Shown here: piece by piece, positions 1 through 64,000 of the stretch
How the letters are laid out: the number at the start of each line of letters is the position of its first letter
Numbering within the stretch: position 1 is the first letter of the stretch
DNA from: Saprospira grandis str. Lewin
GTDB taxonomy: Bacteria > Bacteroidota > Bacteroidia > Chitinophagales > Saprospiraceae
Direction of reading: 5' to 3'
Length of the DNA: 64,000 bases
Assembly: GCF_000250635.1 (NCBI RefSeq)
Contig: NC_016940.1
Location: 1,096,995-1,160,994, forward strand
Translations under genes and position numbers: made by a program
The notes under the pieces: generated by a model
Databases searched by the model: none
The model's input: only the letters and a program-made list of their open reading frames with translations
What the model was told of the DNA's origin: nothing

Positions 1-523
1 GGCTACCGAGGGACAGGGCAATCCCAACCTACCCAATAGAGATCCTTATGAGCTCACGCAGCTCTCTATTCCCATGGGTTTGGGGGTAAAATTTGCCGTT
101 CATAGCCACCTCAATATTGGTTTTGAGATTGGCTTTCGCAAAACATTTACGGATTACCTAGATGATGTTTCTTTGAGTTATCCCTATGATGTGACCACCA
201 CTCCCGCCACCGCCCTCTACGATCAAACCCCTTATGATGGGGGCCAATTTGGTAACCTCTCGGAACAACAACTGATGTCTGACCGCACTTATGAGTACCT
301 GGTTAATCAGGCTGGAGGCACCTTTGGGGCCGACTTTCCTAGCCAAGATGCCTATGATGCAGCAGTAGCCGAAAGAGGGGGACAAACCACTCGTGGCGAT
401 AAGGCCCAAGACTGGTACCTCATTACGGGAATCACTATTTCTTATAACTTTATTGACAACGGTTTGGTGGGCTCTCGAAAGCGCCGCCGCAAGCGCCAAG
501 GCTGTAAATCAGCTCGTTTCTAG
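1..523 (+). CDS. Outer-membrane beta-barrel protein, C-terminal part; the gene starts upstream of the window
   Basis: Frame is open from the window edge. By eye the C-terminal ~150 aa parallel the C-terminus of the 318-aa signal-peptide OMP at 34474..35430, sharing ...FEIGFRKTFTDYLDDVSLSYPYD / ...FEVNHRLTFTDYIDDVSVDYVDP and an aromatic/Gly-rich strand pattern. The Met at 74 is internal. Confidence 0.6.
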   Translation, partial: ATEGQGNPNLPNRDPYELTQLSIPMGLGVKFAVHSHLNIGFEIGFRKTFTDYLDDVSLSYPYDVTTTPATALYDQTPYDGGQFGNLSEQQLMSDRTYEYLVNQAGGTFGADFPSQDAYDAAVAERGGQTTRGDKAQDWYLITGITISYNFIDNGLVGSRKRRRKRQGCKSARF

Positions 524-546
524 GCGCAAATAAAATCTAATCGATC

Positions 547-579
547 AGCCTCCTTCCTTAAGAAGGGGGCTTTTTTTTG
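547..579 (+). terminator. Rho-independent terminator candidate after the OMP gene
   Basis: gcctccttc-cttaa-gaagggggc stem (one G.U) at 548..570, followed by T8 at 571..578. Confidence 0.5.
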
Positions 580-621
580 CCTAAACTATTCTATGCCTAG
601 CTTGTTCTAATGATCATTTAT

Positions 622-836
622 TTTTGGGGCGTTACTCCTTTCAGTCGTCGAACTGCAGACTAAAGTCTTTGTTGTCGCTGCGGCCTACAGCCTTGCGGCG
701 CTACGTTTACTCCCTACGGTCGTCGAACTGGCGCCCCTATAGGGGCTGGTTGTCGCAGCTCGCAGGTCTGCTCGGCCCTGCGGCGGCTTTGCCGCCTTGG
801 TCTGGCCTGACGGCCACTGCTGCACATCGCTAGGCC
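622..836 (+). repeat. GC-rich modular intergenic repeat, copy 1; long variant, forward orientation (ends ...ctgctgcacatcgctaggcc)
   Basis: Shares tttttggggc... head, ...gctcgcaggtctgctcggccctgcgg..., ggtctggcc and the terminal cacatcgctaggcc with the other copies. It carries an extra ggtcgtcgaactg module that is also present in the copies at 9695..9913 (reverse) and 56932..57192. Confidence 0.85.
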
Positions 837-871
837 AGCCCGCCCCTATTGGGGTTTTTTCACTCCAAAAA

Positions 872-2146
872 ATGCTCAATCCACCAATTATGCCTAAAAG
901 TCGACTCTTAGAAGCGCCAAAAAGCTTGGCTGGCGCCCAATACATTCAGCTCAACAGCTCCAAAAGCATCAGCAATCGCTTATTGATTATTCAGGCGATT
1001 ATGGGCCAATTGGCGCCCCCAAAAAGCTTATCTAGGGCCAAAGACAGCCAGAGCTTGGTCCGACTACTACAGCAAGAAGAAGAAGAAATACTAGATGCCG
1101 AAGATGCGGGGACCTGTTTTCGCTTTCTCACGGCCTACCTTTGTCTCAACAATAAAAAGCAAGTGCTCACGGGCTCGGCTCGGATGCTAGAGCGGCCCAT
1201 TGGCCCCTTGGTAGAAGCCCTGCGTAGCTTGGGCGCCCAAATTGACTACTTGGGCCAAGAGGGCTATCCCCCCTTGCAGATTGGGGCCTCTAGTTGGAAG
1301 GACACAGAAGAAATGCCTAGCTTGCGTATAGATGGCGGCATCAGCAGCCAGTATATTTCGGCCCTCTTGCTTATTGCCCCTGCCCTACCGCAGGGACTAA
1401 AACTGCAACTAGAGGGAGAGATCATTTCTATGCCCTACATTCAGATGACCTTAGGCCTAATGGAGCAGTTTGGCATCGACTATCTACAGGCGGGAAAAAG
1501 CTTTTTAATTGAGCCCCAAAGCTACCAAGCGCCCCAAGAAGAATTTATTGTAGAAGGCGACTGGTCCGCCGCGGCCTACTACTATGCCTTAGTGGCCTTG
1601 GCCGAGCCTGGATTTAGCCTAAAGCTAGGGCAATTGCGGGCCAATTCCTTACAGGGAGATTCCGTCATTGCCGAGCTGATGCAAAACTTGGGGGTAGTCA
1701 GTACATTTTTGCCCGAGGGAGAACTAGAACTCAAAAAAACAGCCCAGCCGCTGCCTAAGGAACTGCGCTATGATTGTCGGCACTATCCCGATTTGGCCCA
1801 AACCCTAATGGCCATATCGGCGGGACTAGCTATTCCCTGCCAGCTTTTTGGTCTACAGAGTTTGCGCATCAAAGAGACCGACCGTTTGGCGGCCATGAAA
1901 AACGAACTAGAAAAGCTGGGGGCAAGGGTAGAAATTGGAGAAGACTGGATGCACATTAAGTCGGGAGTAAAAAGAGCGCAAAAAAAGCCCTTAATTAGTA
2001 GTTACAAAGACCATCGGATGCTCATGTCCTTGGCCCCCTTATCGCTTTTGCTTGGTCCATTAAAAATGGAGCAGCCCGAAGTTGTGGCCAAATCCTATCC
2101 CGATTTTTGGAGAGATTTGGGCCAATTGGGCTTTAAAATTGGCTAA
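872..2146 (+). CDS. aroA: 3-phosphoshikimate 1-carboxyvinyltransferase (EPSP synthase)
   Basis: About 425 aa with AroA-typical blocks (LTGSARMLERPIGPLVEALRSLGA, DGGISSQYISALLLIAPAL, DHRMLMSLAPL). The ORF-track start at 797 lies inside repeat copy 1, so the start is moved to the ATG at 872 (MLNPPIMPKS...). Confidence 0.85.
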   Translation: MLNPPIMPKSRLLEAPKSLAGAQYIQLNSSKSISNRLLIIQAIMGQLAPPKSLSRAKDSQSLVRLLQQEEEEILDAEDAGTCFRFLTAYLCLNNKKQVLTGSARMLERPIGPLVEALRSLGAQIDYLGQEGYPPLQIGASSWKDTEEMPSLRIDGGISSQYISALLLIAPALPQGLKLQLEGEIISMPYIQMTLGLMEQFGIDYLQAGKSFLIEPQSYQAPQEEFIVEGDWSAAAYYYALVALAEPGFSLKLGQLRANSLQGDSVIAELMQNLGVVSTFLPEGELELKKTAQPLPKELRYDCRHYPDLAQTLMAISAGLAIPCQLFGLQSLRIKETDRLAAMKNELEKLGARVEIGEDWMHIKSGVKRAQKKPLISSYKDHRMLMSLAPLSLLLGPLKMEQPEVVAKSYPDFWRDLGQLGFKIG

Positions 2147-2208
2147 AAGCAGTAAGTTTTGGCCTTAAACCTCTAGTTTTGGGCCTTGTACCAAGCAGTT
2201 TATAAGAG

Positions 2209-3858
2209 ATGGCCATATTTAGTCCTTATGCGGAGCTCCTCCGCAACTTGATTCCCCAACTACAGAGCAGCCTAGCGAGCTATGCGGAGGCCGATCGGCC
2301 TATTTTGGCGGCTCTGCTTGCGCAATGGGCCAATTTTAAGGCCCTACCCTTATTAGAAGAAGAGGAGATGCAACTTTTGCGGGCGCAGTGGAAAAAGGGC
2401 GCGCAGTGGGGAGAAGAATTTGAGCAACTCTCTAGTTCTCTACAGGCTGTACATCTGCAACTGGGGTTATTATTGGCCGAGCTACAGCCCTCTTTTGCCC
2501 AAAAGCTAGAACTACAAAGCAAGGGGCCGGGGCTCAACCTTTGGCCCATGCAGCTCTCTTTTTGGGCCGAGCAGCTCCTGATTTACAAAAGAGACGGCAA
2601 TGCCAAAGGCTTATCGGCCTCGGGGCAACTCTTGCTGGCCTATTTGGAGCAGCCCTTAAAGCGGCTGCCTATTTTTAGGCAAAAAGCCCTCTCCTATATC
2701 CTCGATAGTTTTTTGGGACCAGCGGCTAAGCAAAGCCTACTCTTAGATTTATTTAGTGAATTGGGGCTAAAGGCCAAGCTAGCCGAAAACTACCCCTTAC
2801 TATTGGGCCAACTACTCTTCTTGCCCCTGCTTCGGGAATTATGGGACAAACAATACGACAGCCTAGGCAAAGAGCAGATAGATGATTGGGAGGAAAGCCA
2901 ATTAATTTATCATCGGGAGAAAGAGCGGCCCCTCAACCAGCTCTACTATGGGCCTTCTGCTTGTGGAAAAACCCGGGCCGCTCGTTTGGAAGCCTTGAGC
3001 ATTTGCGAGGGGCTGCCTTTGGTCCAAATAGAGCAGTTATCGACAGAAGAGATAGAGCAGCGTTTGGAAGAGCAGCGGCAGGCGGGGCATTTGGCCATGA
3101 TTGCCTTTCATCCCGCCATGAGTTATGAAGACTTTATGGAAGGCTTAAAGCCCCAGATGCAAGGCAAGCAACTTCATTATGTATTAGAGGAAGGCTTATT
3201 TAAGCGTTTTGCCAAGGCGGCCTTAGCCCAGCCCCTCAAGCGTTTTGTGCTCTTAATTGACGAATTGAACAGGGCCGAAGTGGGGGCGGTATTTGGGGAG
3301 CTTCTTTCTTTATTGAGTGCAGAAAACCGTTTGGGTGGAAAAGCCCCCATGCAGCTAGTCCTCCCCTACTCCAAAGCGACTTTTGCCCTGCCCGACAACC
3401 TCTATATTCTGGCCACTATGAATGAGGGCGACCGCAGTCTACAATCCTTAGATTGGGCCTTGCGGAGGCGTTTTCATGCCATAGCGGTACGGCCAGAGCC
3501 GCAACTATTGGGTGATTGTCAGGGTATTGATTTGGCTCGGCTACTGCAGGCCCTCAACCAGCGGATTCGTTTGTATTTTTCGGCAGCGCAAGAGATTGGG
3601 CATGGCTACCTCTTAGGGATTCGGCAATTGGAGGAATTGAACCTTTGTTTTGCGCATCGGATTATTCCCTTATTGGAGAGCTACGCCTATGGCGATCTTC
3701 GTCTGTTGGGGCCTATTTTGGGACAAGCCTTTATAGAAAGGCGGCGCTTGGGGCATTCCTTGGCCTTTTATGGAGTCGGGCAGCAGGAAGAGCAATTTAG
3801 TTATCATATTCGGTCTTTTCCGCTTGCAGCAAGCGCCTACAAACAACTATATGAGTAG
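2209..3858 (+). CDS. McrB-like AAA+ (AAA_5) GTPase-family protein with an N-terminal ~240-aa Leu-rich helical domain and no McrC partner
   Basis: McrB signature FHPAMSYEDFMEGLKP, Walker-B/sensor region VLLIDELNRAEVGAVFGELLSLLS, YILATMNEGDRSLQSLDWALRRRFH. The P-loop is the atypical GPSACGKT instead of GPPGTGKT. Confidence 0.7.
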   Translation: MAIFSPYAELLRNLIPQLQSSLASYAEADRPILAALLAQWANFKALPLLEEEEMQLLRAQWKKGAQWGEEFEQLSSSLQAVHLQLGLLLAELQPSFAQKLELQSKGPGLNLWPMQLSFWAEQLLIYKRDGNAKGLSASGQLLLAYLEQPLKRLPIFRQKALSYILDSFLGPAAKQSLLLDLFSELGLKAKLAENYPLLLGQLLFLPLLRELWDKQYDSLGKEQIDDWEESQLIYHREKERPLNQLYYGPSACGKTRAARLEALSICEGLPLVQIEQLSTEEIEQRLEEQRQAGHLAMIAFHPAMSYEDFMEGLKPQMQGKQLHYVLEEGLFKRFAKAALAQPLKRFVLLIDELNRAEVGAVFGELLSLLSAENRLGGKAPMQLVLPYSKATFALPDNLYILATMNEGDRSLQSLDWALRRRFHAIAVRPEPQLLGDCQGIDLARLLQALNQRIRLYFSAAQEIGHGYLLGIRQLEELNLCFAHRIIPLLESYAYGDLRLLGPILGQAFIERRRLGHSLAFYGVGQQEEQFSYHIRSFPLAASAYKQLYE

Positions 3859-4025
3859 GTTTTAATTGTAGGGACAAGAATGCTAAGCAAAATACCTATA
3901 GATAAACATTAGGTTTTATTCGCTATAAAAACCAAAGGAGCTATCTTAAATTTGAACTGTGACCAAAGTAAATTTGGTTTTCATAGTGATAGTTTTTAGG
4001 GTTTAAGCTCTATGATAAGAGCTAA

Positions 4026-4068
4026 AGCATCAAGCTTGGGGGAGTTTGATGCTTTTTTTATGCCCTTA
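4026..4068 (+). terminator. Possible terminator hairpin downstream of the McrB-like gene
   Basis: agcatcaa...ttgatgct stem with a 13-nt loop, followed by T7. It sits 170 nt after the stop, so it is weak. Confidence 0.3.
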
Positions 4069-4102
4069 GGCCAAGGTTCATTAAAGGCCCGGAGGGCCTT
4101 TG

Positions 4103-4223
4103 GCCTAGCGATGTGCAGCAGTGCGGCGCAGCCGCAGACCAAGGCCGTCAGGCCGCAGGGCCGAGCGAATAGCGAGCTGCGAAACGTAGCGCCGACGAGC
4201 GAAGCGAGGCGGAGGCCCCAAAA
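4103..4223 (-). repeat. GC-rich modular intergenic repeat, copy 2 (reverse orientation)
   Basis: ggcctagcgatgtgcagcag...ggccgagcgaatagcgagctgcgaaacgtagcgccgacgagcgaagcgaggcggaggccccaaaa. The first ~95 bp are identical to the copy at 58762..58898. Confidence 0.85.
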
Positions 4224-4271
4224 CAAAAAAGCCCCTACTTCATCAGTAGAGGCTATATTATTTAGTAGAGT

Positions 4272-6074
4272 TTACTTGAGTTGGAAATCGCTAACGCGAT
4301 AGCCAGGGCGGAGGGGGGAGGTTTCGATATCGGCGAAACGTTTGTGGATAGCGAAGCAGCTACTGGGCACACAGAGGAAGAGGTAGGGTTGTTCTTCATG
4401 GATGATAGCCTGGGCGCGGAAATAGAGCTCCTTACGTTTTTGGGGATCGAGAGTAATGCGGATACTGTCGATAATGCGGTCACATTCTTCATTTCGGAAG
4501 CCGATGCGGTTGCTACCGCCATTTCGGTCTGAGGAAGAGTGCCAAGCCTGCTTAAGCTCGTCGAGATTGGGGCCTTGGGCCCAGGCCGAGCAGATCAGTT
4601 CAAACTCTCGGTTTTGGATATCCTTGACAAAGACGGGAAAATCGGCACTTTTGATTTTGATTTCGATACCGAGGGCTCGGGCTTCACCTTGGAGGAGCAG
4701 TCCAATATTTTTGCGGATATCGTTGCCTTGATTATACTTAAACTCTAGGCTTAGCTTTTCTAGTTTTCCGTTGATGCGTTTATCTAGAACTCCGTCATTA
4801 TCGGAATCGGTCCAGCCGGCTTCTGTCAAGAGTTCTTTAGCTCTTTCGGGGTCATAGCTAAAGGGTTTAATTTGGTCATTATAGTGTTCCTTTTGGGGGT
4901 TAATCGGGCCAACCGTTTCGGTGGCTAGGCCTTCAAAGAGGACATCAATAATTTCTTGGCGGTTAATGATATGGGAGAGCGCTTGGCGGAGCTTTTTATC
5001 CTTTAGCTTAGGGTTGCGCAGATTGATTCCGATATAATAGTAGCCAAAAACGGGGGGAGAAGAGAGTTCAAAAAGATTTTGGAACTCTTGATCTTCTTTT
5101 AGGGCCTTAAACTTGACGGGTTTGATATTGTGTAGGACATCAATTTCCTCATTTCGGGCCACGGTAATAGCGGTACTAGGGTCATTGACCACCTTATGAA
5201 TAATTTTTGTGGGATAGGCCACCAACATAGGGTTTTTGGCCTCATTGGCCCACCAATCTTCTTTGCGTTCTAGGATAATATGTTGGCCATTGCTCCATTC
5301 TACAAAGCGGTAAGGGCCAGATCCGACCACTGTTTCCTTACTAAACTTGGGGCTATTAAAATTTTGGGCAAATCGTTCAAGGTTTGCATTTTTGTTGGCG
5401 GCTTCATAATCCATCTGGTTGAGTTCGGCCAGACTCACTTTTTTCATTAGGCCTTCGGGGTCATAGACATACTCGGGCATAATGTGCATATCGCCAGCAG
5501 ATTCTTCGGCGATAAAATAGCGTTGTTTAGAGAAGATCGTAAACTCTCTTTCGTTATCGGGTGAAATATAGATCGAGTCGATAAACTCATAATAGGGGCG
5601 GCGGCTGCCCGATTCTACCAGAGGATTTTTGATTGCTTTGACGGTAAAGAGATAATCATAGGCCGTAACGGCTTGGCCATTATCCCATTTGGCTTCGGGT
5701 CGGATCTCGAACTTCAGCGACATACCGCCGGCATAGGGGCCCTCTTCTAGTTCTCTGACATCGGGCATTTTGAGGGCGAGTTGGGGCACCAATTTGAGAT
5801 CTTCTGGATGAAACTCCAACAAGCGAGAGAATATGTTGTTCTGAATATAAGTAGCGGCAGCCCCTTGAGAGGTTACAGGATTTAAGCCATCGGGATCATC
5901 TAGTTCCCAGACCGTTACCGAAGGATCCTTCATTTTGTTGCTACTTTGGCTTTCCTTTACTTCCTGAGCGGCTTCTCCGTCTGTTTGGGGAGAGGAAGGC
6001 TGGCAACTGCCAAAACATAAACTTAGTCCGAGCAGGCCTAAGATTGTTTTTTTTCTGATATTCATATTGGTCAT
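4272..6074 (-). CDS. ABC transporter substrate-binding lipoprotein, family 5 (peptide/nickel type)
   Basis: Lipoprotein signal MTNMNIRKKTILGLLGLSLCFGSC. The ~600 aa length and overall pattern fit SBP_bac_5 (oligopeptide-binding) proteins. Confidence 0.7.
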   Translation of the reverse strand: MTNMNIRKKTILGLLGLSLCFGSCQPSSPQTDGEAAQEVKESQSSNKMKDPSVTVWELDDPDGLNPVTSQGAAATYIQNNIFSRLLEFHPEDLKLVPQLALKMPDVRELEEGPYAGGMSLKFEIRPEAKWDNGQAVTAYDYLFTVKAIKNPLVESGSRRPYYEFIDSIYISPDNEREFTIFSKQRYFIAEESAGDMHIMPEYVYDPEGLMKKVSLAELNQMDYEAANKNANLERFAQNFNSPKFSKETVVGSGPYRFVEWSNGQHIILERKEDWWANEAKNPMLVAYPTKIIHKVVNDPSTAITVARNEEIDVLHNIKPVKFKALKEDQEFQNLFELSSPPVFGYYYIGINLRNPKLKDKKLRQALSHIINRQEIIDVLFEGLATETVGPINPQKEHYNDQIKPFSYDPERAKELLTEAGWTDSDNDGVLDKRINGKLEKLSLEFKYNQGNDIRKNIGLLLQGEARALGIEIKIKSADFPVFVKDIQNREFELICSAWAQGPNLDELKQAWHSSSDRNGGSNRIGFRNEECDRIIDSIRITLDPQKRKELYFRAQAIIHEEQPYLFLCVPSSCFAIHKRFADIETSPLRPGYRVSDFQLK

Positions 6075-6134
6075 TATAGTTGTGTAAATTGAAGAAAATT
6101 GTTTGTTAACGGGGCGCTTAAAGATATAAAAATA

Positions 6135-7058
6135 ATGAGTAGAATTTTAATAACGGGAGGCAGCGGCCTCATTGGTCAAGAACTTTGTAAGCTCCTACAT
6201 CAGCAGGGCTTTGAGCCAATTTTGCTCAGTCGGAACCCGGCTAAAATCACGCAATGGACGGCCTTTGAGTGGGATTTGGATCGGGGCTGGGTGGATCCTC
6301 AGCTTTTTGATCAGCCGATTGACTACCTCATTCATTTGGCGGGGGCGGGCATTGCTGATGCGAGATGGAGCGATCAGCGAAAGGAATTGATCATTGACAG
6401 TCGGAGTCAGAGCCTGAAGATATTGGCCCAAGCCTTTAGGGAGGCGAGGCAAGAGCTCAAAGCCTTTATTTCGGCTTCGGCAGTAGGGATTTATGGAGAT
6501 CGGGGGAATGAGGTCTTATCGGAGGAGTCGGCCATTCATAAAGAGCGAAAAGACGACTTTTTGGTACAGAGTTGTATTGCTTGGGAAGATGCGGCCAAGG
6601 CATTTGAGGGATTAACGGCTCGGATCAGTCATCTTCGGATAGGCATTGTGCTTTCGACTCGGGGGGGGGCTTTGGCCAAAATGCTCCCTTCTTATCAGTT
6701 TCATTTGGGCGCTTATTTTGGCGATGGCGAGCAATACTACCCTTGGGTGCATATCAGCGATCTTTGTCGGATGTTCTTGTTCCTCATTCAGCGGGGGAAG
6801 GCTGGCGTTTATAATGGGGTGGGGCCCGATCCCGTACAAAATAAGACAATGGCGCATATTTTAGCTAAGGCAACTGGAAAAAAATCCTTGATTCTGCCTG
6901 CCCCTCGCTTTGCGCTGCGTTTGGCCATGGGGGAAATGGCCAATGTGGTCCTTTATTCGGCCAGGGTGCTTCCTAAGCGGCTAGAAGAAGAGGGCTTTAA
7001 GCATCGGTACCGAGATTTGCAAGCGGCCTTAGTAGACCTAATAGAAAACAAGCGGTAA
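6135..7058 (+). CDS. TIGR01777/YfcH-type epimerase-family protein (SDR39U1, NAD-binding Rossmann plus DUF1731 C-terminus)
   Basis: MSRILITGGSGLIGQELCKLL Rossmann start and ~307 aa length typical of YfcH. The start is moved to the ATG at 6135. Confidence 0.7.
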   Translation: MSRILITGGSGLIGQELCKLLHQQGFEPILLSRNPAKITQWTAFEWDLDRGWVDPQLFDQPIDYLIHLAGAGIADARWSDQRKELIIDSRSQSLKILAQAFREARQELKAFISASAVGIYGDRGNEVLSEESAIHKERKDDFLVQSCIAWEDAAKAFEGLTARISHLRIGIVLSTRGGALAKMLPSYQFHLGAYFGDGEQYYPWVHISDLCRMFLFLIQRGKAGVYNGVGPDPVQNKTMAHILAKATGKKSLILPAPRFALRLAMGEMANVVLYSARVLPKRLEEEGFKHRYRDLQAALVDLIENKR

Positions 7059-7060
7059 AC

Positions 7061-7104
7061 AAAAAGCGAGCTGTCGATAAATCGACAGCTCGCTTTGCTT
7101 TTGG
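7061..7104. terminator. Bidirectional terminator between convergent genes
   Basis: 14-bp perfect stem agcgagctgtcgat/atcgacagctcgct flanked by A- and T-rich runs. Confidence 0.7.
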
Positions 7105-7116
7105 TCCTTGGCCCAT

Positions 7117-8553
7117 TTACTTACGCACCTGACTAGCGTCAATGGGTAAATCTGGAGAGTAGACCATAATATCGTTGCATACTCCAGAAGACAAACGCTG
7201 GGCAAAACCATTGTACTTATTGCCCTTAAAGAGCTTATGGATACGTACATAAGTTGCTCCTGGGTTGGCGCTTTTCCCTTTGGGGTCTAGCTTGAAGGTA
7301 AAGGTTTTATCCCAGAGCTTACGCTCTTTTCTGGGGAGGTCGGCATAGTTATCTGGCTTAAACTTAAGGGTCACCACATACTCCTTATAGCCAAATAGGC
7401 TTTCCACTTCGGTGGGACCTTCTTCTACAGAGATGACCTTGATCGTGCCCGAGATTTTCTCATCATAGACACAGCTTTCTCTACGGATTTCGTTGGTTAC
7501 CTGCTCTCGAATAGCGGCCTTGCGGGCCTCTAGGGCTGCTTTTTCTGCGGCCAATTTCTCGGCTAGTTCATCTCGCAGCTCTTCTTCTTTGGCCTTAATT
7601 TCCTTACGGCGTTGCTCTTCTAATTTCTTGCGTTCTTTGGCGGCCTGTTTTTCGCGCTTAATAGCATTTTTCTGGTCCAATTCGGCTTGTTTGGCGGCCT
7701 CAGCCTTGGCTTTGGCGCGCTCTTCTTTTTCAATTTGCGCCCGCAAAGCGTCTAGATCCATTTCGTCGGGGCTCTTCTTGAGGCCCTCTTTTTCTCGGAG
7801 TTCGGCCTCTACTTTTTTGCGCAATTCTTCTTCAGAGGGCAAATTCAGGTCTACTTCAGGCTCTTCCTCTTTGGGATCCTCTTCATCTAGGGGCTCCTCT
7901 TCTTTTGGTCCTTCTTCCTCTTTGGGCTGTTCTTCTGGAGCAGTTTCTGGGGGACGGTTTCCGCTGGCCTGAGTGGCTGCGTCTTCGGCCATAGCAATGC
8001 CCTTGGCTTCATTTACTTCCTTCTCTTTTTTATAGAGTTTTTCGGCAGCAATTTGAATTTTATAGGCCTTGATGCTATCCTGTGCCTCAAACAAATCATT
8101 GGGGATCCCCATTGACTTATAGGTATATTGCTCGCGGCAGGTTTTATCATCGGTCTGCAAAAATTCCATGGCAAATTTTTGGCCCTTATGCACATAATAG
8201 TGCTTAAGGTATTTGGGGCCTACTGGCAGGCGGTCATAGCCACTTCGCAAGAAAAAGTCAAAGCTATTCTCGCCAAAATCAGCCATTAGTTGCTGCCCTT
8301 TTTCCATGGGCGTAAATTTAAATTTTACGCTGTATTCATCATAGCCCAAAGCACTTTCCGACTTGCTCCGCGTCTTTTCTACTTCCGTAATTTCGGCCAA
8401 GCCTTTTAGCACTTCATACTCGCAACCTTGCACGGTCCGAACTTCATTATTGTTTCTATAGCTCGCTTTTTTTGCCGACTGCGCCCAAAGTCCAGAGGTC
8501 TGAACAAGCAAGAGCAGCAAAAAACTGGCTATCCATAAGGGTGATTTTCTCAT
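7117..8553 (-). CDS. Secreted hypothetical protein with duplicated terminal domains and a central Lys/Glu-rich coiled-coil segment
   Basis: Signal peptide MRKSPLWIASFLLLLLVQTSGLWAQ. N- and C-terminal regions repeat each other (LGYDEYSVKFKFTP vs FGYKEYVVTLKFKP). The middle ~170 aa are KEEEPxxEE / KAKAEAAKQAELDQK... charged repeats. Confidence 0.6.
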   Translation of the reverse strand: MRKSPLWIASFLLLLLVQTSGLWAQSAKKASYRNNNEVRTVQGCEYEVLKGLAEITEVEKTRSKSESALGYDEYSVKFKFTPMEKGQQLMADFGENSFDFFLRSGYDRLPVGPKYLKHYYVHKGQKFAMEFLQTDDKTCREQYTYKSMGIPNDLFEAQDSIKAYKIQIAAEKLYKKEKEVNEAKGIAMAEDAATQASGNRPPETAPEEQPKEEEGPKEEEPLDEEDPKEEEPEVDLNLPSEEELRKKVEAELREKEGLKKSPDEMDLDALRAQIEKEERAKAKAEAAKQAELDQKNAIKREKQAAKERKKLEEQRRKEIKAKEEELRDELAEKLAAEKAALEARKAAIREQVTNEIRRESCVYDEKISGTIKVISVEEGPTEVESLFGYKEYVVTLKFKPDNYADLPRKERKLWDKTFTFKLDPKGKSANPGATYVRIHKLFKGNKYNGFAQRLSSGVCNDIMVYSPDLPIDASQVRK

Positions 8554-8706
8554 ACCAATACATTTTATTATCCAAGTGAATCTAAACTAAAGATGCGCTA
8601 AACTTCTTCTATAAGAACAGGATGCACCGCTTTTCTTTTTGGTTGTTATCCAATCCCAAAATTACTAATTTGTAAGCATTTTATCGGCTTCAGTTATTTT
8701 TTTTGT

Positions 8707-8832
8707 TTTTTTGGGGCCTCCGCCTCGCTTCGCTCGTCGGCGCTACGTTTCAGGGCTCGCAGGTCTGCTCGGCCCTTCAGCGCTTGCAGCGCCTCGGTCT
8801 GGCCTTCGGCCACCCTTGCACATCGCTAGGCC
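8707..8832 (+). repeat. GC-rich modular intergenic repeat, copy 3 (forward; the most canonical copy)
   Basis: tttttggggcctccgcctcgcttcgctcgtcggcgctacgtttcagggctcgcaggtctgctcggcccttcagcgcttgcagcgcctcggtctggccttcggccacccttgcacatcgctaggcc. Confidence 0.85.
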
Positions 8833-8879
8833 AATTGGTCCCGCCTACCCTATCTTTTTAGCTAAAATCTTCTCCGATC

Positions 8880-9647
8880 ATGTCTACTACACCCAATTTA
8901 CTTGCCGTTAGCGAATACTTTTACAGCCTTCAGGGAGAGGGCCAAACGATGGGGGTGCCTGCCATTTTTCTCCGCCTCTCGGGCTGCAATCTCATTTGCG
9001 GGGGCAAAGGGGCCGAAAAAGACGGCCAATTGCATGATGGCGCTAGCTGGATTTGCGATACAATGGAGGTCTGGATGAAGGGCGAAAGTCTTCCCTTTGC
9101 CCAATTGCTGCAGCGCCTAGACGATGAGTTGCAGTTTAGCCAGCGCCTAAGCCAGGGGGTGCATTTGGTCATTACGGGAGGAGAACCGCTCTTACAAGAT
9201 AAGCGCATTGCGGCCTTTTTGGCCTTTTTAGAAGCAGAGCGGCAAGGACTTCGTCCTATTATTGAGGTAGAAACCAATGGTTGTTTTCTGCCCTCTGCTC
9301 CCCTATTAGAAAGAGTCAGTTACTGGAATTGTTCCCCAAAACTCCAAAACTCGGGCATGCCAGCAAAAAAACGCATTGTTCCTAAGGCCCTAAAGGGCTT
9401 GGCCCAAGAAGCTGGAACCATCTTTAAGTTTGTGATTGCCCAAGCCAGCGACTTTGAAGAAATACAAAGCGATTTCTTAGACAAAGGCCTCATCAAAAAG
9501 GAGCAATTGGTCCTTATGCCCGCTGCCGATAGCCTAGCCGCCTTGCTCGAACGCAATAAAATGGTGGCCGAAATTTGTATTCGGGAGCAAATTAGAATGT
9601 GTAGCCGCCTACATGTAGAAATTTGGGACCAACTAACAGGCGTTTAA
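8880..9647 (+). CDS. queE: 7-carboxy-7-deazaguanine synthase (radical SAM, queuosine pathway)
   Basis: N-terminus EYFYSLQGEGQTMGVPAIFLRLSGCNLIC...WICDT matches the QueE start. Cys spacing is unusual (C-x3-C-x18-C). Confidence 0.7.
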   Translation: MSTTPNLLAVSEYFYSLQGEGQTMGVPAIFLRLSGCNLICGGKGAEKDGQLHDGASWICDTMEVWMKGESLPFAQLLQRLDDELQFSQRLSQGVHLVITGGEPLLQDKRIAAFLAFLEAERQGLRPIIEVETNGCFLPSAPLLERVSYWNCSPKLQNSGMPAKKRIVPKALKGLAQEAGTIFKFVIAQASDFEEIQSDFLDKGLIKKEQLVLMPAADSLAALLERNKMVAEICIREQIRMCSRLHVEIWDQLTGV

Positions 9648-9694
9648 AAAAAATTGGCCCAGGGCGAGTCGGCCCTTTGGCCGAAGGCCAAACG

Positions 9695-9913
9695 GCCTAG
9701 CGATGTGCAGCAGTGGCCCGCAGGGCCAGACCGAGCCAGCTTGCTGGCGAAGGGCCGAGCGAACAGCGAGCTGCGAAACGTAGCGCCGACGAGCGAAGCG
9801 AGGCGGAGGCCCAAAAACAGCAGCGAGCTGCGAAACGACAACAAGCCCTTTAGGGCGCAGTTCGACGACCAAAGGGAGTAACCGCCTGCCGAAGACAGGA
9901 GGCCCCAAAAAAA
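9695..9913 (-). repeat. GC-rich modular intergenic repeat, copy 4 (reverse, long variant with the extra module)
   Basis: ggcctagcgatgtgcagcagtggcc...gagcgaagcgaggcggaggcccaaaaacagcagcgagctgcgaaacgacaacaagccctttagggcgcagttcgacgaccaaagggagtaaccgcctgccgaagacaggaggccccaaaaaaa. Confidence 0.85.
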
Positions 9914-9953
9914 TAGCCTCCTAGTCATGATATCTAGCAGGCTATTTCGGTAA

Positions 9954-10862
9954 CTATTGGCCAACTCCGCCAAAATCATCGTCAAAGGTATCTCCATTGC
10001 TGGGCTCATCTTGCTGTTCAAACTCTTGGCAGACCTCTGGTTTTTCGGCCAGCAGCCAGATGTCAATTCCGGCGCCCATACTGGCTCGAGAAGCGGCAGA
10101 AGGCGACTGTCGAACCACATAGGCATTCATAGTATCGATGATATTTGGGCCATAGCTCACCGTGCCCAGATAAAAGGCATTGCCCTTAATGATAAACTCG
10201 GCTTCTGAGAAGGTTTTGCAGCTCAGGTCGGGGACCAATTTTTTGCCGCTATCTTTTCCTTTATAGAGCTCTAGGTCTACCTTATCGCCTTGTTTGAGCT
10301 GATAAGGTTGCTTGGGTCGGCGTTCTCCCTTACTGGGGTCGGCCTCCTTAAAGATCAGGGTTTTATCTTTGGTATAAGCGGCGGCCACCGTATTTTCTCC
10401 GCCTCCATCTACATACTTCAGTTGGCCAATTTTTAGGCCGAGCGCCTTAAATTTCTTCTCGACAAAATTGAGCGGGCGGCCAATAATCTCATTATAATAA
10501 ATATTGACAGGGGGAGCGCTATTGGCGTTTACGGTCAGGTAGATGCTTCGGTTGGGCTTCACTCGGCTATTGGCCTCGGGGGATTGTTTGAGGATAATGC
10601 CAGGATTTCGTTTTGCGTTATAAATCGTATCGGTAACAACTAATCGGAGCTTTCGGCTTTTGAGTTGTCGCTCGGCATTTTTGACCGAAAGGCCCTTAAT
10701 ATCGGGTACTTCAATAGACTCATTATGGCGGGTGTAGGAGGGGAGAATGAGCCAAAAGAGCAGCACAAAGCTCAGCAGCGCAATGCCAATCATCATCCCC
10801 ATATTCTTGAGGAAGAGCTTAGAGCTTAGGAAATAGTATAAAAACTTAAAAAAAGATTTCAT
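9954..10862 (-). CDS. PASTA domain-containing membrane-anchored protein
   Basis: N-terminal TM segment followed by PASTA-like repeats (VPDIKGLSVKNAERQLKSRKLRLVV...; VPDLSCKTFSEAEFIIKGNAFYLGTV). Confidence 0.6.
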   Translation of the reverse strand: MKSFFKFLYYFLSSKLFLKNMGMMIGIALLSFVLLFWLILPSYTRHNESIEVPDIKGLSVKNAERQLKSRKLRLVVTDTIYNAKRNPGIILKQSPEANSRVKPNRSIYLTVNANSAPPVNIYYNEIIGRPLNFVEKKFKALGLKIGQLKYVDGGGENTVAAAYTKDKTLIFKEADPSKGERRPKQPYQLKQGDKVDLELYKGKDSGKKLVPDLSCKTFSEAEFIIKGNAFYLGTVSYGPNIIDTMNAYVVRQSPSAASRASMGAGIDIWLLAEKPEVCQEFEQQDEPSNGDTFDDDFGGVGQ

Positions 10863-11018
10863 GAGAATGAGGACTTAGAAGGTTTAAATCAGGCTCAAAA
10901 ATAGAACTTATTTTTGGTCCAGTCCAACTTTTTTCTTCCTTGTTTATCGGCCCAAAGAATCTGCCGGCCAACCAAAGCCCTACAAAATTGTTTTAGGAAA
11001 AATACTTATCTTGGCGGC

Positions 11019-11429
11019 ATGGCAAGAATAATGGCATTAGATTACGGAAAAAGACGCTCGGGTTTGGCCACCACCGACCCCCTGCAACTGATTGCTTCTC
11101 CACTTTGTACAGTGGCCACAGAGGAGCTATATGACTACCTTTGCAACTATTTGCAAGAGGAAGAGGTAGAGGCTTTGGTAGTGGGCCAAGTGCTGCAAAA
11201 AGATGGGCAGCCTGTCCCGCAAGAGGCCCAAATTTTGGATTTTATTGCAAAATTGCAAAAGCGCTTTCCCAACTTAGCGGTACACCGCCAAGACGAACAC
11301 TTTACCTCTCAGATGGCCAAAGAGGTCATCCGTTTTTCGGTCAAGAAAAAGAAAAAGCGCCAAGAAAAAGGCCTAGTCGACCAAGTAAGTGCCGCCATTA
11401 TCTTGCAAGAATATATGGGATTTCTTTAA
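11019..11429 (+). CDS. ruvX: Holliday-junction resolvase-like protein / pre-16S rRNA nuclease RuvX (YqgF)
   Basis: MARIMALDYGKRRSGLATTDP... matches the YqgF N-terminus (LDxGxKRxG), ~136 aa. The start is moved from the ORF-track 10914 to the ATG at 11019. Confidence 0.8.
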   Translation: MARIMALDYGKRRSGLATTDPLQLIASPLCTVATEELYDYLCNYLQEEEVEALVVGQVLQKDGQPVPQEAQILDFIAKLQKRFPNLAVHRQDEHFTSQMAKEVIRFSVKKKKKRQEKGLVDQVSAAIILQEYMGFL

Positions 11430-11466
11430 GAGGCTCGGCCTCCATTTGATTGATGTATACAACAGT

Positions 11467-12024
11467 ATGAAATTAGCAATTTATGCCTACGGGCATCCTG
11501 TCTTGCGCAAAGAGTGCCAAGAAATAGAAAACAACTCTAAGGGCCTAGAAGAGCTCATCGAAAACATGTGGGAAACCATGTACCATGCAGGTGGCATGGG
11601 GATTGCGGCCCCACAGGTGGGCCAAAGCCTTCGCCTCTTTTTGGTAGATACCCTACAACTAGATGAAGAAAAAAATGGCGAAAAAGGCCTGAAAGAGGTC
11701 TTTATCAACCCCATTATTATTGAGGAAGCTGGTAAGCCTTGGACCTATGAGGAGGGCTGCCTAAGTATTCCCAATATTCACGGAAAAGTGAAGCGAAAAG
11801 CCCAAGTTCGCATCGAATACTACGACCAAAACTTTGAGCTCAAAGAAAAGGTATTTGATGGCCTCAATGCTCGGGTCATCCAACATGAGTATGACCATAT
11901 CGAGGGGGTGCTATTTACCGATTACCTCTCGCCAATGAAGAAAAGAATGCTCAAAAAGCGGCTCGATAAAATTCAGACGGGCGATATCCCACGCCGCTAT
12001 AAAATGGTTTTTGCCCGCCGCTAA
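11467..12024 (+). CDS. def: Peptide deformylase
   Basis: All three Def motifs are present: GIAAPQVG, EGCLSIP, QHEYDHIEG. ~185 aa from the ATG at 11467. Confidence 0.9.
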   Translation: MKLAIYAYGHPVLRKECQEIENNSKGLEELIENMWETMYHAGGMGIAAPQVGQSLRLFLVDTLQLDEEKNGEKGLKEVFINPIIIEEAGKPWTYEEGCLSIPNIHGKVKRKAQVRIEYYDQNFELKEKVFDGLNARVIQHEYDHIEGVLFTDYLSPMKKRMLKKRLDKIQTGDIPRRYKMVFARR

Positions 12025-12040
12025 TCTAAAAAACGCCTCC

Positions 12041-12757
12041 CCAATGTTTGTACTCAGAATTGCTTGCTGCTTGTTTTTCTCTGCTCAGCTGATGGCTCAA
12101 ATGCCTAGAATTACCCTCTCTAAACAGGCGCAAACTACACAAGCCAAAACACAAAATAATCAAGCTACCCTCAAAATGGGCCTGCTCAAATATAAAGGGG
12201 GCGGAGATTGGTACGCCAACCCCACCGCACTGCCCAATTTGGCCAGCTTTTGCAAGCAAAAACTCTATAGCAATTTCGAGCTAGATTATGCCACCGTAGA
12301 TGTAGCTAGCGCCGAAATCTTTGATTACGCCTTTCTCCACATGACGGGCCACGGAAATGTCGTTTTCTCAGATGCCGAAGCCGAAAACCTCAGAACCTAT
12401 CTGATCTCTGGCGGCTTTTTGCATATCGACGATAATTATGGCATGGACCCTTTTATCCGCCCAGCCATGAAAAAGGTCTTTCCCGAACTAGATTTTGTGG
12501 AGCTGCCCTACGACCACCCTATTTATAATATGAATTATAAGTTTAAAGGCGGTATTCCCAAAATCCATAAGCATGACGATAAGCCCGCTCAGGGTTTTGC
12601 CTTGCTCTGGGAGGGCCGAGTGGTTTGCTACTATAGCTATGAAACGGATTTAGGCGATGGTTGGGAGGACCAAGAGGTCCATAACGACCCCGAAGAAAAA
12701 CGCTTGCTTTCTTTGCAAATGGGGGCCAATTTGGTCCAATACGCTTTTGAGTATTAA
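12041..12757 (+). CDS. DUF4159-like secreted protein
   Basis: Signal peptide MFVLRIACCLFFSAQLMAQ. YKGGGDWYANPTALPNL and LHMTGHGNVVFSDAEAENLRTYLISGGFLHIDDNYGMD resemble DUF4159 as recalled. An alternative start at 12011 overlaps def. Confidence 0.5.
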   Translation, partial: PMFVLRIACCLFFSAQLMAQMPRITLSKQAQTTQAKTQNNQATLKMGLLKYKGGGDWYANPTALPNLASFCKQKLYSNFELDYATVDVASAEIFDYAFLHMTGHGNVVFSDAEAENLRTYLISGGFLHIDDNYGMDPFIRPAMKKVFPELDFVELPYDHPIYNMNYKFKGGIPKIHKHDDKPAQGFALLWEGRVVCYYSYETDLGDGWEDQEVHNDPEEKRLLSLQMGANLVQYAFEY

Positions 12758-12767
12758 AGCCATAAAT

Positions 12768-12800
12768 TAGCTACTGGAATCTATTTCAGTAGCTTTTTTA
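12768..12800 (+). terminator. Rho-independent terminator after the DUF4159 gene
   Basis: tagctactg-gaatctatttc-agtagct stem-loop followed by tttttta. Confidence 0.6.
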
Positions 12801-12948
12801 TTTGGGGCTGCCCCGCCCTGCGGGCGGGTCGGGCTGTCTCAGGGCTCGCAGGTCTGCTCGGCCCTTCAGCGGCTTTGCCGCTTCGGTCTGGCCTTCGGCC
12901 ACCCTTGCCCATCCCTCAGCCAGGGCGCTTCGCGCCCTCTAGGTCCAA
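12800..12948 (+). repeat. GC-rich modular intergenic repeat, copy 5 (forward, head variant B: gggctgccccgccctgcgggcgggtcgggctgt...)
   Basis: tttggggctgccccgccctgcgggcgggtcgggctgtctcagggctcgcaggtctgctcggcccttcagcggctttgccgcttcggtctggccttcggccacccttgcccatccctcagccagggcgcttcgcgccct. Confidence 0.85.
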
Positions 12949-12986
12949 AAAAAGGGCGAGCTAGATAAATCTAGCTCGCCCTTTTG
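12947..12986. terminator. Bidirectional terminator serving the TolC gene on the minus strand
   Basis: gggcgagctagat-aaat-ctagctcgccc 13-bp stem, with A7 on one side and ttttg on the other. Confidence 0.7.
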
Positions 12987-13005
12987 AGTTGCTTTTTGCC
13001 ACCAC

Positions 13006-14391
13006 TTACCAATTGCTGGCCCACTGCCAAGCTATGCGGCTCTTAATGTAGTTGTAACGCAACTTTAGGGCCTTCAATTGGGCCTCTACATATTGCTGCT
13101 GTCGAGTATTGACAATAAATATATCCGACTCGCCCAGCATAAATTTTTCTCTTTCCGCTACCACCAATCTGCGGTAATTCTCTACTAGTTCATCGGCCAA
13201 TTGGGCCTGCTCTACCGCCTGCTGTAGGGCCATAAAATAGCTTTTGAGCTTGGTCTGTAAATCTCTTTGCTTAAAGCGATATTTGAAGTCCAGCTTCTGC
13301 TGCTTCAGCCGATTGAGGGCCAAATCACCTCGGGCGCTGCGCATCAAAATAGGATGCTCGAGCTGTACGCCCAATTTATAATACTCCAAAGGACTCCCTT
13401 GGCCAAATTGCAGACTTTCTCCAGCCAAAAAGTTATACTTCAACTTAATTTTGGGCAATAATTTATTGGCCTTTAAGCGCTCTTCTAGCTCCAAGCCCTG
13501 CTGCTGAAAAGCATAGCTTTGTAGCTCGGGCTGCTGCTCCAAACGGGCCAACAAGCCCTCCAAATCACTACTATCTAAGGGGGTTAGAGGCAAGGCCAAA
13601 ATAGATTGAGCCAAACTGCCCAAGGGCAAACTCTTTTCTTCTAGCTCTTCCCCCCAAAGATGCCGCTCTACCTTTAAGGCCGCTTGCTCACTAGCCAAAC
13701 GCGCCTCCAATTGCTTGAGGCCAGCATCCTGCCACTGAATAAAGCCCTTTAAGGTGTCTATGGCCGCAATGTCTCCCTGCAAAAAACGGTCGCGCAACTG
13801 CGACAATTGTGTAGCCTGAATTTCTCGGTTTTCTTCATAAACAGCCAAACAGGCCTGCTTGTAGGACCAGCCCCAATAGTCTGCAGAAATATCATAGAGC
13901 AATTGGTTAATTTGGGCCAATTGCTCGGCCTGATTCTGCGATTGAAGCAATTTTGCCTGCCGAATTGCATTGCGGCGCTCGTTCTGTATCAATCCATTGA
14001 GAATGGGGACCTCTACACCCAAAAAAGCCTGCCCCGCCGCTGGCAACTGATCGGCCGGATTGAGGTAGTAACCCTCTGCCAAACGATAACCCGCCTGAAG
14101 GTTAATGCCCCAAATGCTAGGCAGTTGCAAGTAGCTTTCAAAAATATCATAATATTCCTTGCTCTTAAATTGCTTTTGGTCCCATTTGGCCATCAACTTA
14201 GGGTCTAGCCCTCCCCTAGCCTTACGCAACTCCGCCTCGGCCGTCTGCTCCAAAAGCTGAATTTGTCGACTCAAGGGATGGTAAAGCTTTGCATTTTCTA
14301 TAAGACTTTGGTAGCTCAGGCTGTCTTGTGCCCGAAGCGGAAAAAGCAGCAGCAAAAGGGCCGCCGCTAAAAAAAAGGATTTCAACGACAT
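13006..14391 (-). CDS. TolC-family outer membrane efflux protein
   Basis: Signal peptide MSLKSFFLAAALLLLLFPLRAQ. ~460 aa with two-repeat coiled-coil/beta architecture. Sits immediately downstream of the HlyD-family gene. Confidence 0.7.
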   Translation of the reverse strand: MSLKSFFLAAALLLLLFPLRAQDSLSYQSLIENAKLYHPLSRQIQLLEQTAEAELRKARGGLDPKLMAKWDQKQFKSKEYYDIFESYLQLPSIWGINLQAGYRLAEGYYLNPADQLPAAGQAFLGVEVPILNGLIQNERRNAIRQAKLLQSQNQAEQLAQINQLLYDISADYWGWSYKQACLAVYEENREIQATQLSQLRDRFLQGDIAAIDTLKGFIQWQDAGLKQLEARLASEQAALKVERHLWGEELEEKSLPLGSLAQSILALPLTPLDSSDLEGLLARLEQQPELQSYAFQQQGLELEERLKANKLLPKIKLKYNFLAGESLQFGQGSPLEYYKLGVQLEHPILMRSARGDLALNRLKQQKLDFKYRFKQRDLQTKLKSYFMALQQAVEQAQLADELVENYRRLVVAEREKFMLGESDIFIVNTRQQQYVEAQLKALKLRYNYIKSRIAWQWASNW

Positions 14392-14393
14392 GC

Positions 14394-15824
14394 TTATTTT
14401 TTGAGCTGATTGACAGGAGCTTTCATTTTTACTTTTTCATAGTTGATTTCGTAGTAATCTGGCGGGAAACCATTGAGCTGCCGCCAAACTTCATAGCCCA
14501 AATAAACATCTTTGAGCAAAATTCGAGCTTCTGCCGCTGCGCCCACCCGCAAGCCCTTGGGCCAATCTTTGGCCGCATAGGGATCCGGAATCACCAAGGC
14601 TCTAAACATAGAGTTATCACTTACGGCATTATCTACCGCATAGACCTTTCCTTTAAAGGTACCTACCGACTGATTGGGCCAGCCCGCAAAAACAAAGGCC
14701 GGCCAACCATCAAAGGTAAAGATGACTGTCTCCCCTTTCTGAAGTAGGGGGTAATCCATTGGCCGCACATATATTTCTACAGCAGGGGGAGGCGAAAGTG
14801 GTGCCACCGCAAGCAATTGCTCCGTTTCTTTCAAGGTCTCGCCAATTCCCTTTTTATAAATCTTAGAGACAAAGCCATCCTGAGGGGCCAAAATGTAGTA
14901 AAACTGCTGCCGATTCTGATAATTGGCCTTGGTGTTTTTCAACTTGGCCACTTTTTCTTGGCTGTCAAAACCCGCCGTCAAAGCCGAAAGACGATCCGAC
15001 TCCGCCTTGGCCAATTTATCGCCATAATCTGCCCGAATGCTATTGAGTGCAATTTTAGCATTGAGGTATTCATTTTTTGATAGCTCTAGCTTATTTTCTG
15101 CTGCATTCAGCTTGGCCTCCGTTTCTTGCATTTTATTGCGCTTGCCCTCCCATTCGGTCAATGATTTTAGGCCCTTCTGATAAAGCGTATCGGTCCGAAA
15201 AAATTGCTTTTCTGCAATGTTTTGGGCCATTTTGGCCGCCTCCAACTTTGCACTATCCGAGGCAATCTTAAATTTGGCCTGCTTGAGCTTGTTTTCCGCC
15301 TGCTCCAACTTGAGCTGCTGCGCCTCTCGCAACAAGCGAATACGCTGCGCCAAAGCCTCCGCCTTCTGCTGATAAGATACCACAGAAGAAGATTTAGCCA
15401 CCAACTGCTCATCGGTCCGCTGTACTAGCTCAGGGTCCATATAGGCGACCTTAATTTCCGATAAACGCACCAGTGTATCTCCCGCATGCACCGTATCGCC
15501 TTCCTGCACATACCATTGCTCAATCCGCCCCGGAATAATCGGGTAAACCGACTGAGGCCGATCTTCTGGCCGCAAAGAAGTCACTTTTCCCTTGGCCCGT
15601 ATGTTCTGCGTCCAAGGCAAAAAAGCCATAGAAAACAAGAGAATAAAGAGCGACAATAAGGTATAGAGCAACCAACGCCTACTCTTGGGCGTACTCACCT
15701 TCTTAAAGGCGGGATATTGCTTAATCCGCTGAATAGGCAGCGAATCGCTAGGAGAAATGTTGAGCATATAAGGGTTATTGTTTTTTGTAGATGGCAATTG
15801 TTTGCAAACTAACCATAAATACAA
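14394..15824 (-). CDS. HlyD-family membrane fusion / secretion protein
   Basis: N-terminal TM, long coiled-coil (LKQAKFKIASDSAKLEAAKMAQNIAEKQF...), C-terminal beta domain. A 3-nt gap to TolC suggests one operon. Confidence 0.7.
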   Translation of the reverse strand: MYLWLVCKQLPSTKNNNPYMLNISPSDSLPIQRIKQYPAFKKVSTPKSRRWLLYTLLSLFILLFSMAFLPWTQNIRAKGKVTSLRPEDRPQSVYPIIPGRIEQWYVQEGDTVHAGDTLVRLSEIKVAYMDPELVQRTDEQLVAKSSSVVSYQQKAEALAQRIRLLREAQQLKLEQAENKLKQAKFKIASDSAKLEAAKMAQNIAEKQFFRTDTLYQKGLKSLTEWEGKRNKMQETEAKLNAAENKLELSKNEYLNAKIALNSIRADYGDKLAKAESDRLSALTAGFDSQEKVAKLKNTKANYQNRQQFYYILAPQDGFVSKIYKKGIGETLKETEQLLAVAPLSPPPAVEIYVRPMDYPLLQKGETVIFTFDGWPAFVFAGWPNQSVGTFKGKVYAVDNAVSDNSMFRALVIPDPYAAKDWPKGLRVGAAAEARILLKDVYLGYEVWRQLNGFPPDYYEINYEKVKMKAPVNQLKK

Positions 15825-15975
15825 AATAAGGTTGAATTTCTATGGGGATATTAGTTTTTTTTAACAGCCTTTTCTCTGCCCGATGGCCTTAGGCTAAATT
15901 TGTGGCTTCCGCAAAAAGGCCCTATCTTTGGCAGCGATAATTTTGATCAAAAAATCGAGAATTGCGCATTCAGCT

Positions 15976-16605
15976 ATGAAAAAACCTTATGTTATAGGGA
16001 TTACCGGGGGAAGTGGCTCGGGCAAAACCACTTTTTTATCTGCTTTAGAACAAGAATTTGGCAAAGAGCAAATTTGTATCCTCTCGGCGGACCACTACTA
16101 CCGCCCCAGAGAAGAACAAAAAGCCGATGAACAGGGGGTCCTCAATTTTGACCTCCCCTCTTCCATCAATGCCGAAGAACTAGAGCGAGATGTCCGCCAG
16201 CTGATTGCAGGCCAAGATATAGAACGAAAGGAATATACCTTCAATAATCCTTTGGTCCAACCCAAAATGCTTAAATTTAAGGCGGCGCCCATCCTTATTT
16301 TAGAGGGTATTTTTGTCTTTCACTATCCTCAAGTCGCCGACCTGATCGACCTCAAGGTCTTTCTCTACACTAGCGAGTCTACGGCCCTTTCTCGCCGGAT
16401 CAAGCGGGACCGCATTGAGCGCAATTATCCCCTAGAAGATGTGCTTTACCGCTATGAGCATCATGTGATGCCCACCTACCGACAGTATATTGCGCCCATT
16501 AAGGAGCAGGCCGATTTGCTCATCAATAATAACCATAAGTTTGATGCTGGCCTTCAGGTCTTTAAGGGCTTTATCAATAATTATCTGCAAGAAGTAGAGG
16601 ATTAA
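15976..16605 (+). CDS. udk: Uridine kinase
   Basis: MKKPYVIGITGGSGSGKTTF P-loop start and ~209 aa. Start moved to the ATG at 15976. Confidence 0.8.
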   Translation: MKKPYVIGITGGSGSGKTTFLSALEQEFGKEQICILSADHYYRPREEQKADEQGVLNFDLPSSINAEELERDVRQLIAGQDIERKEYTFNNPLVQPKMLKFKAAPILILEGIFVFHYPQVADLIDLKVFLYTSESTALSRRIKRDRIERNYPLEDVLYRYEHHVMPTYRQYIAPIKEQADLLINNNHKFDAGLQVFKGFINNYLQEVED

Positions 16606-16608
16606 GTT

Positions 16609-16771
16609 TTTTTGGGGCCTGCGGGCCCCTTTTGCCTTGCTGCGCTGCGGCAAGGGCCCGCCGGGCTGTTGCGGGGCTCGCCGGGCTGTTGCGGGGCTCG
16701 CAGCGCTGCTCGGCCCTTCAGCGCTGCGCGCTTCGGTCTGGCCTGCGGCCACCCCTACACATCCCTAGGCC
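16609..16771 (+). repeat. GC-rich modular intergenic repeat, copy 6 (forward, with an internal 20-bp tandem duplication gccgggctgttgcggggctc x2)
   Basis: tttttggggcctgcgggcccc...gccgggctgttgcggggctcgccgggctgttgcggggctcgcagcgctgctcggcccttcagcgctgcgcgcttcggtctggcctgcggccacccctacacatccctaggcc. Confidence 0.85.
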
Positions 16772-16817
16772 GGGGCCATTTTTTTCAGGCTGCTCTTTAC
16801 TCCCCAACCCTTTGCCC

Positions 16818-18032
16818 ATGTTTTCACGCCTTTTTTCTGCTCCGCCCTCGGCCTTTTCGGCTGTTAGTACCTTGATTGTCAAAGTGACTTATCGCTGCAA
16901 TTTAGATTGTTTGTATTGCTATGAGAAAGTAAGCAAAACGGGCCAAGATATGTCTATTGAGCAGTTTAAAGAGCTGGTAGATTTGAGTTTGGGCCAAACT
17001 TCTTCTCCTCAACTCACTTTTCTTTTTCATGGGGGCGAGCCTACCCTCTTGCCCATTCCTTGGTATGAGGAGGGCCTAGATTATGCCTTGAGCCAGGCCA
17101 AAAAATGGGGAAAAACGGTTCATTTTGCCATGCAAAGCAATTTGGTCCGTCTAAAAGAGGAGTATATTCAGTTATTTCAGCGCTATAAGATAGCCTTGGG
17201 GGTGAGTTTGGACCAGCCCGTTTTCCTGCTAGACGACAGCCAGCGAGGAGGCGAGACCAAGGTCTTCAAGAACTTTAAACGCCTACAGGCCGCCAAGGTC
17301 AAAGCGGGGGTTTTGGCCACCATCAACAGCAGCAACTACCCCAACTTTTATACCCTTTGCGAATGGCTGTGGAGCGAGGCCAAGCAGCGCTCTTTTAAGG
17401 CCAATGTGGTCACGCCAGTGGGGGCTGCCCATGGGCAGCCCCCACTGCAGGCCGAGCAAATTTTTATGGCCCAAAAAGCCATTATTGATTATATGATAGC
17501 GACCCAAGGACAGGCACTCATAGAGAGTAATATTGCCTTAGAGTTGGGCCGTTATTTTGAGCCAGAGCAAGCGCAAAGCACCCTTTGCCATGAAAAAACC
17601 TGTGGGGCGGGCCGTTCGGCTTTGGGGATTACGCCAGAGGGGCATTTGTTGCCTTGTGGGCGCTTTGCTTGGAACGAGCCGGCTTACTATTTGGGCCATC
17701 TTTCTGAGCAGCGACAAGCCAGCCGAAAAGAAAAAAAGCAATTGGCCCAGAAAATTGCCGACTTTCATGCGCAAAAGCCAGAAAACTGGTACGATTGCGA
17801 AAGTTGTCCCGCCCAAAAAGTCTGCGGTTATGGCTGTCAGGCCTTCATTCTCCGCTCCGAGGAGCAAGCCAATTTGGACTGCCTGCCGACCAAAATGCGC
17901 TTTGCCTATTATCAGGAAAAAGAAGTGGCTTTAAAGGCTGTTTTTGACAACATCCAAAAGCGGCAGGCGGGTCCCAGTCGCCAATTTCGGATTAAGGACC
18001 AAAACGGGCAATGGAAAAGCTACAAACTTTAG
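16818..18032 (+). CDS. Radical SAM enzyme with a C-terminal SPASM domain (AnSME / peptide-maturase-like)
   Basis: CNLDCLYC (CX3CX2C) near the N-terminus and the SPASM motif CESCPAQKVCGYGC near the C-terminus. The ORF-track start at 16632 lies in repeat copy 6, so the start is moved to the ATG at 16818 (MFSRLF...). Confidence 0.7.
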   Translation: MFSRLFSAPPSAFSAVSTLIVKVTYRCNLDCLYCYEKVSKTGQDMSIEQFKELVDLSLGQTSSPQLTFLFHGGEPTLLPIPWYEEGLDYALSQAKKWGKTVHFAMQSNLVRLKEEYIQLFQRYKIALGVSLDQPVFLLDDSQRGGETKVFKNFKRLQAAKVKAGVLATINSSNYPNFYTLCEWLWSEAKQRSFKANVVTPVGAAHGQPPLQAEQIFMAQKAIIDYMIATQGQALIESNIALELGRYFEPEQAQSTLCHEKTCGAGRSALGITPEGHLLPCGRFAWNEPAYYLGHLSEQRQASRKEKKQLAQKIADFHAQKPENWYDCESCPAQKVCGYGCQAFILRSEEQANLDCLPTKMRFAYYQEKEVALKAVFDNIQKRQAGPSRQFRIKDQNGQWKSYKL

Positions 18033-18069
18033 GCGGGCCGAAGAACAGCCTTTAGCCTGAAAAAGGGAG

Positions 18070-18200
18070 ATGAGCGGCCCAGCGCTGCGCAGCGGTGGCC
18101 GCAGGCCAGACCCAGCGGGCGAAGCCCGCGCAGGGCCGAGCAGACCTGCGAGCCGCGGAGCATAGCGGCGGCCAGCGAAGCTGGCCGCGGGCCCCAAAAC
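18070..18200 (-). repeat. GC-rich modular intergenic repeat, copy 7 (reverse)
   Basis: cggcccagcgctgcgcagcggtggccgcaggccagaccc...gggccgagcagacctgcgagccgcggagcatagcggcggccagcgaagctggccgcgggccccaaaa. Confidence 0.85.
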
Positions 18201-18218
18201 CCAGTAATTATAAACAAA

Positions 18219-18956
18219 TTAAGCTAGGGCTAGCAAGCGTTGCTCCACAGATTTGAGCAGGCCAAAAAGCGACTGAAAATTGTCTAGATAATAATAGACC
18301 GACTGCATTTCGTGCTTATGAAAATGGTGTTTCAAAACGCTTTCGAGCAGAAAGGGGCGGAACTCGCAATTTTGGCCTTTATGGACCTGAATACTTTCGC
18401 CGAAAGAGGACAAAATGCCTGCCCCATAAATGGCTTGGCCCTGAGCATTTTTGCAAACGCCAAACTCGATAGTAAACCAATATAGGCGTTCGAGAGCGGC
18501 CACGGCATCGGGCAGATGAGCGACTTGCAAGCCGATGCGGCCGAACTCCTGCATAAAGTCGGCATATTGGGCATTAAAGAGGAGGGGAATATGGCCAAAA
18601 GTATCGTGAAACATATCGGGTTCCTCCAGATAATCGAGTTCCTCCATTTTTCGGAGCCAGCAAGAAGAGGGGAATCGGCGTTGGGCCAGTAGGGCAAAAA
18701 ACTCCTCTACGGGAATCAGGCCGGGCACCAGCTCGATACTAAAATTCTGTTCTTTTTGGAGCAGGGGCGAAAGCTCTTTAAAATTGGGAATAGCTTGGCC
18801 ATTTAGGGCCGATTGGGCGGCCTTTAGGGCGGGCCAGAGTTCGGGCACCGCCTTATCTTCTAGGTTTTCCCATTGGCGTTTGAACAAAAGTTGCCAAACG
18901 GCTTGATCTTCGGCTTGATAAGCCTCATAATTTTGCTGCATCATGATTTTGCGCAT
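18219..18956 (-). CDS. phhA: Phenylalanine 4-monooxygenase (biopterin-dependent aromatic amino-acid hydroxylase)
   Basis: EEPDMFHDTFGHIPLL iron-binding signature and ~245 aa length. Confidence 0.8.
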   Translation of the reverse strand: MRKIMMQQNYEAYQAEDQAVWQLLFKRQWENLEDKAVPELWPALKAAQSALNGQAIPNFKELSPLLQKEQNFSIELVPGLIPVEEFFALLAQRRFPSSCWLRKMEELDYLEEPDMFHDTFGHIPLLFNAQYADFMQEFGRIGLQVAHLPDAVAALERLYWFTIEFGVCKNAQGQAIYGAGILSSFGESIQVHKGQNCEFRPFLLESVLKHHFHKHEMQSVYYYLDNFQSLFGLLKSVEQRLLALA

Positions 18957-19000
18957 AAAAAAACCCGCTTTCTGCTTAGAGAAAGCGGGCTGTATTAAAG
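18957..19000 (-). promoter_or_regulatory. Terminator-like hairpin plus U7 tract abutting the phhA start codon (possible attenuator)
   Basis: On the minus strand the sequence reads aatacagcccgctttctctaagcagaaagcggg-ttttttt-ATG. The 10-bp stem is cccgctttct/agaaagcggg. Confidence 0.4.
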
Positions 19001-19210
19001 TATAAATGTATCTTTAGACAGGCAATAGAACGCTTACTCTAGCGGGGGCAGAGCAGCATAATAATAGCGCTGTAATTGAGTTTGTTTCATCTTTGATTAT
19101 CTTAAGCGCTCTAAATCAAGCGTTTTAAGGAATAAGGGCAAAGAAAGCAGGCCTTTTGCGAAAATCCAAGTTTTTTATTAGTTTTTTGTCATTGAACTCA
19201 AATTAATCCT

Positions 19211-20215
19211 ATGCACACACATTATCACATTCGACTTTCACAGGATGGGCAACTTTGGGCAGAATTTTCATTGCCCGAGGAGGCGGAGGCTAGTCTTTTG
19301 CTCAACTCATTAGAAACGATCTTGGACCTTTATCGGGAAGAGGACATTCATTTTTTGTTTAATGAGCGAAAAATCACGGCGGGGCCTGCGCAAAGAGAGC
19401 AGGAGCAATCCATTTTAGAATTGAGTCTGGCAGAACTTTGGGGAGATTTGGATGAGGCCTTATTGGTTTTGAACGGGCAAATTTGGAAGCTCTACCTTTT
19501 GGACCGGGCCTTAGAAGGGCCTGCTGAGCCGCAGCTTTTGGAATTGGGGCCGCAACTGCAGGAAGTTTGGCAGGAGCCGGCTTCTTTATTGGAAGAATTG
19601 ACCAATATGTTGGAAATGGCGCCTTTGCCATTGGAGGAAGAGGAAGACGACAACCCTTATACTGTTCAGGAATTGGCTCTTTTTCAGACCCAGATGGAAT
19701 TTAAGAAAATCCAGTTTCGTCAGTACAAAGCCTTGGGAGAAAGAGCCATGCAGCAGCTGCCCGAGGCCGAGTTATTTCGGCAATTTTCTGCTGATCAAAA
19801 CAGCATAGCCATTATTGTGCAGCACCTTTGGGGCAACATGCGTTCTCGTTGGACCGACTTTTTGAACACGGATGGCGAGAAAGACTGGCGAAACAGAGAC
19901 AATGAATTTGAGCTATACCTCAAGGACCGCAAAGCGGTGATGGACTACTGGGAAGAGGGCTGGTTGTTTCTTTTCAATGCGCTAGACCAATTGGAGGCCA
20001 AAGACTGGGACCGCAATGTTTACATTCATGGTGAGGAGCATTATGTTTGGCAGGCGATAGATCGGCAACTGGCTCATTATAGTTATCATATTGGCCAGAT
20101 TGTACTTTTTGCTCGCATCTTTAAACAAGATCCTTGGGAAAGTCTTTCTATTCCCAGAGGCAAATCGGCGGAATACAACCAGATGATGCGAGAGGAAAAC
20201 GAAAGAGAAGACTAG
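19211..20215 (+). CDS. Hypothetical protein with a C-terminal DUF1572 (DinB/YfiT-like) domain and a unique ~160-aa acidic N-terminal extension
   Basis: C-terminal half (MEFKKIQFRQYKALGERAM...HLWGNMRSRW...HYSYHIGQIV...) resembles the ~165-aa DUF1572 family as recalled. The N-terminal half has no recognisable family. Confidence 0.5.
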   Translation: MHTHYHIRLSQDGQLWAEFSLPEEAEASLLLNSLETILDLYREEDIHFLFNERKITAGPAQREQEQSILELSLAELWGDLDEALLVLNGQIWKLYLLDRALEGPAEPQLLELGPQLQEVWQEPASLLEELTNMLEMAPLPLEEEEDDNPYTVQELALFQTQMEFKKIQFRQYKALGERAMQQLPEAELFRQFSADQNSIAIIVQHLWGNMRSRWTDFLNTDGEKDWRNRDNEFELYLKDRKAVMDYWEEGWLFLFNALDQLEAKDWDRNVYIHGEEHYVWQAIDRQLAHYSYHIGQIVLFARIFKQDPWESLSIPRGKSAEYNQMMREENERED

Positions 20216-20328
20216 CGTTTGGGCGGGCTTATTCTGAGGAAGAAAAGGCCCGCTTTGCTATGATTTTTTTTGAAAAAGCTGGATATTGAGCAGTTGTAAA
20301 TGAACCTAGGCTGGAGGTGGAGACTTGA

Positions 20329-20730
20329 GCCTATAATAGCGCAGATGAGGAAATTATTCTGCTGGATAAGGTAGCCAAGCAAAAACTATTAACGGATGAG
20401 GAAATTAAATCCTTAAAAGCCAAGAAACTAATCGAGGGAAGAAAGCCCAACTTTCATATTTCCTCAGAAGTAGCTAAAGCATCGGGAGATAAAGCAAGGT
20501 ATATAAAGCAAAGAGGGATTGACGATAAGTTTTATGAACAGTTAATTATTCAATATTTGAATAAATTTCAAGTAGCTAGTAGCGCTGACCTTAAAAAACT
20601 ACTACTCGATAAATTACCTGAAATTTTAGCTCCCAAACAGAAAGAAAATAAAATCAGAAATATGTTGCAAAAGATGAAGCGCAACTCACTAATTAAGCTA
20701 AATGAAAACCGAGAATGGCAACTCGTTTAA
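20329..20730 (+). pseudogene. Remnant (C-terminal ~130 codons) of a RecG-like 'ATP-binding protein / putative transcriptional regulator' gene, with the N-terminal part deleted
   Basis: The frame is open from the stop at 20326 but has no start codon. The translation ...LIEGRKPNFHISSEVAKASGDKARYIKQRGIDDKFYEQLIIQYLNKFQVASSADLKKLLLDKLPEILAPKQKENKIRNMLQKMKRNSLIKLNENREWQLV* matches the conserved C-terminal HTH tail of that family as recalled. Confidence 0.55.
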
Positions 20731-20817
20731 TTTAAACGGGATTTAAACGGGATTTAAACGGGATTTAAACGGGATTTAAACGGGATTTAAACGGGATTTA
20801 AACGGGATTTAAACGGG
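20731..20817. repeat. Tandem repeat, 11-bp unit (atttaaacggg) x ~8
   Basis: tttaaacggg followed by (atttaaacggg)x7, directly visible. It begins at the stop codon of the truncated gene. Confidence 0.9.
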
Positions 20818-20934
20818 AAATTAATGCAAAGTACTGGAAATCAAAAACATAAGTCTCGTTTAATTTGGTTTAAAAAAATTTAATTTAATCGAATTAGCTA
20901 TTTTTAAATGATAGAAATTTAAGCCTCAGGAATC

Positions 20935-20946
20935 GACTAATTAGTC
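20935..20946. promoter_or_regulatory. Perfect 12-bp palindrome gactaattagtc in an AT-rich upstream region (candidate operator)
   Basis: Self-complementary dodecamer followed by the half-site-like aactaat, ~120 bp upstream of the 21066 gene. Confidence 0.3.
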
Positions 20947-21065
20947 AACTAATCAAAACATTTTTACACAAAGCGCTGTATTTTACTAGAAAATTAGGGT
21001 ATAATCATCCAATATTTTCATATATAGGCAAAGCAAAAATCAGAACCACCAAATATCAATGATAA

Positions 21066-21872
21066 ATGTCTACTAAAAAGAAACTACATATTCCCATCTT
21101 GGCCGATATGGCTGCTGCGGGCCAAGAGCCCGAGGTCCTTTTTTGGGTAGGTTGCGCAGGCAGCTTTGACGATAGAGCCAAAAAAGTAACTGTGGCCTTT
21201 AGCAAGCTGCTTTCGGCGGCGGGGGTAGAATTTGCCATTTTGGGCAAAGAAGAAAGTTGTACTGGAGACCCTGCTCGCCGAGCTGGAAACGAGTTCATCT
21301 TTCAGATGCAAGCCATGCAAAACATCGAAACGCTCAAGATGTATAATGTGAAGAAGATCGTGACGACTTGTCCGCACTGCTTCAATATTCTAAAAAATGA
21401 GTATCCTGTTTTGGGTCTAGAAGGGGTTGAGGTATTGCATCACACCCAGCTCATTCAAAGTCTATTGGCGGAGGGTAAATTGACTGTAGAAGGCGGTAGC
21501 TTTGCAGGCAAGACCCTGACTTACCATGACTCTTGCTACTTAGGTCGAGCCAATGATATTTATGAAGCGCCTAGAGCTATTTTGGAGAAAATTGATGGCC
21601 AATTGACTGAAATGCAGCGTTCTCGCTCTAAGGGACTTTGCTGCGGAGCGGGTGGAGCCCAGATGTTTAAGGAAAATGAGCCTGGTGACAAGCGAATTAA
21701 TATGGAGCGGGCTGAGGAAGTCATTGCTACAGGGGCCGACTATGTTACGGCCAACTGTCCTTTCTGCATTACTATGCTTCAGGATGGACTCAAAGCAGAA
21801 AATGACAAGCGCCAAAGTCCTATTATGGTCCTTGACCTTTCTGAAATGATTGTAGAAGCCAATAAACTGTAA
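21066..21872 (+). CDS. (Fe-S)-binding protein with two cysteine-rich CCG domains (LutA/GlpC/YkgE-like)
   Basis: Two CCG-type Cys clusters (WVGCAGSFDDRAKKVTVAF...CTGDPARRAGNE...TCPHCFNIL and CYLGRAND...LCCGAGGAQMFKENEPGDKR...NCPFCITML). ~268 aa. Confidence 0.7.
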   Translation: MSTKKKLHIPILADMAAAGQEPEVLFWVGCAGSFDDRAKKVTVAFSKLLSAAGVEFAILGKEESCTGDPARRAGNEFIFQMQAMQNIETLKMYNVKKIVTTCPHCFNILKNEYPVLGLEGVEVLHHTQLIQSLLAEGKLTVEGGSFAGKTLTYHDSCYLGRANDIYEAPRAILEKIDGQLTEMQRSRSKGLCCGAGGAQMFKENEPGDKRINMERAEEVIATGADYVTANCPFCITMLQDGLKAENDKRQSPIMVLDLSEMIVEANKL

Positions 21873-21877
21873 GCCTT

Positions 21878-22360
21878 ATGGCCAATTTTGATGCCTTTTC
21901 GCCCAATAGCCGACTTTGGATTTATCAGGGGCAGCGCCCTTTTACTGCAGAAGAACAGGCAGAATGGAACCCCAAACTACAGGCCTTTGCCAGCTCTTGG
22001 TTGAGCCACCAAAGACAACTTAAAGCTTGGGGCGGGATTTTGCAAGATTACTTTGTGGTCTTGATGGTTGATGAAGAGCAAGCCGATGCTAGTGGCTGTT
22101 CTATTGATAAATCTGTTGCTTTTATTAAGGAGATGAGCCAAGCTACTGGCCAAGACCTTTTTGAGCGGATGTTCTTTTTGTATCGCAATGAAGAGGGCCA
22201 AATTGAAGGCCTTCCCTCTACTGATTTTGCCGCGGCCTTTGCTGAAGGTAAAATCAAAGCGGATAGCCCCGTTTTCAATAATTTGGTCCAAACCAAAGCC
22301 GAACTAGAAAGCAAATGGGAAATTCCCCTAGAAGAGAGTTGGCATAAGAACTTTGTTTAG
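21878..22360 (+). CDS. Hypothetical conserved protein, ~160 aa (a family that seems to be annotated as 'ABC transporter ATPase' in Bacteroidota, as I recall)
   Basis: 6-nt gap to the upstream gene. MANFDAFSPNSRLWIYQGQRPF start. No catalytic motifs recognised. Confidence 0.45.
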   Translation: MANFDAFSPNSRLWIYQGQRPFTAEEQAEWNPKLQAFASSWLSHQRQLKAWGGILQDYFVVLMVDEEQADASGCSIDKSVAFIKEMSQATGQDLFERMFFLYRNEEGQIEGLPSTDFAAAFAEGKIKADSPVFNNLVQTKAELESKWEIPLEESWHKNFV

Positions 22361-22467
22361 GGTTTGTTTAATCCTTAGCCCTTAAACAAATATGGCCTCC
22401 TCCGCTTTTAAGAGAGAAGAACATTTAGAACCGAAGTGGAGCTCACTCCCTTCACAAAAAAAGAATT

Positions 22468-23025
22468 ATGGCACTTACGCATTCTAATATGCTGCCCCTA
22501 GGCAGTTCCGCTCCAGCTTTTCAACTGCCTGATACTGTTTCGGGCCAAAGAAAAAGCCTAAGCGAGCTGCAATCTGATCAAGGAACCCTTGTCTTTTTTA
22601 TTTGTAATCACTGCCCTTATGTCATCCATATCTTGCCTGAGCTCAAACGCCTAGCCCAAGATTATCAGGCAAAAGGAATTAGCTTTATCGCCATTAGCTC
22701 TAATGATGTAGAGAACTATCCCGATGATTCTCCCGAAAAGATGAAGGAACTGGCCCAAGAAGAAGGCTGGGACTTTCCCTACCTCTATGATGAGGATCAA
22801 AGCGTGGCCAAAGCCTATGATGCCGCCTGTACGCCCGATTTCTACCTCTTTGATGGAGAAGCAAAACTGGCCTACCGTGGTCGTCTAGATGACTCTCGTC
22901 CCAATAGCGGAACGCCACTAACTGGCGCAGATTTAAGAGCCGCCCTAGATGCTGTACTCGCTAAACAAGCCGTTAGCGAAACGCAATATCCTAGCGCCGG
23001 CTGTGGTATTAAATGGAAAAAATAA
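22468..23025 (+). CDS. Thioredoxin-fold (AhpC/TSA-like) thiol-disulfide oxidoreductase family protein
   Basis: FICNHCPYV redox motif region, ~185 aa, no signal peptide. Confidence 0.65.
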   Translation: MALTHSNMLPLGSSAPAFQLPDTVSGQRKSLSELQSDQGTLVFFICNHCPYVIHILPELKRLAQDYQAKGISFIAISSNDVENYPDDSPEKMKELAQEEGWDFPYLYDEDQSVAKAYDAACTPDFYLFDGEAKLAYRGRLDDSRPNSGTPLTGADLRAALDAVLAKQAVSETQYPSAGCGIKWKK

Positions 23026-23029
23026 CCCT

Positions 23030-23830
23030 ATGCATCAAGCATTTTTATGGGAAATAAAGCAGGGAGGCCAAGCGCCTCCCTCTTTTGTCTTGGGCAGTAT
23101 GCACAGTACCGACCAAAGAGTATTTGGCGGACTAGAACAACTAACTGCTTTGCTTAAAGAAGTAGAATACTTTGCCCTAGAGTTTGATAGCCAAACGCTA
23201 AATGAAGAACAACAGCTTCAGCTGCATTTGGCCCAACAACTTCCCCAAGGACAACAACTTTCAGACTTGGTTTCGCCTAGTATTTGGCGCAAGCTCCAAG
23301 AACTCTTTGCTCAAGAATTGGGCATGCCTTTTTTGCTGGACCAATTGGTCCATAGCCGCCCTATGCTCATTCCCCAATTCTATAACCAATGGAAAAGCGC
23401 TAAGGATTATCCCATGGCCTTAGACCATTATCTCCTGCAGTTGGCCCAAACAGAAGAATTGCAAATTGAAAATCTAGAGACCTTTGAGGAAATGCTCTCG
23501 GTCTTTGAAAACTTGCCCATAGCCCCTCAAATCTGGGCCCTCAAAAAATTTGTCTGTCAGAGAGGCAAACAATGGAAGAAGTTTCAGCAAAGTCTAGACG
23601 CTTATGCCGCAGGCAATCTGCCCTACCTGCTCAAGCAACAACAAAAGGTTTCGGGCAAAAGCAGAAGGGTCATCCTCCTCCAACGCAACCAAGCCATTTT
23701 GCCCCGTATGCAAAAACTCATGAAAAAAGGCCCCAGCCTAATGGTCCTTGGCCTCTATCATCTGATTGGCAGCCAGGGCTTGTTGCGCAGCCTCAAACAA
23801 AAAGGCTATTTAGTACGCCCTTTGTTTTAA
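23030..23830 (+). CDS. TraB/GumN family protein
   Basis: MHQAFLWEIKQGGQAPPSFVLGSMHSTD matches the TraB/GumN N-terminal signature (LWEIxxxG...S(Y/F)xxG(T/S)MH). Start moved to the ATG at 23030. Confidence 0.6.
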   Translation: MHQAFLWEIKQGGQAPPSFVLGSMHSTDQRVFGGLEQLTALLKEVEYFALEFDSQTLNEEQQLQLHLAQQLPQGQQLSDLVSPSIWRKLQELFAQELGMPFLLDQLVHSRPMLIPQFYNQWKSAKDYPMALDHYLLQLAQTEELQIENLETFEEMLSVFENLPIAPQIWALKKFVCQRGKQWKKFQQSLDAYAAGNLPYLLKQQQKVSGKSRRVILLQRNQAILPRMQKLMKKGPSLMVLGLYHLIGSQGLLRSLKQKGYLVRPLF

Positions 23831-23835
23831 AGCTC

Positions 23836-23864
23836 CCCAAAGCGGCCTTCGGCCGCTTTTTTTG
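23836..23864. terminator. Bidirectional rho-independent terminator
   Basis: agcggcc-ttc-ggccgct stem (cUUCGg-type loop) followed by T7. Confidence 0.7.
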
Positions 23865-23868
23865 CCCC

Positions 23869-25002
23869 CTACTCTAGCTTTTCTAAGCCCCCAAATTCTG
23901 CCTGCCCCTGGGCCAACATGGCTTTGCGAGCCGATAATTCTACTTTCTCCGATTTTTGCAAACAAGAGAAGTCCGCCGCCAAAATGGCTTGGAGCTCCGC
24001 CAAAACTTCTTCCCGACTCAACCAGTAGTGCTCCGTCAAAAAGATGTCGTCTAATAGCTTTTGCTTAAAGGGATCTAAGGCTTGATCTAAGTTTAAATCG
24101 CTCTGATAAAGCGCATCCAGCCGCTCAAAAAGGGCCAAATGCTGCCCCCGACCCAATAGGCTGTATTCCCGATTTTCTTCCAACAAAGCTATGCTCCAAC
24201 TCCCCAGAGAATAACCCAAACTGTCTAAAGGATAGGCCGCATAAAAAAGCTCCACCAATTGGTCATCTAAGCTGTCTGCCGTCTGCTCGGCCAACTTCCC
24301 CCAAAATCTGTAATCCCGATACAGCTGATATTCGGTTTTGGGGGCTGGCAAATAGACCAAATAACCCGGCAGTACATGCTGCAACCAAAAGAAATTGGCC
24401 AAACTATCTGCCGAACTTAAGGCCAAGGCCTCATTCACCCGCTCCTCCAAGGCCAATTCTAGGTTTTCGCCCTTTTTATACAACATCCGAAAAGCAGGCA
24501 AACTCTGAATCTCTGCTGCTTCTCGCTGATATTGCTTGACCTCCGCAGCCAACTCGTCGCCAAAAAAGAAGTATAAACGCCGATCTAACCAAAGCCGCTG
24601 CAAATCCTCCGAGGGCAGGCTGTCAAAGCTCAAACTCCCCCCAAATAACCAGCCCTTATAGCCATCTGCCGCCTCTACTTCTAGCCAGGGCTCCCTATGG
24701 TCCACCCCCTCCAAACGGATCAAACTTTCGGCCTTGCTCATCCGCCCCAAATACCGAAAACTACTGCCTTTGTGGTAGCTCCGCAAACTTTTTGCCCCCC
24801 AATCTGGCGCCGCTTTCAACTCCCCTTCTCGACTGCTCAGGCTCAGGCTGGCTCCTTGCCCATCTGTCGATATGTATAGGCTGCTGTCTGCGGTTTTGGG
24901 CGCTTTTTCTGGCCCTTCTAGCAGCGGTTCCTGGCCTTGCTCTTCGGTACAAGAAAACAATAACAAACAGACAATCAAGGATATAGCGGAATATATTTTC
25001 AT
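23869..25002 (-). CDS. Hypothetical lipoprotein
   Basis: MKIYSAISLIVCLLLFSCTEEQ lipobox-like signal. Otherwise no recognised family. Confidence 0.5.
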   Translation of the reverse strand: MKIYSAISLIVCLLLFSCTEEQGQEPLLEGPEKAPKTADSSLYISTDGQGASLSLSSREGELKAAPDWGAKSLRSYHKGSSFRYLGRMSKAESLIRLEGVDHREPWLEVEAADGYKGWLFGGSLSFDSLPSEDLQRLWLDRRLYFFFGDELAAEVKQYQREAAEIQSLPAFRMLYKKGENLELALEERVNEALALSSADSLANFFWLQHVLPGYLVYLPAPKTEYQLYRDYRFWGKLAEQTADSLDDQLVELFYAAYPLDSLGYSLGSWSIALLEENREYSLLGRGQHLALFERLDALYQSDLNLDQALDPFKQKLLDDIFLTEHYWLSREEVLAELQAILAADFSCLQKSEKVELSARKAMLAQGQAEFGGLEKLE

Positions 25003-25012
25003 CTTTTTTTTT

Positions 25013-25172
25013 ATTTTGGGGCTGCCCCGCCCTGCGGGCGGGTCGGGCTGTGTCAGGGCTCGCAGGTCTGCTCGGCCCTTCGCAAAAAAGCTGCGCTTTT
25101 TTGCTCGGTCTGGCCCTGCGGGCCACCCTTATCCATCCCTCAGCCGAGGGCCAGCCGCCAAGCGCTTTAGCC
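25013..25172 (+). repeat. GC-rich modular intergenic repeat, copy 8 (forward, head variant B)
   Basis: ttttggggctgccccgccctgcgggcgggtcgggctgtgtcagggctcgcaggtctgctcggcccttcgcaaaaaagctgcgcttttttgctcggtctggccctgcgggccacccttatccatccctcagcc... Confidence 0.85.
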
Positions 25173-25234
25173 TAAAATTTTTATCAAAGAAGGGCCAAAC
25201 AATTAATTAGATCATTGCGAAGCAATACCATTTT

Positions 25235-25359
25235 GGCCTAGCGATGTGCAGCAGTGGCCGTCAGGCCAGACCGAGCCGCTGAAAGCGGCGAAGGGCCGAG
25301 CGAACAGCGAGCTGCGAAACGTAGCGCCGCAAGGCGAAGCCGCAGCGGAGGCCCCAAAA
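25235..25359 (-). repeat. GC-rich modular intergenic repeat, copy 9 (reverse); forms an inverted pair with copy 8
   Basis: ggcctagcgatgtgcagcagtggccgtcaggccagaccgagccgctgaaagcggcgaagggccgagcgaacagcgagctgcgaaacgtagcgccgcaaggcgaagccgcagcggaggccccaaaa. Confidence 0.85.
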
Positions 25360-25363
25360 CATC

Positions 25364-28072
25364 CTAATCCTCCTGAGAAGAAGACAACAAACTGTTTTGC
25401 GCTTGTCGCTCTTGGCCAAAAGTCAGAATCTGCCGAATAAAATCGAAGGGCTGATAACCATTGATGGCCGTTTGGTGGAAGATGCAGGTGGCGGGCGTCA
25501 TGCCGGGCAAAGAATTGACCTCAATGACCAGGGTTTCGGCTCGGCCATCGGCATAAATGCGGACAAAAGCATCGATTCGGGCATAGCCCGTAACCCCCAA
25601 AATGCGGGCCGCCTGCTCTAAATCGGCCTTAATTTGGGCCGCCAAGGGCGCATATTCAAGTTCGCCAACAGCCAAGCGAGCAGGGGTAATATTTTGTCCC
25701 TCTCCCGCCAAAAACTTCTCTTCCAACGATAAAATCTCGCCAGAAGCCAAGGTTTCAGAAGGCTCAAAAACCTCATAGCGGATGCTTCCATCGGCCTCAT
25801 GATGACAAAGTAGGCCCACGGTCACCTCCAGAAAATGCAGGGCATCTTTTTGCTCCACCAACTGCTCTAAAAGGGCATATTGCTTTTGGGGAAACTCCTC
25901 TTTGGGCAAAATGGCTAGGCGCTCTTGGGCAATTTTTGGCAAAATATCCTCTTCACGGAAAAGGGCCGCCAAAAAGGCCTCCAATTCCGCCTCATTTTTG
26001 ATCTTTTTCACGGCAGAGCTACAGCCATCATCTACTGGCTTGGCAATCAGGGGCCAGCCTAGTTTTTCGCCTGCTTGCTGCAGACTTTGTTCAGGCTGGG
26101 CCAAATAATCGCTTTTGCTCAAAAGGATTTGCTCGGTCACGGGCAGGCCAGCGGCTTTCAGCTTTTGGAGACTTTGGTACTTATCAATCGTCAAGGCAGC
26201 AGAATCGGCCTCCGAACCATTAAAAGCGATGCCTCTTTTGGCCAACTCTCTTTGGAGCGCGCCATCCTCGCCGGGGCGGCCATGCAAAGCGATAAAGGCC
26301 AGACGGGTCTCCTCGCTTAATTCATCAAAAGAGAGCGAGCGGGGATCTAGGCGGCTACTTCGGCCAGAAAACTGATTAGCAATATGAGCCGTTTCTTGGC
26401 GAATCTTTTGGATAATGGGATGTACCTTATAATTTAATAATTTATCGCGAATATCGTCGGCATTATCCTTTAGCAAAAGGTTGATTGGTAATTCGTAGAG
26501 CTGTTGGTCCTCCGCCTTGCCCGTCAGGAAAACGGGAAAAGGCAGATAATCTGCAGAGCTGGCCAACTTCTCATAAATATTGCGGCCACTTTCTACCGAA
26601 ATATGGCGTTCGGAAGAATAACCGCCTAGAATAACCGCCACCTTTTGGAGTTCGGCAACCTCTCCTTCTAGGCGTTGCATCTCGCTTTCCAATCGGGCCA
26701 ATAATTGGCCATAATTATTGGGGCGCAGGCATTTTCGGCTGCGGGCCAAAAGCGAGCGATGAATAATAAAACTGAGAAAATGCGAGGGATTGAGGCCAAT
26801 TTCGGCCGCTTGATGGAAAAAGAAAGAAGAAGGCAGCATGCCCGAAGTCGTATTCGGATCATTGAGAATAATGCGGCCATCGGCTTGAATAAAACCATCG
26901 ATTCGGGCATAAACATCAAACTCCAAAAAGCGGAACAGCCGTTCGCACTCTTGGCGGATCGCTTGGATTTGGGCCTCGGGCAAATCAATAGGGGTTAACT
27001 TACGCGAGAGTCCAGCCAAATACTTAGAGCGATAATCAAAAAGCTCTTTGCCCTTGATAATTTCGGTGGGGGGCAAAGCAATGGCTTGGCCATCCTCATC
27101 TTGAATCACGACACAGGAAAACTCTCGGCCCTCAATAAAGCCCTCTAATAAAACGCTTTCCTCTCGGTATTGGCTTTGGAGTCGGAGCTTGGGGCTATGT
27201 CCCTGCCCCAATTCCTTATCGAGTAGGGCCAATAATTGCTCGGGATGATAGAGCAACTGTTTATCTTTTTTTGGGCCTTCCACCTCTAGCGGGAAGCCGA
27301 GGCCAGAGCGAATATCGAGCAATTTCCGCATCCATTGGATCTGCTCCTCTCGGCTCATTTGCTGCCAGTCTTCGGCGCTAATTTCGAGGCCAAAAAAGGC
27401 ATTTTCTAGGGCATCGAGAAGGTCTTCAGCCTGCTCGACAATACGCACACCGATAGAAGAACCTTGATTGGAAGGGCGGACCACCAAGGGGAAACCCATC
27501 TCTTTTTTGAGCTGCTCCAGATTGGGCAATTCGCCGCTCCAGTCTTTGGCCCAAATTTGTTGGATGGGAGGACTTTCAAAGCCGCCTGCCTGCATCATTT
27601 TCTTCTGGAAACTTTTGTCCATGCCCAGGCTACTCGCTCGGATGCCAGAGCCACTATAGGGAATCCCCAAAGCTTCTAACATCCCTTGAAGTTGACCATC
27701 TTCGCCCCATTCGCCATGCAGACTCAGAAAAGCAAAATCGATCAATTCGGGCAATTCGCTAAAGCTAATTGGGCGGCCAATTTGGGCCAGCAACTCCTTA
27801 GAGGCCTGCTTAGAAAGGCCTAGGCTTTCCACATAAATCTGAAAATGGTGTGGGCTAGGCGGCAGTGCCTCTACTGGGGGATAAAAATCTCGGATACTGC
27901 CCTTATAGAGATACTCCCAATCGAGTAGGCAGAGTTGGCCAAAACTATCCACAAAAATAGGGATGGGCCGAAAAAGTTGTTTATTTAAATTATCGTAGAC
28001 GGTCCGGCCACCTGCAAAGGCGATTTCGCGTTCTCGAGAGGGGCCAGCCAGAAATATTCCAATGTTCAACAT
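25364..28072 (-). CDS. Tandem double D-alanine--D-alanine ligase-like (ATP-grasp) protein, 902 aa
   Basis: Two complete Ddl-like modules. Module 1: MLNIGIFLAGPSREREIAFAGGRTVYDNL..., FLSLHGEWGEDGQLQGMLEALGIPYSGSG, FPLVVRPSNQGSSIGV, EFSCVVIQDEDGQAIALPPTEI, DYRSKYL. Module 2: VAVILGGYSSERHISVESGRNIYEKL, IALHGRPGEDGALQRELAKRGIAFNGSEADSAALTIDKYQ, WPLIAKPVDDGCSSAV, EVNSLPGMTPATCIFHQ. Confidence 0.7.
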   Translation of the reverse strand: MLNIGIFLAGPSREREIAFAGGRTVYDNLNKQLFRPIPIFVDSFGQLCLLDWEYLYKGSIRDFYPPVEALPPSPHHFQIYVESLGLSKQASKELLAQIGRPISFSELPELIDFAFLSLHGEWGEDGQLQGMLEALGIPYSGSGIRASSLGMDKSFQKKMMQAGGFESPPIQQIWAKDWSGELPNLEQLKKEMGFPLVVRPSNQGSSIGVRIVEQAEDLLDALENAFFGLEISAEDWQQMSREEQIQWMRKLLDIRSGLGFPLEVEGPKKDKQLLYHPEQLLALLDKELGQGHSPKLRLQSQYREESVLLEGFIEGREFSCVVIQDEDGQAIALPPTEIIKGKELFDYRSKYLAGLSRKLTPIDLPEAQIQAIRQECERLFRFLEFDVYARIDGFIQADGRIILNDPNTTSGMLPSSFFFHQAAEIGLNPSHFLSFIIHRSLLARSRKCLRPNNYGQLLARLESEMQRLEGEVAELQKVAVILGGYSSERHISVESGRNIYEKLASSADYLPFPVFLTGKAEDQQLYELPINLLLKDNADDIRDKLLNYKVHPIIQKIRQETAHIANQFSGRSSRLDPRSLSFDELSEETRLAFIALHGRPGEDGALQRELAKRGIAFNGSEADSAALTIDKYQSLQKLKAAGLPVTEQILLSKSDYLAQPEQSLQQAGEKLGWPLIAKPVDDGCSSAVKKIKNEAELEAFLAALFREEDILPKIAQERLAILPKEEFPQKQYALLEQLVEQKDALHFLEVTVGLLCHHEADGSIRYEVFEPSETLASGEILSLEEKFLAGEGQNITPARLAVGELEYAPLAAQIKADLEQAARILGVTGYARIDAFVRIYADGRAETLVIEVNSLPGMTPATCIFHQTAINGYQPFDFIRQILTFGQERQAQNSLLSSSQED

Positions 28073-28171
28073 AGGTGCAAGGCAGATTTATAATGATGGG
28101 CGCAAAGGTAGCAGATTTTTTAGAGAGTTGAGTTTTTAGCGAATAGAGAGTAAGCACAGGGGAGTATTTCG

Positions 28172-28208
28172 CCCTAAAATAAAAGGCCCCGACAAAATTG
28201 TCGGGGCC
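28172..28208 (-). terminator. Rho-independent terminator after the Big_2 lipoprotein gene
   Basis: Minus strand: ggccccgaca-aaat-tgtcggggcc 10-bp stem followed by ttttatttt. Confidence 0.7.
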
Positions 28209-28235
28209 TAGAACAAGCAGTTAGTTAGCTTAATA

Positions 28236-29723
28236 TTATTGTACCGTTACCGTAATAGTTTGGCTAAAGTTGCCATGGCAAACGGTAATATTTGCGGTTC
28301 CGCCGCTGAAAGAAGTGGCAGAAATTTCTCCGTTGAAATCAACATCTGCTACTTGGATATTATCTGAGCAGTAAACGATTGGCGCACCAACAATAGCGGT
28401 AGCGCCAGCATCTACTACCTCCGCAGAAATCTGAGCCGTTTGGCCAAAGCTAAGCGTCACATTAGAAGAACTATTGAGATTGAGGCCTGCCGCATTGGGG
28501 TCGGCTGTACCACAATTACAAGAAGAACCTACAGCCACAGAGAGAATACTTACGCCAGGAAATACCTCAGGATCATTAGCATCAGCAGCAATCACAAAAG
28601 TAGACATACCTGGGTTGGCTGAAGATTTTACGGTAGCCAAACCATTGTTGTCAATAGTAGCTACATCAAAAATGGGAAAGCCAAAAGTAGGAATTTGCCA
28701 GCTGACATTAGAGGTTGCTTGGGGGTTGTTAAGCACCAACTCGCCATTGCTACGCACTACATCATATTTGGTAGCGCTATATTGCTGTGTATTGCCAGCA
28801 GCTACAGAAGCATTTAGCGGATCAAGCGTAATTACTTTATTGGGGCTAACTTCTAGTTGAGCTTCGCCAACTACACCTTGGGCCATAGCATAGACCTTAG
28901 TACTTCCGATAGTTTGGGGGCTGATATTTCCATTAGCATCAATTGTTGCAATAGAAGGATCAGCTACCGTCCAGTCAAAAGTGACTGTTTTTTCATTGCC
29001 ATCCATATCATAAGCCTTGGCGGTATACTGAGCAGTTTCTGTTTTGAGGATGACTTGGCTAGCGGGACTAACCACCACACGCTGCACAGGCAACTCAATC
29101 ACAGGAGGAGCCAAGACAGTAACGGGCACCTCTACAACAGGGTTACCGTCAATGCCCGAAGCCGTAACTGTAATGATACAGTTTCCAGCCCCAATAAAAC
29201 TCAACTCTCCAGAAGCATTTACCGTAGCTACGGTATTATCGCTAGACTGATAGCTATAAGTGGGTGAAGAGGTCCCTAGATAAACGGCCTCCATCTGAAT
29301 ATTCGGGAAATCACTATCGACTAAAACAGCTGCAGGAGCCACGGCAAAAAGTGCGGGAGTCTGTATAGCCAAAGGCGCAGAACTAGTCAAGGTCGTTCCA
29401 CCAACCGTTACCGAAGCCTGAATAGTGGTTGTTCCAGCTGCAACCACTGTAACCGCCCCATTGCTAGCAATAGTGGCTACATCAGTATTTGCACTCGACC
29501 AGCTGACATTGCTAGCTGCCGTGCGATTGCCCTCAGTATCTAGCAAAACAGCCGTATAAGTTAGGCTGCCATCCATAAGCATGGTCTGAGCACCATTTTC
29601 AATTACAAGCATTTGATTGCTAGCATCCTGATTGTCTCCATTATTATCTTCATCTTTTTTACAGGAGGTCAAGGCTAAAAAAAGTAGACTAAAAAGTCCT
29701 AAATAATTTAAAATTTTCATCTT
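28236..29723 (-). CDS. Surface lipoprotein with repeated bacterial Ig-like (Big_2-type) domains
   Basis: Signal/lipobox MKILNYLGLFSLLFLALTSC. Thr/Val/Ala-rich beta repeats (AVTVVAAGTTTIQASV; SFIGAGNCIITVTASG; TIGSTKVYAMAQG). Start set to the MKILNY ATG rather than the ORF-track 29768. Confidence 0.6.
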   Translation of the reverse strand, partial: KMKILNYLGLFSLLFLALTSCKKDEDNNGDNQDASNQMLVIENGAQTMLMDGSLTYTAVLLDTEGNRTAASNVSWSSANTDVATIASNGAVTVVAAGTTTIQASVTVGGTTLTSSAPLAIQTPALFAVAPAAVLVDSDFPNIQMEAVYLGTSSPTYSYQSSDNTVATVNASGELSFIGAGNCIITVTASGIDGNPVVEVPVTVLAPPVIELPVQRVVVSPASQVILKTETAQYTAKAYDMDGNEKTVTFDWTVADPSIATIDANGNISPQTIGSTKVYAMAQGVVGEAQLEVSPNKVITLDPLNASVAAGNTQQYSATKYDVVRSNGELVLNNPQATSNVSWQIPTFGFPIFDVATIDNNGLATVKSSANPGMSTFVIAADANDPEVFPGVSILSVAVGSSCNCGTADPNAAGLNLNSSSNVTLSFGQTAQISAEVVDAGATAIVGAPIVYCSDNIQVADVDFNGEISATSFSGGTANITVCHGNFSQTITVTVQ

Positions 29724-29914
29724 AAAATGTTGAATGTTAATTAAGTGGCTTGTTCCAGCCGCCGCCAAGGTCTAAAAACATGCCAAGACAGCATTAAGCA
29801 AGCATTCAAACAACAAACCAACAATTGCAAAAATTTGAAAATCAATTATATATAAAACATGAAAATTAGTTCCTTTTTCAGGAAGATTTCTTTCCTTCTT
29901 CTAAGGGTCTATTT

Positions 29915-32374
29915 CTACTTTAGCCCCAATTGCCAGCCCAAACTCAACTGAATAGAGCGCCCTTCTGCGGGTAAAATACCTGGACCAGGATAAGCCGAAG
30001 CTCTACGGCTGAAATAAGCTTTGTTCAATAGATTATTTACATTTAATCCCAAGCGAAGGGCTTTGTACTGATAACTAAAACTAGCATCCCAAACGCCATA
30101 GGCGGGAATACGGCCCAAAACCGCATTAGCCACCAGTTCCGCATTGCTGGCATCGCTAAAATGACTTCCCGTATAAGCGTATTGCAGACTAGCTTTGTAG
30201 TTTCCTAAATAAGCCTGTAAGCCGAGGCGCCAACTAATGGGCGGCACCAGCTCCAATAATTTGCCCTGAGCAAAGGTATTGGCCGTTTTGGTATAGCGGC
30301 CATCCAAAATGGAAAAGTTGTTAAAGAACAACAGGCCCTTATCCTCTTTGATACTTTTAAATAAGCGCAGAATATCCCATTCTATAAGGCTTTCTAGGCC
30401 CAAAACACGAGCGTTTCCAATATTAGAGCGATAAGAAATGAGCTGAATTAAGTCGGGATTTTCAGGATCGGACCGACTCGTTGAAATATTCCCAATCCGA
30501 TCTTGGTAGGCCAAATAGAACAAAGAAAAATCAAAGCGGAGATGCCGGCCCCAACGGCCCCGAAAGCCCAAATCGGCATTAAAGCCACTTTCATCCTGCA
30601 AATCGGGATCAATGACTTGGTTGGGATTGACCAAGCGCAAATCATTAAAGTTGATGGCCCGATAGTTCTGCGAAATATTGCTGTAAATTTCTAATTGGTC
30701 CTTGGGCCGATAGCTCAAGCCAATCCCCAGCAGAAAAACAGAGCGATTGCGGCCCCGCTGCTCATAAATGGCTTCATTGCGCAGAGTATCGGCCCCCTCC
30801 GCGCTAGGCTGTACCAATAAATCTTGATAATAACCATCGGCTTGGGTTTGAATATATTCATAGCGCAAACCTGGCGTAATGCTCCAGCCCTTACCCAAAC
30901 TAAAGAAGTTTTCGGCAAAGGCAGCAAAGTTAAAACTAGGAAAATTATAGTCTGAATTGAGGATGCCTTTCGCAGGCTCCAAAAAGGTAAAATCGGCACG
31001 GCTGCCGGTGCTATCGGCATTGGCTAGGCCTTGAGCTTGGGTGGTAAAGCCTTTGTAGAGGCGAACGCCCCCCAAAAGAACGCCCATTTTTTTGGCCCCA
31101 ATCTTATAGCGGTGCATGATTCGACTTTCTTGCCCAAAGTTTTGGTATTGGCCCTTAATCAGCTGTCTTGGTCCCCCATAATCGACCCGATTGATGGCTT
31201 CTAAATTGCCCAAAGATTGACGGCCTGCAAAAAGCGCAAACTGCCGAAAATTAAGCTTAGTATTTTTGGCCAAACGATAATTGATATCTAAAGCCGTAAT
31301 GGCCCAATCTACCCGAAACCAGTTGCGGGGACGCTTAGCTTGACGAGGATTTTGCCGAAACTCTAAATCGGTCAAACCGCCAGGCTGCTGCGCCAGATAA
31401 GACATATAGGTTTGCTCCAAAGACAAACTCAACTTTTCGGTCCACTGATAATGCAAGCCCAAATAGGCCGTATGCTGCTCAAAAGCAGAGTTGGGCCGCC
31501 AGCCATCGCCTCTTTTATATTGATGAAAGGCATAATAACGCAGCTTTCCTTTTTGGCCCTCCAAGCTATTAAAGCTCGAATAAAAGCCAAAAGAACCGCC
31601 CGTTTGTTGGCCCGTCCAAAGCAATTTATAATCCTTATTTCCCCGCTTCATTCTAAAGTTGAGCAAACCGCCAAACTGCGTTCCATACTGCAAGGAAGCC
31701 GCTCCCCGAATCAACTCAATGCCTTCTAGGGCCAAAACAGGAGGTGTATAATAAGACTCTGGATAACCCAATGCATCGGCACTAATATCATAGCCATTTT
31801 GGCGAGTGTTGAAGTTGGAACTGCGGTTGGGGCTTAGGCCGCGGCCGCCAATATTGAGCTGAATGCCCGAATTGTCATTCTCCCAAATGTTTAAGCCTGC
31901 AATTTTTGCATAGACCTGTCGGCTGTTATTGGCGGCCAAATTGCCCTGCAACTTACTCGCCTTGATGATAGAGGACTTTTTGGCGGCCCCAATCAGCATT
32001 TTGTCCCAATCTACGGCCCGAAATTGCTGCAAACCATAATTCCCCTCTTCGGCCTGCACATAAACCGTGGGGCCCTGCCCGCCCAAAGGCTGCAAAATAA
32101 CTTGCAAAACCGTATCGATAGGCAGTTGCAGCACTAAAGATCGGCCCTGAAACCCCTCTGCATAAACATCCAATTGATAGGGGCCAGCGGCCAAACTATC
32201 AAAGCGAAAAAAGCCCTGGGCATCGCTTTTAGTTAGGGTCGTTTTCTGGACCAAAAACAGCTCGGCCCCAGCAATGGCTTGGCCCAAACTATCTGTTAAT
32301 TGGCCCTGAAGAGCCGATTGCGCTCCTGCCAAAACAGGGAGCAAAAAGAAAAAGAGATAGCCATAAAGTCGCAT
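29915..32374 (-). CDS. TonB-dependent outer membrane receptor with an N-terminal carboxypeptidase-regulatory-like domain
   Basis: Signal peptide. 819 aa with plug/barrel-typical Gly/aromatic alternation. The N-terminal GQLTDSLGQAIAGAELFL beta-sandwich is common in Bacteroidota TBDRs. Confidence 0.7.
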   Translation of the reverse strand: MRLYGYLFFFLLPVLAGAQSALQGQLTDSLGQAIAGAELFLVQKTTLTKSDAQGFFRFDSLAAGPYQLDVYAEGFQGRSLVLQLPIDTVLQVILQPLGGQGPTVYVQAEEGNYGLQQFRAVDWDKMLIGAAKKSSIIKASKLQGNLAANNSRQVYAKIAGLNIWENDNSGIQLNIGGRGLSPNRSSNFNTRQNGYDISADALGYPESYYTPPVLALEGIELIRGAASLQYGTQFGGLLNFRMKRGNKDYKLLWTGQQTGGSFGFYSSFNSLEGQKGKLRYYAFHQYKRGDGWRPNSAFEQHTAYLGLHYQWTEKLSLSLEQTYMSYLAQQPGGLTDLEFRQNPRQAKRPRNWFRVDWAITALDINYRLAKNTKLNFRQFALFAGRQSLGNLEAINRVDYGGPRQLIKGQYQNFGQESRIMHRYKIGAKKMGVLLGGVRLYKGFTTQAQGLANADSTGSRADFTFLEPAKGILNSDYNFPSFNFAAFAENFFSLGKGWSITPGLRYEYIQTQADGYYQDLLVQPSAEGADTLRNEAIYEQRGRNRSVFLLGIGLSYRPKDQLEIYSNISQNYRAINFNDLRLVNPNQVIDPDLQDESGFNADLGFRGRWGRHLRFDFSLFYLAYQDRIGNISTSRSDPENPDLIQLISYRSNIGNARVLGLESLIEWDILRLFKSIKEDKGLLFFNNFSILDGRYTKTANTFAQGKLLELVPPISWRLGLQAYLGNYKASLQYAYTGSHFSDASNAELVANAVLGRIPAYGVWDASFSYQYKALRLGLNVNNLLNKAYFSRRASAYPGPGILPAEGRSIQLSLGWQLGLK

Positions 32375-32439
32375 AAACTCCTTTTGTTTTAAATTAAACG
32401 TACTGAAGTAATAAATAGAAGTCTGCCTAGGATGTTGAT

Positions 32440-32595
32440 TTTTTGGGGCTGCCCCTGCGGCCTACGGCCTTGGGTCGGGCTGTTTCGCAGCTCGCTGATC
32501 GCTCGGCCCTGCGCTTTTTCACTACGTTCAAAAGCTGGGTCTGGCCTTCGGCCACTGCTGTCCATCCCTCAGCCTGCGGCGGCTTTGCCGCCTGC
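32440..32595 (+). repeat. GC-rich modular intergenic repeat, copy 10 (forward, variant B-like)
   Basis: ttttggggctgcccctgcggcctacggccttgggtcgggctgtttcgcagctcgctgatcgctcggccctgcgctttttcactacgttcaaaagctgggtctggccttcggccactgctgtccatccctcagcctgcggcggctttgccgcctgc. Confidence 0.85.
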
Positions 32596-32700
32596 TAACG
32601 GTGGCTGCAACATAAACCCTACAGCAAAAATGGTCCTGCGCTGCAAGGCGGTATAAATTGAGGGCCGAAGAAAATGGCCAAAAGAGAAAAAGACCGTTGA

Positions 32701-32827
32701 GCGGCTTAGCGCTGCGGAGCGGGTGGCCGCAGGCCAGACCAAGGCGGCTTGCCGCCGCAGGGCCGAGCAGACTTGCGAGCCCCGCAGCATAGCGCCCCGC
32801 CGCCTGCGGCGGCGGGGAAGCCCCAAA
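32701..32827 (-). repeat. GC-rich modular intergenic repeat, copy 11 (reverse); forms an inverted pair with copy 10
   Basis: gcggcttagcgctgcggagcgggtggccgcaggccagaccaaggcggcttgccgccgcagggccgagcagacttgcgagccccgcagcatagcgccccgccgcctgcggcggcggggaagccccaaa. Confidence 0.85.
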
Positions 32828-34192
32828 TTAGTCCCTATGAAAAGGAAGCAACCAACTGGGACTACTAAAAAGCGCTGCTTTTTCTTGGGCCAAATTGACC
32901 TGAGGATCTACCAAGCGCTGGCTAGGGCGGCCATTGAGGCTGACCTGAGCGTCTAGATAAACCTCTGGGTTTTGATAGCCTTCTTCTGTTTGGTAATAAT
33001 TGGCCAAATAATGGGCAAACTGCAAAAGCATATCAGGTTGATAGGCCATCATCAGCTCCTGTTTTTCATTGAGATGGTCCAGATTATTGACCCAGCTCAT
33101 TTTGCCCGTTTGGCCATCGACTACCTTAAACTGAGCATAGCCCCTTTTCTCGACCAGCATGACCATCCAAGAAAAGCGGAAGCCCTGTTCCTGCCAAAGG
33201 ACATTGCCCGCATAGAGATGATGTCGCAGCGGAAAAAGCGCCTGAAAAAGCAGAAAAGACAGCAAAAAATAGCGTTGAAAAGGGGGAAGAACGAGCTCTA
33301 GTTTTAATTTAGACAAAGTCAAATTAAAAATTTGAGCAAAGGTAGCAATTATTTTTTCATGAAAATGGCTAGAGAAAAAAATTGTGGTGCAGGCCATCAT
33401 CAGGTAGGGAAAAATGCCGATATAGAAGAGGGCGGCGGTGGCTAGGTGGAAGCAAATGACAAAAAAGTAGGCATATTTTCGGCTTTTGGACCAAAGGAGA
33501 AAAAAGCCAATACTGAGATCGAAGGCGGCGCCAAAACAGGCAAAAATGGGGGGCAGCCAGCTCTTGCAGAGGAGAGGGCCAAAGATTGGAAAATCGGATA
33601 GTTGGCCCAGCCAGATGCGCAGAGGTTGGGCTAAAACGAGCCAATCGCTTTGCAACTTGGCCAAGCCGGCAAAAAAATAGACCAGCACAAAAAGCAGTCG
33701 GGGCGTCCATATATATAGAGCGGGAACCTTGACCAAAGTCACCGAGATCGGATAATCTAGGGAAAAAGCGCGATGAGCGGGCAGGATCCAAAGCAGCAGG
33801 GCTAGCAAAGCGACCAGGTAGTAATGATTGAGATAATGCGTCAGGTCCAAAAGCTCTACATAAGTAAAGCAAGCAAAAAAAATCCCGGCAGAAAATTTAT
33901 ATTTATAGCCTAGGGCGATACCGAGGCCAGCGGCAGCCATCAAAAAAAAGCAGGCATAAAGGGCTGTTGCGGGCAATTCGGGCAGCCAATGCGTACCCCA
34001 AAGGCGGAAGGCAAACTGGGGTTGGATATAGAACTTATCGACCCAGCCGAGCAGCAGCATTCGCAGAGAGAGCCAGCAAGCGATCAGGCCAAAAATGATT
34101 CTGAGGCTAATGAGGGGGGCGATACTTTTGGGTTGGTCTAAAGCGAGCATAAGGATGAATTTTATGGGCGCAAAGGTAGACAATAGGCGCAA
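32828..34192 (-). CDS. Polytopic membrane protein, HTTM-domain-like (vitamin-K-dependent gamma-carboxylase-related)
   Basis: Multiple predicted TM helices over ~280 aa (…YIWTPRLLFVLVYFFAGLAKLQSDW…) followed by a soluble C-terminal domain. The assignment is from recalled family features only. Confidence 0.45.
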   Translation of the reverse strand: MRLLSTFAPIKFILMLALDQPKSIAPLISLRIIFGLIACWLSLRMLLLGWVDKFYIQPQFAFRLWGTHWLPELPATALYACFFLMAAAGLGIALGYKYKFSAGIFFACFTYVELLDLTHYLNHYYLVALLALLLWILPAHRAFSLDYPISVTLVKVPALYIWTPRLLFVLVYFFAGLAKLQSDWLVLAQPLRIWLGQLSDFPIFGPLLCKSWLPPIFACFGAAFDLSIGFFLLWSKSRKYAYFFVICFHLATAALFYIGIFPYLMMACTTIFFSSHFHEKIIATFAQIFNLTLSKLKLELVLPPFQRYFLLSFLLFQALFPLRHHLYAGNVLWQEQGFRFSWMVMLVEKRGYAQFKVVDGQTGKMSWVNNLDHLNEKQELMMAYQPDMLLQFAHYLANYYQTEEGYQNPEVYLDAQVSLNGRPSQRLVDPQVNLAQEKAALFSSPSWLLPFHRD

Positions 34193-34473
34193 AAAAATGC
34201 TTGGGCCTAAAAAAAGAGAAAGAAAGCTCTATCTTATCTACTGAAAATAGAGAAAGCGCAATATTTCGCAATCCGTGAAATACTAGGAGCGCTTTTATTG
34301 GCGTTTTCCATAAGATCGAGGGCATCTCCCTCAGATTTTTAAGACAAAATTAACATATTTGATTTTTTCTTTTTAAAGTCAAGAGAGCCGACAAAAGTTG
34401 GTATCTTGAGCCGTACAGACGAATCACAAGACAGAACATTACCATTTCTTCACCTCTACATACTGTTAGTAGC

Positions 34474-35430
34474 ATGCGCATAGGACTACTTAGCTTTTGT
34501 TTGATGTTTAGCTTTGGGCTATTAAAAGCTCAAGCCGGTTATCAGCCCCCTTTTCCTTATGAAATTGGTCTTCAGATTGGGACCTCTCAATTTTTGGGTG
34601 ACCTTGGTGGGCAAAGTGAGGCTGGTCGCCCATTTATTCGGGACACCGATCTCAAGGCGATTCGCCCTTTAATTGGCGCTTTTGGGCGTTGGAATATTGG
34701 CCCTTATTTTTCTGCACGTGCAGATTTGAACTACCTTCAATTGGCGGGAGATGATGCGCTTGCGGGTAGTGGATTTAGTGGCGAGACACGTTCAGAGGAC
34801 CAAGCTTGGTATCGTTACTACCGCAACTTGAGTTTCCGTTCGCATGTATTTGAGGCCTCTATTGCTGGGGAGTTGATTCCCTACAACTTTGAGTTGGGTG
34901 GAGGTTATCAGAGCTATAGTGTGATTTCTCCTTATGGATTTATTGGGGTGGGTATTTTCCACTTTAATCCTCAGGCGCAGTATGATGGGCAGTGGGTAGA
35001 CCTACAGCCTTTGTCTACAGAGGGCCAGGGTTTGGTAGATGGTCGCACGCCTTATAGTCTTACTCAATTTAATGTACCTTTGGGCTTTGGCGTAAAATGG
35101 AATTACAACGATCAGTGGGCGCTTTCTTTTGAGGTAAACCACCGATTGACCTTTACGGATTACATTGATGATGTTTCTGTGGACTATGTTGATCCTCAGG
35201 TCTTCTATGATAACTTTGCGCCTGAGCAAGCGGCCTTATCTGCTGCTATGGCTCGCCGCTCTGTAGAGATTGATCCCGGCCTAGTGAATGGTTATGTATC
35301 GGCTCCGGGCGAGCAAAGAGGAGACCCCAAAGATAATGACTCTTATTATACGATTGCCCTTCGTTTTAGCTACTTCTTTGATGCTAACTCTTTGGGTGGC
35401 GGTCGTCGTTATGGTTGTCCCGTTTGGTAG
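34474..35430 (+). CDS. Outer-membrane beta-barrel protein (paralog of the partial gene at 1..523)
   Basis: Signal peptide MRIGLLSFCLMFSFGLLKAQA. Alternating aromatic/Gly beta-strand pattern. C-terminal region matches the 1..523 product. Confidence 0.65.
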   Translation: MRIGLLSFCLMFSFGLLKAQAGYQPPFPYEIGLQIGTSQFLGDLGGQSEAGRPFIRDTDLKAIRPLIGAFGRWNIGPYFSARADLNYLQLAGDDALAGSGFSGETRSEDQAWYRYYRNLSFRSHVFEASIAGELIPYNFELGGGYQSYSVISPYGFIGVGIFHFNPQAQYDGQWVDLQPLSTEGQGLVDGRTPYSLTQFNVPLGFGVKWNYNDQWALSFEVNHRLTFTDYIDDVSVDYVDPQVFYDNFAPEQAALSAAMARRSVEIDPGLVNGYVSAPGEQRGDPKDNDSYYTIALRFSYFFDANSLGGGRRYGCPVW

Positions 35431-35617
35431 ACTAAAGCCAGCGATGAATTGAAATAGAAAAGCTGAGTAGGTGAAAGCCTGCTCGGCTTTTTTTGTGGGG
35501 GTGTATATGTTATTTTTAACGCTTTTTGTTGTATATCTCTAGATATAGTTGTACTTTAGTTAAAATTCTACTTTTCCCAAAAGCTAAAAAACTCAAGCTA
35601 ACTGCTTATCGTTTAAA

Positions 35618-36139
35618 GTGCATAATCAAGCAGCAAAAACTTTATATGCTATGGATTTATCAATTCAATATGGAAGGTCTAAAAGTATATTAGATTCGCT
35701 TTCTGATGAGGCATCTACAGCATCTAGTATAAGTTGGATAGAGCGCCTGCTTTTAATTTTCATTATCAACAGAGTGAATAAAAAGCTCTCTAAATTAAGT
35801 GCTGGCATTGAGGCTAAAATTAGCTCAGAAAAACAAGCTAAAGAATACCACAAACTCTATTTGGTAGCCCAAAAGCTCTCTAAAGAAGACATTCAACTCC
35901 AAGCCTCTACTTCTTATCATTTTTTGGAGGGTCGAGTAATCAAAAAAGCCCTACAAACACAAAAGCTACTCCTTGAAATCAAGGAAAAATTAGCTGTAGT
36001 TTTATTTCCTACTCCCGAAAAGGTAGATCGAGCAACATTTTTCAAAGAGTCGAAACGCATTAAGGATTTTTTTGATGATTTAGATGATGAGGACACGGAC
36101 CAAGCCTACTTAAGTTATCATCCAGATTTACCTCAATAA
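35618..36139 (+). CDS. Hypothetical protein of 173 aa; candidate partner (antitoxin?) of the downstream MazF-like gene
   Basis: Lies in an AT-rich islet and its stop is 4 nt from the next start. Lys/Glu-rich helical sequence with no recognisable family. Confidence 0.45.
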   Translation: MHNQAAKTLYAMDLSIQYGRSKSILDSLSDEASTASSISWIERLLLIFIINRVNKKLSKLSAGIEAKISSEKQAKEYHKLYLVAQKLSKEDIQLQASTSYHFLEGRVIKKALQTQKLLLEIKEKLAVVLFPTPEKVDRATFFKESKRIKDFFDDLDDEDTDQAYLSYHPDLPQ

Positions 36140-36142
36140 TAT

Positions 36143-36493
36143 ATGAGTTCCTCCTTTGAAGTTGGTGATGTCGTCATCTGTGCCGTATTTTATGAAGAGC
36201 GTCTTGAAACCAAAAGACGGCCTGTTGTTATTGTAGAAAAATACAACGACTCAAGTTATGCGGTGAAAGTAACTAGCACAAATATCCCTAGGAAATTTCC
36301 TGGGAAGTATAAAGGGAGATGGATTGAAGAAGGAAGCGAAGCCTACAAAATGATGGGGCTAAGAAAAGCTAGTTTTGTATATCACCAAAATTCCGGCGCC
36401 ACAACAATAAGTAATGTTATGTTTACTCACGTAATTGGTCGTTACCCTTATATTGAAGAGCTTTTACAAGATCTTATAGAAGAAAATGTTTAA
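36143..36493 (+). CDS. PemK/MazF-family toxin-like protein (Kid/CcdB SH3-like fold)
   Basis: GDVVICAVFYEERLETKRRPVVIV...YAVKVTSTNIP...ASFVYHQNSGATTIS follows the MazF pattern GD(I/V)h.h.F.......KxRP.V(V/I)(V/L)S....h...VP(L/I)TS.........S.h....h..hD. Confidence 0.55.
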   Translation: MSSSFEVGDVVICAVFYEERLETKRRPVVIVEKYNDSSYAVKVTSTNIPRKFPGKYKGRWIEEGSEAYKMMGLRKASFVYHQNSGATTISNVMFTHVIGRYPYIEELLQDLIEENV

Positions 36494-36523
36494 TATTTTT
36501 CAGTGATAAAAAACAACACCTAT

Positions 36524-36556
36524 AAAAAAAAGCGGCCTTCGGGCCGCTTTTTTTCA
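36524..36556. terminator. Rho-independent terminator after the MazF-like gene
   Basis: A8-gcggcc-ttcg-ggccgc-T7 (UUCG tetraloop). Confidence 0.75.
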
Positions 36557-36667
36557 TCCCCCATCTCGGTATAACTTTGGTACAACTCCCCCTAAAAACA
36601 AGGCAAATCTAGGCCTTTTTCCAAGAGTACAGTAATGCGCAAAAATGGCGGATAAGTCCCTGACAGA

Positions 36668-36702
36668 TAGGCTAAAACAAAAAAAGCAGCTAGTGAAAAC
36701 TA
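36668..36702. terminator. Terminator hairpin immediately 3' of tRNA-Arg on the minus strand
   Basis: gcagctagt-gaaaa-ctagctgc stem flanked by A7 and ttttg. Confidence 0.6.
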
Positions 36703-36776
36703 GCTGCTTTTGTGATTCCAGCAGGACTCGAACCTGCAACCGTCTGCTTAGAAGGCAGATGCTCTATCCAGTTGAG
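36703..36776 (-). tRNA. tRNA-Arg (anticodon TCT)
   Basis: Minus-strand read: GGTTCCATAGCTCAACTGGATAGAGCATCTGCCTTCTAAGCAGACGGTTGCAGGTTCGAGTCCTGCTGGAATCA. This gives the acceptor GGTTCCA/TGGAATC, D-loop AGCTCAACTGGATAGAGC, anticodon stem TCTGC/GCAGA with loop cTTCTaa, and T-arm GCAGGTTCGAGTCCTGC. Confidence 0.9.
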
Positions 36777-36855
36777 CTATGGAACCAACTGCAGCGCAAA
36801 TATGGCAACTTTTAATCAATTGGCCAAATATTTTACCTACTTTTTTGAGCAAAGC

Positions 36856-37011
36856 CCCTCCCCCAGGCCCTATTGGCCCAGCGCTGCGGAGGGGTGGCCG
36901 AAGGCCAGACCAAAGCCGCCAAAGGCGGCTGCAGGGCCGAGCAGACCTGCGAGCCCCGCAGCATAGCGGCGGCCGAGCGAGGCGAAGCCGAGCCGGCCGC
37001 GGGCCCCAAAA
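36856..37011 (-). repeat. GC-rich modular intergenic repeat, copy 12 (reverse)
   Basis: cccagcgctgcggaggggtggccgaaggccagaccaaagccgccaaaggcggctgcagggccgagcagacctgcgagccccgcagcatagcggcggccgagcgaggcgaagccgagccggccgcgggccccaaaa. Confidence 0.85.
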
Positions 37012-37014
37012 TAA

Positions 37015-37560
37015 TTATCGAACAGAAGAACGAAATACCTGCTGGCCGTACTCCCAGAGAAATTTGAAGACCAAGAAAAAGAGGAAAAACGAAAGCCCAA
37101 TTTGCCAAAGCTTTTGAAAAGGAAGGACCATTTTGTGCATCAGCAAAAGGAGCAAACCCAGAGCCAAAGCAGCCGTGATGAGCAGTTCGTAGAGCTCGCC
37201 AAACCAAGGTAAGGCCTTCATTTTTAGGCCTTTTTTTCGGAGAATCATAAATACAATGACCGCCGAAATTAAGGGTAAATAATAGACGCTAAAACTTAGT
37301 TCTAATAGATTTTTTTGGTTCATCATGATGCTGTAGAGCCAAAACACCCCAGAAATAAGGGCCGGAATAGCCGTGCCATAAACCAAAGAGGAATACATAT
37401 AACCATAGGCGCTAGAAGCTGGCGATGGCCCCGAAATAATATTGAGCAATAAAGCCATAAATGGCAACAGCAAAAAGTAAAAGAAGAGGGCCACGGGGTC
37501 CTGATGAAGCAAGGCAATGAGTTCTTCGATCTGCATAATTTTGGGAATGGATTTTGGCAA
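37015..37560 (-). CDS. Hypothetical integral membrane protein
   Basis: Five or more hydrophobic helices (LLLPFMALLLNII...; AIPALISGVFWLYSIMM...; LPLISAVIVFMIL...; LITAALALGLLLLLM...; IGLSFFLFFLVF). No family recognised. Confidence 0.45.
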   Translation of the reverse strand: MPKSIPKIMQIEELIALLHQDPVALFFYFLLLPFMALLLNIISGPSPASSAYGYMYSSLVYGTAIPALISGVFWLYSIMMNQKNLLELSFSVYYLPLISAVIVFMILRKKGLKMKALPWFGELYELLITAALALGLLLLLMHKMVLPFQKLWQIGLSFFLFFLVFKFLWEYGQQVFRSSVR

Positions 37561-37639
37561 TACAATACTGGATTTTAAATCTAGGAATAAATCATTACTT
37601 TTGTAAACTTCCGCAGACGGAACTTAAAACTACTACAAA

Positions 37640-38095
37640 ATGAAATCCTTAGCACTAGTATTCAGCTTTCTACTCGCAGGTCTAGGCAGCGGCCTTTTGG
37701 CCCAAAACCCTTCTGATGGCCTCCACTTTTGGAAAGTCCTGAGCAAAGTGAAGTATAAATCAAAAATTGATATCGAAAGCGGGACCCTGATCTATACACC
37801 AGTTTTTAATAGAAGCATCAAAAAACTAGATGGCAAAGAGATCGTCCTCAAAGGCTATGTGATTCCCGCCGACCTTAGCGGAGGCCGCATGACCCTCTCC
37901 GCCTTCCCCTATAGCTCTTGCTTTTTTTGTGGAGGCGCCGGCCCCGAATCCGTTATTGAAATCGATGCAAAAACGCCCATTATCTACCGGATAGATAAAC
38001 CAATCACGCTCAAAGGAAAACTCAAACTCAATAGCGAAGACCCCCTCCGCCTGATGTATATCCTCAAGGAAGCTGATTACTACGAAGGCAGTTAA
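37640..38095 (+). CDS. Secreted hypothetical protein (DUF3299-like?)
   Basis: Signal peptide MKSLALVFSFLLAGLGSGLLAQ. ~150 aa with conserved-looking GYVIPADLSGGRMTLSAFPYSSCFFCGGAGPESVIEID. Confidence 0.45.
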   Translation: MKSLALVFSFLLAGLGSGLLAQNPSDGLHFWKVLSKVKYKSKIDIESGTLIYTPVFNRSIKKLDGKEIVLKGYVIPADLSGGRMTLSAFPYSSCFFCGGAGPESVIEIDAKTPIIYRIDKPITLKGKLKLNSEDPLRLMYILKEADYYEGS

Positions 38096-38118
38096 TGCCC
38101 GAAAAATATTAGATTGTT

Positions 38119-39120
38119 ATGACTCAAATTTCGCGCATTCTGGGCGAACGCAGCGGCTCTGAAAAAGGGCCGCTCTTGCTTATTCTTACCCAGGTCCATG
38201 GCAACGAACCCGCCGGCTATTACGCCGTTCAAGAACTCTTTCAACGCATTGACCAAGAGTACCAAAATAAAGCAGATTTTGACTACCGAGGCCGAATTGT
38301 CGCCCTGCGGGGGAATCTGGCCGCTATTGCCTCCGGCCAACGATTTATCGATGAAGATTTTAACCGCATCTGGACCGATGAACGGGTAAAACAGGTCCAA
38401 AATAGCCCCCTAGATCAACTCAAATCTCAGGAAGAAAAAGAGCTCAAAGGACTACTGGAAACTATTCAGGCCCTAATGGACCAACATCCAGATGAACAGG
38501 TCGTTTTACTCGATCTGCATACCACCACGGCCAAGGGCGGCATGTTCCTCATCCCCTCTACCGACGATAATTCTAGAGCCCTAGGCCTCAATATCCACGC
38601 CCCGCTCCTACACGGTTTTCTCGATGGCCTAGAAGGGACGATCCTGCACTATTTTCGCCAGAAAAATTTTCCCCACCATCAACTCACTTCGATCTGCTTC
38701 GAGGCCGGCCAACACGATAGCCTCTCTTCTGTAGGCCATGCCGTTTCGGCCATCATCCAATGCTTTACCGCTATGGGCGGCTTCTATGCCGCAGATATCG
38801 AAATGAAACACGAGCTCCGCCTGAGCGAAGAAAATCAAGGACTGCCCAAAGAAGGCCGCCTAGCCTACTGCCACCGCATCCATCAAGGCGATAACTTTAA
38901 AATGCGCAGCGATAAAATTTATCGCAATTTTGACCCCATCTATAAAGGAGAATTACTAGCCGAAGATAAAAATGGCCCCATCTACTCCCCCCTCGATGGC
39001 CTCATCCTTATGCCGCTCTACCAAAAACAAGGCAATGACGGCTTCTTTATCATTGAAGATATGGACCTCTCTGCCCCCAAATTGGGCCGAAAAATTCCAA
39101 AAACTATTCTCAATGCCTAA
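38119..39120 (+). CDS. Succinylglutamate desuccinylase/aspartoacylase family (M14-like) zinc hydrolase
   Basis: ILTQVHGNEPAGYYAVQEL zinc-ligand region and ~330 aa length. Confidence 0.65.
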   Translation: MTQISRILGERSGSEKGPLLLILTQVHGNEPAGYYAVQELFQRIDQEYQNKADFDYRGRIVALRGNLAAIASGQRFIDEDFNRIWTDERVKQVQNSPLDQLKSQEEKELKGLLETIQALMDQHPDEQVVLLDLHTTTAKGGMFLIPSTDDNSRALGLNIHAPLLHGFLDGLEGTILHYFRQKNFPHHQLTSICFEAGQHDSLSSVGHAVSAIIQCFTAMGGFYAADIEMKHELRLSEENQGLPKEGRLAYCHRIHQGDNFKMRSDKIYRNFDPIYKGELLAEDKNGPIYSPLDGLILMPLYQKQGNDGFFIIEDMDLSAPKLGRKIPKTILNA

Positions 39121-39210
39121 CTGCCGCAAGTTTAGCCCCAGAAAAGAACTATTTTGATTTAGTCTTGTTAACTTTGCGCCTCCAAGAGGAAAAAACTAAT
39201 CCTGCCGATC

Positions 39211-39370
39211 TTTTGGGGCCTCAGCTGCGCTGCGCTTGCTGCGCTACGTTTCGGGGCTCGCAGGCTTGCTCGGCCCTTCAGTGCTGCGCACTTCGGTCTG
39301 GCCTGACGGCCACCCCTACACATCGCTAGGCCATCTGGCCTGACGGCCAAGGCGGCTGCGCCGCCTATCC
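39211..39370 (+). repeat. GC-rich modular intergenic repeat, copy 13 (forward, with a 3' extension)
   Basis: ttttggggcctcagctgcgctgcgcttgctgcgctacgtttcggggctcgcaggcttgctcggcccttcagtgctgcgcacttcggtctggcctgacggccacccctacacatcgctaggcc + atctggcctgacggccaaggcggctgcgccgcc. Confidence 0.85.
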
Positions 39371-39405
39371 ATTCATACCACAAAAAATATTTGATCCGCT
39401 ACAAT

Positions 39406-39744
39406 ATGGCTATCGTAAAATTTACTTTCGAAGACCCTAATATTCCCCCCAAGGAACTAGAAGCCAGCCTAGGCGATAATATCTCCGAATTGGCTGATGA
39501 TAACGACATTCATATCAACCATAACTGTGGCCGCGTCTGCGCCTGTAGTACCTGCCACGTTTATATTGAAGAAGGCGAAGATAGCCTTCCCGAAATCTCA
39601 GACCGAGAAGAGGACTTTATTGATAGAGCCCTAGATCCCCGCATCGAGTCTAGACTCGCCTGCCAGTGCATTATCCAAGAAGATGATGCCGTTATCGAGG
39701 TCTTGGTCCCCGACCAAACCCGCATTATTGGACATGAACACTAA
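39406..39744 (+). CDS. fdx: 2Fe-2S ferredoxin (adrenodoxin/ISC Fdx type)
   Basis: Cys ligands in HNCGRVCACSTCHV...LACQC. ~112 aa, immediately upstream of iscX. Confidence 0.75.
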   Translation: MAIVKFTFEDPNIPPKELEASLGDNISELADDNDIHINHNCGRVCACSTCHVYIEEGEDSLPEISDREEDFIDRALDPRIESRLACQCIIQEDDAVIEVLVPDQTRIIGHEH

Positions 39745-39755
39745 ATTGAGATATC

Positions 39756-39995
39756 ATGAGTTTTGAACTTAACCTGCCTATCCATTGGACCGATTATGAA
39801 GATATCGCCATGGGCCTTTATGATAAATTTGGCGACGATTTTACCGAGTCTAAAATTTATCGCATCCGCTTTACCGACCTCATCGAATGGGTGCTAGACC
39901 TGCCCAACTTTGTGGGCAAACGCGAAGATTGTAATGAGGGCCACCTCGAGCAAATTCAAGCCAAATGGGTCTACGAATGGAGAGATAACCAATAA
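39756..39995 (+). CDS. iscX: Fe-S cluster assembly protein IscX (YfhJ)
   Basis: 79 aa, acidic, with WTDYEDIAMGLYDKFGD...IRFTDLIEWVLDLPNF matching the IscX pattern (W.D...I...L.......P...RFTDL..W...L..F). Confidence 0.7.
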   Translation: MSFELNLPIHWTDYEDIAMGLYDKFGDDFTESKIYRIRFTDLIEWVLDLPNFVGKREDCNEGHLEQIQAKWVYEWRDNQ

Positions 39996-40000
39996 AACAA

Positions 40001-40033
40001 AAAGGCTACAGCTATTCGCTGTGGCCTTTTTTG
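40001..40033 (+). terminator. Rho-independent terminator after iscX
   Basis: aggctacagc-tattc-gctgtggcct stem (one mismatch) followed by T7. Confidence 0.55.
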
Positions 40034-40053
40034 CCCATTTAACACTCCTCTGA

Positions 40054-41070
40054 TTGATAAAAGATACAATTATGGATAAACGCATTCCAGTAACTATTAT
40101 TACGGGCTTTTTGGGCAGCGGAAAAACGACCCTGCTCAACGAACTCATCCAACGCTATCCCGAGAAAAAGCTCGCCATTATTGAAAATGAATTTGGCGAA
40201 TTAGGCATCGACCAAGATTTGGTGGTCCGTGGAGAAGACCAAATCTTTGAACTCTCTAATGGCTGTATTTGCTGCAGCCTCAATGATGAATTGGTCGATA
40301 CCCTGGCCAAACTCCTCAATGGAAATTACGATTTTGACCATCTCCTTATTGAAACCACAGGCATAGCCGAACCCGATGCCATCGCCGCCGCCTTTGTGGC
40401 CGATGCCTCGGTCCAAGCCTATTTTCAATTGGATGCCGTCATCTGCCTAGCCGATGCCCAATATACCCTAGACAGCCTAGCCGAAAGAGAAGAAGCCAAA
40501 CGCCAACTCGCCTTTGCCGACCTCATTTTGCTCAATAAAAAGTCTAGCGTTTCCGAAGAACAATTGGAGCAAACCAAGGCCGGCCTGAAAAAGCTCAATC
40601 CCCTAGCCGAAATCATTGAGGCCGATTATGGCAAAACAGAACGCAATCTTTTGGACCTACAAGCCTATGCTTTTGCTACGGTAGAAGAAAAGCTCAAGGC
40701 CCAACATCAACCCAAAACTTGCAGCCACGGCAGCCATCATCACCATCATCATGAGCAAGGCGAATTGGTCACGCATAGCTTTATTTTTGACCAGCCCTTT
40801 GACCTGCTCAAGCTTCGACATTGGCTGCAAGTGCTGCTCATGCTACAAGGAGAAGGCATTTATCGAGTGAAGGGCGTACTTTGGGTGCAATGGCAGGATA
40901 AAAAAATGGTCCTGCAATCGGTCCGAAAATCTTTTGCCCTCCAATTGGGCGAGGACTGGCCCGAAGACAAACCCCGCCAAAGCCGAATTGTCTTTATTGG
41001 CAAAAATCTACGCAAGGATATTCTAGAGAAAAGCCTCAAACAATTGCTGGCCCTAGAGACTAGCTTTTAA
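40054..41070 (+). CDS. COG0523-family (CobW/ZigA/YeiR-like) metallochaperone GTPase with a His-rich segment
   Basis: P-loop GFLGSGKTTLLN, the GCICCS motif, a His-rich SHGSHHHHHHEQGE linker and a CobW C-terminal domain. A possible alternative start is at 40072. Confidence 0.75.
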   Translation: MIKDTIMDKRIPVTIITGFLGSGKTTLLNELIQRYPEKKLAIIENEFGELGIDQDLVVRGEDQIFELSNGCICCSLNDELVDTLAKLLNGNYDFDHLLIETTGIAEPDAIAAAFVADASVQAYFQLDAVICLADAQYTLDSLAEREEAKRQLAFADLILLNKKSSVSEEQLEQTKAGLKKLNPLAEIIEADYGKTERNLLDLQAYAFATVEEKLKAQHQPKTCSHGSHHHHHHEQGELVTHSFIFDQPFDLLKLRHWLQVLLMLQGEGIYRVKGVLWVQWQDKKMVLQSVRKSFALQLGEDWPEDKPRQSRIVFIGKNLRKDILEKSLKQLLALETSF

Positions 41071-41074
41071 ATAG

Positions 41075-41113
41075 AAAAGGCCCAGAACTCGATGTTCTGG
41101 GCCTTTCTTTTGG
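41075..41113 (+). terminator. Rho-independent terminator after the COG0523 gene
   Basis: ggcccagaac-tcgat-gttctgggcc 10-bp stem followed by tttcttttgg. Confidence 0.7.
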
Positions 41114-41117
41114 ATGG

Positions 41118-41267
41118 AGCAGGGCGCGAAGCGCCCGCAGGCTGAGCTGCCGAAGCAGGGCCGCCGAAGGCGGCAGACCAAAGCGCTGAAAGCGCTGCAG
41201 GGCCGAGCAAACCTGCGAGCTGCGAAGTGGAGCGACCCGACCAAAGGAAGGGGCAGCCCCAAAAAAA
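41118..41267 (-). repeat. GC-rich modular intergenic repeat, copy 14 (reverse, variant B)
   Basis: cagggcgcgaagcgcccgcaggctgagctgccgaagcagggccgccgaaggcggcagaccaaagcgctgaaagcgctgcagggccgagcaaacctgcgagctgcgaagtggagcgacccgaccaaaggaaggggcagccccaaaaaaa. Confidence 0.85.
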
Positions 41268-41271
41268 GATC

Positions 41272-42660
41272 CTAAGCCTCCTTCATCGCACGGAAATGCT
41301 CATAGAAATAAGGCAAGGTTTCAATTCCTTTGAAGTAATTGAACACCCCAAAATGCTCATTGGGCGAGTGAATGGCGTCGGTGTCTAGACCAAAGCCCAT
41401 CATGACCGTTTTAGCACCTAAAATCTCCTCAAAAAGAGCCACAATCGGAATACTTCCGCCCGCTCTGAGGGGAATGGGCCGCTTGCCAAAGGTTTGCTCA
41501 TAGGCCTTGGCCGCCGCCTGAAACTCAATGCCATCGGTGGGCGTCAAAACAGGCTCTCCACCATGATGAGGAGTCACCACCACCTTGACCGAAGCAGGCG
41601 CAAGGGCCTCAAAATGCTTTTTAAATAGGGCCGTGATTTGCTCAGAACTTTGGTTGGGCACCAAACGCATAGAAATTTTGGCATAGGCTTTTGAAGGCAA
41701 AACCGTTTTGGCTCCTTCACCAATATAACCGCCCCAAATGCCGTTCACATCGAGGGTTGGGCGAATAGAAGCCCGCTCCATAGTCGAGAATCCAGCCTCT
41801 CCAGACACATCATCAATGCCCAATTTAGCCTTATAATCAGCCAAATCGAAAGGCGCTTTAGCCATAGCCTCCCGCTCTTCCGCAGAGACCTCCAAAACAT
41901 CATCATAAAAGCCCTCTACCGTAATTCGGCCCTCCTCATCTTGCAAAGAAGCAATCATTTTAGCCAAAATATTGATCGGATTAGCCACAGCACCCCCATA
42001 AGTGCCCGAATGTAAATCGCGATTTGGGCCCGTCACTTCGACTTCCACATAGCTCAATCCACGCAAACCAGAAGTCATCGAAGGACTCTCATTGCCCAAC
42101 ATAGAGGTATCAGAAATCAGGATGACATCACAGGCCAAACGCTCCTGATTTTCACGCATAAAAGGACCCAAATTTGGCGAACCAACTTCCTCTTCGCCCT
42201 CTAGCATAAACTTGATATTGCAATACATTTTTTGCTCCCGCATCATGTACTCAAACGCCTTGACATGCATGTACATCTGCCCCTTATCATCACAGGCTCC
42301 ACGGGCAAAAATAGCCCCCTCAGGATGACGGTCAGTGGTCTTAATAATGGGCTCAAAAGGTCCAGATTCCCAAAGCTCAATGGGATCGGGCGGCTGCACA
42401 TCATAATGGCCATAGACCAAAACCGTAGGCCAGCTAGGGTCCATAATTTTCTCGGCATAAACAATGGGGTGGCCCGCTGTGGGACAAATTTCCACGCTAT
42501 CCACTCCCGCCTCTAAGAGCTTGATTTTCAAAAACTCCGCAGCCGAAAGCATATCTTTTTTATAGGCAGAATCGGCACTCACTGAAGGAATCCGCAAAAG
42601 AGCCATCAACTCCTCTAACAAACGGTCCTTATCCTTTTCAATAAATTGTTTTACAGACAT
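41272..42660 (-). CDS. M20/M25/M40-family dipeptidase (PepV/Dug-like)
   Basis: MSVKQFIEKDKDRLLEELMALLRIPSVS start and metal-binding blocks (YGHYDVQP, ARGACDDKGQ, EGEEEVGS). The ORF-track start at 42804 runs into the repeat, so the start is moved to the ATG at 42660. Confidence 0.75.
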   Translation of the reverse strand: MSVKQFIEKDKDRLLEELMALLRIPSVSADSAYKKDMLSAAEFLKIKLLEAGVDSVEICPTAGHPIVYAEKIMDPSWPTVLVYGHYDVQPPDPIELWESGPFEPIIKTTDRHPEGAIFARGACDDKGQMYMHVKAFEYMMREQKMYCNIKFMLEGEEEVGSPNLGPFMRENQERLACDVILISDTSMLGNESPSMTSGLRGLSYVEVEVTGPNRDLHSGTYGGAVANPINILAKMIASLQDEEGRITVEGFYDDVLEVSAEEREAMAKAPFDLADYKAKLGIDDVSGEAGFSTMERASIRPTLDVNGIWGGYIGEGAKTVLPSKAYAKISMRLVPNQSSEQITALFKKHFEALAPASVKVVVTPHHGGEPVLTPTDGIEFQAAAKAYEQTFGKRPIPLRAGGSIPIVALFEEILGAKTVMMGFGLDTDAIHSPNEHFGVFNYFKGIETLPYFYEHFRAMKEA

Positions 42661-42681
42661 AAGTTGTTGTTGTTTTTCTAT

Positions 42682-42832
42682 TTTTTTTGGGGCTGCCCCA
42701 GCCTTTGGCTGGGTCGGGCTGTATCGCAGCTCGCTATTCGCTCGGCCCTGCGCTTTTTCGCTAGGCTCAAAAGCTAGGTCTGGCCTTCGGCCACTGCTGT
42801 CCATCCCTCAGCCTGCGGGCGCTTCGCGCCCT
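42682..42832 (+). repeat. GC-rich modular intergenic repeat, copy 15 (forward, variant B)
   Basis: ttttttttggggctgccccagcctttggctgggtcgggctgtatcgcagctcgctattcgctcggccctgcgctttttcgctaggctcaaaagctaggtctggccttcggccactgctgtccatccctcagcctgcgggcgcttcgcgccctg. Confidence 0.85.
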
Positions 42833-42852
42833 GTCCCCTGCAATTGGACCAA

Positions 42853-43752
42853 TTAGGCCTTTACAAAGACAATATTATCCGAGTCTTCCCCCTTCCGCTG
42901 AAGGTAATCTTCTACCGAGCTATTTAGCCGCTCCAAATGGCCCGAGGAGCAGATAATATGGGGAAAATAAGCCAGCTCCGCCAAAAGCGATTGGGCCGCC
43001 AAATGCGGAGCATTATCTCGGCTAGCGGCCAAATACTCCATAGCAATTTTGGGCGAATGAGCGCTCAAAAACGCCTTGGCCCCAGCCAAAACCTCATATT
43101 CGGCCCCTTCCACATCAATTTTAATCAATTTGGGCCGAAAAGCGCTGGGCAGCAGATAATCATCTAGGCAAACGGCCTCAATATCGTGCACCTTGGGCGG
43201 GTCTTGGGCAAACCAATCTTCGCCTTCAAACTGCTCTAAATGTAGGCTGTTATACTCAGAATGTTTGTTGCTAAACTCATAAAATTTTAGAGTAGCCGCT
43301 TTTTGGGCCACCGCCTTATTATTCGGCTTCAGCTGAGGCAGCTCGGCGGCATTTTGGGCCAAAATTCTAAAGGTGGTCGAGGCCGCCTCAAAGGCTTGTA
43401 CCTGGCCCTTGGGCCCCACCAAATGAGCGGCCAGCAGACTAAAGTAGCCATAATGCGCCCCAATATCCAGAAATTGATCTTCGGCCTTTAGCTCTTGGAT
43501 GAGCCAACGAGCCAGGCGAATTTCAGAATCATGCGTTTTTCCGCCCGTCAGATAAATATCCAAACTGGCGGGCAGCAGCAACTGCATCTTTTGACCCCAA
43601 AAGGTATGGGCTTGCACTGCCCACTCTCCCTTTGGGAAAAGCCGTCTGCGCAATTGGGCCAAAATATAGCCCAAAGGACGTTTTTGCAGGCGTTTCCATT
43701 TGCTAGCTTGGGCCAAATTGGCCACTTCTTGCAATTGTTCTAGAATGTTCAT
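42853..43752 (-). CDS. FkbM-family methyltransferase
   Basis: LDIGAHYGYFSLLAAHLVGPKGQVQAFEA SAM-binding region typical of FkbM. Start set to the MNILEQ ATG at 43752. Confidence 0.65.
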   Translation of the reverse strand: MNILEQLQEVANLAQASKWKRLQKRPLGYILAQLRRRLFPKGEWAVQAHTFWGQKMQLLLPASLDIYLTGGKTHDSEIRLARWLIQELKAEDQFLDIGAHYGYFSLLAAHLVGPKGQVQAFEAASTTFRILAQNAAELPQLKPNNKAVAQKAATLKFYEFSNKHSEYNSLHLEQFEGEDWFAQDPPKVHDIEAVCLDDYLLPSAFRPKLIKIDVEGAEYEVLAGAKAFLSAHSPKIAMEYLAASRDNAPHLAAQSLLAELAYFPHIICSSGHLERLNSSVEDYLQRKGEDSDNIVFVKA

Positions 43753-43756
43753 TGCG

Positions 43757-44152
43757 CTATTTCTCTTGGGGGTAAGCAGCAAAGGCAGAAATCTCGACCC
43801 GTACATCCTTGGGCAGACGGCTCACTTGCACGGCCTCTCTAGCCGGAGGCGCAATGCCTTCAAAATAGCTAGCATAAACCTCATTGATGGCCGCATAATC
43901 ATTCATATCCTTCATGAAGATGCTACATTTTACGAGCTGTTCTGGACCAAGACCAGCTTCGGCCAGTACCGCCAGCATATTATTCATCACCTGCTGGGTC
44001 TCCTCTTGGATCGTTCCATGCACCTTAAGTTCTTGAGTAGCGGGATCAATCGCAATTTGGCCAGAGAGGAACAAAAAGCCATTGGCCGCAACGGCTTGGC
44101 TGTAGGGGCCCACTGCCGCAGGCGCTTGATCAGTATGGATAATTTTTTTCAT
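43757..44152 (-). CDS. ridA: RidA (YjgF/TdcF) family reactive-intermediate deaminase
   Basis: MKKIIHTDQAPAAVGPYSQAVAANGFLFLSGQIAIDPAT... and ~131 aa length. The ORF-track N-terminal extension to 44401 lies in the repeat. Confidence 0.8.
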   Translation of the reverse strand: MKKIIHTDQAPAAVGPYSQAVAANGFLFLSGQIAIDPATQELKVHGTIQEETQQVMNNMLAVLAEAGLGPEQLVKCSIFMKDMNDYAAINEVYASYFEGIAPPAREAVQVSRLPKDVRVEISAFAAYPQEK

Positions 44153-44221
44153 TTTCTTAGTTATCATTGGTAGAAGCGAAAGATAAGGAAGTTGAGGCAA
44201 GCTGCAAAAGTTTTTGGTCCA

Positions 44222-44402
44222 GATAGGCGGCGAAGCCGCCTGCGAGCGAAGCGAGCCATGGCCCAGCGCTGCGCAGCCGTGGCCCGAAGGGCCAGACCCA
44301 GTTTTTTGAGCGCAGCGAAAAAAACGCAGGGCCGAGCAGACCTGCGAGCGGCGCAGCATAGCGGCGGCCGCCCCAAATTGAAGGGCGGCCGCGGGCCCCA
44401 AA
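44222..44402 (-). repeat. GC-rich modular intergenic repeat, copy 16 (reverse, long)
   Basis: gataggcggcgaagccgcctgcgagcgaagcgagccatggcccagcgctgcgcagccgtggcccgaagggccagacccag...gggccgagcagacctgcgagcggcgcagcatagcggcggccgccccaaattgaagggcggccgcgggccccaaagc. Confidence 0.85.
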
Positions 44403-44435
44403 GCAAAAAAAAGAGGACCGTAGTCCTCCCTTTTC

Positions 44436-46307
44436 TTATCTAATTTGTGGTTCCAGCCAGCGTTTGAAACGCTTTTCCTGTTCCTCTGTCATCTTCTCTT
44501 TAATCTTGAAGACATGTTTTTTCATCATTTTGATTTTGGCGATTTCGGTCTCCAAAGTCATTTCCTTGTAATTGCCTTCGCCATCGGGGCGGAGAATGCG
44601 AATTTCTAGCGGGTCGCCTACTTTGAGGCCCTGCATATAGGTAAATAGGATAGCCGAAGCGGTTTTGGGCGTAAAGCTTTTATCGTTCCAAGACAGGATC
44701 ACATCGCCATTTTTGAGGCCCATATATTTGCTTCCAAACTCATCGAGTTTTTCGGCTTTGGCCATATAAAAACGGCCAAGCGTATCGGTGCGGAGAGCGC
44801 CATTTTCTAGCCCGCCTAGGGGAGACATTTCTAGCACAGGGGCCTCTTTAAGGTACTCTACGCCATAAGGCTCTAGAAACTTATTATAGTCGAGCATTTC
44901 GGTACCTTCCACATACTTATCAAAGAACTTTTGGAGCTGAGGAAAGCCTGTAATTTCGATAATCTTATCGTAGAGCTCTACATCTTGGAAAGGATTATCT
45001 TGGCCATAATAGGCAGAGAGATCGCGAAGGAGCATCGTTAGGTCGTATTGTCCTTCCGAGAGGCGAATCAGTTCTAGATCGAGGCACATAGCGGTTAGTG
45101 CGCCCTTATAATAGATATTATTATACTGGCTATTAAAGCCTTTTTCCAGACACTTCTTACTCATTTCGGCTAGAGGAATACCTGCCTTATAGCGAGTAGA
45201 AGTTTGCACCTTTTCGCAGAGTTTGTCCATAAACTCCTCCTGTGTTTTCAGGCCATAGCGGCACTGCATATGGTGGGCCATATACTCCACCACCCCTTCA
45301 TAAAGCCAAAGGTGCTTAGACATTTTGGGGTTCATATAATTAAAATTGTAAATCTCCTCTGATTGGATATAGAGGGGCGTTACAATGTGGAAAAACTCAT
45401 GAGAGGCAATGTTTACCACCAGCTCGCCGATGCGATCTACTTTTTCCTCGGCTAGGCAGAACATAGAAGAGCGGGGATGCTCTAGGGCACCAATAGAGCC
45501 CGAGGGATAGCCATTGGGCGAAAGGTAGATCAGAAAATGGTAGCGATCTACAGGAAGCATATTGCCCAAATATTTATTTTGGGCCTCTAGCATCGGGCGG
45601 ATCTTATCGGCAATATCTTTGGCCGTTGCCTTTTTATTGGGCGAGTAGACCGAAATTTGGATATCTCCATAGCCCAATTTAAAATTGACTGTATCGGGAT
45701 TACTGTAAAGAATTGGCGCATCGACTAGGTCGCCATAATCAGAGGCGCGAAAAACGTCTGTATCAAAATCGCCACCCGTTCTGCGCAAAGACGTACTAGC
45801 ATAAAAATCATTGGGGCGATTGAAGGTCAGTTCAAACTTAAGTTTCTCCTTATCCTCAAAAAATCCAAAGAGTCCGTTGTTATTGATGAAAAAGACCTTA
45901 CCTGCCTCAAAGTTAGTACAGGCGGGCTCAAAGAGTGGCTCTTTGAGTTTAGCATCCCAGACATCTTCTACCAGATAGGTAATTTTTTCTAGGCGTTTGG
46001 CTTTTTTGATTTTCCAGGTATTCTTATCAATACGATTTACCTTGAGTTTTTTACCTCGGCTATCAAAGGCTTCTAGGTTATTGATAAACTGGCCGTAATC
46101 ATGAATTTCGTAAGTTCCGGGAATGATTCGGGGAAAGTAGAAAGTCACCTCATCTTTGGGGACCGAACTAGGCACCTGCAGGCTTACCTTTACTTGGTCC
46201 GCAATGACTTCATTGAGGTCTACTTCGTACTTATAAATATCATCATCTTGCGCCATTAGGCCCAGGCTCCCAAAAAAGAGCAATAGGGCAGTAAAGAGCT
46301 TGTTCAT
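44436..46307 (-). CDS. M61-family (glycyl aminopeptidase-like) zinc metallopeptidase with a C-terminal PDZ domain
   Basis: Signal peptide MNKLFTALLLFFGSLGLMAQ. HExxH in IASHEFFHIVTPL. C-terminal PDZ-like GLKNGDVILSWNDKSF. Confidence 0.7.
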   Translation of the reverse strand: MNKLFTALLLFFGSLGLMAQDDDIYKYEVDLNEVIADQVKVSLQVPSSVPKDEVTFYFPRIIPGTYEIHDYGQFINNLEAFDSRGKKLKVNRIDKNTWKIKKAKRLEKITYLVEDVWDAKLKEPLFEPACTNFEAGKVFFINNNGLFGFFEDKEKLKFELTFNRPNDFYASTSLRRTGGDFDTDVFRASDYGDLVDAPILYSNPDTVNFKLGYGDIQISVYSPNKKATAKDIADKIRPMLEAQNKYLGNMLPVDRYHFLIYLSPNGYPSGSIGALEHPRSSMFCLAEEKVDRIGELVVNIASHEFFHIVTPLYIQSEEIYNFNYMNPKMSKHLWLYEGVVEYMAHHMQCRYGLKTQEEFMDKLCEKVQTSTRYKAGIPLAEMSKKCLEKGFNSQYNNIYYKGALTAMCLDLELIRLSEGQYDLTMLLRDLSAYYGQDNPFQDVELYDKIIEITGFPQLQKFFDKYVEGTEMLDYNKFLEPYGVEYLKEAPVLEMSPLGGLENGALRTDTLGRFYMAKAEKLDEFGSKYMGLKNGDVILSWNDKSFTPKTASAILFTYMQGLKVGDPLEIRILRPDGEGNYKEMTLETEIAKIKMMKKHVFKIKEKMTEEQEKRFKRWLEPQIR

Positions 46308-46512
46308 AAAAATTTGTTTTTAGTGAATGGAGCATCCATTCAGACAAAATTAGGTATGTTATAGGTCTGTTAACAGAGGAGATAAGAAGTCAAATAAAAT
46401 ACTAAAACGGGGCTATAACTCTTGGCTTTTTCGCCTAAAGCCTTAGTTTTTTAGACTGAGTTAGGATCCTCTTCTTTTAGCTAGGCAATTAATAAACCAA
46501 ATTTAACTGCAT

Positions 46513-47316
46513 TTAGGCCAAAAGCGCCAAGCGTTTAAAGAGGAAGTAGAGGTTGAGGTTGAGTTCGGCCTGAATGTCAAAGACTTGTCCATTAATGTAT
46601 AAAATCTGTTTTTTCAGTTGCAGCTCGGCTTGTAGGCTAAAGCGGGCGCTACGGCCTTGGCTCATTGATTGCCGCCAATATAGGCCTTTGGGCGTAAGAA
46701 TAAACCCTCTGCGGCCCAATTGTCGCATAGAGGGGTCTAAAAAGAAGAGGAGTTCTTCTTGGCCTAGGGCCGAAAAGAATTTTCGGCCAGCTGTTTTCAG
46801 TTTTTTGGGCCAATCTATGGCCTGCCAACTATGGGCATAGGGCAATTTATCGCTTTGTAGGTAATTAGCAATTAATGTCCTGAGGTTACAGCTTTCGCCT
46901 CTTTGCATTTGTTGGTAGCTCTGCAGACTTTGAGGTAGGGCTTGGGGCAGCTGTTCTCGGCCTTCTTGCAAAAAGTAGGCTTCGGCCCAAGTTCTAAACT
47001 GCCAATCTATTTCTTCACTAATAGCCCGAAGTTCTTCTTGCTGGCTGGGGTCTTGTTGCTCTATCCAATAGGCCAGTTGCAAGAGGCGCTCTTCTAAATA
47101 GCGTAGTCGAAAGCCATCTTCTTGGCCCAAATCCACGGCCTTTAGGCCCAAATCCCGCCCTTCTTGCTGCATATATAAGAAAAAGGCCCCTTTGAGCTGC
47201 TGAGGCAGCCGGGCCAAATCTTTAAAATCTATGGGCCATTGCATGCCCCCGCAGAGCGAACAAAAACGACTGCGGGCGGGCAATTCGGCCTGACAATGTA
47301 TACAGCTTTGCGCCAT
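46513..47316 (-). CDS. Hypothetical protein with an N-terminal zinc-ribbon (CxxC...CxxC)
   Basis: MAQSCIHCQAELPARSRFCSLCGG. The rest is unrecognised. 8-nt gap to the upstream gene in the same orientation. Confidence 0.45.
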   Translation of the reverse strand: MAQSCIHCQAELPARSRFCSLCGGMQWPIDFKDLARLPQQLKGAFFLYMQQEGRDLGLKAVDLGQEDGFRLRYLEERLLQLAYWIEQQDPSQQEELRAISEEIDWQFRTWAEAYFLQEGREQLPQALPQSLQSYQQMQRGESCNLRTLIANYLQSDKLPYAHSWQAIDWPKKLKTAGRKFFSALGQEELLFFLDPSMRQLGRRGFILTPKGLYWRQSMSQGRSARFSLQAELQLKKQILYINGQVFDIQAELNLNLYFLFKRLALLA

Positions 47317-47324
47317 AATTCTCT

Positions 47325-47888
47325 TTAGGGCATTTTAGCAATAGCCTGCTGTAGGTCCTCATATCCTTTTTTGAGGTGCAGGTCTTCGGTTAAATGTTCG
47401 GCCAACAATTGGGCGTATTCTTCCGCCTTGGGTTTTTCGCCTCGATAATAGGCAATATGGGCCAAATTCAGGTAAGACATGGCTTTTTCGGCCTTTCTGC
47501 GCATCCCCAAATCAATGGCTTGCAACAATTGTTGCTCCCCTTTTTCCAAAAGCGCAAAGCGCTCTTTTTGGTCCATCCCCTTTTCTTGGCTCTTATAAAT
47601 AGCAATTAGACCCTGACAAAAAAAGTAGTAGGCCCGATGAGAAGCCAATAACCAATCTACTTTATGCGTGGCCGCCAAGTACTTTTCAGCCTGCTCTATT
47701 TTGCCCGCTTTCAAAGCAAAAAGCGCCCCATTGATATGACCAAATAGAAAATAACCCAAAAGCAGCAAAATGGCAAATCCCCAACTCAAAATACTCACAG
47801 TAGGCCCAAAATCTAATAGCATGGCCACAATCCCCGCCGCAAATAGCGAGAAGATGAGGATAAAACGCAATCTCGGATTAAAAAACAT
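47325..47888 (-). CDS. Two-TM membrane protein with a TPR-like helical cytoplasmic domain (paralog of the next gene)
   Basis: Two N-terminal hydrophobic helices followed by TPR-like repeats (AEKYLAAT...YYFFCQGLIAIYKSQEK...MSYLNLAHIAYYRGEKPKAEEY). Confidence 0.45.
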   Translation of the reverse strand: MFFNPRLRFILIFSLFAAGIVAMLLDFGPTVSILSWGFAILLLLGYFLFGHINGALFALKAGKIEQAEKYLAATHKVDWLLASHRAYYFFCQGLIAIYKSQEKGMDQKERFALLEKGEQQLLQAIDLGMRRKAEKAMSYLNLAHIAYYRGEKPKAEEYAQLLAEHLTEDLHLKKGYEDLQQAIAKMP

Positions 47889-47898
47889 ATACTTTATT

Positions 47899-48648
47899 TT
47901 ATCTGCGTTTTCCTCCTCTTTTCATATAGCCTTGCATCTGCCCTTTCATGCCACCACGGCCGCCTTTCATGGCCTGCCGCTGCATCTGATGCTGCCCTTT
48001 CAACATCAAATCAATCTCTTTGATGTTCTCTTTGACCTGCGGATTGTTGATGTTCAATTTCTTGGCTGTCTCCAAGTACTCTTTCATTTTCATTACATAA
48101 GGGCGACGTTGCGTTTCTGTAGTCATTTTTTGCGCATACATGCCCTGCACATTAATGAGCTGCAAATAAAGCATCCCCCGAATATCATCAGGTAGGTCCA
48201 ACTTCATGGCCTGATTGGCCAATTTTTCACACTTTTTGGTCTCGCCTTTCTGCAATGCCAAACCCGAACGAATGAAGTAGTACATCCCATGATAACCAAA
48301 TTGCAACCACTCTGGCTTAAACGTATAGGCCAACACTTTTTCGGCCCCCTCGGTATCGCCAATCTGCATTTTCATGGCCGCCGCATTCACGGTACCAATC
48401 AAAAAGTGCTTGACCAACAAAACAATAACAACCAACAAAGGCATCCAAGCCCAGGCAAAACCCACTGTCGGCCAAAGCCCTAGGGTCAAGGCCAAACAGG
48501 CAAAAAACAAAATCAGCTGTCGCTGAAAAGTAAAAAATTGAATGAAGGATAACATATTTCTCGTTTTACTATTTTCGTTAAGTGCCGCAAAGATACGAAA
48601 GCTTGGGCGCAGGACTGCTTTTTTTTTATTTTTTTGTCTGCTCCCCAT
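47899..48648 (-). CDS. Two-TM membrane protein with a TPR-like domain and a Gly/Met/Lys-rich C-terminal tail (paralog of 47325..47888)
   Basis: Same architecture as the downstream gene, plus the tail MKGQHQMQRQAMKGGRGGMKGQMQGYMKRGGKRR. The true start may be the internal Met (MLSFIQFF..., ~48555). Confidence 0.4.
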   Translation of the reverse strand: MGSRQKNKKKAVLRPSFRIFAALNENSKTRNMLSFIQFFTFQRQLILFFACLALTLGLWPTVGFAWAWMPLLVVIVLLVKHFLIGTVNAAAMKMQIGDTEGAEKVLAYTFKPEWLQFGYHGMYYFIRSGLALQKGETKKCEKLANQAMKLDLPDDIRGMLYLQLINVQGMYAQKMTTETQRRPYVMKMKEYLETAKKLNINNPQVKENIKEIDLMLKGQHQMQRQAMKGGRGGMKGQMQGYMKRGGKRR

Positions 48649-48671
48649 TTTATAACTTTATTTTGATCTAG

Positions 48672-48806
48672 TTTTGGGGCTGCCCCTTCCTATGGTCGGG
48701 TCGGGCTGTGTCGTGGCTCGCAGGTCTGCTCGGCCCTGCAGTTTTTTCGCTACGCTCAAAAACTTGGGTCTGCGGCTGCGCCGCACCACTTTCCATCCCT
48801 CAGCCA
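48672..48806 (+). repeat. GC-rich modular intergenic repeat, copy 17 (forward, variant B); a detached fragment lies at ~48961..48995
   Basis: ttttggggctgccccttcctatggtcgggtcgggctgtgtcgtggctcgcaggtctgctcggccctgcagttttttcgctacgctcaaaaacttgggtctgcggctgcgccgcaccactttccatccctcagcc. Further on, cctgcgggcgcttcgcgccctgc appears again. Confidence 0.8.
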
Positions 48807-49027
48807 GATTTAATCGCGCTGCTTTGGCCATAGTTTGCTATGAATTTTCTGCTAGGCCAGCTATTTTTTAAGGACATAGCCTTCGCTATGGCCGAGAAAA
48901 ATAGGGCCGACTAGCGGGAAATTGCTGCAAACTATAAAAGTGAGTGCGCTTAAATTTGGCTATTACCTGCGGGCGCTTCGCGCCCTGCTAAACGCAAATT
49001 ATCTCCTTTTGGACCAAATTTCCATTT

Positions 49028-49744
49028 ATGCTCAAACAAATTGAAGGCCTAGTGCTGCGCACTGTAGATTATAGCGAGAGTAGCGTTATCTGCGATCTAT
49101 TTAGCCGAGAACTGGGCCGCCGCTCTTATATGGTGCATGGCGTGCGCAAGCCCAAAGCCAAAATTACCAAGGCCCTTTTGCGGCCCATGTCTTGGGTAGA
49201 ATTAGTGGTTTACCATAATGAGGAGCGAGACCTCAATAAGGTTAAGGAGATTCGGCCTAGTTACATCTACCAAATCATTCCCTTTGATATTGCCCGCTCT
49301 AATATGGCCCTTTTTATGGTGGAGCTGGCCCAAAAAGGCCTACAAGAAGAGGGTCCACAAGAGGAGCTCTATAACTTTTTGTGGCTTTATTTTAATCAGT
49401 TGGACCAAAAAGAGAGTCCCGCCTGGGCCAATTTACATCTGCATTTTATAGTCCATTTTGCGGCAGAATTGGGCTTTTGTCCCAGCCCTAGCTCCGCCCC
49501 TATTTTTGATTATAAAGAGGGGGAATTTGTGCAAGAAAAACCCCTACATCCCTATCATTTTGATGAAGAAAGCAGCCAGATTTTGGACCAACTCCTGCGT
49601 TTGAGTCGGCATCAGTTGGCAACGCTAAAGCTCAACCGCCTCAAGCGGCAACATTTTATTGAGCAAATGATTTTATTTTATCGCTATCATTTGCCCAATT
49701 TTCAGCTCAAAAGTTGGGAGGTCCTCAAACAGATTATGGGCTAA
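49028..49744 (+). CDS. recO: DNA repair protein RecO
   Basis: MLKQIEGLVLRTVDYSESSVICDLFSRELGRRSYMVHGVRKPK matches the RecO N-terminal OB-fold pattern. ~238 aa. Confidence 0.75.
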   Translation: MLKQIEGLVLRTVDYSESSVICDLFSRELGRRSYMVHGVRKPKAKITKALLRPMSWVELVVYHNEERDLNKVKEIRPSYIYQIIPFDIARSNMALFMVELAQKGLQEEGPQEELYNFLWLYFNQLDQKESPAWANLHLHFIVHFAAELGFCPSPSSAPIFDYKEGEFVQEKPLHPYHFDEESSQILDQLLRLSRHQLATLKLNRLKRQHFIEQMILFYRYHLPNFQLKSWEVLKQIMG

Positions 49745-49757
49745 ATTGCGCTTTAGC

Positions 49758-49783
49758 TCGAGGCCTGAAGGGCCTCTTTTTTG
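49758..49783 (+). terminator. Rho-independent terminator after recO
   Basis: gaggcc-tgaa-ggcctc stem followed by T6. Confidence 0.6.
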
Positions 49784-49900
49784 GCCTAGCGATGCGGCGG
49801 GGTGGCCGTCAGGCCAGACCAAGGAGCCGCAGGCGACGAAGGGCCGAGCAAGCCTGCGAGCCCCAAAGCGTAGCGCCCGCCGAAGGCGGGAGGCCCCAAA
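49783..49900 (-). repeat. GC-rich modular intergenic repeat, copy 18 (reverse)
   Basis: ggcctagcgatgcggcggggtggccgtcaggccagaccaaggagccgcaggcgacgaagggccgagcaagcctgcgagccccaaagcgtagcgcccgccgaaggcgggaggccccaaaa. Confidence 0.85.
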
Positions 49901-49904
49901 ACAG

Positions 49905-50660
49905 TCAATGTCCCCTTTTTTCCATAAGGATCACATAGCGCATAAATACGCCCCAGGCCAGTAATTTGCAGACGATAAAGCCCACTTTGCCGTCGCGGAA
50001 GCCCTGTTGGATGATGTAGTGCTTGAAGAAGCGGAAAGCGGGTTTGAGGTAGAGGTGAAAGAAGCCCACTTTTGGGGTTTTGCTGGCATAATCGCCGGCG
50101 GACCAATGGGCGTAGCGCTCCATTTTGGCCATAAAATGGCGCATACTTTTGAAGGTATAGTGCAAAAGGCGGCCCTTTAGCCAAGCGACTTTTCCCTTAG
50201 TGATAATTTCGGCATGTACCTCTTTTTCTTCATAGCGGCAAAGGTCGCGTTTAAAAAAGCGGATGACGGCATCATTTTGCCAGCCTGAAAAGCGGACCGC
50301 CTGTCCCATAAAATGGTTATCGCGGCCCATCCAGTAGGCAATAGGTCCTTGGGGGTCTTCGGCTTGGCTCATAATGGCCTTAATTTCGGCGACTAGATTT
50401 TCGCTAGGGCGTTCATCGGCATCTAGCAGCAGGATCCATTCATTTTTGGCTTGGGGAATCGCCCAATTTTTCTGGCTAGCCGAATTGCCATATTCTCTTT
50501 GAATAATTCGGGCGCCGGCTTTTTGGGCCAGGGCCAAGGTATCATCCGTACTAAAAGAATCGACGACCAGCAGCTCATCGGCCCAGCTGACCAAAGGCAA
50601 TAACTCTCGGAGATTATCGGCTTCGTTGAAAGTGGGAATCAGTACAGTAAGCGGGCGCAT
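49905..50660 (-). CDS. Family 2 glycosyltransferase
   Basis: VLIPTFNEADNLRELLP...VVDSFSTDDTLALAQ and the DAD motif region (LLLDADERPS). ~250 aa. Confidence 0.75.
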   Translation of the reverse strand: MRPLTVLIPTFNEADNLRELLPLVSWADELLVVDSFSTDDTLALAQKAGARIIQREYGNSASQKNWAIPQAKNEWILLLDADERPSENLVAEIKAIMSQAEDPQGPIAYWMGRDNHFMGQAVRFSGWQNDAVIRFFKRDLCRYEEKEVHAEIITKGKVAWLKGRLLHYTFKSMRHFMAKMERYAHWSAGDYASKTPKVGFFHLYLKPAFRFFKHYIIQQGFRDGKVGFIVCKLLAWGVFMRYVILMEKRGH

Positions 50661-50662
50661 AA

Positions 50663-51535
50663 TTAGATGATTTTATAATTTTGGTACTCGCCTACTCTTT
50701 TTCCCGTCATATTTTCGATTGTTCTAGAGAGGCGTTCTTTGAGAGAGAGTTTTGGGGGATTGGGCGAGAACTCCCAATTTAGGCGTTTGAGGCGTTGCTC
50801 CATCACTTTGGGGGCGGTCCCTTCAAAGCGTTTTACCGAATCGATTTCGGAATAATCGTATTCTCCTTCCTTTTGCATATTCTTCTCGATCCATTCATCG
50901 GAATGCCAGAATCGGTTAGAAGAAAGGCGTTTTTGGACCTGTTTTTCGGGGGGGCGCACCCAGCCGTAGTGATAAATATCGGCGGGGATGAGTTTGACCT
51001 TTAGCTTTTCGTCCTCTTTGGTTCTGAAGCCTTGAGCATCTTTATAGGAGCGAATATTTTTATCATTTCGGACCACTCGGATTTCTCGGCGGTACCATTT
51101 TCGGGAGTCGGCCACATAATCGTAGGAGCCCCAAAAATGTTGATAATTGAAGAGTAGGCCTTGCACCTCTTTATCGTTTAGGTATTGTTCCATAGCTTGG
51201 CGGACCGTAGGGATAAACTTTTCGTGAAGCACCTCATCGCCTTGGAGGTAGAACACCCAATCGCTATCGGGGCTAACGGCATCTAGGGCCTTATTGGTTT
51301 CTACGGCTAGGACCTTCCCGCCTTCGCGCAGGCTATCATCCCAGACCGAGGGAATAATTTTGAGTTTGGGGTCCTTAATTTGGGCCAAGAGCTCCTCGGT
51401 CCCATCTTCTGAGTTGCCAAAGAGAAGGATAAACTCATCGCAGAGCGGGAGGATAGATTGGATAGCTTCGAGGATGGGATAATCAAATTTAACCGCATTT
51501 CTGACGAAGCTGATGCCAGTAACTTTCATAAACAT
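50663..51535 (-). CDS. Putative glycosyltransferase (GT2-like, ~290-aa family)
   Basis: MKVTGISFVRNAVKFDYPILEAIQSILPLCDEFILLFGNSEDGT resembles a small GT family as recalled. 2-nt gap to the GT2 gene. Confidence 0.5.
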   Translation of the reverse strand: MFMKVTGISFVRNAVKFDYPILEAIQSILPLCDEFILLFGNSEDGTEELLAQIKDPKLKIIPSVWDDSLREGGKVLAVETNKALDAVSPDSDWVFYLQGDEVLHEKFIPTVRQAMEQYLNDKEVQGLLFNYQHFWGSYDYVADSRKWYRREIRVVRNDKNIRSYKDAQGFRTKEDEKLKVKLIPADIYHYGWVRPPEKQVQKRLSSNRFWHSDEWIEKNMQKEGEYDYSEIDSVKRFEGTAPKVMEQRLKRLNWEFSPNPPKLSLKERLSRTIENMTGKRVGEYQNYKII

Positions 51536-51569
51536 TAGGATTAGATGGGTCCTTTAATGGGGCAAAGGT

Positions 51570-51612
51570 ACAAAAAAAAGACCTCTAATAGCAGTTGCTA
51601 GAAGAGGTCTTT
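51570..51612 (-). terminator. Rho-independent terminator after infB
   Basis: Minus strand: agacctct...agaggtct 8-bp stem followed by T8. Confidence 0.7.
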
Positions 51613-51633
51613 TGTATTATTGAGTCAAGCGGC

Positions 51634-54600
51634 TTAGAGCGTTTGCTTCACTTCTTTGATTTCGTAAACTTCGATTTCGTCGCCTTCACGGATACCGTCG
51701 AAATTGCGGATGGTTAGACCACATTCGAAGCCATTTTTAACTTCGGGGACACTATCCTTAAAGCGTTTGAGTGAGCTAAGTTCGCCATGTTGTCCTTCCT
51801 TTTTGGGGAAGATCACGATACCGTCGCGGATCACTCGGATATAGCTATTGCGGGTTACTTTACCAGATTGCACCATACAACCGGCAACTTTACCCACCTT
51901 AGAAATGCTAAATACGGTTTGGATAGCTACAGAACCAATAGTTTCTTCTACTTGCTTGGGTTCTAGCATACCTTCTAGGGCAGACTTTACTTCCTCGATA
52001 GCATCGTAGATAATAGAATAGGTCTTAATTTCCACTCCTTCTTGTTCAGATAGGCGGCGAGCAGATGGGTTGGGGCGCACTTGGAAGCCGATAATAATGG
52101 CATCAGAAGCGGCGGCAAGGTTTACATCAGACTCTGTAATTTGACCTACAGCCTTATAGATAATATTGGTTTGAATTTGCTCGGTAGAAAGTTTGAGCAA
52201 AGAATCAGAAAGTGCTTCTACAGAACCGTCCATATCTCCTTTCACGATCAGGTTCAACTCTTGGAAGTTACCCACTTTGAGTCGGCGAGTAATATCGTCT
52301 AGAGTAATACGGCGGGTAGCACGAATCTGTTGCTGGCGGATAATTTGGCCGCGTTTGTTGGCCAATTCTTTCACCTTACGTTCAGACTCTAGCACCTGAA
52401 GCTTCTCCCCTGCTTGAGGGGCGCCATCGAGGCCAAGAACGAGAACGGGAGTAGAAGGTCCGGCCTTTTTCACTCGTTTACCTCTTTCATCGAACATGGC
52501 TTTCACACGGCCATGATATTGGCCCGCGATGATAGGATCTCCGATAGCGAGTGTACCAGTTTGCACCAATACTTTGGCTACATATCCGCGGCCTTTTTCT
52601 AGAGAGGCTTCGAGGATAGCACCAATAGCTCGGCGGCTAGGATTAGCTTTAAGCTCTAGCATTTCAGACTCCAACAAGATTTTCTCTAGGAGTAAATCTA
52701 CATTAAGGCCTTTTTTGGCTGAGATATCTTGGCTTTGGTAAGTACCGCCCCATTCTTCAACGAGGAGGTTCATAGAGGCCAATTCTTGTTTAATTTTCTC
52801 GGGTTGTGCGCCTTCCTTATCAATCTTGTTAATAGCGAAGATGATAGGTACTTCGGCAGCTTGGGCGTGACTAATTGCCTCTTTAGTTTGGGGCATGATG
52901 TTATCATCTGCGGCGATAATAATTACAGCCACATCGGTTACTTTTGCACCACGGGCACGCATAGCGGTAAAGGCTTCGTGACCAGGAGTATCAAGGAAAG
53001 TAATGCTTCCCATATCCTTCACCTTAACTTCATAGGCACCAATATGCTGAGTAATACCTCCGGCCTCACCTTCGGCAACATTAGCCTTACGGATGCGGTC
53101 CAAGAGAGAGGTTTTACCGTGGTCTACGTGACCCATTACGGTAACGATTGGAGAGCGGGGTTTGAGATCTGCGGGATCATCTTCTTCCTCCTCCTCTTCG
53201 ATATCGACTTGATCTTCGGCAGAGATAAACTCTACTTCATAGTCATATTCTGTAGCGATCAGTTCGATAATTTCTGCATCTAGACGTTGGTTAATAGAAA
53301 CGAACTGTCCGATTTGCATACACATCATAATGATATCGGCGGGAGTGGCATTGAGCAGGCCGGCCAATTCAGATACAGAGATAAACTCTGTTACCTGTAG
53401 TACCTGGGGCTCTTCCATCTCTTCTTCCATACGTTGGCGCATGGCTTCCTTCTTCTCATCACGAGAGGCACGGGTAGAACGGCGTCCTCCTTTTTTGCCT
53501 CCACCATGCAGGCGTTGCATGGTTTGTTTTAGTTTATCGTCTACCTCCTTATCAGAGATTTCGCGGCGTTTACCTTTCTTCTTCCGCTTTTTGTTACTAT
53601 TAGACGATTGGCGATCATTAGATCCTCCACGATTGTCGTTAGATCTTCCACGATTATCGTTTTGGGCTTGATTGGTTGAGATTTTGGTGCGCTTACGTTT
53701 TGTTCTATCGTTATTGCCATCCTTTTTCTCCTCCTTCTTCTCTCCGCCTTTTTTGGCCTCTTGTTTTTCCTGAGGCTTTTTATCGTCGGTACCGCCAATT
53801 TTCTTGCGGTTACGTTTCTTTTTGCGTTTGCGGCGTGGGTCTTCAATATTGATCTTACCTAAGATCTTGAGCCCTTTAAGTTGGGGAGCCTCCATTTTGA
53901 TATCGACTCCTTCCTTTTTCTTTTCAGTAGTTGCTTCTGGCTGTTCTTCGGTTTTCTGTTCCGTTTTCTCGGCCACAACTTGTTTTTCTTCTACCACTTT
54001 TGGTGATTTGGTTTCTTCCTTTTTAGGCGTCTCCTGCTTAGGCTCTTCCTTAGCTTTGGGGGTTTCTTCCTTTTTGGGAGTTTCTTTCACCTCCTGTTTG
54101 GCTTGTTCCTCCTGCTTAGGTTTAGGCTCTTCTTTTTTGGGCGCCTCTTCTTTCTTGGCAGTAGTTTTCTTGCCTCCTTTACGGCGGCCAGAGCGAGACT
54201 GCTCATCTAAGTTGATTTTGCCCAAAATTTTTGGCCCTTTAGGCATATTAGAAACCACTTCATCATCTTTGGTTTCCTCCTTTTTCTCAGAAAGCTCGCT
54301 TTGCTTTACAACGGGAGTCTCTTCTTTGGGTGTAGTAATTTCAACTTTCTTAACCGGCTTTGCTTCTTGCTTAGCCTTGGCCAATTGGCGCTCTTTTTCC
54401 TTCTTTCTTTTCTCCTCCTCCTTCTTTTCCTTCTCTAAGCGGCTGCCAATAGTAATCTTGTCCGCCTCTTCCTTAATGGCGGCAGATTTGTTGAAACGGG
54501 CCAACAACTTATCGTACATTTCGTCTGAAACCTTGGCTGTGGGGCGGTTGACCACCTCATATCCATTATCGTTCAGATACTCAACGATAGTGTTTGTTCC

Positions 54601-54642
54601 AATATTTAGCTCGGCAGCTACTTTTACTAACCTTTTTGACAT
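51634..54642 (-). CDS. infB: Translation initiation factor IF-2
   Basis: G-domain [31 protein letters not shown]. 1002 aa with a long Lys/Glu-rich N-terminal region. Confidence 0.95.
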
Positions 54643-54932
54643 TCCGTGTATTTAGCTAATTGCGTAAAAATCGTGATTTTAAAAAATCGGTACAAATATA
54701 GTCAATATATTTGAGAGCATTCCCATAACATTAGGAAAAATGCCTTTTGGCCCCTTCTTTATTCATAGAAAAGCCTAGGGCCCTTGCTTTTCTTATCTTG
54801 AATTTCGTCTTCTGATACCTGCTTTTTCTCTAGCGAGAAGGGGCGATATGGACTAGCTTTCAGCTAAAAAAGGCCTAAGTATAAGATGTTTTTTACTACG
54901 CCCCTACTTAGGCCCCTAAACGTTAGCAGTAA

Positions 54933-56249
54933 TTATTCTGCGCTATCTTCTTCACTACTCTCCTCTTCGGCTTCTTCTTCAACAGGATCGGGCAAATCTT
55001 TACCTCCATCGTCAAATTCTGCTTTGAGGACCACAATGATTTCCTTAATGGTCTCCTCTTCCAAGTCTGTCCGACGCAAGAGCTCATCCAAACTTAGATT
55101 GAGTACATTTCTGGCGGTATCACAACCAATATTCTTCAATTCATCAATGACCCAATCTTCAATCTCATCTCTAAACTCGTCGAGCTCTACATCAAAGTCG
55201 GCATCTGTATCAAAGGCGCCTTCTCTAAAGACGTCAATGTTGTAATCTACTAAACGGCTAGCCAATTTGATATTGACGCCCTTCTTACCAATCGCCTTAG
55301 AAATTTCAGCCGCTTCCAAAAAGACAGAAGCTTTGCGATTATCCAAGTCCAATTCTACCGAACTGATCCGCGCTGGCGTCAATGCCCGCTGAATCAATAA
55401 GGCTTCATTGCTAGTATAATTGATAATGTCTATGTTTTCGTTCCGCAATTCCCGAACAATTCCGTGAATTCTAGAACCTTTCATCCCTACACAGGCCCCA
55501 ACAGGGTCAATTCGCTCGTCATAAGACTCTACCGCTACCTTGGCTCTATCGCCAGGCGCACGAACAATCTTACGCACCGTAATCAATCCATCCTCAATCT
55601 CAGGTACCTCCTGCTCGAGCAAACGCTCCAAAAAGCTGCTGGCCGTACGAGAAAGAATGACCATGGGGTTGTTGTTTTTGTTCTCTACTCGGTCCACTAC
55701 CGCCCGAACCATATCTCCCTTACGGAAATAATCGCCGCGAATAGTTTCCGATTTAGGCAACATCAACTCCGCTCCGGTAGCCTCATCCACAATCACAAAT
55801 TCCCGCTTCAAGGTCTGTGCTACTTCTCCAAAAATAAGGTCCCCAATCCGGTCGGCATACATCTGATATACCTTGTCCTTCTCTAGTTCCAAAATTCTTG
55901 AAATTAAGGTCTGACGAGCCGCCATGATCGCACGACGACCAAAATCAGCTACCCCCACTTTTTCATAACACTCTTCGCCTACCTCATAGTCCTCCTCAAT
56001 CTTTACCGCATCGCTAATCGCAATATGATAACGATCATCCTCTACCTCGCCATCGGGAACGATCTCGCGCTTGCGCCAAATCTCTAAATCCCCCTCAATG
56101 GTGCTCACAATGATGTCAAAGTTATCATCGGCCCCATATTTTTTGCGAATAAGGGTTCTGAATACATCCTCGAGCACCCGCACCATGGTTGGGCGATCAA
56201 TGCTCTTCATATTTTTAAACTCCGAAAAGGAATCAATCAAATTGATCAT
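54933..56249 (-). CDS. nusA: Transcription termination/antitermination factor NusA
   Basis: S1 and KH region blocks (VGACVGMKGSRIHGIVREL, RKIVRAPGDRAKVAV) and an acidic C-terminal tail. Immediately downstream of rimP. Confidence 0.9.
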   Translation of the reverse strand: MINLIDSFSEFKNMKSIDRPTMVRVLEDVFRTLIRKKYGADDNFDIIVSTIEGDLEIWRKREIVPDGEVEDDRYHIAISDAVKIEEDYEVGEECYEKVGVADFGRRAIMAARQTLISRILELEKDKVYQMYADRIGDLIFGEVAQTLKREFVIVDEATGAELMLPKSETIRGDYFRKGDMVRAVVDRVENKNNNPMVILSRTASSFLERLLEQEVPEIEDGLITVRKIVRAPGDRAKVAVESYDERIDPVGACVGMKGSRIHGIVRELRNENIDIINYTSNEALLIQRALTPARISSVELDLDNRKASVFLEAAEISKAIGKKGVNIKLASRLVDYNIDVFREGAFDTDADFDVELDEFRDEIEDWVIDELKNIGCDTARNVLNLSLDELLRRTDLEEETIKEIIVVLKAEFDDGGKDLPDPVEEEAEEESSEEDSAE

Positions 56250-56265
56250 ACCTTATGTATAATTT

Positions 56266-56754
56266 TTAAAATGTAATCTTAACTAGCGCTTTCTTAATAC
56301 GCTCAAAGGGAATCTCCTGACGCATCTCGACCAACTCTTTCTTTTTCCGCCCCTCTATCTTCACTTTCTCACTATAAGTCAATACAATATGCTCCTCCGT
56401 CACTTCTTCTAACTTCCCCTTCGCATGCTTGTGCTCTCCCTCAATCTCTACCGATAACTCCCGCCCTATGTTCTTCACATACTGACGATGTAGCTTCAAC
56501 GGACGATCTAGGCCCGGAGAGGACACATCCAAGGTGTATTTCTCTCCCAACCAACCATTCTCCTCTATCTGAGCTTCCAAATGACGACTCAATCGCGCAC
56601 AATCTCCAAAATTGACCCCATTGTCACTGTCAATAAAAACCTGCACTTTGTTCTCGCCCTTATACTCAATCTCTACCAGAAATAAAGCCTCTCGACCCTC
56701 TTCTGCAAAATAAGCCGTTATCAAATCGGCTAGCTTTTCCGTAATTGTTGGCAT
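56266..56754 (-). CDS. rimP: Ribosome maturation factor RimP
   Basis: ~160 aa. LFLVEIEYKGENKVQVFIDSDNGVNFGDCARLSRHLE fits RimP. Classic rimP-nusA-infB order. Confidence 0.8.
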   Translation of the reverse strand: MPTITEKLADLITAYFAEEGREALFLVEIEYKGENKVQVFIDSDNGVNFGDCARLSRHLEAQIEENGWLGEKYTLDVSSPGLDRPLKLHRQYVKNIGRELSVEIEGEHKHAKGKLEEVTEEHIVLTYSEKVKIEGRKKKELVEMRQEIPFERIKKALVKITF

Positions 56755-56931
56755 CTGACTTCTTTATAATAAAAAGAGGGAACGTTTTCACGGTTCCCTC
56801 GCTCAATGCGTTTTGCTGCCACAAATATAAGCATTTATCTTTAGCTTTTTGGACTTTCTCCAGATTTGTTAGCCCAGCCCCCATTTTTTCCAGCTCCTCT
56901 CCCCTCCTTTCTACTGCCTCAATTTCTGCTG

Positions 56932-57192
56932 TTTTGGGGCCTCCCGCCTGCGGCGGGCGGTTACTCCCTTTGGTCGTCGAACTGCGAACTAAAGTTCTTG
57001 TTGTCGTTTATTCTCTTTGGTCATCGAACTGGCGCCCCTATAGGGGCTTGTTGTCGCAGCTCGCTGCTATTTTGGGGCCTCCGCCTCCCTTCGGTCGTCG
57101 GCGCTACGTTCCGCAGCTCGCTATTCGCTCGGCCCTTCGCCAGCTTCGCTGGCTCGGTCTGGCCTACGGCCACTGCTGCACATCGCTAGGCC
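56932..57192 (+). repeat. GC-rich modular intergenic repeat, copy 19 (forward; composite of two heads plus the extra module)
   Basis: ttttggggcctcccgcctgcggcgggcggttactccctttggtcgtcgaactgcgaactaaagttcttgttgtcg...ggtcatcgaactggcgcccctataggggcttgttgtcgcagctcgctgctattttggggcctccgcctcccttcggtcgtcggcgctacgttccgcagctcgctattcgctcggccc...ctgctgcacatcgctaggcc. Confidence 0.85.
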
Positions 57193-57225
57193 TGTGGCCC
57201 TTCGGGCCTGTAGGACGAAAAAGTT

Positions 57226-57675
57226 TTAGCTAGCTTTAATGGCTTTATTAGGTTGATAATTATACTTCTTCAATGCCGCCTTCATTTTTGCTATGGCCTT
57301 CAATATTTCAGTACGGTTCTTTCTGCTTTTTATCCATTGAGGAAGCCGACTCGCTAAACTCCTATTTATGTTTGGAACACGCTCCCGTAAATCAGCTTCA
57401 ACATAGCGCTCAATAAAATCTAAATGAGCCCTGTTTCTCGCCCAGAGAACATGCCCGCAACAATGAATGACTAGGAAGTAGTTAATGTCTATAGTCAGTC
57501 GAACATAATGAGGTAGACAAGAAAACAGTGGTTCAAACTTTTTATTAAACCCACAATGAATACAAGCCACTTGTAAGTCGATAAAATCTGTTGGTCTCGC
57601 ACATTTGGGACAACCTACTATTTCAGCACCGTAAAAGTCGTATAAGGTTGTTCCATTGTCTTCAAATTTTTTCAT
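57226..57675 (-). CDS. Hypothetical zinc-ribbon protein in a low-GC islet
   Basis: CPKC...CIHC Cys pairs plus HCCGH. The local sequence is AT-rich relative to the window. No recognisable family. Confidence 0.4.
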   Translation of the reverse strand: MKKFEDNGTTLYDFYGAEIVGCPKCARPTDFIDLQVACIHCGFNKKFEPLFSCLPHYVRLTIDINYFLVIHCCGHVLWARNRAHLDFIERYVEADLRERVPNINRSLASRLPQWIKSRKNRTEILKAIAKMKAALKKYNYQPNKAIKAS

Positions 57676-57819
57676 CTTTATTTTATTTAGAGTGAATTAG
57701 TATTATTAGCCCTCTAACTGCTCATCTTCTGATAGATGATTTTTTGCTTGGGCTAGCTGTCCACTCAATACCCGCTTTCATTGAAAAAAGTTCTATTGTC
57801 TTCAAAAGAAAGAAGGACT

Positions 57820-58389
57820 TTATTCTTTTATTTCTTTCCTTTTTAGGCCATTATCTCCCCCACTCCCCCCATAACAAAGGCAATCTTCATGCTCTGCATA
57901 GTCTTTTAGCTTAGGGTGCTTAAACTCTCCCAACTTTTGTAGGCCAATTTTTTTCATGACTTGCTCGGACTTTTGGTTGTCTAGGGTGCAAACGGCAATG
58001 AGCTGCTCTATTTCTAGCTCCTCAAAGGCAAATTCCAGACATTTTTTGGCCCCTTCTGTTGCATAGCCCTGCCCCCAGGCCGCTTTTTTCAAGCGCCAAC
58101 CAATATCTACCGCAGGCGTGTAGGCGCTCTCATAATCCTGATAGGCTAAGCCGATGAAGCCTATAAATTCTCCGCTCTCTAAAATGTCAGTGGCAAAATA
58201 GCAGTAGCCATATTTCTCCTGATGCGCCTGTAGCCGCCGCAGAAAGGCCGCCGTTTCTTCTTCTGTTAGCGGACTGGGAAAATGTGCCATGACCTCTAAA
58301 TCGGCATTCATTTTTGCCAATTCAGGCAGGTCGGCGGCGGTCCAAACACGAAAACCCAAGCGGGCAGAGCGAAAAAGGTAGTTTTTCAT
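57820..58389 (-). CDS. GNAT-family N-acetyltransferase (RimJ/RimL-like)
   Basis: ~189 aa. RLGFRVWTAADLPEL...GYCYFA...IGWRLKKAAWGQGYATEGAKKCLEFAFEEL matches the acetyl-CoA-binding motif A pattern. Confidence 0.7.
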   Translation of the reverse strand: MKNYLFRSARLGFRVWTAADLPELAKMNADLEVMAHFPSPLTEEETAAFLRRLQAHQEKYGYCYFATDILESGEFIGFIGLAYQDYESAYTPAVDIGWRLKKAAWGQGYATEGAKKCLEFAFEELEIEQLIAVCTLDNQKSEQVMKKIGLQKLGEFKHPKLKDYAEHEDCLCYGGSGGDNGLKRKEIKE

Positions 58390-58448
58390 GTTGATTGTTT
58401 TTATTGGTCCAAGATAGGGTTTAAAATTTTGTGTATGCGCCTTTCTTG

Positions 58449-58760
58449 CGGCCTAGGGACATATATCTCCTCATCTATTATCTCATCTCTACCCCTAGGG
58501 CCAAGGCCCTAGGGGCATGTATCTCCTCATCTATTATCTCTGCGCCTAGGGACAAGCCCCTAGGCTAGCTTTTTTAGACAGCCCTCTAAAGAGGGCCTCC
58601 AGATAAGGCCCTTCTCTACAATAACTCCTTACTTAAATAAGCTAGTTGATAGACATCTAAGCGCTTACCTAAACTTAGGTAAGCTAATTGACAGAGATCT
58701 AATGGCTTACTCCAATTGGGATGCCCTAATTGACAGAGATCAAGGCCTTTAGGCGATTTA
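58449..58760. repeat. Local direct-repeat block: a 33-bp unit x2 (cctaggg(a/g)cat(a/g)tatctcctcatctattatctc) with CCCTAGGGCC/GGCCCTAGGG palindromes, then a 42-bp periodic direct repeat x3 (ctaattgacagagatc... at ~58642, 58684, 58726)
   Basis: Directly visible. Copy 1 at 58451-58483 and copy 2 at 58509-58541. The three 42-bp units contain ctagttgatagacatctaagcgcttac, ctaattgacagagatctaatggcttac and ctaattgacagagatcaaggccttta, with the inverted repeats cttacctaaacttaggtaag and ccaattgg in the spacers. Confidence 0.8.
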
Positions 58761-58761
58761 G

Positions 58762-58898
58762 CAGGCGGCGAAGCCGCCGCAGGCCTAGCGATGTGCAGCA
58801 GTGCGGCGCAGCCGCAGACCAAGGCCGTCAGGCCGCAGGGCCGAGCGAATAGCGAGCTGCGAAACGTAGCGCCCGCCGAAGGCGGGAGGCCCCAAAAA
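58762..58898 (-). repeat. GC-rich modular intergenic repeat, copy 20 (reverse; near-identical to copy 2)
   Basis: ggcctagcgatgtgcagcagtgcggcgcagccgcagaccaaggccgtcaggccgcagggccgagcgaatagcgagctgcgaaacgtagcgcccgccgaaggcgggaggccccaaaaaaa. Confidence 0.85.
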
Positions 58899-58957
58899 AA
58901 CAAAAAAGGAGCAGTAAAAAATTACTACTCCTTTTGTATGCTATTGTGCCCAAGCCA

Positions 58958-59779
58958 TTAGATAAAGAGGTCGGGCATAGGTTTTTGGCTGCTATCTACA
59001 GCATATTGGCTAAGGTCTTGGATGCCTTCAAACATCAAGACTTCATCATCGAGGAAGAAATTGCCCGTGCATTCTGCGGCGGGGCGTTGCAAGATGAAAT
59101 AAGCGGCATCGGCCACCACTTTGGGCGTACGGCTCTGTTGCACCATAGCCTCTCCGCCTAAAAGATTGCGCACGGCAGCCGTGGCAACAGTCGTTCTAGG
59201 CCAAAGGGCATTCACGCCAATTTTATAATCCTTAAACTCCTCCGACATGCCCAAAACGCACATACTCATGCCGTATTTGGTCATGGTATAAGCCACATGA
59301 TTAGCGAACCATTTGGGGTCCATATTCAAGGGTGGCGAAAGGTTGAGGATATGGCCATTTTCTGACTTTTTGAGGTGGGGCAAACAAGTTTTGCTCACCA
59401 AAAAGGTCCCTCTCACATTTACGGAGTGCATCAAATCATAGCGCTTGAGGCTAGTGTGCTCCGTGGGCGTAAGGCTAATTGCGCTAGCGTTATTGATGAG
59501 GATATCAATGCCACCAAACTCGGCCACCGCCTTATCTACGGCTTCTTGGACCAGCTCCTCGCTGCGTACATCTAGGAAAACCGCCAGGCCTTTTCCGCCA
59601 GCAGCCGTCATTTCTTCGGCGGCGGTATAAATGGTTCCCTCTAATTTGGGATGGGGTTCTGTGGTTTTGGCCGCCACCACAATATTGGCGCCCTCTTGGG
59701 CCAAACGAAGGCCAATTGCTTTGCCGATTCCGCGGCTACCGCCTGTAATAAAGACAGTTTTATTCTTAAAATAACTCAT
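58958..59779 (-). CDS. SDR-family oxidoreductase (HSDL2-like)
   Basis: KTVFITGGSRGIGKAIGLRLAQEGANIVV Rossmann motif and the catalytic YxxxK region (YTMTKYGM). Start set to the MSYFKNK ATG at 59779. Confidence 0.75.
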   Translation of the reverse strand: MSYFKNKTVFITGGSRGIGKAIGLRLAQEGANIVVAAKTTEPHPKLEGTIYTAAEEMTAAGGKGLAVFLDVRSEELVQEAVDKAVAEFGGIDILINNASAISLTPTEHTSLKRYDLMHSVNVRGTFLVSKTCLPHLKKSENGHILNLSPPLNMDPKWFANHVAYTMTKYGMSMCVLGMSEEFKDYKIGVNALWPRTTVATAAVRNLLGGEAMVQQSRTPKVVADAAYFILQRPAAECTGNFFLDDEVLMFEGIQDLSQYAVDSSQKPMPDLFI

Positions 59780-59873
59780 CAGGATTGATTTTTTGGTATT
59801 GCTCTTAGCGAGCGGCTTGAAATTGACCATTTTTTGTCAGTTCACAAAATATTAGTTGGCCTTTTTCTCTGCG

Positions 59874-61478
59874 CTAAGACAAGTCCAAATACTTGCGGAT
59901 GGTGTTAATGGCCACGCCTAGCACCCGAGCCGTTGCCGTTTGGTTGCCCTGCATGCGTTCATAGACCATTTTGATATGCTGCGCCTTGACATCTTCTAGG
60001 CGGAGGCTATCGAGAAAAAGCTGCTGCATCAGGTGCAATCTTTTGGGGAAATCTTGGCGACTGACCTCTTCTAGGCCCAAAACATAGAAGCGCTCCACCA
60101 GACTTTCTAGCTCTCGGATATTTCCGGGAAATCGATAATTAAGTAGCTCCTTATAGGCTTTCTTTTCAAACTGAATTGGTTTTTTTCGGCAATAAAGCTG
60201 TCGTTTTTGCTCTACAAAATGCTTGAGGTAGAGCTCCTTGGCGGCTTGTCCCTGCTCGTCTAGGCTGGGCAGTTCTAGCTCAGCAATGGCGAGGCGATAA
60301 TAGAGATCCCAGCGAAATTTACCGGCCTGACAAAGCTGTACCAAATCCTGATTGGTAGCCACAATAATGCGCACATCTACCTTTCTAATTTGCTGCCCAA
60401 TGGGAGCAATTTCTCCAGACTGCAAAACCCGCAAGAGCGTTTGCTGCATCTGGGGAGAAATATCGCCAATTTCATCTAGGAAAATGCTGCCCTTATCGGC
60501 CTGCTCAAAATAGCCTTTATGCTCTTGGCTGGCGCCGGTAAAAGAGCCTTTGGCATGGCCAAAGAGGCGAGACTCCAGCAGAGAATCGGAAAAAGCGGCA
60601 CAATTGACCGCAATAAATGGCTGCTTGGATCGGGGCGACTTACTATGGATAAACTGGGCCAATAATTCTTTGCCACTTCCACTCGCCCCCTGAATAATAA
60701 TCGTTCCCCTTTCGGCCTGCGCCACCTTAAAGGCCTGATTATAGACCCGCTCTAGGGCGGGGCTCAGCAGCACATGATCTTCGGGCAATTGGCTGCGGCT
60801 CATCTCTTGGCGGCTGCGGCCTTCTTTTAAGATAAAAGAGCCCAGCTCGGTAGCCCGCTCAATATTGAGGAACTTTCGACGGGGTTGTTGTTCGGGACTC
60901 TCTTGGCTTTTGGTGGTTTGCAACAGGCAGGTCCGTAGCCCCAACTGCTGATGCAGCATAAACCAAACCACCGACATGGCCGAGGTGCCTGGAGAGAAAA
61001 AGAGATCAATTTGATAATCCCTATGCTCAAATAATACAGGCTCTACCTTGGCCTTAATGGGGGCAAAATCTATAATTTCCTCTTCGCTTAGGCCCATATA
61101 TCGGCCCTCAATTTGATGGCTGGGAAAATCTCGTCTCAGCGTATTGAGCAGAAACTCAAAGGCCGTATTTTCTTGGGCCTTAGAACAGAGGATGATGTGC
61201 TTTTCATAGCCCTCAGTTTCCGAAAAAAAGTATTGGTGGAGCTCATAATTGGGCCCAAACTTATTGATTTGTGAACGCTTTTCTCCTCGCTCAAAATCAG
61301 AAAGGGGAGCCCACCAAGAAATAACGACCTTGGGTTGCATACCGCAGTGTTTAAACAATTGAATGGGTTGAAATTGATGGTTCAGATAGCTGATGAACCG
61401 ACTATTGTCTGTCATTTGTGTTGGTTTTGCTTTAGGAGGGGCAAAACGAACTAAAAAACAGACCAAGCTATAATTCAT
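59874..61478 (-). CDS. Sigma-54-dependent transcriptional activator (bEBP) with an unrecognised ~240-aa N-terminal domain
   Basis: AAA+ sigma-54 interaction blocks (GASGSGKELLAQFIH, GSFTGA, GSIFLDEIGDISPQMQQTLLRVLQ) and a C-terminal Fis-type HTH (TATARVLGVAINTIRKYL). An alternative start is at 61415. Confidence 0.8.
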   Translation of the reverse strand: MNYSLVCFLVRFAPPKAKPTQMTDNSRFISYLNHQFQPIQLFKHCGMQPKVVISWWAPLSDFERGEKRSQINKFGPNYELHQYFFSETEGYEKHIILCSKAQENTAFEFLLNTLRRDFPSHQIEGRYMGLSEEEIIDFAPIKAKVEPVLFEHRDYQIDLFFSPGTSAMSVVWFMLHQQLGLRTCLLQTTKSQESPEQQPRRKFLNIERATELGSFILKEGRSRQEMSRSQLPEDHVLLSPALERVYNQAFKVAQAERGTIIIQGASGSGKELLAQFIHSKSPRSKQPFIAVNCAAFSDSLLESRLFGHAKGSFTGASQEHKGYFEQADKGSIFLDEIGDISPQMQQTLLRVLQSGEIAPIGQQIRKVDVRIIVATNQDLVQLCQAGKFRWDLYYRLAIAELELPSLDEQGQAAKELYLKHFVEQKRQLYCRKKPIQFEKKAYKELLNYRFPGNIRELESLVERFYVLGLEEVSRQDFPKRLHLMQQLFLDSLRLEDVKAQHIKMVYERMQGNQTATARVLGVAINTIRKYLDLS

Positions 61479-61547
61479 TGATAAACAAGCCTCTTTAAAA
61501 CAGAAGCTTCATCAAAAAATGATGGCAGCTATCAAAAACTGATGACT

Positions 61548-62279
61548 TTATTCTCTAATGATACGGAATTTCATCCAAATATCTTCCTGAGGGCGGCCAT
61601 ATTGGTCTTTGGCTTGGGCCGCAATGCTATCAATAATATCGAGGCCTTCATAGACCCGCCCAAAAACGGAGTAATTCATATCGAGCTGTGGGCTGCCCCC
61701 TAAATACTTATAGCGCATTCTGTTTTCGGGACTATAGACCATATTGTACTTGCGCTCATTTTGGTCCAATTGCTCCATTCGGACCTGGCTACCCTGTACA
61801 ATATAAAACTGGCTAGCGGAGGACTTTTTTTCTGGGTTGAGCTCATCACTTTGTCGAGCGGCAGCCAAAGCCCCTTTGATATGGGGATACTGCGGCAGGA
61901 TTTCGGCCTCTAGCAGTTGGCCATTGCCGCCTCCGCCCAAACGTTGTCCTTTTTTGGCTTGTCTGGAGCTGGGGTCTCCCCCCTGAATCATAAAGCCTTC
62001 AATTACCCGATGAAAAAGCAGGCTATCATAAAAGTTTTGGCGGATCAACTGCAGCATATTTTCTCTATGGCCGGAGGGCTCAAAATAGAGCTCTATCTTC
62101 ATCTCGCCATAGGGCGTTTCTAGGGCCACCAAAGAAGAAAAGGGATCGGGAGCGGGAATTAGCAAACTGCTATCTATAGCCGCTGTTTTAGGGCTAGAGC
62201 GGTCTTCAATCTCTAAAGGGCGATGGCAGGCACAAAAAAGCAAGAGCAGTAGGCCAAGCGGGTATAATTTCTGTATCAT
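61548..62279 (-). CDS. Cyclophilin-type peptidyl-prolyl cis-trans isomerase (lipoprotein)
   Basis: FHRVIEGFMIQGGDP and the YSVFGRVYEGLD region. Lipobox-like MIQKLYPLGLLLLLFCAC. Confidence 0.8.
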   Translation of the reverse strand: MIQKLYPLGLLLLLFCACHRPLEIEDRSSPKTAAIDSSLLIPAPDPFSSLVALETPYGEMKIELYFEPSGHRENMLQLIRQNFYDSLLFHRVIEGFMIQGGDPSSRQAKKGQRLGGGGNGQLLEAEILPQYPHIKGALAAARQSDELNPEKKSSASQFYIVQGSQVRMEQLDQNERKYNMVYSPENRMRYKYLGGSPQLDMNYSVFGRVYEGLDIIDSIAAQAKDQYGRPQEDIWMKFRIIRE

Positions 62280-62312
62280 TAGCGGTATTTTGGCCCTAAA
62301 ATACTAAGGCAA

Positions 62313-62693
62313 ATGCAAAGCAAATTATTTCTATTTAGCTTTTTTCTATCTCTTCCCTTTTCGCTACTGGCCCAGAGCATCCAGCTGGTAGATGGTCCTG
62401 CGCCCGAACAGCCCTATGCGGAATTAGTGGCCGAAAGCTGGGATGAGCAAGGCGCCAATTTTGAAATCCTCATTGAGAACAAAGGAAAGGCGATGCTCCA
62501 AATTGATAGCATCGCCCTGAGTTGCGATTGTTTGACTTTGCGGCCTTATCATAACATTCCCTTGCCAGAAGATGGCCGCCGCCGCTTTTTTATTCAGTAT
62601 AAAGGTCCCAAAAAACCTTTTGATTTAATGGCCATTATTTATAGCAATGCCAAAAATCACCCCGCCTATTGGCTGCGCCTAAAACAGGACTAG
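62313..62693 (+). CDS. DUF1573 domain-containing secreted protein
   Basis: Signal peptide. ~125 aa with FEILIENKGKAMLQIDSIALSCDCLTLRP resembling DUF1573 as recalled. Confidence 0.55.
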   Translation: MQSKLFLFSFFLSLPFSLLAQSIQLVDGPAPEQPYAELVAESWDEQGANFEILIENKGKAMLQIDSIALSCDCLTLRPYHNIPLPEDGRRRFFIQYKGPKKPFDLMAIIYSNAKNHPAYWLRLKQD

Positions 62694-63841
62694 TCTACAG
62701 TCTCTTTAGGGTAAAGCGAGCGCTGAATCACTTTCTCATAATAGGCCTCGTACTGAGGCAGTATATTTTCTATCGAAAACTTTTTGGCATGTTCTAAGGC
62801 CGCCTTCTGAAACTTCTGATGTAGGGTTTCATCCTTGAGCAACTTAATGGCATTGGCGGCCATTTCATCCACCTCGCCCAAATCGGAGCAAAAGCCCGTC
62901 ACTCCATGCAAATTGACTTCGGGCAAACCGCCCACATTGGTCGAAATTACGGGAACCTCACAGGCCATAGCCTCTAGGGCCGAAAGGCCAAAACTCTCAC
63001 TAGCCGAAGGCATAATAAAGAGGTCCGAAACGGCCAACAACTCTTCTACCGCATCTTGCTTACCCAAAAAGCGAATATCTGCACAAAGGCCCAATTCTCT
63101 ACACAATTGCTCTAGTTTTTGCCGCTCTGGCCCATCGCCAACCAACAGTAGCTTGGCAGGCAACTCGGCCCGAACCTGCGCAAAAATCTTGACCACATCC
63201 TCTACCCGCTTTACCTTGCGAAAATTAGAAATGTGAATCAGTATTTTTTCGCCATGAGGCGCAATCGCTTTGCGAAAATGCTCTTTGTTCGAGCGCTTAA
63301 ATCGGTCAAAATCAATGAAGTTATAAATGACCTCAATCTCTTGGTCCACCTCAAAGTTGGCATAAGTATCCTGTCGCAAACTATCCGATACCGCCGTTAC
63401 CCCATCCGATTTATTGATCGCAAAACTGACCACTGGCTCATAAACGGGCTGCTTGCCCACCAGCGTAATATCGGTCCCATGCAAGGTCGTCACGGTGGGA
63501 ATATAGATCCCTTCTTGCAGCAATATTTTCTTGGCCATATAAGCCACCGAAGCATGCGGCACCGCATAATGCACATGCAAAACGTCTAGTTGGTCATATT
63601 TGACCACATCCACCAACTTAGAGGCCAGGGCCGTTTCATAAGGCGGATAATCAAAAAGAGGATAGTCTGCAAAACGAACCTCATTATAGACAATATTCTC
63701 ATGAAACCCATCCAAACGAGCCGGAGGAGCATAGGTAATAAAATGAACTTTATGGCCTCTATCGGCTAGGCCTTTGCCCAATTCTGTGGCAACAACACCG
63801 CTACCTCCATAGGTAGGATAACAAACAATTCCTATTTTCAT
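62690..63841 (-). CDS. bshA: N-acetyl-alpha-D-glucosaminyl L-malate synthase BshA (GT4 glycosyltransferase, bacillithiol biosynthesis)
   Basis: MKIGIVCYPTYGGSGVVATELGKGLADRGHKVHFITY N-terminus characteristic of BshA, and a GT4 C-terminal domain (E...LPEVN...G). Confidence 0.75.
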   Translation of the reverse strand: MKIGIVCYPTYGGSGVVATELGKGLADRGHKVHFITYAPPARLDGFHENIVYNEVRFADYPLFDYPPYETALASKLVDVVKYDQLDVLHVHYAVPHASVAYMAKKILLQEGIYIPTVTTLHGTDITLVGKQPVYEPVVSFAINKSDGVTAVSDSLRQDTYANFEVDQEIEVIYNFIDFDRFKRSNKEHFRKAIAPHGEKILIHISNFRKVKRVEDVVKIFAQVRAELPAKLLLVGDGPERQKLEQLCRELGLCADIRFLGKQDAVEELLAVSDLFIMPSASESFGLSALEAMACEVPVISTNVGGLPEVNLHGVTGFCSDLGEVDEMAANAIKLLKDETLHQKFQKAALEHAKKFSIENILPQYEAYYEKVIQRSLYPKETVD

Positions 63842-63941
63842 AATGACGCTTCTGTATGCTTTGGCCTCAAGATAAGGCCCGACTTATAATAAACAAAAGC
63901 CCTAAAAGGTTTTTAAGTGATGTTTAAGCCTATTCTGCTGT

Positions 63942-64000
63942 TTTGGGGCCTCCGCTGCGGCTTCGCCTTGCGGCGCTACGTTACAGGGCTCGCTCTTCGC
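63942..64000 (+). repeat. GC-rich modular intergenic repeat, copy 21 (forward, cut by the window end)
   Basis: ttttggggcctccgctgcggcttcgccttgcggcgctacgttacagggctcgctcttcgc. Confidence 0.8.

Follow-up and report, generated by a model that had tools for sequence, protein, structure and literature searches.

The REP sequences, whose hallmarks are a GTAG tag, inverted dimers and heterodimers (PMC3733652), and the TnpA-Y1 transposases of subclass 2.6, a Bacteroidetes-specific group with atypical flanking secondary structures (PMC6006769), are among the closest described systems for a repeat family found in a 64,000-nt stretch of the Saprospira grandis str. Lewin genome (hereafter, the window). Scans for GC islands and for repeats located 21 element loci in the window, every one of them between genes; the T-run comes first on the plus strand in 11 and on the minus strand in 10 (Table 1). 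This agrees with the first-pass annotation of this DNA, which had counted about 21 intergenic copies in both orientations. The high load that it reported, about 5% of the window, is real and slightly larger when measured, at 3,856 of 64,000 bases (6.0%). The core GCTCGCAGGTCTGCTCGGCCC is matched 13 times in the window at three mismatches or fewer, versus none in 100 shuffles, and E20 is identical to E2 over 92 nt. Element edges are sharp, because in a comparison with 956 kb of loci from S. grandis DSM 2844 nothing in the window matched but the elements themselves and a single additional short repeat. This extra repeat, also matching DSM 2844 loci, occupies positions 58539-58631.

Table 1. Elements and a joined accessory module in the 64,000-nt window of S. 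grandis str. Lewin, with the position of the units and their parts.
Feature	Coordinates	Strand	Description
E1	622..856	+	Composite; head broken by two X modules (~631-682, ~704-760); 3' part with core 758-778, then H2, H3 and type-A tail to 836, then 3' hairpin
E2	4081..4230	-	Type-A unit 4102-4223; P2 GCAG/CTGC; core spacer TATTC; between terminators of two convergent genes
E3	8702..8851	+	Type-A unit 8706-8832; P2 AGGG/CCCT
E4	9654..9913	-	Composite; partial head with one X module (~9831-9882) and full unit 9694-9817
E5	12789..12951	+	Exemplar type-B unit
E5, 5' half			T-run 12794-12803; P1 5' GGCTG 12806-12810; H1 12812-12828; P2 5' AGGG 12841-12844
E5, middle			Core 12844-12865; H2 12868-12882; GGTCTG 12885-12890; H3 12889-12901
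E5, 3' half			P2 3' CCCT 12902-12905; P1 3' CAGCC 12917-12921; extra hairpin H4 12922-12938
E6	16604..16784	+	Unit 16607-16771; H1 region enlarged, linker duplicated
E7	18046..18212	-	Type-C unit 18076-18199; P2 GCGG/CCGC
E8	25007..25175	+	Type-B unit 25014-25145; left partner of tail-to-tail heterodimer with E9
E9	25234..25365	-	Type-A unit 25235-25359; right partner of dimer with E8
E10	32441..32612	+	Type-B unit 32439-32574; left partner of tail-to-tail heterodimer with E11
E11	32686..32843	-	Type-D unit 32703-32827; P1 TT/AA
E12	36840..37027	-	Type-C unit 36875-37011; adjoins tRNA gene 36713-36786
E13	39201..39373	+	Type-A unit 39211-39332; 3' hairpins
E14	41097..41262	-	Type-B-like unit 41140-41267; directly 3' of dipeptidase stop codon
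E15	42687..42852	+	Type-B unit 42681-42813
E16	44210..44421	-	Type-C unit 44260-44402; 3' hairpins
E17	48665..48810	+	Type-B unit 48672-48805; P2 GTGG/CCAC
Accessory module	48811..48997	+	~190 nt, AT-richer; joined exactly to E17 tail end
E18	49755..49917	-	Type-A unit 49783-49901
E19	56926..57219	+	Composite; partial head with two X modules and full type-A unit 57070-57192
E20	58749..58905	-	Type-A unit 58782-58900
E21	63934..64000	+	Type-A head; last copy, cut by window end

The family is not confined to the window and occurs genome-wide in S. grandis DSM 2844 (more than 120 loci), WH, Saprospira sp. CCB-QB6 (QB6) and a metagenomic relative. In the DNA examined, 696 cores were counted, and anchored regular expressions recovered 270-512 full units. 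Roughly one element occurs for every 3 kb of the window, with an approximately regular spacing, and the genes beside the elements are housekeeping genes (IF-2, NusA, Ddl). Integron attC and CRISPR arrays were rejected on the grounds of both orientations, housekeeping flanking genes and irregular spacing. Metagenome-assembled genomes (MAGs) of Lewinellaceae carry a diverged version with an identical core, a different remainder and no T-run, while the syntenic loci of the nearest non-Saprospira relatives (dipeptidase with 79% amino-acid identity) contain no element. Two further matches, one in a 'Gammaproteobacteria' MAG and one in a 74%-GC metagenome sequence, look like chance, both lying in GC-rich, apparently coding DNA in which the other element motifs are absent. 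No account of the repeat family turned up in a literature search, and the ~120-nt Saprospira element is apparently previously undescribed.

The basic unit, about 120 nt long, has a T-run, two helices (the closing P1 of 5 bp and P2 of 4 bp), three hairpin slots of variable content (H1-H3) and an unpaired, invariant core that is made up of the 21-nt GCTCGC-N5/6-GCTCGGCCC plus GGTCTG. A second core variant reads GCTCGC-TATTC-GCTCGGCCC, and with a spacer of either 5 or 6 the distance between half-sites stays at 11-12 bp. The modules listed by the first-pass annotation all exist; its two alternative heads, however, prove to be no fewer than four head/tail subfamilies (A, B, C and D), it had listed one core where there are two, and its extra module of ~90 bp is really one to three copies of an X module of ~47 nt, standing in place of CTA in CGCTAC/CGCTAG. 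Further accessory parts joined to units are extra hairpins and the ~190-nt module at E17, which Lewin and QB6 have but WH and DSM 2844 lack. Immediately next to every head lies the T-run, whose length varies (2-9) and which is also found at internal unit junctions in arrays. In type A, GTAG directly precedes H1 on the strand running from GGCC to AAAA, as ...AACGTAGCGCC-H1; its counterpart in type C is ATAG, and type B has neither.

The ends of P1 differ between subfamilies (GGCxy / y'x'GCC, 5 bp), and head and tail types co-vary (CT/AG 113, TG/CA 91, CC/GG 34 and TT/AA 10), with Watson-Crick head-tail pairs in 248 of 268 units versus 92 in shuffles. In 181 of 182 units P2 is formed by Watson-Crick pairs, and two of its positions each show three pair types; RNAalifold recovers P2, H2 and H3 unaided. 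In a gap-free alignment of 100 sequences whose anchoring ignored structure, pairing holds in 92.6% of pair cells, versus 74.7% in shuffles (0 of 500 as high) and only 34-59% in slid controls; the covariation score is 0.44 versus 0.13, and double-sided changes occur at 15 of 26 pairs. The fold is conserved across copies, and the comparison shows the unit, as a single strand, to have a branched predicted structure in which P1, P2 and three hairpin slots are arranged around the unpaired invariant core. The helices contain hardly any G-U pairs (0-4 one-sided changes at each pair among 100 sequences), and mean MFE is about equal on both strands; with helices so nearly purely Watson-Crick, the asymmetry of G-U versus A-C proved uninformative as a test of the RNA strand. 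Folding z-scores are better on the GGCC-to-AAAA strand in 4 of 4 units, and the MFE fold there recovers the co-varying helices. Among unique H2 hairpins, all 21 tandem mismatches are pyrimidine-pyrimidine on the T-run-first strand and therefore tandem sheared G.A on the opposite one. Tandem G.A and z-scores are weaker clues, both in favour of the GGCC-to-AAAA strand.

Neighbouring units are arranged tail-to-tail in 71 cases, in tandem in three and head-to-head in two. The dimers are tail-to-tail with spacers of ~120 nt, and homodimers make up 11% versus 32% expected, so that heterodimers are preferred. With its genome-wide occurrence in several species, conserved structure and inverted heterodimers, the family is what the first-pass annotation took it for, namely an abundant, modular and dispersed one of the REP/BIME kind. 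That no copy lies within a real gene also stands, since 'ORF-internal' cases are stop-to-stop frames of element DNA or 5' extensions. Proximity to terminators, claimed as frequent, holds for several window copies situated between the terminators of convergent genes, but it is not a rule: only 24 of 270 heads (~9%) directly follow a terminator-like hairpin, versus 5.4% of all T-runs, and insertion at terminator U-tracts was rejected because 9% of heads qualify versus 5% for any T-run. A stop codon immediately precedes some copies, no terminator intervening (e.g. E14). The suggested role of the element itself as an intrinsic terminator was dismissed, as its hairpins have no following T-run. Orientation to flanking genes is near-random in 168 units (49/44/43/32), and the bias of 14 to 7 seen in the window, which might have indicated an orientation rule relative to genes, vanishes in this larger set.

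Orthologous sites are occupied alike in five lineages (Lewin, WH, DSM 2844, QB6 and the metagenomic relative), and therefore no insertion polymorphism was found; among mappable orthologous loci of the four other lineages, no empty site exposing exact ends or a target was recovered, and no transposition event was seen. Between Lewin and QB6, the scaffold is 92.9% identical versus 75.3% at third codon positions, and the hairpin slots only 47-78%. E14 is 100% identical to its QB6 orthologue. Orthologues also show compensatory changes and cassette swaps. We infer mobility from copy number and dispersal alone, and conservation of the scaffold beyond the neutral rate, together with a core common to another family, could equally be compatible with a host function.

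The search for a mobiliser covered ~2.1 Mb of Saprospira-like DNA, which is a part of the genomes concerned. An HUH-Y1 regular expression detected neither an HUH/Y1 nor an IS200-like gene in this DNA, and phmmer with approximate IS200/IS608 TnpA queries gave no match. All-against-all ORF clustering yielded only Rhs-like and IS5-like paralogues and no multicopy transposase sharing the element ends, and no reverse transcriptase was seen near elements. Target-site duplications were not found, the T-run being present at the head side only, with GC-rich hairpin DNA downstream of the tail; long inverted ends are likewise absent, terminal complementarity being 5 bp. Against Rfam 15 at gathering thresholds only a tRNA matched, and at E<=5 the element regions gave chance-level matches only; a known RNA family was rejected on this lack of matches at gathering and permissive thresholds alike.

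With moderate confidence, we regard the units as new and unusually complex 'structured extragenic mosaic elements' of the REP/BIME class in Saprospira, with a Lewinellaceae relative, long fixed in place and homogenised by inter-copy recombination. The family's expansion would predate the divergence of the Saprospira lineages and would probably have proceeded through folded single-stranded DNA, acted on by a structure-specific enzyme that is encoded in single copy and reads the invariant core and the hairpins. The obvious candidate is a RAYT-like HUH/Y1 transposase, because Bacteroidetes own a subclass flanked by 'atypical secondary structures'. After expansion, copies would stay put, while recombination or gene conversion between them would keep them alike and swap hairpins and P2/core cassettes, under the constraint that every helix must remain Watson-Crick. 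Effects on neighbouring genes would be a by-product active in either orientation, stable structure in read-through transcripts possibly serving as an exonuclease barrier or as insulation between transcription units. Helices that are Watson-Crick only, nearly without G-U, would fit DNA better than RNA. Counting against the REP/BIME-class reading are the ~2.1 Mb of part-genome DNA without HUH/Y1, a unit that is not a simple palindrome of 20-40 nt, and the limitation of GTAG to type A. A tentative, less likely alternative is that the units are more than REP-like passengers and constitute a conserved recognition element, specific in both sequence and structure, as a new class either of structured RNA or of folded ssDNA, in which a putative protein reads the 21-nt core at about a thousand fixed Saprospira sites, the element being common to Lewinellaceae and its hairpin slots actively rewritten. 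If true, this would be a host-integrated system without described counterpart.

More narrowly, the units might be cis-acting or stand-alone structured RNAs, transcribed in 3'/5' UTRs or from their own promoter, whose fold, with its invariant core, would bind a protein or protect transcripts; the functional strand would then be 5'-GGCC...GCCCC-AAAA-3'. Strong helix covariation, scaffold conservation beyond the neutral rate, the z-scores and co-varying MFE folds of that strand in 4 of 4 units, its 21 of 21 sheared G.A tandems, and copies such as E14, placed directly after a stop codon with no terminator between, speak for such an RNA. It is nevertheless rather unlikely. The near-random gene orientation, the scarcity of G-U pairs (0-4 one-sided changes at each) and the lack of an Rfam match, which also weaken the earlier proposal of a structured sRNA family, speak against it, as do the window copies between convergent-gene terminators, the about equal mean MFE of the strands and the inverted heterodimers, an arrangement difficult to account for in an RNA gene. 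Gyrase and IHF have been proposed to bind BIMEs, and on this model the direct repeat GCTCGC-N5/6-GCTCGG would bind a nucleoid, topology or recombination protein, and the palindromes would be extruded as cruciforms, organising chromosome domains or insulating them. A core invariant across subfamilies, species and Lewinellaceae MAGs, half-sites held 11-12 bp apart (about one helical turn) by either spacer, strict, strand-symmetric Watson-Crick pairing, and stable positions at roughly regular intervals of ~3 kb would suit such a DNA-level host element. We consider it unlikely, as simple cruciforms would not be expected to have branches enclosed by long-range helices such as P1 and P2, fast hairpin turnover is unexplained and there is no known candidate protein. 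The remaining two explanations are both very improbable. A classical MITE, that is, an IS deletion derivative moved by a DDE transposase, as the first-pass annotation had considered in suggesting a mobilisable miniature element, would be small, non-coding, dispersed and high-copy, and the short terminal complementarity does co-vary by subfamily; this origin is already largely refuted by ends of just 5 bp without target-site duplication, a most conserved part that is internal rather than terminal, the lack of a related multicopy transposase sharing the ends and zero empty orthologous sites in five lineages. A SINE-like retroelement, with a GGCC-to-AAAA strand RNA carrying a variable A tail and target-primed reverse transcription at T-runs, would account for the T-run of 2-9 that always abuts the head and for the better folding and G.A motifs of that strand, but not for T-runs at internal array junctions, Lewinellaceae relatives without T-run, or the absence of target-site duplications, insertion polymorphism and any reverse transcriptase near elements.

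If the window is typical, about one base in 17 of the genome lies in a single structured repeat family, a load among the highest reported in any bacterium. In practice, the elements break short-read assemblies of Saprospira and burden its annotation with spurious ORFs and false N-terminal extensions. The family unites features rarely combined: dimer rules like those of REP/BIME, clean covariation in a complex fold, a core common to bacterial families, positions fixed over ~25% synonymous divergence, and hairpins that evolve faster than neutral sites yet are always paired. It offers a test bed outside Proteobacteria for whether repeats persist as selfish, domesticated or functional elements.

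Among known systems, IS200/IS605-derived (PATE-like) elements are characterised by insertion 3' of a short fixed target, subterminal hairpins, the lack of TIR and TSD, an orientation tied to replication direction and the presence of TnpA. In the Saprospira units a T-run always precedes the head, and TIR and TSD are absent, but orientations stand 11 to 10 in one 64-kb stretch, and no TnpA was found in the ~2.1 Mb of Saprospira-like part-genome DNA. The TnpA-Y1 subclass 2.6 of the same phylum, with 'atypical secondary structures' in its flanks and copies of them elsewhere in the genome (PMC6006769), is what a mobiliser of the units would look like; it is a lead only, its gene not having been found in the same ~2.1 Mb. 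Neisserial NIME/dRS3 (CGTC-type REPs) likewise form mosaic arrays, with short palindromic repeats bounding exchangeable segments and arrays shaped by inter-copy recombination; the Saprospira architecture differs, with neither the CGTC tag nor an evident phage-integration role. BOX elements of Streptococcus pneumoniae (boxA-boxB(n)-boxC) and ERIC/IRU are similarly intergenic, composed of interchangeable boxes with stable predicted structure, and have variants with extra modules at fixed internal sites, but they show no sequence similarity to the Saprospira element and have longer terminal inverted repeats and strain insertion polymorphism, whereas in Saprospira sites are fixed and hairpins within units turn over. 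Compared with REP, a single hairpin of 20-40 nt, the Saprospira unit is a multi-helix fold of ~120 nt with long-range co-varying helices and an unpaired 21-nt core; unlike REP/BIME, its dimers are tail-to-tail with ~120-nt spacers, copies are as dense as about one in 3 kb, or 6% of the window, a search of ~2.1 Mb of part-genome DNA found no RAYT, and its host belongs to Bacteroidota. Still, REP/BIME of Enterobacteria and REPINs of Pseudomonas (PMC3733652, PMC3116915) likewise occur as hundreds of extragenic, GC-rich palindromic copies that form mosaics with other short motifs, are inherited vertically and persist for long, favour inverted dimers, avoid tandem ones and prefer heterodimers, and their GTAG tag may have a counterpart in the GTAG beside one hairpin of the commonest Saprospira subfamily.

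The GC-rich intergenic repeats of the window constitute a real, genome-wide and structured family. As the first-pass annotation had proposed, repeat finding combined with a GC-island scan and direct reading yielded 21 element loci (E1-E21), 11 oriented one way and 10 the opposite way, the last truncated at the window end; the core GCTCGCAGGTCTGCTCGGCCC occurs 13 times at ≤3 mismatches and never in 100 shuffles. The elements cover 3,856 of 64,000 bases (6.0%). Their boundaries are sharp, since comparison with 956 kb of other loci gave matches confined to the elements and a single additional short stretch. The latter, lying outside E20 (58539-58631), matches five other loci and thus represents a further minor repeat. 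No unit lies within a gene of the window: the few copies that seem to lie inside ORFs are in frames running from stop to stop through element DNA or in stretches added to the 5′ side of real genes, which bears out the earlier statements that real genes are free of copies and that the elements generate spurious ORFs.

The surrounding gene content is that of an ordinary housekeeping chromosome (IF-2, NusA, RimP, Ddl, TonB receptor, peptidases), with eight proteins identical to those of S. grandis str. Lewin (AFC23827-AFC23867). Far from being confined to this region, the exact core was found, among the matches listed, in >120 loci of the genome collection, almost all from S. grandis DSM 2844 and a few from Lewinellaceae MAGs, and in >120 metagenome contigs, nearly all from a single sample that contains another Saprospira relative (44% GC, 85-89% identity to Lewin). 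Two other core matches (L033 and L188), situated in apparently coding, very GC-rich DNA without other element motifs, look like chance. In relatives with ~79% protein identity and 38-42% GC, the element is absent from syntenic loci. The density of one element per 3-5 kb, in the window and in loci not picked for the element, would correspond to ~900-1,400 copies per 4.2-4.4-Mb genome. Saprospira short-read assemblies (L121 and other Logan contigs) break at elements, as exemplified by a 3.9-kb contig with one end inside E5 and the other inside E6.

The basic unit of ~120 nt, whose exact part coordinates were determined in E5, follows a fixed order of parts (see table). At least four subfamilies (A-D) are distinguished by head, linkers and tail, and the core comes in two cassettes, one with a 6-nt spacer (AGGTCT-like) and P2 of the xGGG type, the other with a 5-nt spacer (TATTC-like) and P2 GCAG/CTGC. 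The accessory module X (~47 nt) always replaces CTA in CGCTAC (head linker) or CGCTAG (tail), is repeatable and also occurs as tandem arrays of 105 nt; the CTA tags resemble hot spots of recombination or cleavage.

Parts of the repeat unit, in order on the T-run-first strand, and locations of associated features
Feature	Composition	Location
Unit part 1	T-run, 2-9 bases, then GG	
Unit part 2	P1 5′ strand, GGCxy	
Unit part 3	Hairpin slot H1 and subfamily-specific linker	
Unit part 4	P2 5′ strand, xxxG; its G is core base 1	
Unit part 5	Core, GCTCGC-N5/6-GCTCGGCCCT	
Unit part 6	Hairpin slot H2	
Unit part 7	GGTCTG, whose TG starts hairpin H3; CA ends H3	
Unit part 8	P2 3′ strand, Cxxx, then second linker	
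Unit part 9	P1 3′ strand, y′x′GCC	
Unit part 10	One or more additional hairpins, usually present	
Module X	GTTACTCC..GGTCGTCGAACTG-hairpin-TTGTTGT	Window 631-682, 704-760, 9831-9882, ~56955-57050; L107 7250-7560
76-nt insert	ATGAGGGTT..AACCCTCAT, GTATCGCTTCGCAAAGCGATAC, GGGTT..AACCC	L125 (WH) ~17,400-17,480; QB6 orthologues of E14 and E16 (L138)
P2/core alternative pairing	AGGGC/GCCCT or CGCAG/CTGCG	Window 12841-12865 and equivalents in other units

The conserved fold that the first-pass annotation had proposed to look for is present. Among 268 distinct full units, the variable P1 pairs (CT/AG 113, TG/CA 91, CC/GG 34, TT/AA 10) are Watson-Crick in 248, compared with a mean of 92 and a maximum of 115 in shuffles. 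Pairs 2 and 3 of P2, a helix located solely by its distance from H3, are Watson-Crick in 181 of 182 units, with three pair types at each. RNAalifold, applied to 19 window units, recovered P2, H2 and H3 independently and additionally proposed a GGCC/GGTC helix below H2 and linker-linker pairs that switch between C-G and G-C by subfamily. In order not to fit the alignment to the structure, fixed-offset pieces beside invariant anchors were aligned gap-free (100 sequences, 83 columns); 92.6% of cells pair, compared with 74.7% in shuffles (0/500 reach the observed value) and 34-59% for slid partners, with a covariation score of 0.44 vs 0.13, two-sided changes at 15 of 26 pairs and one-sided G-U changes nearly absent. 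Pairing of the P2 5′ strand with the core 3′ end, enclosing the core alone, is a predicted alternative that could make a two-state switch possible.

Orthologous loci of 21-49 kb from strains WH and DSM 2844, Saprospira sp. CCB-QB6 (QB6) and metagenome contig L207 showed that each element whose flanks could be mapped occupies an unchanged position in all lineages covered. No transposition event, and none of the presence/absence polymorphism that strain comparison had been suggested to reveal, was seen among these loci and Lewin; the insertions are therefore older than these lineages. Within orthologous copies, entire parts differ while pairing is maintained: E18 has three H1 forms among four strains and an alternative P2/core cassette in QB6, E12 has P2 GGGG/CCCC in one genome vs GCGG/CCGC in the other, and an A-T pair in H2 of E10 is G-C in QB6. 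The Lewin-QB6 comparison gives identities of 92.9% (468/504) for the scaffold (P1, linkers, core, tail), 75.3% for third codon positions in ten genes nearby, and 47% (H1), 64% (H2) and 78% (H3) for the hairpin slots; in E14 and E20 identity is complete over ~150 nt. Because the replacement hairpins are drawn from a pool present at other loci, the simplest reading is that they are exchanged by recombination or gene conversion between copies, under a pairing requirement. Collinear QB6 counterparts are missing for window 18200-25233, 35494-36548 (two small ORFs beside a tRNA gene, 36713-36786) and 42700-43757 (a 317-aa ORF in Lewin vs a RidA-family gene in QB6).

An AT-richer module of ~190 nt (48811-48997), joined exactly at the E17 tail, is shared by Lewin and QB6 but lacking in WH and DSM 2844, a distribution discordant with strain relatedness; it has 17 matches across the comparison loci, often adjoining type-B tails. 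A different, 76-nt three-hairpin insert, with ~30 copies in the comparison loci and none in the window, occupies the H1 loop or replaces the middle of the unit in some strains only, and is a truly polymorphic miniature element. The perfect 11-nt tandem repeat ATTTAAACGGG (20730-20828, ~9 copies), intergenic and preceding an ORF at 21066, is unrelated to the GC-rich family.

A role as terminators, suggested earlier, is not borne out, the hairpins of the element itself not being terminator-like. Real terminators of neighbouring genes do lie just outside several copies, so that the proposed terminator-proximal siting holds for these, but a terminator hairpin immediately precedes just 9% of heads, vs 5% of T-runs in general. 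Gene 3′ ends often adjoin the T-run side in the window; this bias is gone in 168 units flanked by two ORFs, where the contexts are nearly equal (49, 44, 43, 32). The element matches no known RNA family, and DNA, or a copying mechanism, fits better than a typical RNA family, since mean MFE is equal by strand (-60.3 vs -61.2 kcal/mol) and essentially all helix pairs are Watson-Crick. Weaker clues favour the 5′-GGCC...GCCCC-AAAA-3′ strand: 107 unique H2 hairpins contain 21 tandem mismatches, every one of them T.C/C.T when read on the T-run-first strand and hence sheared tandem G.A on the opposite one, which also has the better z-score in 4/4 units and an MFE fold matching the co-varying helices. 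Host-level function nevertheless has real room, given scaffold conservation and a core common to Saprospira and Lewinellaceae MAGs. Six copies in two such MAGs (56-62% GC) lack the T-run and have a head (GGGCGTG) and tail (CAGGCACCTCACGC) unlike those of Saprospira, while keeping the design of conserved linkers and co-varying hairpins. Their core is identical in both spacer variants, partly by selection in the five AGGTCT-spacer copies, as the search demanded the exact core; the TATTC variant was found unselected.

With moderate confidence, we propose that the units expanded long ago as folded single-stranded DNA, a process that would have been driven by a structure-specific enzyme, and that the copies would afterwards have been fixed and homogenised via recombination. 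No multicopy protein family accompanying the elements was found, and ~2.1 Mb yielded neither an HUH-Y1 nor an IS200-like protein; this is weak negative evidence, as the DNA searched is part of the genomes and the phmmer queries were approximate. A possible lead to a candidate mobiliser is the TnpA-Y1 subclass specific to Bacteroidetes that Quentin et al. (PMC6006769) describe as bordered by atypical secondary structures, copies of which lie at other places in the genome.

A literature search found no description of the family, which is apparently undescribed. Of the MITE/REP/BIME-like affinity first proposed, the MITE part fails on the definition of such elements and the REP/BIME part stands on dimer rules: unit pairs ≤450 nt apart are tail-to-tail with T-runs outward in 71 cases, tandem in 3 and head-to-head in 2. 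Neighbouring units are heterodimers (homodimers 11% vs 32% expected; no B-B pairs), with a median spacer of ~120 nt. On the GGCC→AAAA strand, GTAG immediately precedes H1 in type A and ATAG in type C; type B has neither. REP families and BIMEs are described as following the same inverted-dimer and heterodimer rules (PMC3733652), whereas unit size and architecture depart from, and exclude, a simple REP; the family is thus best filed beside REP/BIME/REPIN elements, which it resembles in behaviour.

Follow-up and report, generated by a model that had tools for sequence, protein, structure and literature searches.

The 64-kb stretch of Saprospira grandis Lewin DNA analysed here (the window) carries 21 copies of a GC-rich, modular, non-coding repeat of ~125 nt, and the two focal copies lie ~55 kb apart within it. 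Focal copy 1 occupies positions 4102–4223 on the plus strand and comprises a core (4102–4193), a last hairpin termed H3 (4194–4212), and a closing strand, AGGCCCC followed by AAAA (4213–4223), with module boundaries assigned by direct count on the sequence and a CM score of 109.9 bits. An accessory hairpin, H0 (4086–4098, plus strand; GGCCC-GGA-GGGCC), lies upstream and is common to the orthologs in S. grandis WHT, S. grandis DSM 2844, and S. grandis-like metagenome contigs. Focal copy 2 occupies positions 58782–58900 on the plus strand (CM score 97.8 bits) and comprises a core (58782–58873), H3 (58874–58886), and AGGCCCC followed by an A-run (58887–58900); its H0 (58764–58778, plus strand; GGCGGC-GAA-GCCGCC) is common to metagenome orthologs (L134, L131) and to Saprospira sp. 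CCB-QB6, a separate species. The 3′ end of each copy adjoins the T-tract of an intrinsic terminator on the minus strand: for copy 1, the terminator (4230–4254; T-tract 4220–4229) of a minus-strand SBP_bac_5 gene (4272–6074); for copy 2, the terminator (58904–58935; T-tract 58894–58903) of a minus-strand SDR gene (58958–59779). The repeat is not itself an intrinsic terminator, since the folding strand ends in CCCCAAAA, the T-run precedes the structure on the complement, and the terminators are separate, adjacent hairpins.

The other copies are spread over the window on both strands. On the minus strand, single copies are located at 727–837 (a variant with Y-module extensions toward ~640), 8708–8833, 12799–12922, 16650–16771 (variant in its 3′ part), 39211–39333, 42684–42813, 48671–48806, 56940–57192 (a family copy at 57068–57192, next to which an add-on unit at 56940–57067 contains two Y modules), and 63940–64000 (cut by the window end). 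On the plus strand, single copies are located at 9694–9913 (a family copy extended by a partial add-on unit, 9819–9913, that contains a Y module), 18076–18199, 36874–37013, 41140–41265 (variant in its 5′ segment), 44259–44403, and 49782–49902, the last of which has the same H3 as copy 2, CGCCGAAGGCGGG. Two pairs have facing 5′ ends, each with a left arm on the minus strand and a right arm on the plus strand: 25012–25145 with 25234–25360, and 32440–32574 with 32703–32830.

Comparison of the two focal copies reveals a 92-nt string that occurs exactly twice on the plus strand of the window, at 4102–4193 and 58782–58873, and in none of 100 dinucleotide-preserving shuffles. The tract has sharp edges, with t versus a at positions 4101/58781 and g versus c at positions 4194/58874. 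Immediately downstream, H3 is GACGAGCGAAGCGAGGCGG in copy 1 and CGCCGAAGGCGGG in copy 2, and beyond H3 the copies are again alike (AGGCCCCAAAA); upstream, H0 is GGCCCGGAGGGCC in copy 1 and GGCGGCGAAGCCGCC in copy 2. The original prediction, which had the segments 4103–4223 and 58762–58898 identical over ~95 bp and diverging in the last module alone, was thus right about the identity and slightly long in its extent, and it missed the difference in H0: one module differs on each side of the tract. Its statement that most copies differ greatly is borne out by an all-versus-all comparison of 273 full-length copies (from the window and a sample of S. grandis DSM 2844), in which the longest exact string common to two copies has a median of 17 nt and a 99th percentile of 44 nt, and only 10 of 37,128 pairs (0.03%) share at least 90 nt. 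Such identity is not typical of the family, and a generally young family is not indicated. The 92-nt identity is exceptional within the family, though the pair is not unique: the focal core subfamily is also present elsewhere in DSM 2844 with 3–4 mismatches (L086, 2187–2278; L032, 3016–3107).

The repeat is abundant and predominantly intergenic. The DSM 2844 sample contains 322 copies in 920 kb, or ~1 per 3 kb, and by extrapolation we estimate that the genome holds on the order of 1,000 copies, which would make up about 4% of it. By crude ORF calls, 194 of 211 copies lie between ORFs, 34% of those 194 between convergent genes, and copies typically have their A-rich 3′ end toward a gene end. 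Most copies (79%) are single and ~21% are in inverted pairs; among close pairs, 36 of 39 are inverted with 5′ ends facing. The two arms of such pairs are unrelated subtypes combined at random, which argues against reading them as the left and right termini of one larger element. Orientation with respect to transcription shows no bias in co-directional intergenic regions (54 versus 47, by the same crude ORF calls), so that any mRNA-level role stays putative, and no conserved promoter was found upstream of the repeat. Plus and minus copies alternate along the window (10 versus 11), a pattern that argues against a single-strand initiation signal or a lagging-strand-specific element. At least one rearrangement breakpoint also falls in a repeat-bearing intergenic region.

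The repeat is a conserved scaffold with strong covariation that folds as a single strand, 5′-GGCC...GGCCCCAAAA-3′, into a closing helix (P1), two long-range helices (P2 and P3), a junction with hairpins H1 and H2 and a mini-hairpin, and the last hairpin, H3. The scaffold has conserved linkers (GTG/CAGACC, AGGGCCGAGC, GCGAGC, and GGCCCC). RNAalifold returns 31 pairs, and compensatory changes occur in 18 of these. Across 148 distinct copies, 95.2% of cells are paired, compared with 72.6% in shuffled and 29–47% in slid controls, and double-sided changes number 1,053, compared with 340 in shuffles, counts that overstate the number of independent events because the copies are paralogous and the alignment was fitted to the model. 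Even the 5-bp terminal pairing covaries (GGCCT/AGGCC, GGCTG/CAGCC, GGCCC/GGGCC). Adjusted mutual information is 0.77–0.79 between paired strands (P1a–P1b and P3a–P3b) and 0.02–0.13 between physically adjacent modules: base-paired segments are coupled across the family, and neighbouring modules are reassorted.

The fold is specific to one strand. Fold z-scores are −1.8 to −3.5 on the folding strand versus −0.05 to −0.97 on the complement, and mismatches are strand-asymmetric (G-U 170 versus A-C 8; G-A ~135 versus C-U ~13). The hairpins are hypervariable, with 56 distinct H1, 132 distinct H2, and 123 distinct H3 sequences among 246 copies. The dominant form has a G-C stem and a C-G-closed GAA, GCA, or GTA loop (451 among 1,849 hairpins; AAA loops account for another 118), and the most frequent loops are C(GAA)G (236), C(GCA)G (191), and C(AAA)G (118). 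GNA-loop hairpins are always on the scaffold strand, and the middle base of the triloop varies between orthologs, for example GAA versus GCA. After an internal loop, 127 of 246 copies have TAGCG, which together with the preceding base gives GTAG or ATAG; other subtypes have ACAGCC. Because the hairpins are triloop-dominated, almost purely Watson–Crick, and mostly capped by C(GNA)G loops, we lean somewhat toward single-stranded DNA over RNA as the relevant folded form, on the strength of loop statistics and biophysical knowledge.

Orthologous loci in related genomes reveal that the sites are old and their contents variable. Both focal sites are occupied in S. grandis WHT, DSM 2844, S. grandis-like metagenome contigs, and CCB-QB6. 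All seven comparable window copies occupy corresponding sites in WHT and DSM 2844, at least four of them also in CCB-QB6, and among these seven the only presence/absence polymorphism is the add-on partial unit 9819–9913, which Lewin and DSM 2844 carry and which WHT and a metagenome contig lack. Contents have fared differently from copy to copy: the copy at 8708 is remodelled in P3, H1, H2, and H3 in the WHT, DSM 2844, and CCB-QB6 orthologs; the copy at 9694 is also remodelled between strains; and the copy at 12799 is 98.4% conserved relative to WHT and DSM 2844. Apart from the focal pair, several orthologous copies thus show block replacement within nearly unchanged flanks. At site 4102, WHT and DSM 2844 are 94–98% identical to Lewin in the flanks and 65–74% identical in the element; the core and H3 match the CCB-QB6 ortholog with 2 mismatches in 92 (97.8%), and the coding flanks of that ortholog are ~70–85% identical to those of Lewin.

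At site 58782, by contrast with its core, the outer modules of the Lewin element are those of its orthologs: H3 is common to Lewin, WHT, and the metagenome orthologs, and H0 is common to Lewin and the metagenome orthologs. The core in WHT and the metagenome orthologs is different from that in Lewin, reading GATGCGGCGGGGTG...GCCCCAAAGCG. The Lewin element is identical to that of CCB-QB6, H0 and further upstream sequence included, and the surrounding region (54,000–59,800) is 92–99% identical between Lewin and CCB-QB6, against ~78% at site 4102, indicating that this region has been exchanged between lineages. Between Lewin and WHT, the same region is 96–100% identical.

We consider it likely, on balance, that the repeat is a fixed-site modular element and that the 92-nt identity is the footprint of an ectopic gene conversion in the Lewin lineage. 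In particular, site 58782 has the make-up of a conversion tract, with an H0 and H3 of its own that it has in common with its orthologs, a core identical to 4102–4193, and orthologs that carry another core; this mosaic of retained hairpins and new core, together with a core and H3 at site 4102 that are as in CCB-QB6, suggests ectopic gene conversion. Copies would stay for long periods at fixed intergenic sites while their contents are overwritten piecemeal from other copies. Specifically, the core of 58782 would have been overwritten by 4102, leaving the recipient's own H0 and H3 intact, either by non-reciprocal homologous recombination or by replication template switching primed in the conserved linkers. 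The direction, probably from 4102 into the core of 58782, is uncertain, since the site-58782 region of CCB-QB6 has been exchanged with the Lewin lineage; as an alternative, 58782 may have converted 4102, independently in the Lewin and CCB-QB6 lineages. One observation sits awkwardly with this account: the element at site 4102 is nearly identical to that of CCB-QB6 across ~20% flank divergence, which implies strong constraint or homogenisation and contrasts with fast turnover elsewhere.

That same near-identity, 97.8% between Lewin and CCB-QB6 despite ~70–85% identical coding flanks, is what would be expected if there had been no recent event and an old, conserved subfamily were held constant by purifying selection, as is the recurrence of the core with 3–4 mismatches at two other loci in DSM 2844. 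We nevertheless regard pure conservation as unlikely: three other S. grandis lineages carry another core, common to them, at site 58782, so that the Lewin state there is derived; orthologous copies elsewhere are wholly changed between strains whose flanks are 94–99% identical; and the family tolerates the diversity of H1, H2, and H3 sequences counted above. The exchange of the 54,000–59,800 region between lineages, and the identity of the Lewin and CCB-QB6 elements there from the core through H0 and beyond, could instead mean that the whole site-58782 allele was imported by homologous recombination from a Saprospira lineage that already had the core, the identity with 4102 being secondary. However, Lewin is also nearly identical to WHT in this region, which is more simply explained if CCB-QB6 received S. 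grandis DNA; import leaves the exact match to the site-4102 core of the same genome unexplained; and conversion would merely be moved to the donor lineage. We therefore judge import improbable.

The original prediction offered recent transposition or copying and concerted evolution as the two possible sources of the identity, and proposed target-site duplications and empty orthologous sites as the evidence to look for; of the two, transposition is not supported and gene conversion, with a core swapped inside retained hairpins, gains support. A recent copy-paste event, MITE- or REPIN-like, that filled one previously empty site would fit the high copy number, the near-identical subfamily members at several loci, the 5-bp inverted terminal pairing (GGCCT...AGGCC), and the fraction of copies in inverted pairs. 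Yet both sites are filled in four other lineages, one of them another species; no empty site was seen at either focal site among the relatives compared; and direct repeats in the flanks of the copies are no commoner than with shuffled flank partners, so that recent transposition is unsupported. Moreover, the identical tract stops at internal module boundaries, with different flanking modules in the two copies and a recipient that retains hairpins common to its conspecifics; the terminal pairing covaries, unlike the inverted repeat bound by a transposase; and 2.1 Mb of Saprospira DNA yielded neither a parent insertion sequence nor a Y1 transposase. Transposition is thus very unlikely. Least probable of all is an artefact of assembly or polishing in which collapsed repeat reads gave both loci one consensus. 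Repeats do disrupt assemblies here, as Logan and metagenome contigs stop 50–80 nt past the SDR gene and repeats are marked by N-runs in the DSM 2844 draft, but the independent CCB-QB6 assembly (CP116808) has the 92-mer at site 58782 and 90 of its 92 positions at site 4102, and the flanking modules of the Lewin copies are distinct, each matching its own orthologs.

Searches for a known identity of the repeat were negative within their scope. An Rfam 15 search of the window returned one tRNA only at the gathering threshold and, at E up to 10, no family recurring at the copies, which argues against a known Rfam RNA; a hammerhead-like core (CGAAAC...GUAG) is present in one subtype only and is not conserved. 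No description of this family was found in the literature on Saprospira repeats, REP, and MITE, and neither Saprospira nor any of its relatives is named in a survey of GTAG/CGTC repeats. A MITE was rejected because the copies have neither target-site duplications nor conserved IS-related terminal inverted repeats and because no split ends were seen around a transposase; the one candidate, at L016, encodes a thymidine kinase and a pentapeptide-repeat protein. For a Y1 transposase partner, tblastn with approximate RAYT, IS200, and IS608 probes gave nothing credible in the 2.1 Mb of Saprospira DNA, which covers part of the genome; of two weak Y1-probe matches, one is a peptidoglycan-binding protein and the other a large, unrelated ORF. 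A phage origin was rejected, as pattern matches on viral contigs are due to chance and the covariance model finds nothing there. A metagenome scan yielded mainly one sample of a related Saprospira and contributed little diversity. A retroposon-like origin, suggested by the A-rich tail and apparent 5′ truncations, was rejected because the "truncated" copies are variant 5′ segments, Y-module insertions, and assembly gaps.

The closest known kind is the REP/BIME group of enterobacteria and pseudomonads (REPIN-RAYT). Like these, the Saprospira repeat is high-copy, GC-rich, extragenic, and hairpin-forming; is enriched at gene 3′ ends and between convergent genes; forms mosaics of modules at sites that are kept between strains while their contents vary; has GTAG or ATAG before the last hairpin in about half of its copies; and has about a fifth of its copies (~21%) in inverted pairs. 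According to PMC3733652, which cites Higgins et al. 1988, gene conversion has long been proposed for REP evolution. The differences are substantial. A REP is a 20–40-nt imperfect palindrome with a GTAG/CGTC tag at one end, whereas the Saprospira unit spans 125 nt and folds into several helices, long-range ones among them, around a junction; its conserved scaffold bears hypervariable hairpin cassettes, and the GTAG tag is not general. REPIN doublets consist of like units and are the mobile form, whereas the paired Saprospira copies are unrelated subtypes; a RAYT is usually flanked by REPs, whereas none was found for the Saprospira repeat in the part of the genome searched with approximate probes; and the host phylum is Bacteroidota.

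Other comparisons are more distant. Neisseria Correia elements, enterobacterial ERIC/IRU elements, and pneumococcal BOX elements are intergenic sequences of 100–150 nt that form stable structures, and BOX elements are built of modules, their boxB units varying in number. The Saprospira repeat is of similar size, intergenic, and foldable, with optional Y modules reminiscent of boxB units; it differs from MITE, Correia, ERIC, and BOX elements in lacking a target-site duplication, in having a terminal pairing of only 5 bp that covaries, in having no related autonomous element that was found, and in its much higher density of 1 per 3 kb. Structured RNAs of the Rfam kind share with the repeat a conserved secondary structure and compensatory changes spread over several helices, but the Saprospira repeat has no Rfam 15 match, conserved promoter, or orientation bias, and its triloops and near-absence of G-U pairs in hairpin stems are atypical for RNA. 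Hirao, Yoshizawa and colleagues reportedly described DNA mini-hairpins of extraordinary stability, d(GCGAAGC), whose loops are GNA triloops. The dominant Saprospira hairpin, with its G-C stem and C-G-closed GAA, GCA, or GTA loop, resembles these, although they are biophysical model sequences and not a genomic repeat family; the likeness may serve as a lead toward a single-stranded-DNA form.

By analogy with REP/BIME, the repeat may have a host role such as a structural barrier at transcription-unit ends. More speculatively, and in our view rather unlikely, the repeat might constitute a dedicated system, in which a conserved junction scaffold, whose homologs in Lewinellaceae and other Saprospiraceae would have like architecture and other helix sequences, bears three hypervariable GNA-capped cassettes. 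The cassettes would be actively exchanged among ~1,000 fixed loci by a putative ssDNA enzyme, and the repeats would mark transcription-unit ends, the 3′ A-end always toward the gene. A system of this kind, having a copy-and-correct mechanism of its own, would put the repeat in a new class of structured genomic elements. The strand-asymmetric GNA-triloop hairpins suggest an ssDNA form which, if confirmed, would point to a new enzyme or process. At a practical level, the repeat breaks short-read assemblies and is relevant to assembly, annotation, and genome-stability studies in Saprospiraceae. Comparison of orthologous loci makes concerted evolution directly visible in a family of bacterial repeats whose sites are stable across species, whose contents are replaced module by module, and whose base-paired segments are kept matched, so that the old, largely untested idea of REP-like repeats evolving through gene conversion can be put to the test in a tractable organism.

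A search of the window reveals a 92-nt string that occurs exactly twice, at 4102-4193 (site 1) and 58782-58873 (site 2), both on the + strand (expected count in shuffled sequence, 0), confirming the identical pair of the original prediction. The exact tract is 92 nt, because the adjoining base differs between the copies at each end. The hairpins 3′ of the tract differ (4194-4212 versus 58874-58886) before AGGCCCCAAAA is again common to both copies, and the hairpins 5′ of the tract differ too (4086-4098 versus 58764-58778), so divergence is not, as had been proposed, limited to the last module. All-pairs comparison of 273 full-length copies bears out the view that most copies differ widely and that such identity is not typical of the family: the longest exact shared string has a median of 17 nt and a 99th percentile of 44 nt, and is at least 90 nt in only 10 of 37,128 pairs. 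The 92-nt pair is therefore special within the repeat family. It is not unique, since the same core recurs with 3-4 mismatches at other loci of S. grandis strain DSM 2844; a third site in strain WHT carries it with 4 mismatches and one gap.

Two proteins encoded in the window match proteins of S. grandis str. Lewin exactly (AFC23811.1 and AFC23866.1), which places the window on the Lewin chromosome. Iterated nhmmer detected 21 copies of the ~125-nt repeat in the window (10 on the + strand, 11 on the − strand), and all 21 are found again by a covariance model trained on 17 of them. With one genome per species, the listed matches to the most conserved 22-mer are almost all from DSM 2844, where an HMM finds 322 copies in a 920-kb sample biased to repeat-bearing chunks. 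In unbiased stretches (the window and compared loci L121-L133), the density is ~1 copy per 3 kb, which by extrapolation gives on the order of 1,000 copies genome-wide, or roughly 4% of the genome. Distant homologs with the same architecture are present in a Lewinellaceae MAG (L075, 7214-7323; L119, 1486-1595) and in Saprospiraceae MAGs (L110, L081), sharing a GCAGGGCCGAGCAGACCTGCGAGC core that was itself the search pattern; the family therefore reaches beyond the genus Saprospira. Repeat copies are also present on the 56.6-kb scaffold_1 of DSM 2844 (L041, L093), which, by its size, may be the counterpart of a plasmid of ~53-55 kb described in other S. grandis strains. Three Logan contigs (L132, L135, L136) stop 50-80 nt past the SDR gene, just short of a repeat copy, and the DSM 2844 draft has N-runs at repeat copies (L016, L062, L063); the family systematically breaks assemblies.

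The aligned copies share a scaffold comprising GGCCTAGCGATGTGCAGCAGTG, hairpin H1, CAGACCRAG, hairpin H2, and GMAGGGCCGAGC, followed by (AGACCT or GAAYA)-GCGAGC-NNNN-GAAAC-GTAGCGCC, hairpin H3, and NRGCCCCAAAA. RNAalifold predicts a closing helix, P1 (5′ GGCYN with 3′ NRGCC), helices P2 and P3, which pair the 5′ segment with the segment 3′ of GCGAGC, a junction bearing H1, a short helix closing H2, and a mini-hairpin, and also H3, with compensatory changes in 18 of 31 predicted pairs. Across 148 distinct copies, standard pairs occupy 95.2% of cells, versus 72.6% in shuffles and 29-47% with partners slid, double-sided changes number 1,053 versus 340 in shuffles, and P3 alone shows G-C, A-U, C-G, and U-A alternatives at three positions; these covariation counts overstate independent events, because they rest on paralogous copies, aligned by fitting to the model. 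Independent support for the predicted fold comes from orthologous P3 changes, distant homologs, and module linkage. Specifically, P3 changes on both strands together in orthologous copies across strains and species (at 8708, AAGGG/CCCT in Lewin, AGGGG/CCCC in WHT, and AGCAG/CTGC in CCB-QB6, a separate Saprospira species), and the distant homologs have changed P1, P2, and P3 sequences with complementarity retained (GCGTG...CACGC; GGTGCC...GGCACC). Among 246 copies, adjusted mutual information is 0.77 for P1a-P1b and 0.79 for P3a-P3b, whose segments lie 65-115 nt apart, versus 0.02-0.13 for physically adjacent modules (H1-H2 0.06, H2-M 0.02, M-P3b 0.04), and there are 56 distinct H1, 132 distinct H2, and 123 distinct H3 sequences. 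Modules are thus shuffled among copies with almost no restriction, whereas segments that pair with each other remain matched. Some copies contain, once or twice, an extra module, Y (GACAACAAG-short stem-CAGTTCGACGACCAAAGGGAGTAAC), inserted in the 5′ or 3′ strand of P2 (9819-9913, 56940-57067, and 640-760; also orthologs in L123 and L125), and its presence at orthologous sites is polymorphic among strains.

Neighbouring proteins served to retrieve both sites from other genomes. Identity to the window is 96-98% in WHT and about 93.5% in DSM 2844; metagenome contigs and CCB-QB6 (site 1, about 78%) were included as well. All carry a repeat copy at both sites, with no empty site at either, and no target-site duplication was found for repeat copies. 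At site 1, the flanks in WHT and DSM 2844 are 94-98% identical to Lewin and the element only 65-74%: WHT, DSM 2844, and a metagenome contig have CAGGGG / GGCCGAAGGCC / GCGCGCAGCGC / GCAGACCTGC / GCCCCG, versus CAGCAG / GCGGCGCAGCCGC / GGCCGTCAGGCC / GCGAATAGC / GCTGCG in Lewin. In CCB-QB6, with coding flanks about 70-85% identical to Lewin, the core is of the Lewin type, mismatched at 2 of 92 nt, and H3 is almost unchanged. At site 2, the core in WHT, DSM 2844, and metagenome contigs is GATGCGGCGGGGTG...GCCCCAAAGCG, unlike that of Lewin, and these genomes also differ among themselves in H1, H2, or H3. The Lewin accessory hairpin upstream of the core (H0) is common to the metagenome orthologs, and its last hairpin, CGCCGAAGGCGGG, to WHT and the metagenome orthologs; the upstream hairpin differs in WHT, and both hairpins differ in DSM 2844. 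CCB-QB6 matches Lewin across the whole site-2 element and further upstream.

Lewin site 2 bears a clear recipient signature, with native flanking modules around a foreign core that is the site-1 core of the same genome. The site-1 core and H3 look inherited, because they are common to the CCB-QB6 ortholog. In the most parsimonious history, the site-1 core would have overwritten the site-2 core in the Lewin lineage, the replaced tract being no longer than 92 nt, with H0 and H3 as its bounds; later, the region around site 2 would have passed into the CCB-QB6 lineage; and the site-1 copy would itself have undergone replacement in the ancestry of WHT, DSM 2844, and the metagenome strains. The region 54,000-59,800 (IF-2, NusA, RimP, acetyltransferase, SDR) is 92-99% identical between Lewin and CCB-QB6 (L128), versus ~78% elsewhere, which suggests recent inter-species recombination. 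Conversion in the opposite direction, from site 2 to site 1, is conceivable and would take two independent conversions. The site-1 element is nearly identical in Lewin and CCB-QB6 despite ~20% flank divergence, odd beside the turnover elsewhere, which implies either constraint or homogenisation. Of the two origins originally offered, gene conversion is supported by the native H0 and H3 around a site-1-type core, and recent transposition is not, given occupied sites in all compared genomes and no target-site duplication. In a repeat family evolving in concert, such a pair is ordinary.

Other copies vary in the same comparison. In the 8708 copy, both strands of P3 and all three hairpins (H1, H2, and H3) distinguish Lewin from WHT/DSM 2844 between identical flanks, and DSM 2844 has a 42-nt Y-module insertion there besides; the 9694 copy has two allelic forms at odds with the strain relationships seen at 4102, with a ~95-nt add-on unit in Lewin and DSM 2844 that is absent from WHT and a metagenome contig; and the 12799 copy is 98.4% conserved. 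Remodelling of 8708 and 9694 versus conservation of 12799 points to change by occasional replacement of whole blocks rather than to a mutation rate that is high throughout. In CCB-QB6 (L121, 4006-7172), a 255-aa gene (window 8880-9647) is joined to a 377-aa gene (window 23869-25002) with a single repeat copy between them (versus window 8880-9647 and 23869-25145), consistent with a ~15-kb inversion with breakpoints in the intergenic regions of inverted copies 9694(+) and 25012(−).

By crude ORF calls, the median distance to a gene end is 45 nt from the A-rich 3′ end of the repeat versus 156 nt from its 5′ end. Each of the four bases 3′ of CCCC is A in 86-98% of copies, and the sequence stays A-rich for ~15 nt. 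In the DSM 2844 sample, 36 of 39 pairs of copies within 400 nt of each other have 5′ ends facing and A-rich 3′ ends gene-ward (in the window, 25012-25360 and 32440-32830), the two arms being unrelated subtypes. The start of each focal copy immediately follows the T-tract of an intrinsic terminator that belongs to the neighbouring minus-strand gene (− strand, 4254 to 4230 plus TTTTTGTTTT and 58935 to 58904 plus TTGTTTTTTT), and the 4102 copy sits between two facing terminators; the repeat is not itself a terminator. Co-directional intergenic regions show no orientation preference relative to transcription (54 versus 47, crude ORF calls), so the elements are tied to gene ends and A-tracts, not transcription direction. 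Upstream of site 1, the intergenic stretch 3870-4062 (+) is 85-90% identical between S. grandis and CCB-QB6 in 200-nt bins (93% over the last 212 nt; flanking genes only about 70-80%), ends in a strong terminator-like hairpin and T-run (4024-4055), has a sub-threshold GibS hit (28.8 bits) as its sole Rfam match, and resembles a conserved gene for a small RNA, or a leader. An AT-rich intergenic stretch, 20708-20839, holds ~10 tandem copies of the 11-nt unit ATTTAAACGGG.

Compared with shuffled sequence, the strand GGCC...GGCCCCAAAA has the stronger fold (z −1.8 to −3.5), and its complement shows no such advantage (z −0.05 to −0.97). The model helices contain 170 G-U versus 8 A-C (23 versus 8 without two fixed positions) and ~135 G-A versus ~13 C-U appositions. 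C-G-closed triloops, always on the GGCC...GGCCCCAAAA strand, dominate the hairpin loops (GAA 236, GCA 191, AAA 118, GTA 24), and the hairpin stems are almost purely Watson-Crick (H1 99.8% paired, 3 G-U). C(GNA)G triloops are exceptionally stable in DNA, as in the d(GCGAAGC) mini-hairpin, and natural RNAs favour tetraloops and tolerate G-U; because of these features we lean slightly towards single-stranded DNA as the folded form, with RNA only somewhat less probable.

The closest known kind is REP/BIME, and we file the repeat as a structured interspersed repeat of that type. Like REP/BIME, it is extragenic, GC-rich, hairpin-forming, mosaic, frequent at gene 3′ ends, and stable in its sites, and gene conversion is an old proposal for REPs (cited in PMC3733652); unlike them, it folds as a 125-nt multi-helix unit and has no general GTAG tag. 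A partial search of Saprospira DNA (2.1 Mb) with approximate probe sequences found no RAYT. A MITE was rejected (no target-site duplications, empty sites, or parent element, and a 5-bp terminal pairing that covaries), as was a known Rfam family, none in Rfam 15 matching even at E up to 10. Full-text literature searches found no account of the family; so far, neither its complex, covarying fold and cassette-like hairpins nor its very high density seems to have been described. For the host, our guess is that the repeat serves structurally, in the manner of REP/BIME, where transcription units end, and the fold may persist through selection on a single-stranded form, probably of DNA, or through a copying mechanism that needs such a form.

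Follow-up and report, generated by a model that had tools for sequence, protein, structure and literature searches.

A probable Schlafen gene remnant with an 11-bp repeat array at its stop codon in Saprospira grandis

We analysed a stretch of 64,000 nucleotides from Saprospira grandis str. Lewin, referred to here as the window, and describe a gene fragment and a tandem array found in one of its spacers. The fragment is almost certainly the remnant of a deleted prokaryotic Schlafen (pSlfn) gene, and the 11-bp array that begins at its stop codon is, with high probability, a family-level cis element of Schlafen-GHKL-wHTH genes. For the locus as a whole, the explanation that we favour on balance combines a decayed pSlfn insertion, a family array, and array units that are putative winged-helix sites. 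The window itself is ordinary: it contains a dead defence gene and a slippage-prone repeat, and within the population the locus may be present, truncated, or missing. Prokaryotic Schlafens, however, have only lately been recognised as anti-phage effectors, and recent work regards the class as candidate effectors of abortive infection with links to restriction and BREX loci.

The spacer and its gene fragment

The spacer (20216-21065, 850 bp) lies between a DUF1572/DinB_2 gene (19211-20215) and an (Fe-S)-binding CCG-domain gene (21066-21872), and its initial annotation as non-coding holds. The CCG gene is downstream of the array and on the same strand. The main elements of the spacer are listed below, with the strand where one applies.

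20221..20275, + strand: terminator-like hairpin (GCGGGCTT...AAGGCCCGC) with a T-run, following the DUF1572/DinB_2 gene; read from the sequence
20329..20730, + strand: pseudogene fragment of 133 codons plus stop, comprising the two C-terminal winged-helix units of a Schlafen (AlbA_2)-HATPase_c_4-wHTH protein
~20332-20463, + strand: predicted wHTH1 (AF2 model)
~20524-20724, + strand: predicted wHTH2 (AF2 model)
20724..20738: perfect palindrome of 15 bp, CGTTTAA-T-TTAAACG, with the TAA stop codon at its centre
20730..20818, + strand: tandem array (ATTTAAACGGG) x 8.1 of identical units (TRF: period 11, 100% matches)
20850..20863, - strand: single inverted copy of the repeat unit (reverse complement TTAAACGAGACTTA, near the family unit TTTAAACGAGA), 86% complementary to the array units
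20935-20946: 12-bp palindrome GACTAATTAGTC, present only in window-type alleles

The reading frame of the fragment is open from 20329 to 20727 and closes with the stop codon at 20728-20730. Its first possible start is a TTG at 20557, in line with the initial observation that the fragment lacks a start codon, and two in-frame TGA codons lie just 5' of it (20287-20289 and 20326-20328). Since the leader is also deleted (see the next section), the window copy is filed as a pseudogene remnant. Both TGA codons are present in the DNA of every strain compared. Two database proteins (P0001 and P0002) read TGA as W, which we judged to be a code-4 gene-calling artefact on short low-GC contigs.

Neither Pfam nor NCBIfam gave a meaningful match to the fragment alone, and HATPase_c_4 was likewise unmatched by Pfam. 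The similarity search suggested for the fragment was performed with HMMER against 1.8 billion representatives and gave 429 matches at E<=1e-10. Full-length relatives found in this way have 540-580 aa and are aligned at about residues 425-550, with E-values of 1e-28 to 1e-20. The missing N-terminal part therefore comprises about 416 codons, and not about 350 as had been estimated. A family of small proteins was also considered, a word-indexed search having returned proteins of at most 233 aa only, and was ruled out when the exhaustive search gave the 540-580-aa relatives.

The initial description of the fragment as a truncated RecG-like ATP-binding protein is borne out by S. grandis DSM 2844 (L009) and CP110854.1 (L090), both of which carry an intact 542-aa gene at the same locus. 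In the L009 frame translated from position 2741, residues 421-546, corresponding to residues 417-542 of the 542-aa DSM 2844 protein, match the fragment at 98% identity; they are also all that tblastn of the full-length protein finds in the window. The intact DSM 2844 protein contains SLFN_AlbA_2 (1.9e-16) and HATPase_c_4 (8.9e-10), and the latter (HATPase_c_4/GHKL) occupies residues 318-393, within the 1334 bp that are missing from the window. The intact allele also holds ENEVVEFK, which matches Ex4ExK, the catalytic motif of prokaryotic Schlafens (bioRxiv 10.1101/2025.07.24.666596). The AlbA_2 nuclease domain with its Ex4(E/D)xK motif is thus not in the window copy itself but in the DSM 2844 allele. 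The intact allele has no receiver domain, the sequence of its protein has no match in the PDB, and PADLOC gave just a weak domain-level match, to Argonaute-associated proteins. Older labels of the family include COG2865, "ATP-dependent DNA helicase RecG-like", and "ATP-binding / RNA-binding domain-containing protein".

The AF2 model of the fragment (pLDDT 85) consists of two wHTH units with a basic third helix. In Foldseek, the fragment resembles the winged helices of DtxR/IdeR, ZBP1 Z-alpha, and FtsK-gamma, with weak E-values (0.05-0.3) and probabilities of 0.97-1.0. With its SLFN_AlbA_2 domain containing Ex4ExK, HATPase_c_4 domain, and C-terminal winged helices, the intact allele is like the "histidine-kinase-HTH" architecture that makes up about a fifth of prokaryotic Schlafens (bioRxiv 10.1101/2025.07.24.666596). 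The position of its homologues beside restriction helicase, HsdR, and HsdM genes is a further likeness, whereas the window copy is a pseudogene that keeps the winged helices only. Anti-phage activity via tRNA cleavage has been shown for other pSlfn architectures only (bioRxiv 10.1101/2025.07.24.666596), and an anti-phage role of the Schlafen-GHKL-wHTH architecture is assumed here from homology and from the restriction-gene neighbourhood.

The hairpin at 20221..20275 is part of the native chromosome, outside the inserted module, and is kept in module-bearing relatives. It is a putative terminator; the consensus terminator scan did not call it because its loop is longer than 8 nt. The segment that follows the array (20819-21065) is AT-rich, as initially described, with 26% G+C compared with about 47% around it. 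The perfect 12-bp palindrome reported in this segment is real, yet it is within chance expectation and not significant: the whole window contains 33 such palindromes, and 807 of 5000 shuffles of the segment (16%) contain one. Rfam at E<=1 gave no match in 19900-21300.

Insertion, deletion, and strain alleles

Strain variants of the locus were gathered via the CCG protein. Their comparison shows that the whole unit is an insertion of about 2 kb containing a single gene, and that this insertion is polymorphic in the S. grandis population. The parts of the unit are as follows.

20307..20311: left TAGGC copy of the 5-bp direct repeat flanking the module (alignment with empty-site strains L091 and L098)
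20312..21029, + strand: module remnant of 718 bp, comprising the Schlafen-GHKL-wHTH gene end, the array, and the AT-rich tail; missing from empty sites
20330..20348: deletion junction, at which about 19 bp of unmatched filler replace 1334 bp (L009 2666-3999)
20527..20957, + strand: allelic cassette with wHTH2, the array, and most of the AT-rich tail (three-way alignment)
20959..21024, + strand: conserved 66-bp module end, common to both cassette types and missing from the empty site
21025-21029: right TAGGC copy, inside the module range; both junctions were aligned, for the window and the intact allele

In the empty-site contigs (L091, L094, and L098), 140 bp separate the DUF1572 stop from the CCG start, and TAGGC occurs once. 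These strains have an identical CCG protein and no array. A blastn comparison of L009 with the window identifies the deleted 1334 bp as the promoter/5' leader and about 416 codons; as read from this alignment, a single deletion in the window's lineage took the leader, the RNase, and the ATPase. The same deletion junction is found in L001-L004, L089, L092, L093, and L099. The missing DNA had been interpreted as the scar of a deleted island, an interpretation that gives way to a single-gene insertion with an internal deletion. The synteny comparison proposed at the outset shows that the locus is not conserved as-is across the clade: intact, truncated, cassette-swapped, and empty alleles were all found.

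In the cassette-swapped alleles (L003, L004, and L089), the alternative cassette has about 50% aa identity, the array (TTTAGACGAG)x4, and an unrelated tail, and the left breakpoint of the cassette lies just 5' of the first wHTH2 helix of the AF2 model. The 66-bp module end that follows both cassettes may be a promoter source for the CCG gene in module-bearing strains. A sigma-70 promoter scan, which does not cover Bacteroidota promoters, called none at the module end. Across genera, the AT-rich tail of the module is unconserved and similarity stops at the array.

The first unit of the array begins at the stop codon of the fragment, and TRF confirms the reported eight-fold 11-bp repeat. The motif TTTAAACGRG is found 8 times in the window, against 0.34 expected, and none of 100 shuffles reaches 8; all 8 are copies in the array. 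The 15-bp palindrome on the stop codon consists of an inverted unit in the last codons (L-V-stop) and the first array unit. The same arrangement is present in L005, L010, and L011, and L012 has an altered but still palindromic form, GGTTTAATTTAAACC. The separate inverted copy at 20850..20863 is kept in L009, L090, L092, and L093. An exact metagenome search for the S. grandis stop-codon/array junction gave 0 matches.

The number of array units is 2 in L092, 4 in L093, 6 in DSM 2844, 8 in CP110854.1, and 8 in the window, which agrees with the earlier view of the repeat as slippage-prone; slippage is the likely cause of this length polymorphism. Elsewhere in the family, about 13 units face 3 in the pair L015/L021 and 3 face 2 in L014/L016, showing that copy number shifts fast between close relatives.

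The array as a trait of the gene family

The array at the stop codon recurs throughout the family. Three or more identical 6-mers phased at 9-13 bp, in the region from 23 bp before to 70 bp after the stop (stop-23..+70), were found in 53 of 78 family loci and in only 3 of 336 neighbouring ORF ends, and at least two copies of TTA[GA]A[CT] were found in 65 of 78 family loci versus 9 of 337 controls. Among the best 45 family arrays, the period is 11 in 35 and 10 in 7; a 22-bp period occurs in two family loci. Basically, the family unit consists of a conserved heptamer TTTA[G/A]AC and about four variable bases, repeated head-to-tail every 10-12 bp. The position of the array is kept in 68-92% of loci in Bacteroidota, Pseudomonadota, Desulfobacterota, Nitrospirota, Campylobacterota, and others. 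Across phyla, protein identity is about 50%, yet the unit core and the period are retained.

The motif is concentrated 0-200 bp 3' of the stop, where 246 forward copies and 9 reverse copies were counted, and a second cluster often follows 60-130 bp further 3'. Between the array and this distal motif, the palindrome TGA(W)(W)ATCA gave 15 matches compared with about 6 expected, in one subfamily only. The stop codon itself is affected: it is TAG in 46 of 79 family loci compared with 59 of 261 neighbouring genes (p=1e-8), and in 29 of 79 loci it falls inside a repeat unit. The array accounts for both the TAG excess and the variable C-terminal tails of the family. The conservation of the repeat as a hallmark of the whole gene family had been missed in the initial annotation.

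Among the co-oriented genes that directly follow the family gene, 17 encode a DEAD/ResIII helicase, 16 encode HsdR, and 3 encode HsdM, and the spacer to the next gene can be as short as 38-68 nt. On Rhodobacterales plasmids, for example, the gene order is methyltransferase, family gene, helicase. Several genomes also contain orphan C-terminal fragments with arrays among housekeeping genes. In the family loci, the region 5' of the gene shows no enrichment of the motif, which is not found at the gene's own promoter either; autoregulation through that promoter is unsupported. A position 3' of the gene would be an unusual site for an autoregulator.

In a metagenome search by motif, 18 of 105 TTTAGAC-N4 x3 arrays directly followed a family C-terminus, and 83% of TTTAGAC-phased metagenome arrays were not beside the family. 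We also considered phage-borne TTTAGAC arrays as triggers or decoys and rejected them: the phased motif occurs in 55 viral contigs, of which 0 have it adjoining a family gene. Permuted heptamers gave 20, 17, and 39 viral matches, and the viral TTTAGAC arrays are therefore background; viral contigs often contain 11-bp arrays built from arbitrary 7-mers. In the literature on the family's domains, on 11-bp repeats, and on Schlafen with restriction, we found no account of the stop-codon array, and neither of two prokaryotic Schlafen papers, bioRxiv 10.1101/2025.07.24.666596 among them, mentions a DNA repeat array at the 3' end. The hallmark is thus apparently undescribed in the literature searched.

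Possible roles of the array

We tentatively propose, with somewhat less than even confidence, that the array units are the DNA binding site of the protein's C-terminal winged helix. The proposal draws on the winged-helix fold of the C-terminus, with its basic third helix, and on the coupling of protein and repeat. In three subfamilies, a change in the third-helix sequence goes with a change in the unit sequence, a covariation that amounts to about three clade-level events and is confounded by shared descent and physical linkage, and the S. grandis allelic swap covers exactly wHTH2 and the array. Inverted DNA copies of the units exist in the window and in other loci. The units would be head-to-tail candidate sites on one face of the DNA, and the protein would be docked or oligomerised at the 3' end of its own gene, within the spacer that leads to the HsdR or restriction helicase gene of the same orientation. 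From there it could gate read-through or expression, or keep the RNase inactive. Note that spacers of 38-68 nt leave no room for a separate promoter, and a classical operator role is therefore not general. The strong strand bias of the copies also fits an RNA-level element, and in the "WKMSK"/TTTAGACAT subfamily an RNA hairpin forms over the stop codon (z about -3.6), so that part of the pattern could be a terminator.

Since the putative binding protein is gone from the window, the array there would be a non-functional relic that still expands and contracts by replication slippage; the perfect identity of its eight units is consistent with recent slippage. A more elaborate version of the proposal, which we consider rather unlikely, is that the arrays are cognate docking sites of Schlafen-GHKL-wHTH effectors that tether or oligomerise the RNase at the neighbouring restriction, helicase, or BREX operon, that cassettes are exchanged between strains, and that changes in copy number tune the system. 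A variant of this docking-array reading, in which RNA of the array would serve as an antidote to the RNase, is less likely.

Two other explanations are prompted by the locus itself. The initial annotation suggested the scar of a deleted island or a contingency locus upstream of the CCG gene; taken together, this would be a phase-variable tract in an island scar with an effect on CCG expression. The tract does vary in length between strains and precedes the CCG gene, which has the same orientation, but 247 bp separate its end from the CCG start codon, and the intervening module tail is conserved whatever the copy number. Moreover, the CCG protein of empty-site strains is identical in the absence of a tract, the tract goes with the upstream gene family in 78 loci whose downstream genes are unrelated, and copy changes leave the helical phase unaltered because the unit is 11 bp. 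The missing DNA is also one gene and not an island, and we find this explanation hardly credible. The repeats might also be the end or attachment site of a mobile element, acted on by a recombinase or transposase, with the fragment marking an integration junction. The module is flanked by the TAGGC pair and has empty sites in the population, orphan fragments with arrays occur among the housekeeping genes of other genomes, and in L006 the fragment lies between direct repeats of about 190 bp, all of which fit such an element. On the other hand, the module and its surroundings contain no tRNA and no gene for a transposase, integrase, or other recombinase, terminal inverted repeats were not seen, and the TAGGC pair could equally be explained as microhomology used for deletion. 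The array is internal, 207 bp from the module's right end rather than at a boundary, the breakpoints of the allelic swap do not fall at the array, and in most loci the array is inside an operon; we therefore consider a mobile-element site very improbable.

The remaining explanations apply to the family as a whole. The array might act as RNA, either as a 3' UTR or intercistronic decoy or antidote for the Schlafen RNase, or, with respect to the restriction gene that follows, as an element of cleavage or translation coupling. This is suggested by the RNase encoded by the gene, by the near-constant coding-strand position directly 3' of the stop, by the short spacers, which imply co-transcription, and by folding better than shuffles for the window array (z -4.6) and the TTTAGACAT subfamily. 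RNA structure is not general, however: among the array types folded against shuffles, it is confined to the TTTAGACAT subfamily and to self-complementary TTTAAA units, while TTTAGACGAG-type, TTAGCCCAGAC, and TTTAGTCAAAC arrays have z-scores of -0.9 to +1.9. There is also no RNA reason for units of 10-12 nt with a period near one helical turn across unrelated units (22 bp in two loci). Inverted DNA copies occur, and it is the winged helix, rather than the RNase domain, with which the array co-varies and swaps; we regard an RNA role as improbable. Still less probable, in our judgement, is an array with no sequence-specific ligand, in which phased A/T-tract DNA causes intrinsic curvature, binds nucleoid proteins, or aids termination before the restriction operon. 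An A/T block does alternate with a G/C-richer block at a phasing of about 10.5 bp, TTTAGACATTTTT units hold T-runs and form a hairpin with a U-run together with an inverted copy in the coding sequence, and the module is AT-rich and foreign-looking. Loose A-tracts, however, would not keep a specific heptamer across phyla, the discrete alternative cores of the subfamilies track the third helix of the protein, and A-tract character is absent from several unit types, TTAGCCCAGAC and TTTAGCCGTAT among them. We give similarly little credence to a neutral by-product, in which microsatellite DNA prone to slippage originated a single time close to the stop codon and is carried along with the gene without function. 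Free variation in copy number, including pseudogene alleles with 2, 4, and 8 units, the persistence of arrays beside truncated orphan fragments in several genomes, and the abundance of arbitrary 11-bp arrays in viral contigs are in keeping with it. The conserved position over many phyla, with core and period kept at about 50% protein identity, and the frequent second motif cluster speak against it, since a microsatellite without function would be expected to decay or vanish over such a time.

The proposed binding by the winged helix has several parallels among known systems. Pho boxes, which are bound by PhoB, consist of a 7-bp repeat and a 4-bp spacer with an 11-bp period, and SARP/AfsR sites and the 11-bp direct repeats of CarH are likewise direct-repeat operators of winged-helix proteins spaced by one helical turn. 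The arrays described here are similar in their head-to-tail heptamer every 10-12 bp and in the winged-helix domain encoded alongside. They differ in that the protein is no relative of PhoB/OmpR and has no receiver domain, in that they follow the regulator's own stop codon instead of lying at a target promoter, and in that they reach 13 units with variable copy number and putative binding. In parC of plasmid R1, ten 11-bp direct repeats bound by ParR, a ribbon-helix-helix protein, assemble a helical nucleoprotein complex, and the iterons of pMV158 RepB are also 11-bp repeats. Long 11-bp tandem arrays by the gene of a (here candidate) binding protein, and specificity cassettes of protein and repeats that differ between alleles, are common to these systems and ours; unlike parC/ParR, however, our loci have no partition ATPase or replicon, and the partner is a winged-helix protein with an RNase and a GHKL domain.

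In type III toxin-antitoxin systems (ToxIN, CptIN, and TenpIN), tandem nucleotide repeats adjoin the gene of an endoribonuclease toxin; these repeats, of about 36-45 nt, lie upstream of the toxin with a terminator between and fold into pseudoknots. A short tandem repeat on the same strand as an RNase gene implicated in abortive infection is a shared property, whereas our units are of 10-12 nt and downstream, most types have no RNA structure signal, and the toxin fold is unrelated. Simple-sequence contingency loci are known from Haemophilus, Neisseria, and Campylobacter, and in Vibrio cholerae the TTTTGAT heptad repeats upstream of ctxAB, which are bound by ToxR, are winged-helix sites that vary in number. 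The array in the window is likewise a perfect short tandem repeat whose copy number differs between strains, but it is neither in a reading frame nor between promoter hexamers, its 11-bp unit keeps the helical phase, and the associated gene is already dead.

A phased array that co-varies with a winged helix and usually lies just 5' of restriction genes gives a concrete hypothesis, namely that the C-terminal domain binds the array at the 3' end of its own gene and that such binding controls the RNase or the downstream restriction operon. If the docking reading is true, the array would be the first cis element for prokaryotic Schlafens. In addition, the array can be used as a DNA signature for annotating Schlafen-GHKL-wHTH loci. 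The assemblies of L001, L002, L095, and L099 end inside the array, which serves as a warning that short-read assemblies break at stop-codon arrays.

The truncated Schlafen gene in the spacer

The 850 bp that separate a DUF1572/DinB_2 gene (19211-20215) from a CCG-domain Fe-S gene (21066-21872; the CCG gene) contain everything that the initial annotation placed there, namely a gene fragment, a tandem repeat, an AT-rich part and a palindrome. The G+C content falls from ~47% to 26-30% across ~20400-21050.

Features of the spacer
20307-20311 and 21025-29: TAGGC flanks; the empty site has a single TAGGC
20312-21029: inserted module, from alignment of empty and occupied sites
20329-20727: open frame of the remnant, from translation; TAA stop at 20728-20730
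20724-20738: 15-bp palindrome over the stop codon, with an inverted copy of the unit
20730-20818: tandem array (ATTTAAACGGG) x 8.1, 100% identical (TRF)
20850-20863: inverted unit
20935-20946: palindrome GACTAATTAGTC of the initial annotation

Two in-frame TGA codons lie upstream of the 20329 frame, and the first possible start is a TTG at 20557. Outside 20730-20818 the array motif is absent from the 64 kb (8 found, 0.34 expected). The palindrome GACTAATTAGTC was given no weight, because 16% of shuffles of the AT-rich stretch contain such a palindrome and there are 33 in the window.

The 133-aa fragment matches nothing in Pfam or NCBIfam; an exhaustive HMMER search gave 429 matches at E<=1e-10, and the full-length ones are 540-580 aa long and align with it at about residues 425-550. 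The best locus in the genome scan is that of Saprospira grandis DSM 2844 (L009), where the DNA is 92-94% identical on both flanks and an intact 542-aa gene occupies the same site between the same two neighbours. Its protein has SLFN_AlbA_2 (residues 14-130) and HATPase_c_4 (residues 318-393) domains and contains ENEVVEFK, which matches the Schlafen catalytic pattern Ex4ExK (bioRxiv 10.1101/2025.07.24.666596). The fragment's family can be equated with the 'pSlfn HisKinase-HTH' class, to which 19.2% of 5,930 prokaryotic Schlafens belong (bioRxiv 10.1101/2025.07.24.666596). The window lacks 1334 bp of this locus (L009 2666-3999), that is, the 5' leader and ~416 codons, in place of which stand ~19 unmatched bases (20330-20348), so the fragment is indeed a truncated remnant, as first annotated. 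An AF2 model (pLDDT 85) folds it into two winged-helix units (residues 2-45 and 66-132), the second of which resembles DtxR/IdeR, the Z-alpha domain of ZBP1 and FtsK-gamma, with Foldseek probabilities of 0.97-1.0 and E-values of only 0.05-0.3.

The database proteins P0001 and P0002 (contigs L001-L004) were rejected as 156-158-aa proteins: the public calls read both in-frame TGA codons as Trp, and the contig DNA does not translate to their sequences. They are probably gene-caller artefacts, produced by a genetic-code-4 model on short low-GC contigs.

Orphan C-terminal fragments of the family (126-230 aa), often amid housekeeping genes, occur in other Bacteroidota genomes (L005 6001-6600, L006 6001-6760 and L007 6001-6580; also L013, L016, L021, L025, L041, L069 and L086), and N-terminal loss therefore appears to be recurrent. 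Most keep motif copies; L013 and L025 show none. In Aquiflexum lacus (L006), the orphan and a TTTAGAC cluster lie between ~190-bp direct repeats (5680-5870 and 6770-6960), formed by the beginning of a duplicated gene for a small secreted protein, within a defence island that contains type I R-M, AAA_21/RloB, Fic and AbiEii genes.

Alleles of the locus in S. grandis

Contigs encoding an identical CCG protein form an allele series.

Alleles of the locus
Intact gene: 6 units in DSM 2844; 8 units in CP110854.1 (L090)
Truncated gene, same deletion junction: 8 units in the window; 2 in L092; 4 in L093 (one a GAG variant)
Truncated remnant, cassette swapped: L003, L004 and L089; ~20527 to 20957 replaced
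Empty site: L091, L094 and L098; flanking genes 140 bp apart

Several short-read contigs (L001, L002, L095 and L099) stop inside the array. The alternative cassette, which comprises the second winged helix, the array and most of the tail, is ~50% identical in amino acids and carries (TTTAGACGAG)x4, and its tail is unrelated; the left breakpoint falls immediately ahead of helix 1 of the second winged helix. Copy number is thus not invariant (2, 4, 6, 8 and 8 units), nor is the locus conserved as it stands, being intact, truncated, swapped or empty. This series and the eight identical units of the window are consistent with ongoing replication slippage, and the slippage-prone character proposed for the repeat stands.

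As judged from the alignment of empty and occupied sites, the intact module is a ~2.0-kb unit with one gene; no recombinase or tRNA was found in or near it. The spacer is not the scar of a deleted island, since the module holds a single gene and the loss is 1334 bp of that same gene. The TAGGC pair could be either a target duplication or deletion microhomology. The coding part of the remnant differs from the intact DSM 2844 gene at 9 of 378 positions (6 synonymous, 3 non-synonymous), and this 97.6% identity, against 92-94% in the flanks, faintly hints that the module may have been exchanged between lineages.

The 57-codon ORF from 20557 does not include the domain's first helix, and no promoter can be seen for it. 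With the cognate protein lost and no further homologue in the 64 kb, the window array is best seen as a relic, and the feature itself is ordinary. Nothing was found that links the array to the CCG gene as a switch or contingency locus, a role suggested earlier, and strains that lack the module carry an identical CCG gene. Both cassette types share, without a difference, the last 66 bp of the module (20959-21024), TATAAT included; since the insertion has cut the CCG gene off from the region originally upstream of it, the CCG promoter may now lie in this tail.

Stop-codon arrays across the gene family

The main result is a family-wide array anchored at the stop codon, which resembles known repeat-operator arrangements; no description of it was found in the literature searched. 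Among 80 loci from the genome scan, which cover many phyla, including Bacteroidota, several Pseudomonadota classes, Desulfobacterota, Nitrospirota and Campylobacterota, short phased repeats nearly always follow the homologous C-terminus. Unit types include TTTAGACGAGA, TTTAGACATTT(T), TTTAAACGAGA, TTTAGATAAAC, TTTAGTCAAAC, TTTAGTAATAC, TTAGCCCAGAC and TTTAGCCGTAT. Within stop-30..+100, 51/77 family loci reach a tandem-array score of 10 or more, versus 12/335 other ORF ends of the same loci; three or more identical 6-mers at 9-13 bp spacing occur at 53/78 versus 3/336 controls, and two or more TTA[GA]A[CT] copies at 65/78 versus 9/337. Of the 45 best arrays, 35 have a period of 11 and seven a period of 10; two loci have 22-bp units. 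The motif is concentrated 0 to 200 bp past the stop, in many cases with another cluster 60-130 bp beyond, and was not found at the family gene's own promoter. Copy number also differs elsewhere (~13 vs 3 in L015/L021; 3 vs 2 in L014/L016). Metagenomes searched motif-first yielded 105 TTTAGAC-N4 x3 arrays, 18 of them directly after a family C-terminus.

TAG is the stop codon at 46/79 family loci versus 59/261 neighbouring genes (p=1e-8), and the stop lies within a unit at 29/79. At many loci the array begins in the last codons, so that the protein tail is repeat-encoded (e.g. W-I-L-D-E-I-stop and W-I-L-D-G-F-R-R-D-L-D-G-I-stop), and the 11-nt period puts TAG in all three frames within three units, which assures termination at any copy number.

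The co-oriented next gene encodes a DEAD/ResIII helicase (~650 aa) at 17 loci, HsdR (~1000 aa) at 16 and HsdM at 3, and spacers down to 38-68 nt imply an operon with it. Rhodobacterales plasmids carry a methyltransferase gene, the family gene and a DEAD helicase gene in this order, and the 61-bp spacer holds three CTA[AC]GAAAG copies. No restriction gene lies downstream in S. grandis, where the module ends 207 bp past the array.

Possible roles of the array, and other repeats

In the reading that we favour, the array is a putative DNA binding site for the second winged helix of the protein itself. Arrays with unrelated units keep a period close to one helical turn, 22 bp being used as well, and helix 3 and the unit core change together in three subfamilies: 'NK[IV][KR]N.LQ.[LM][KR]' pairs with TTTA[G/A]AC, 'NK[VI]RN[IL][IV]YAMS' with TTTAG[AT]NAA(A)C and 'NKIGNLLSGLR' with CTA[AC]GAAAG, a covariation that amounts to ~3 events and is confounded by descent and linkage. 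In addition, the allelic swap in S. grandis moves the second winged helix and its array together, inverted unit copies exist (one, ATGTCTAAA, within the 'WKMSK' coding sequence), and shorter paralogues with other C-termini (L104, L105 and L108) show no phased arrays, two of them having another kind of 18-bp direct repeat pair downstream. The arrangement is like that of Pho boxes with PhoB or parC with ParR, although the protein belongs to neither the PhoB nor the ParR family.

It is possible that the array acts at the RNA level instead. RNA folding gives no structure signal for most array types (z from -0.9 to +1.9), which argues for DNA binding, whereas the TTTAGACAT subfamily has a hairpin and U-run over the stop codon (z ~-3.6); this and the strong strand bias of the motif copies limit the DNA-binding reading. 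Curved DNA and a neutral hitch-hiker are possible explanations as well. If the second winged helix does bind the array, we speculate that binding could gate read-through into the restriction gene, or could dock and silence the RNase. For this uncharacterised class of Schlafen immune proteins in bacteria, the array is a handle that can be tested.

Two shorter paralogues (472-490 aa, different C-terminus), on Picosynechococcus PCC 7002 pAQ3 (L106 2910-3020) and a Pseudosulfitobacter plasmid (L107 2931-3110), lie inside type I R-M or methyltransferase operons, and downstream of each stands its own ~18-bp direct repeat, in two copies 60-120 bp from one another (AAAGTGTTTTAACGCAAA x2 and TTGATCGGGTTTTGATTG x2). 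Having a cognate repeat behind the stop codon may thus be a wider trait of COG2865 proteins.

One subfamily has a palindrome, TGA(W)(W)ATCA / TTGATTATCAA, in the interval from the proximal array to the distal copies of the motif. It occurs at 20836-20845 in the window (degenerate, CTGGAAATCA), at ~4464-4472 in L009, and 20-100 bp past the array in L014, L016, L018, L022, L023, L040, L044 and L084; with 15 matches in +0..200 versus ~6 expected, it may be a second operator or promoter element.

Phased TTTAGAC arrays in 55 viral contigs were set aside as background, given that permuted heptamers gave 20, 17 and 39 matches and that no family gene adjoins the arrays in these contigs. Twenty-two related IMG/VR contigs (L110, L113, L116, L119, L134, L143, L144, L149, L151, L155, L162, L163 and relatives) share an intergenic block with a terminator hairpin, TTTAGACATTT x3, ATCCCGTTTTATCCCGCC and AAGACCTGATAATC in that order; the block, which has no relation to the Schlafen family, is possibly an origin or operator of a phage.

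The window also holds at least 14 copies (71-83% identity) of a dispersed intergenic repeat of ~125 bp, at ~18075-18200 (G+C-rich, ~0.66), 756-836, 4102-4224, 8709-8832, 9693-9818, 12844-12902, 25058-25126, 25235-25368, 32686-32794, 36875-37011, 39211-39332, 44260-44402, 49783-49902 and 57070-57192. It looks REP- or MITE-like and yields spurious ORFs, e.g. '...GLRPPLRSAGP...'.
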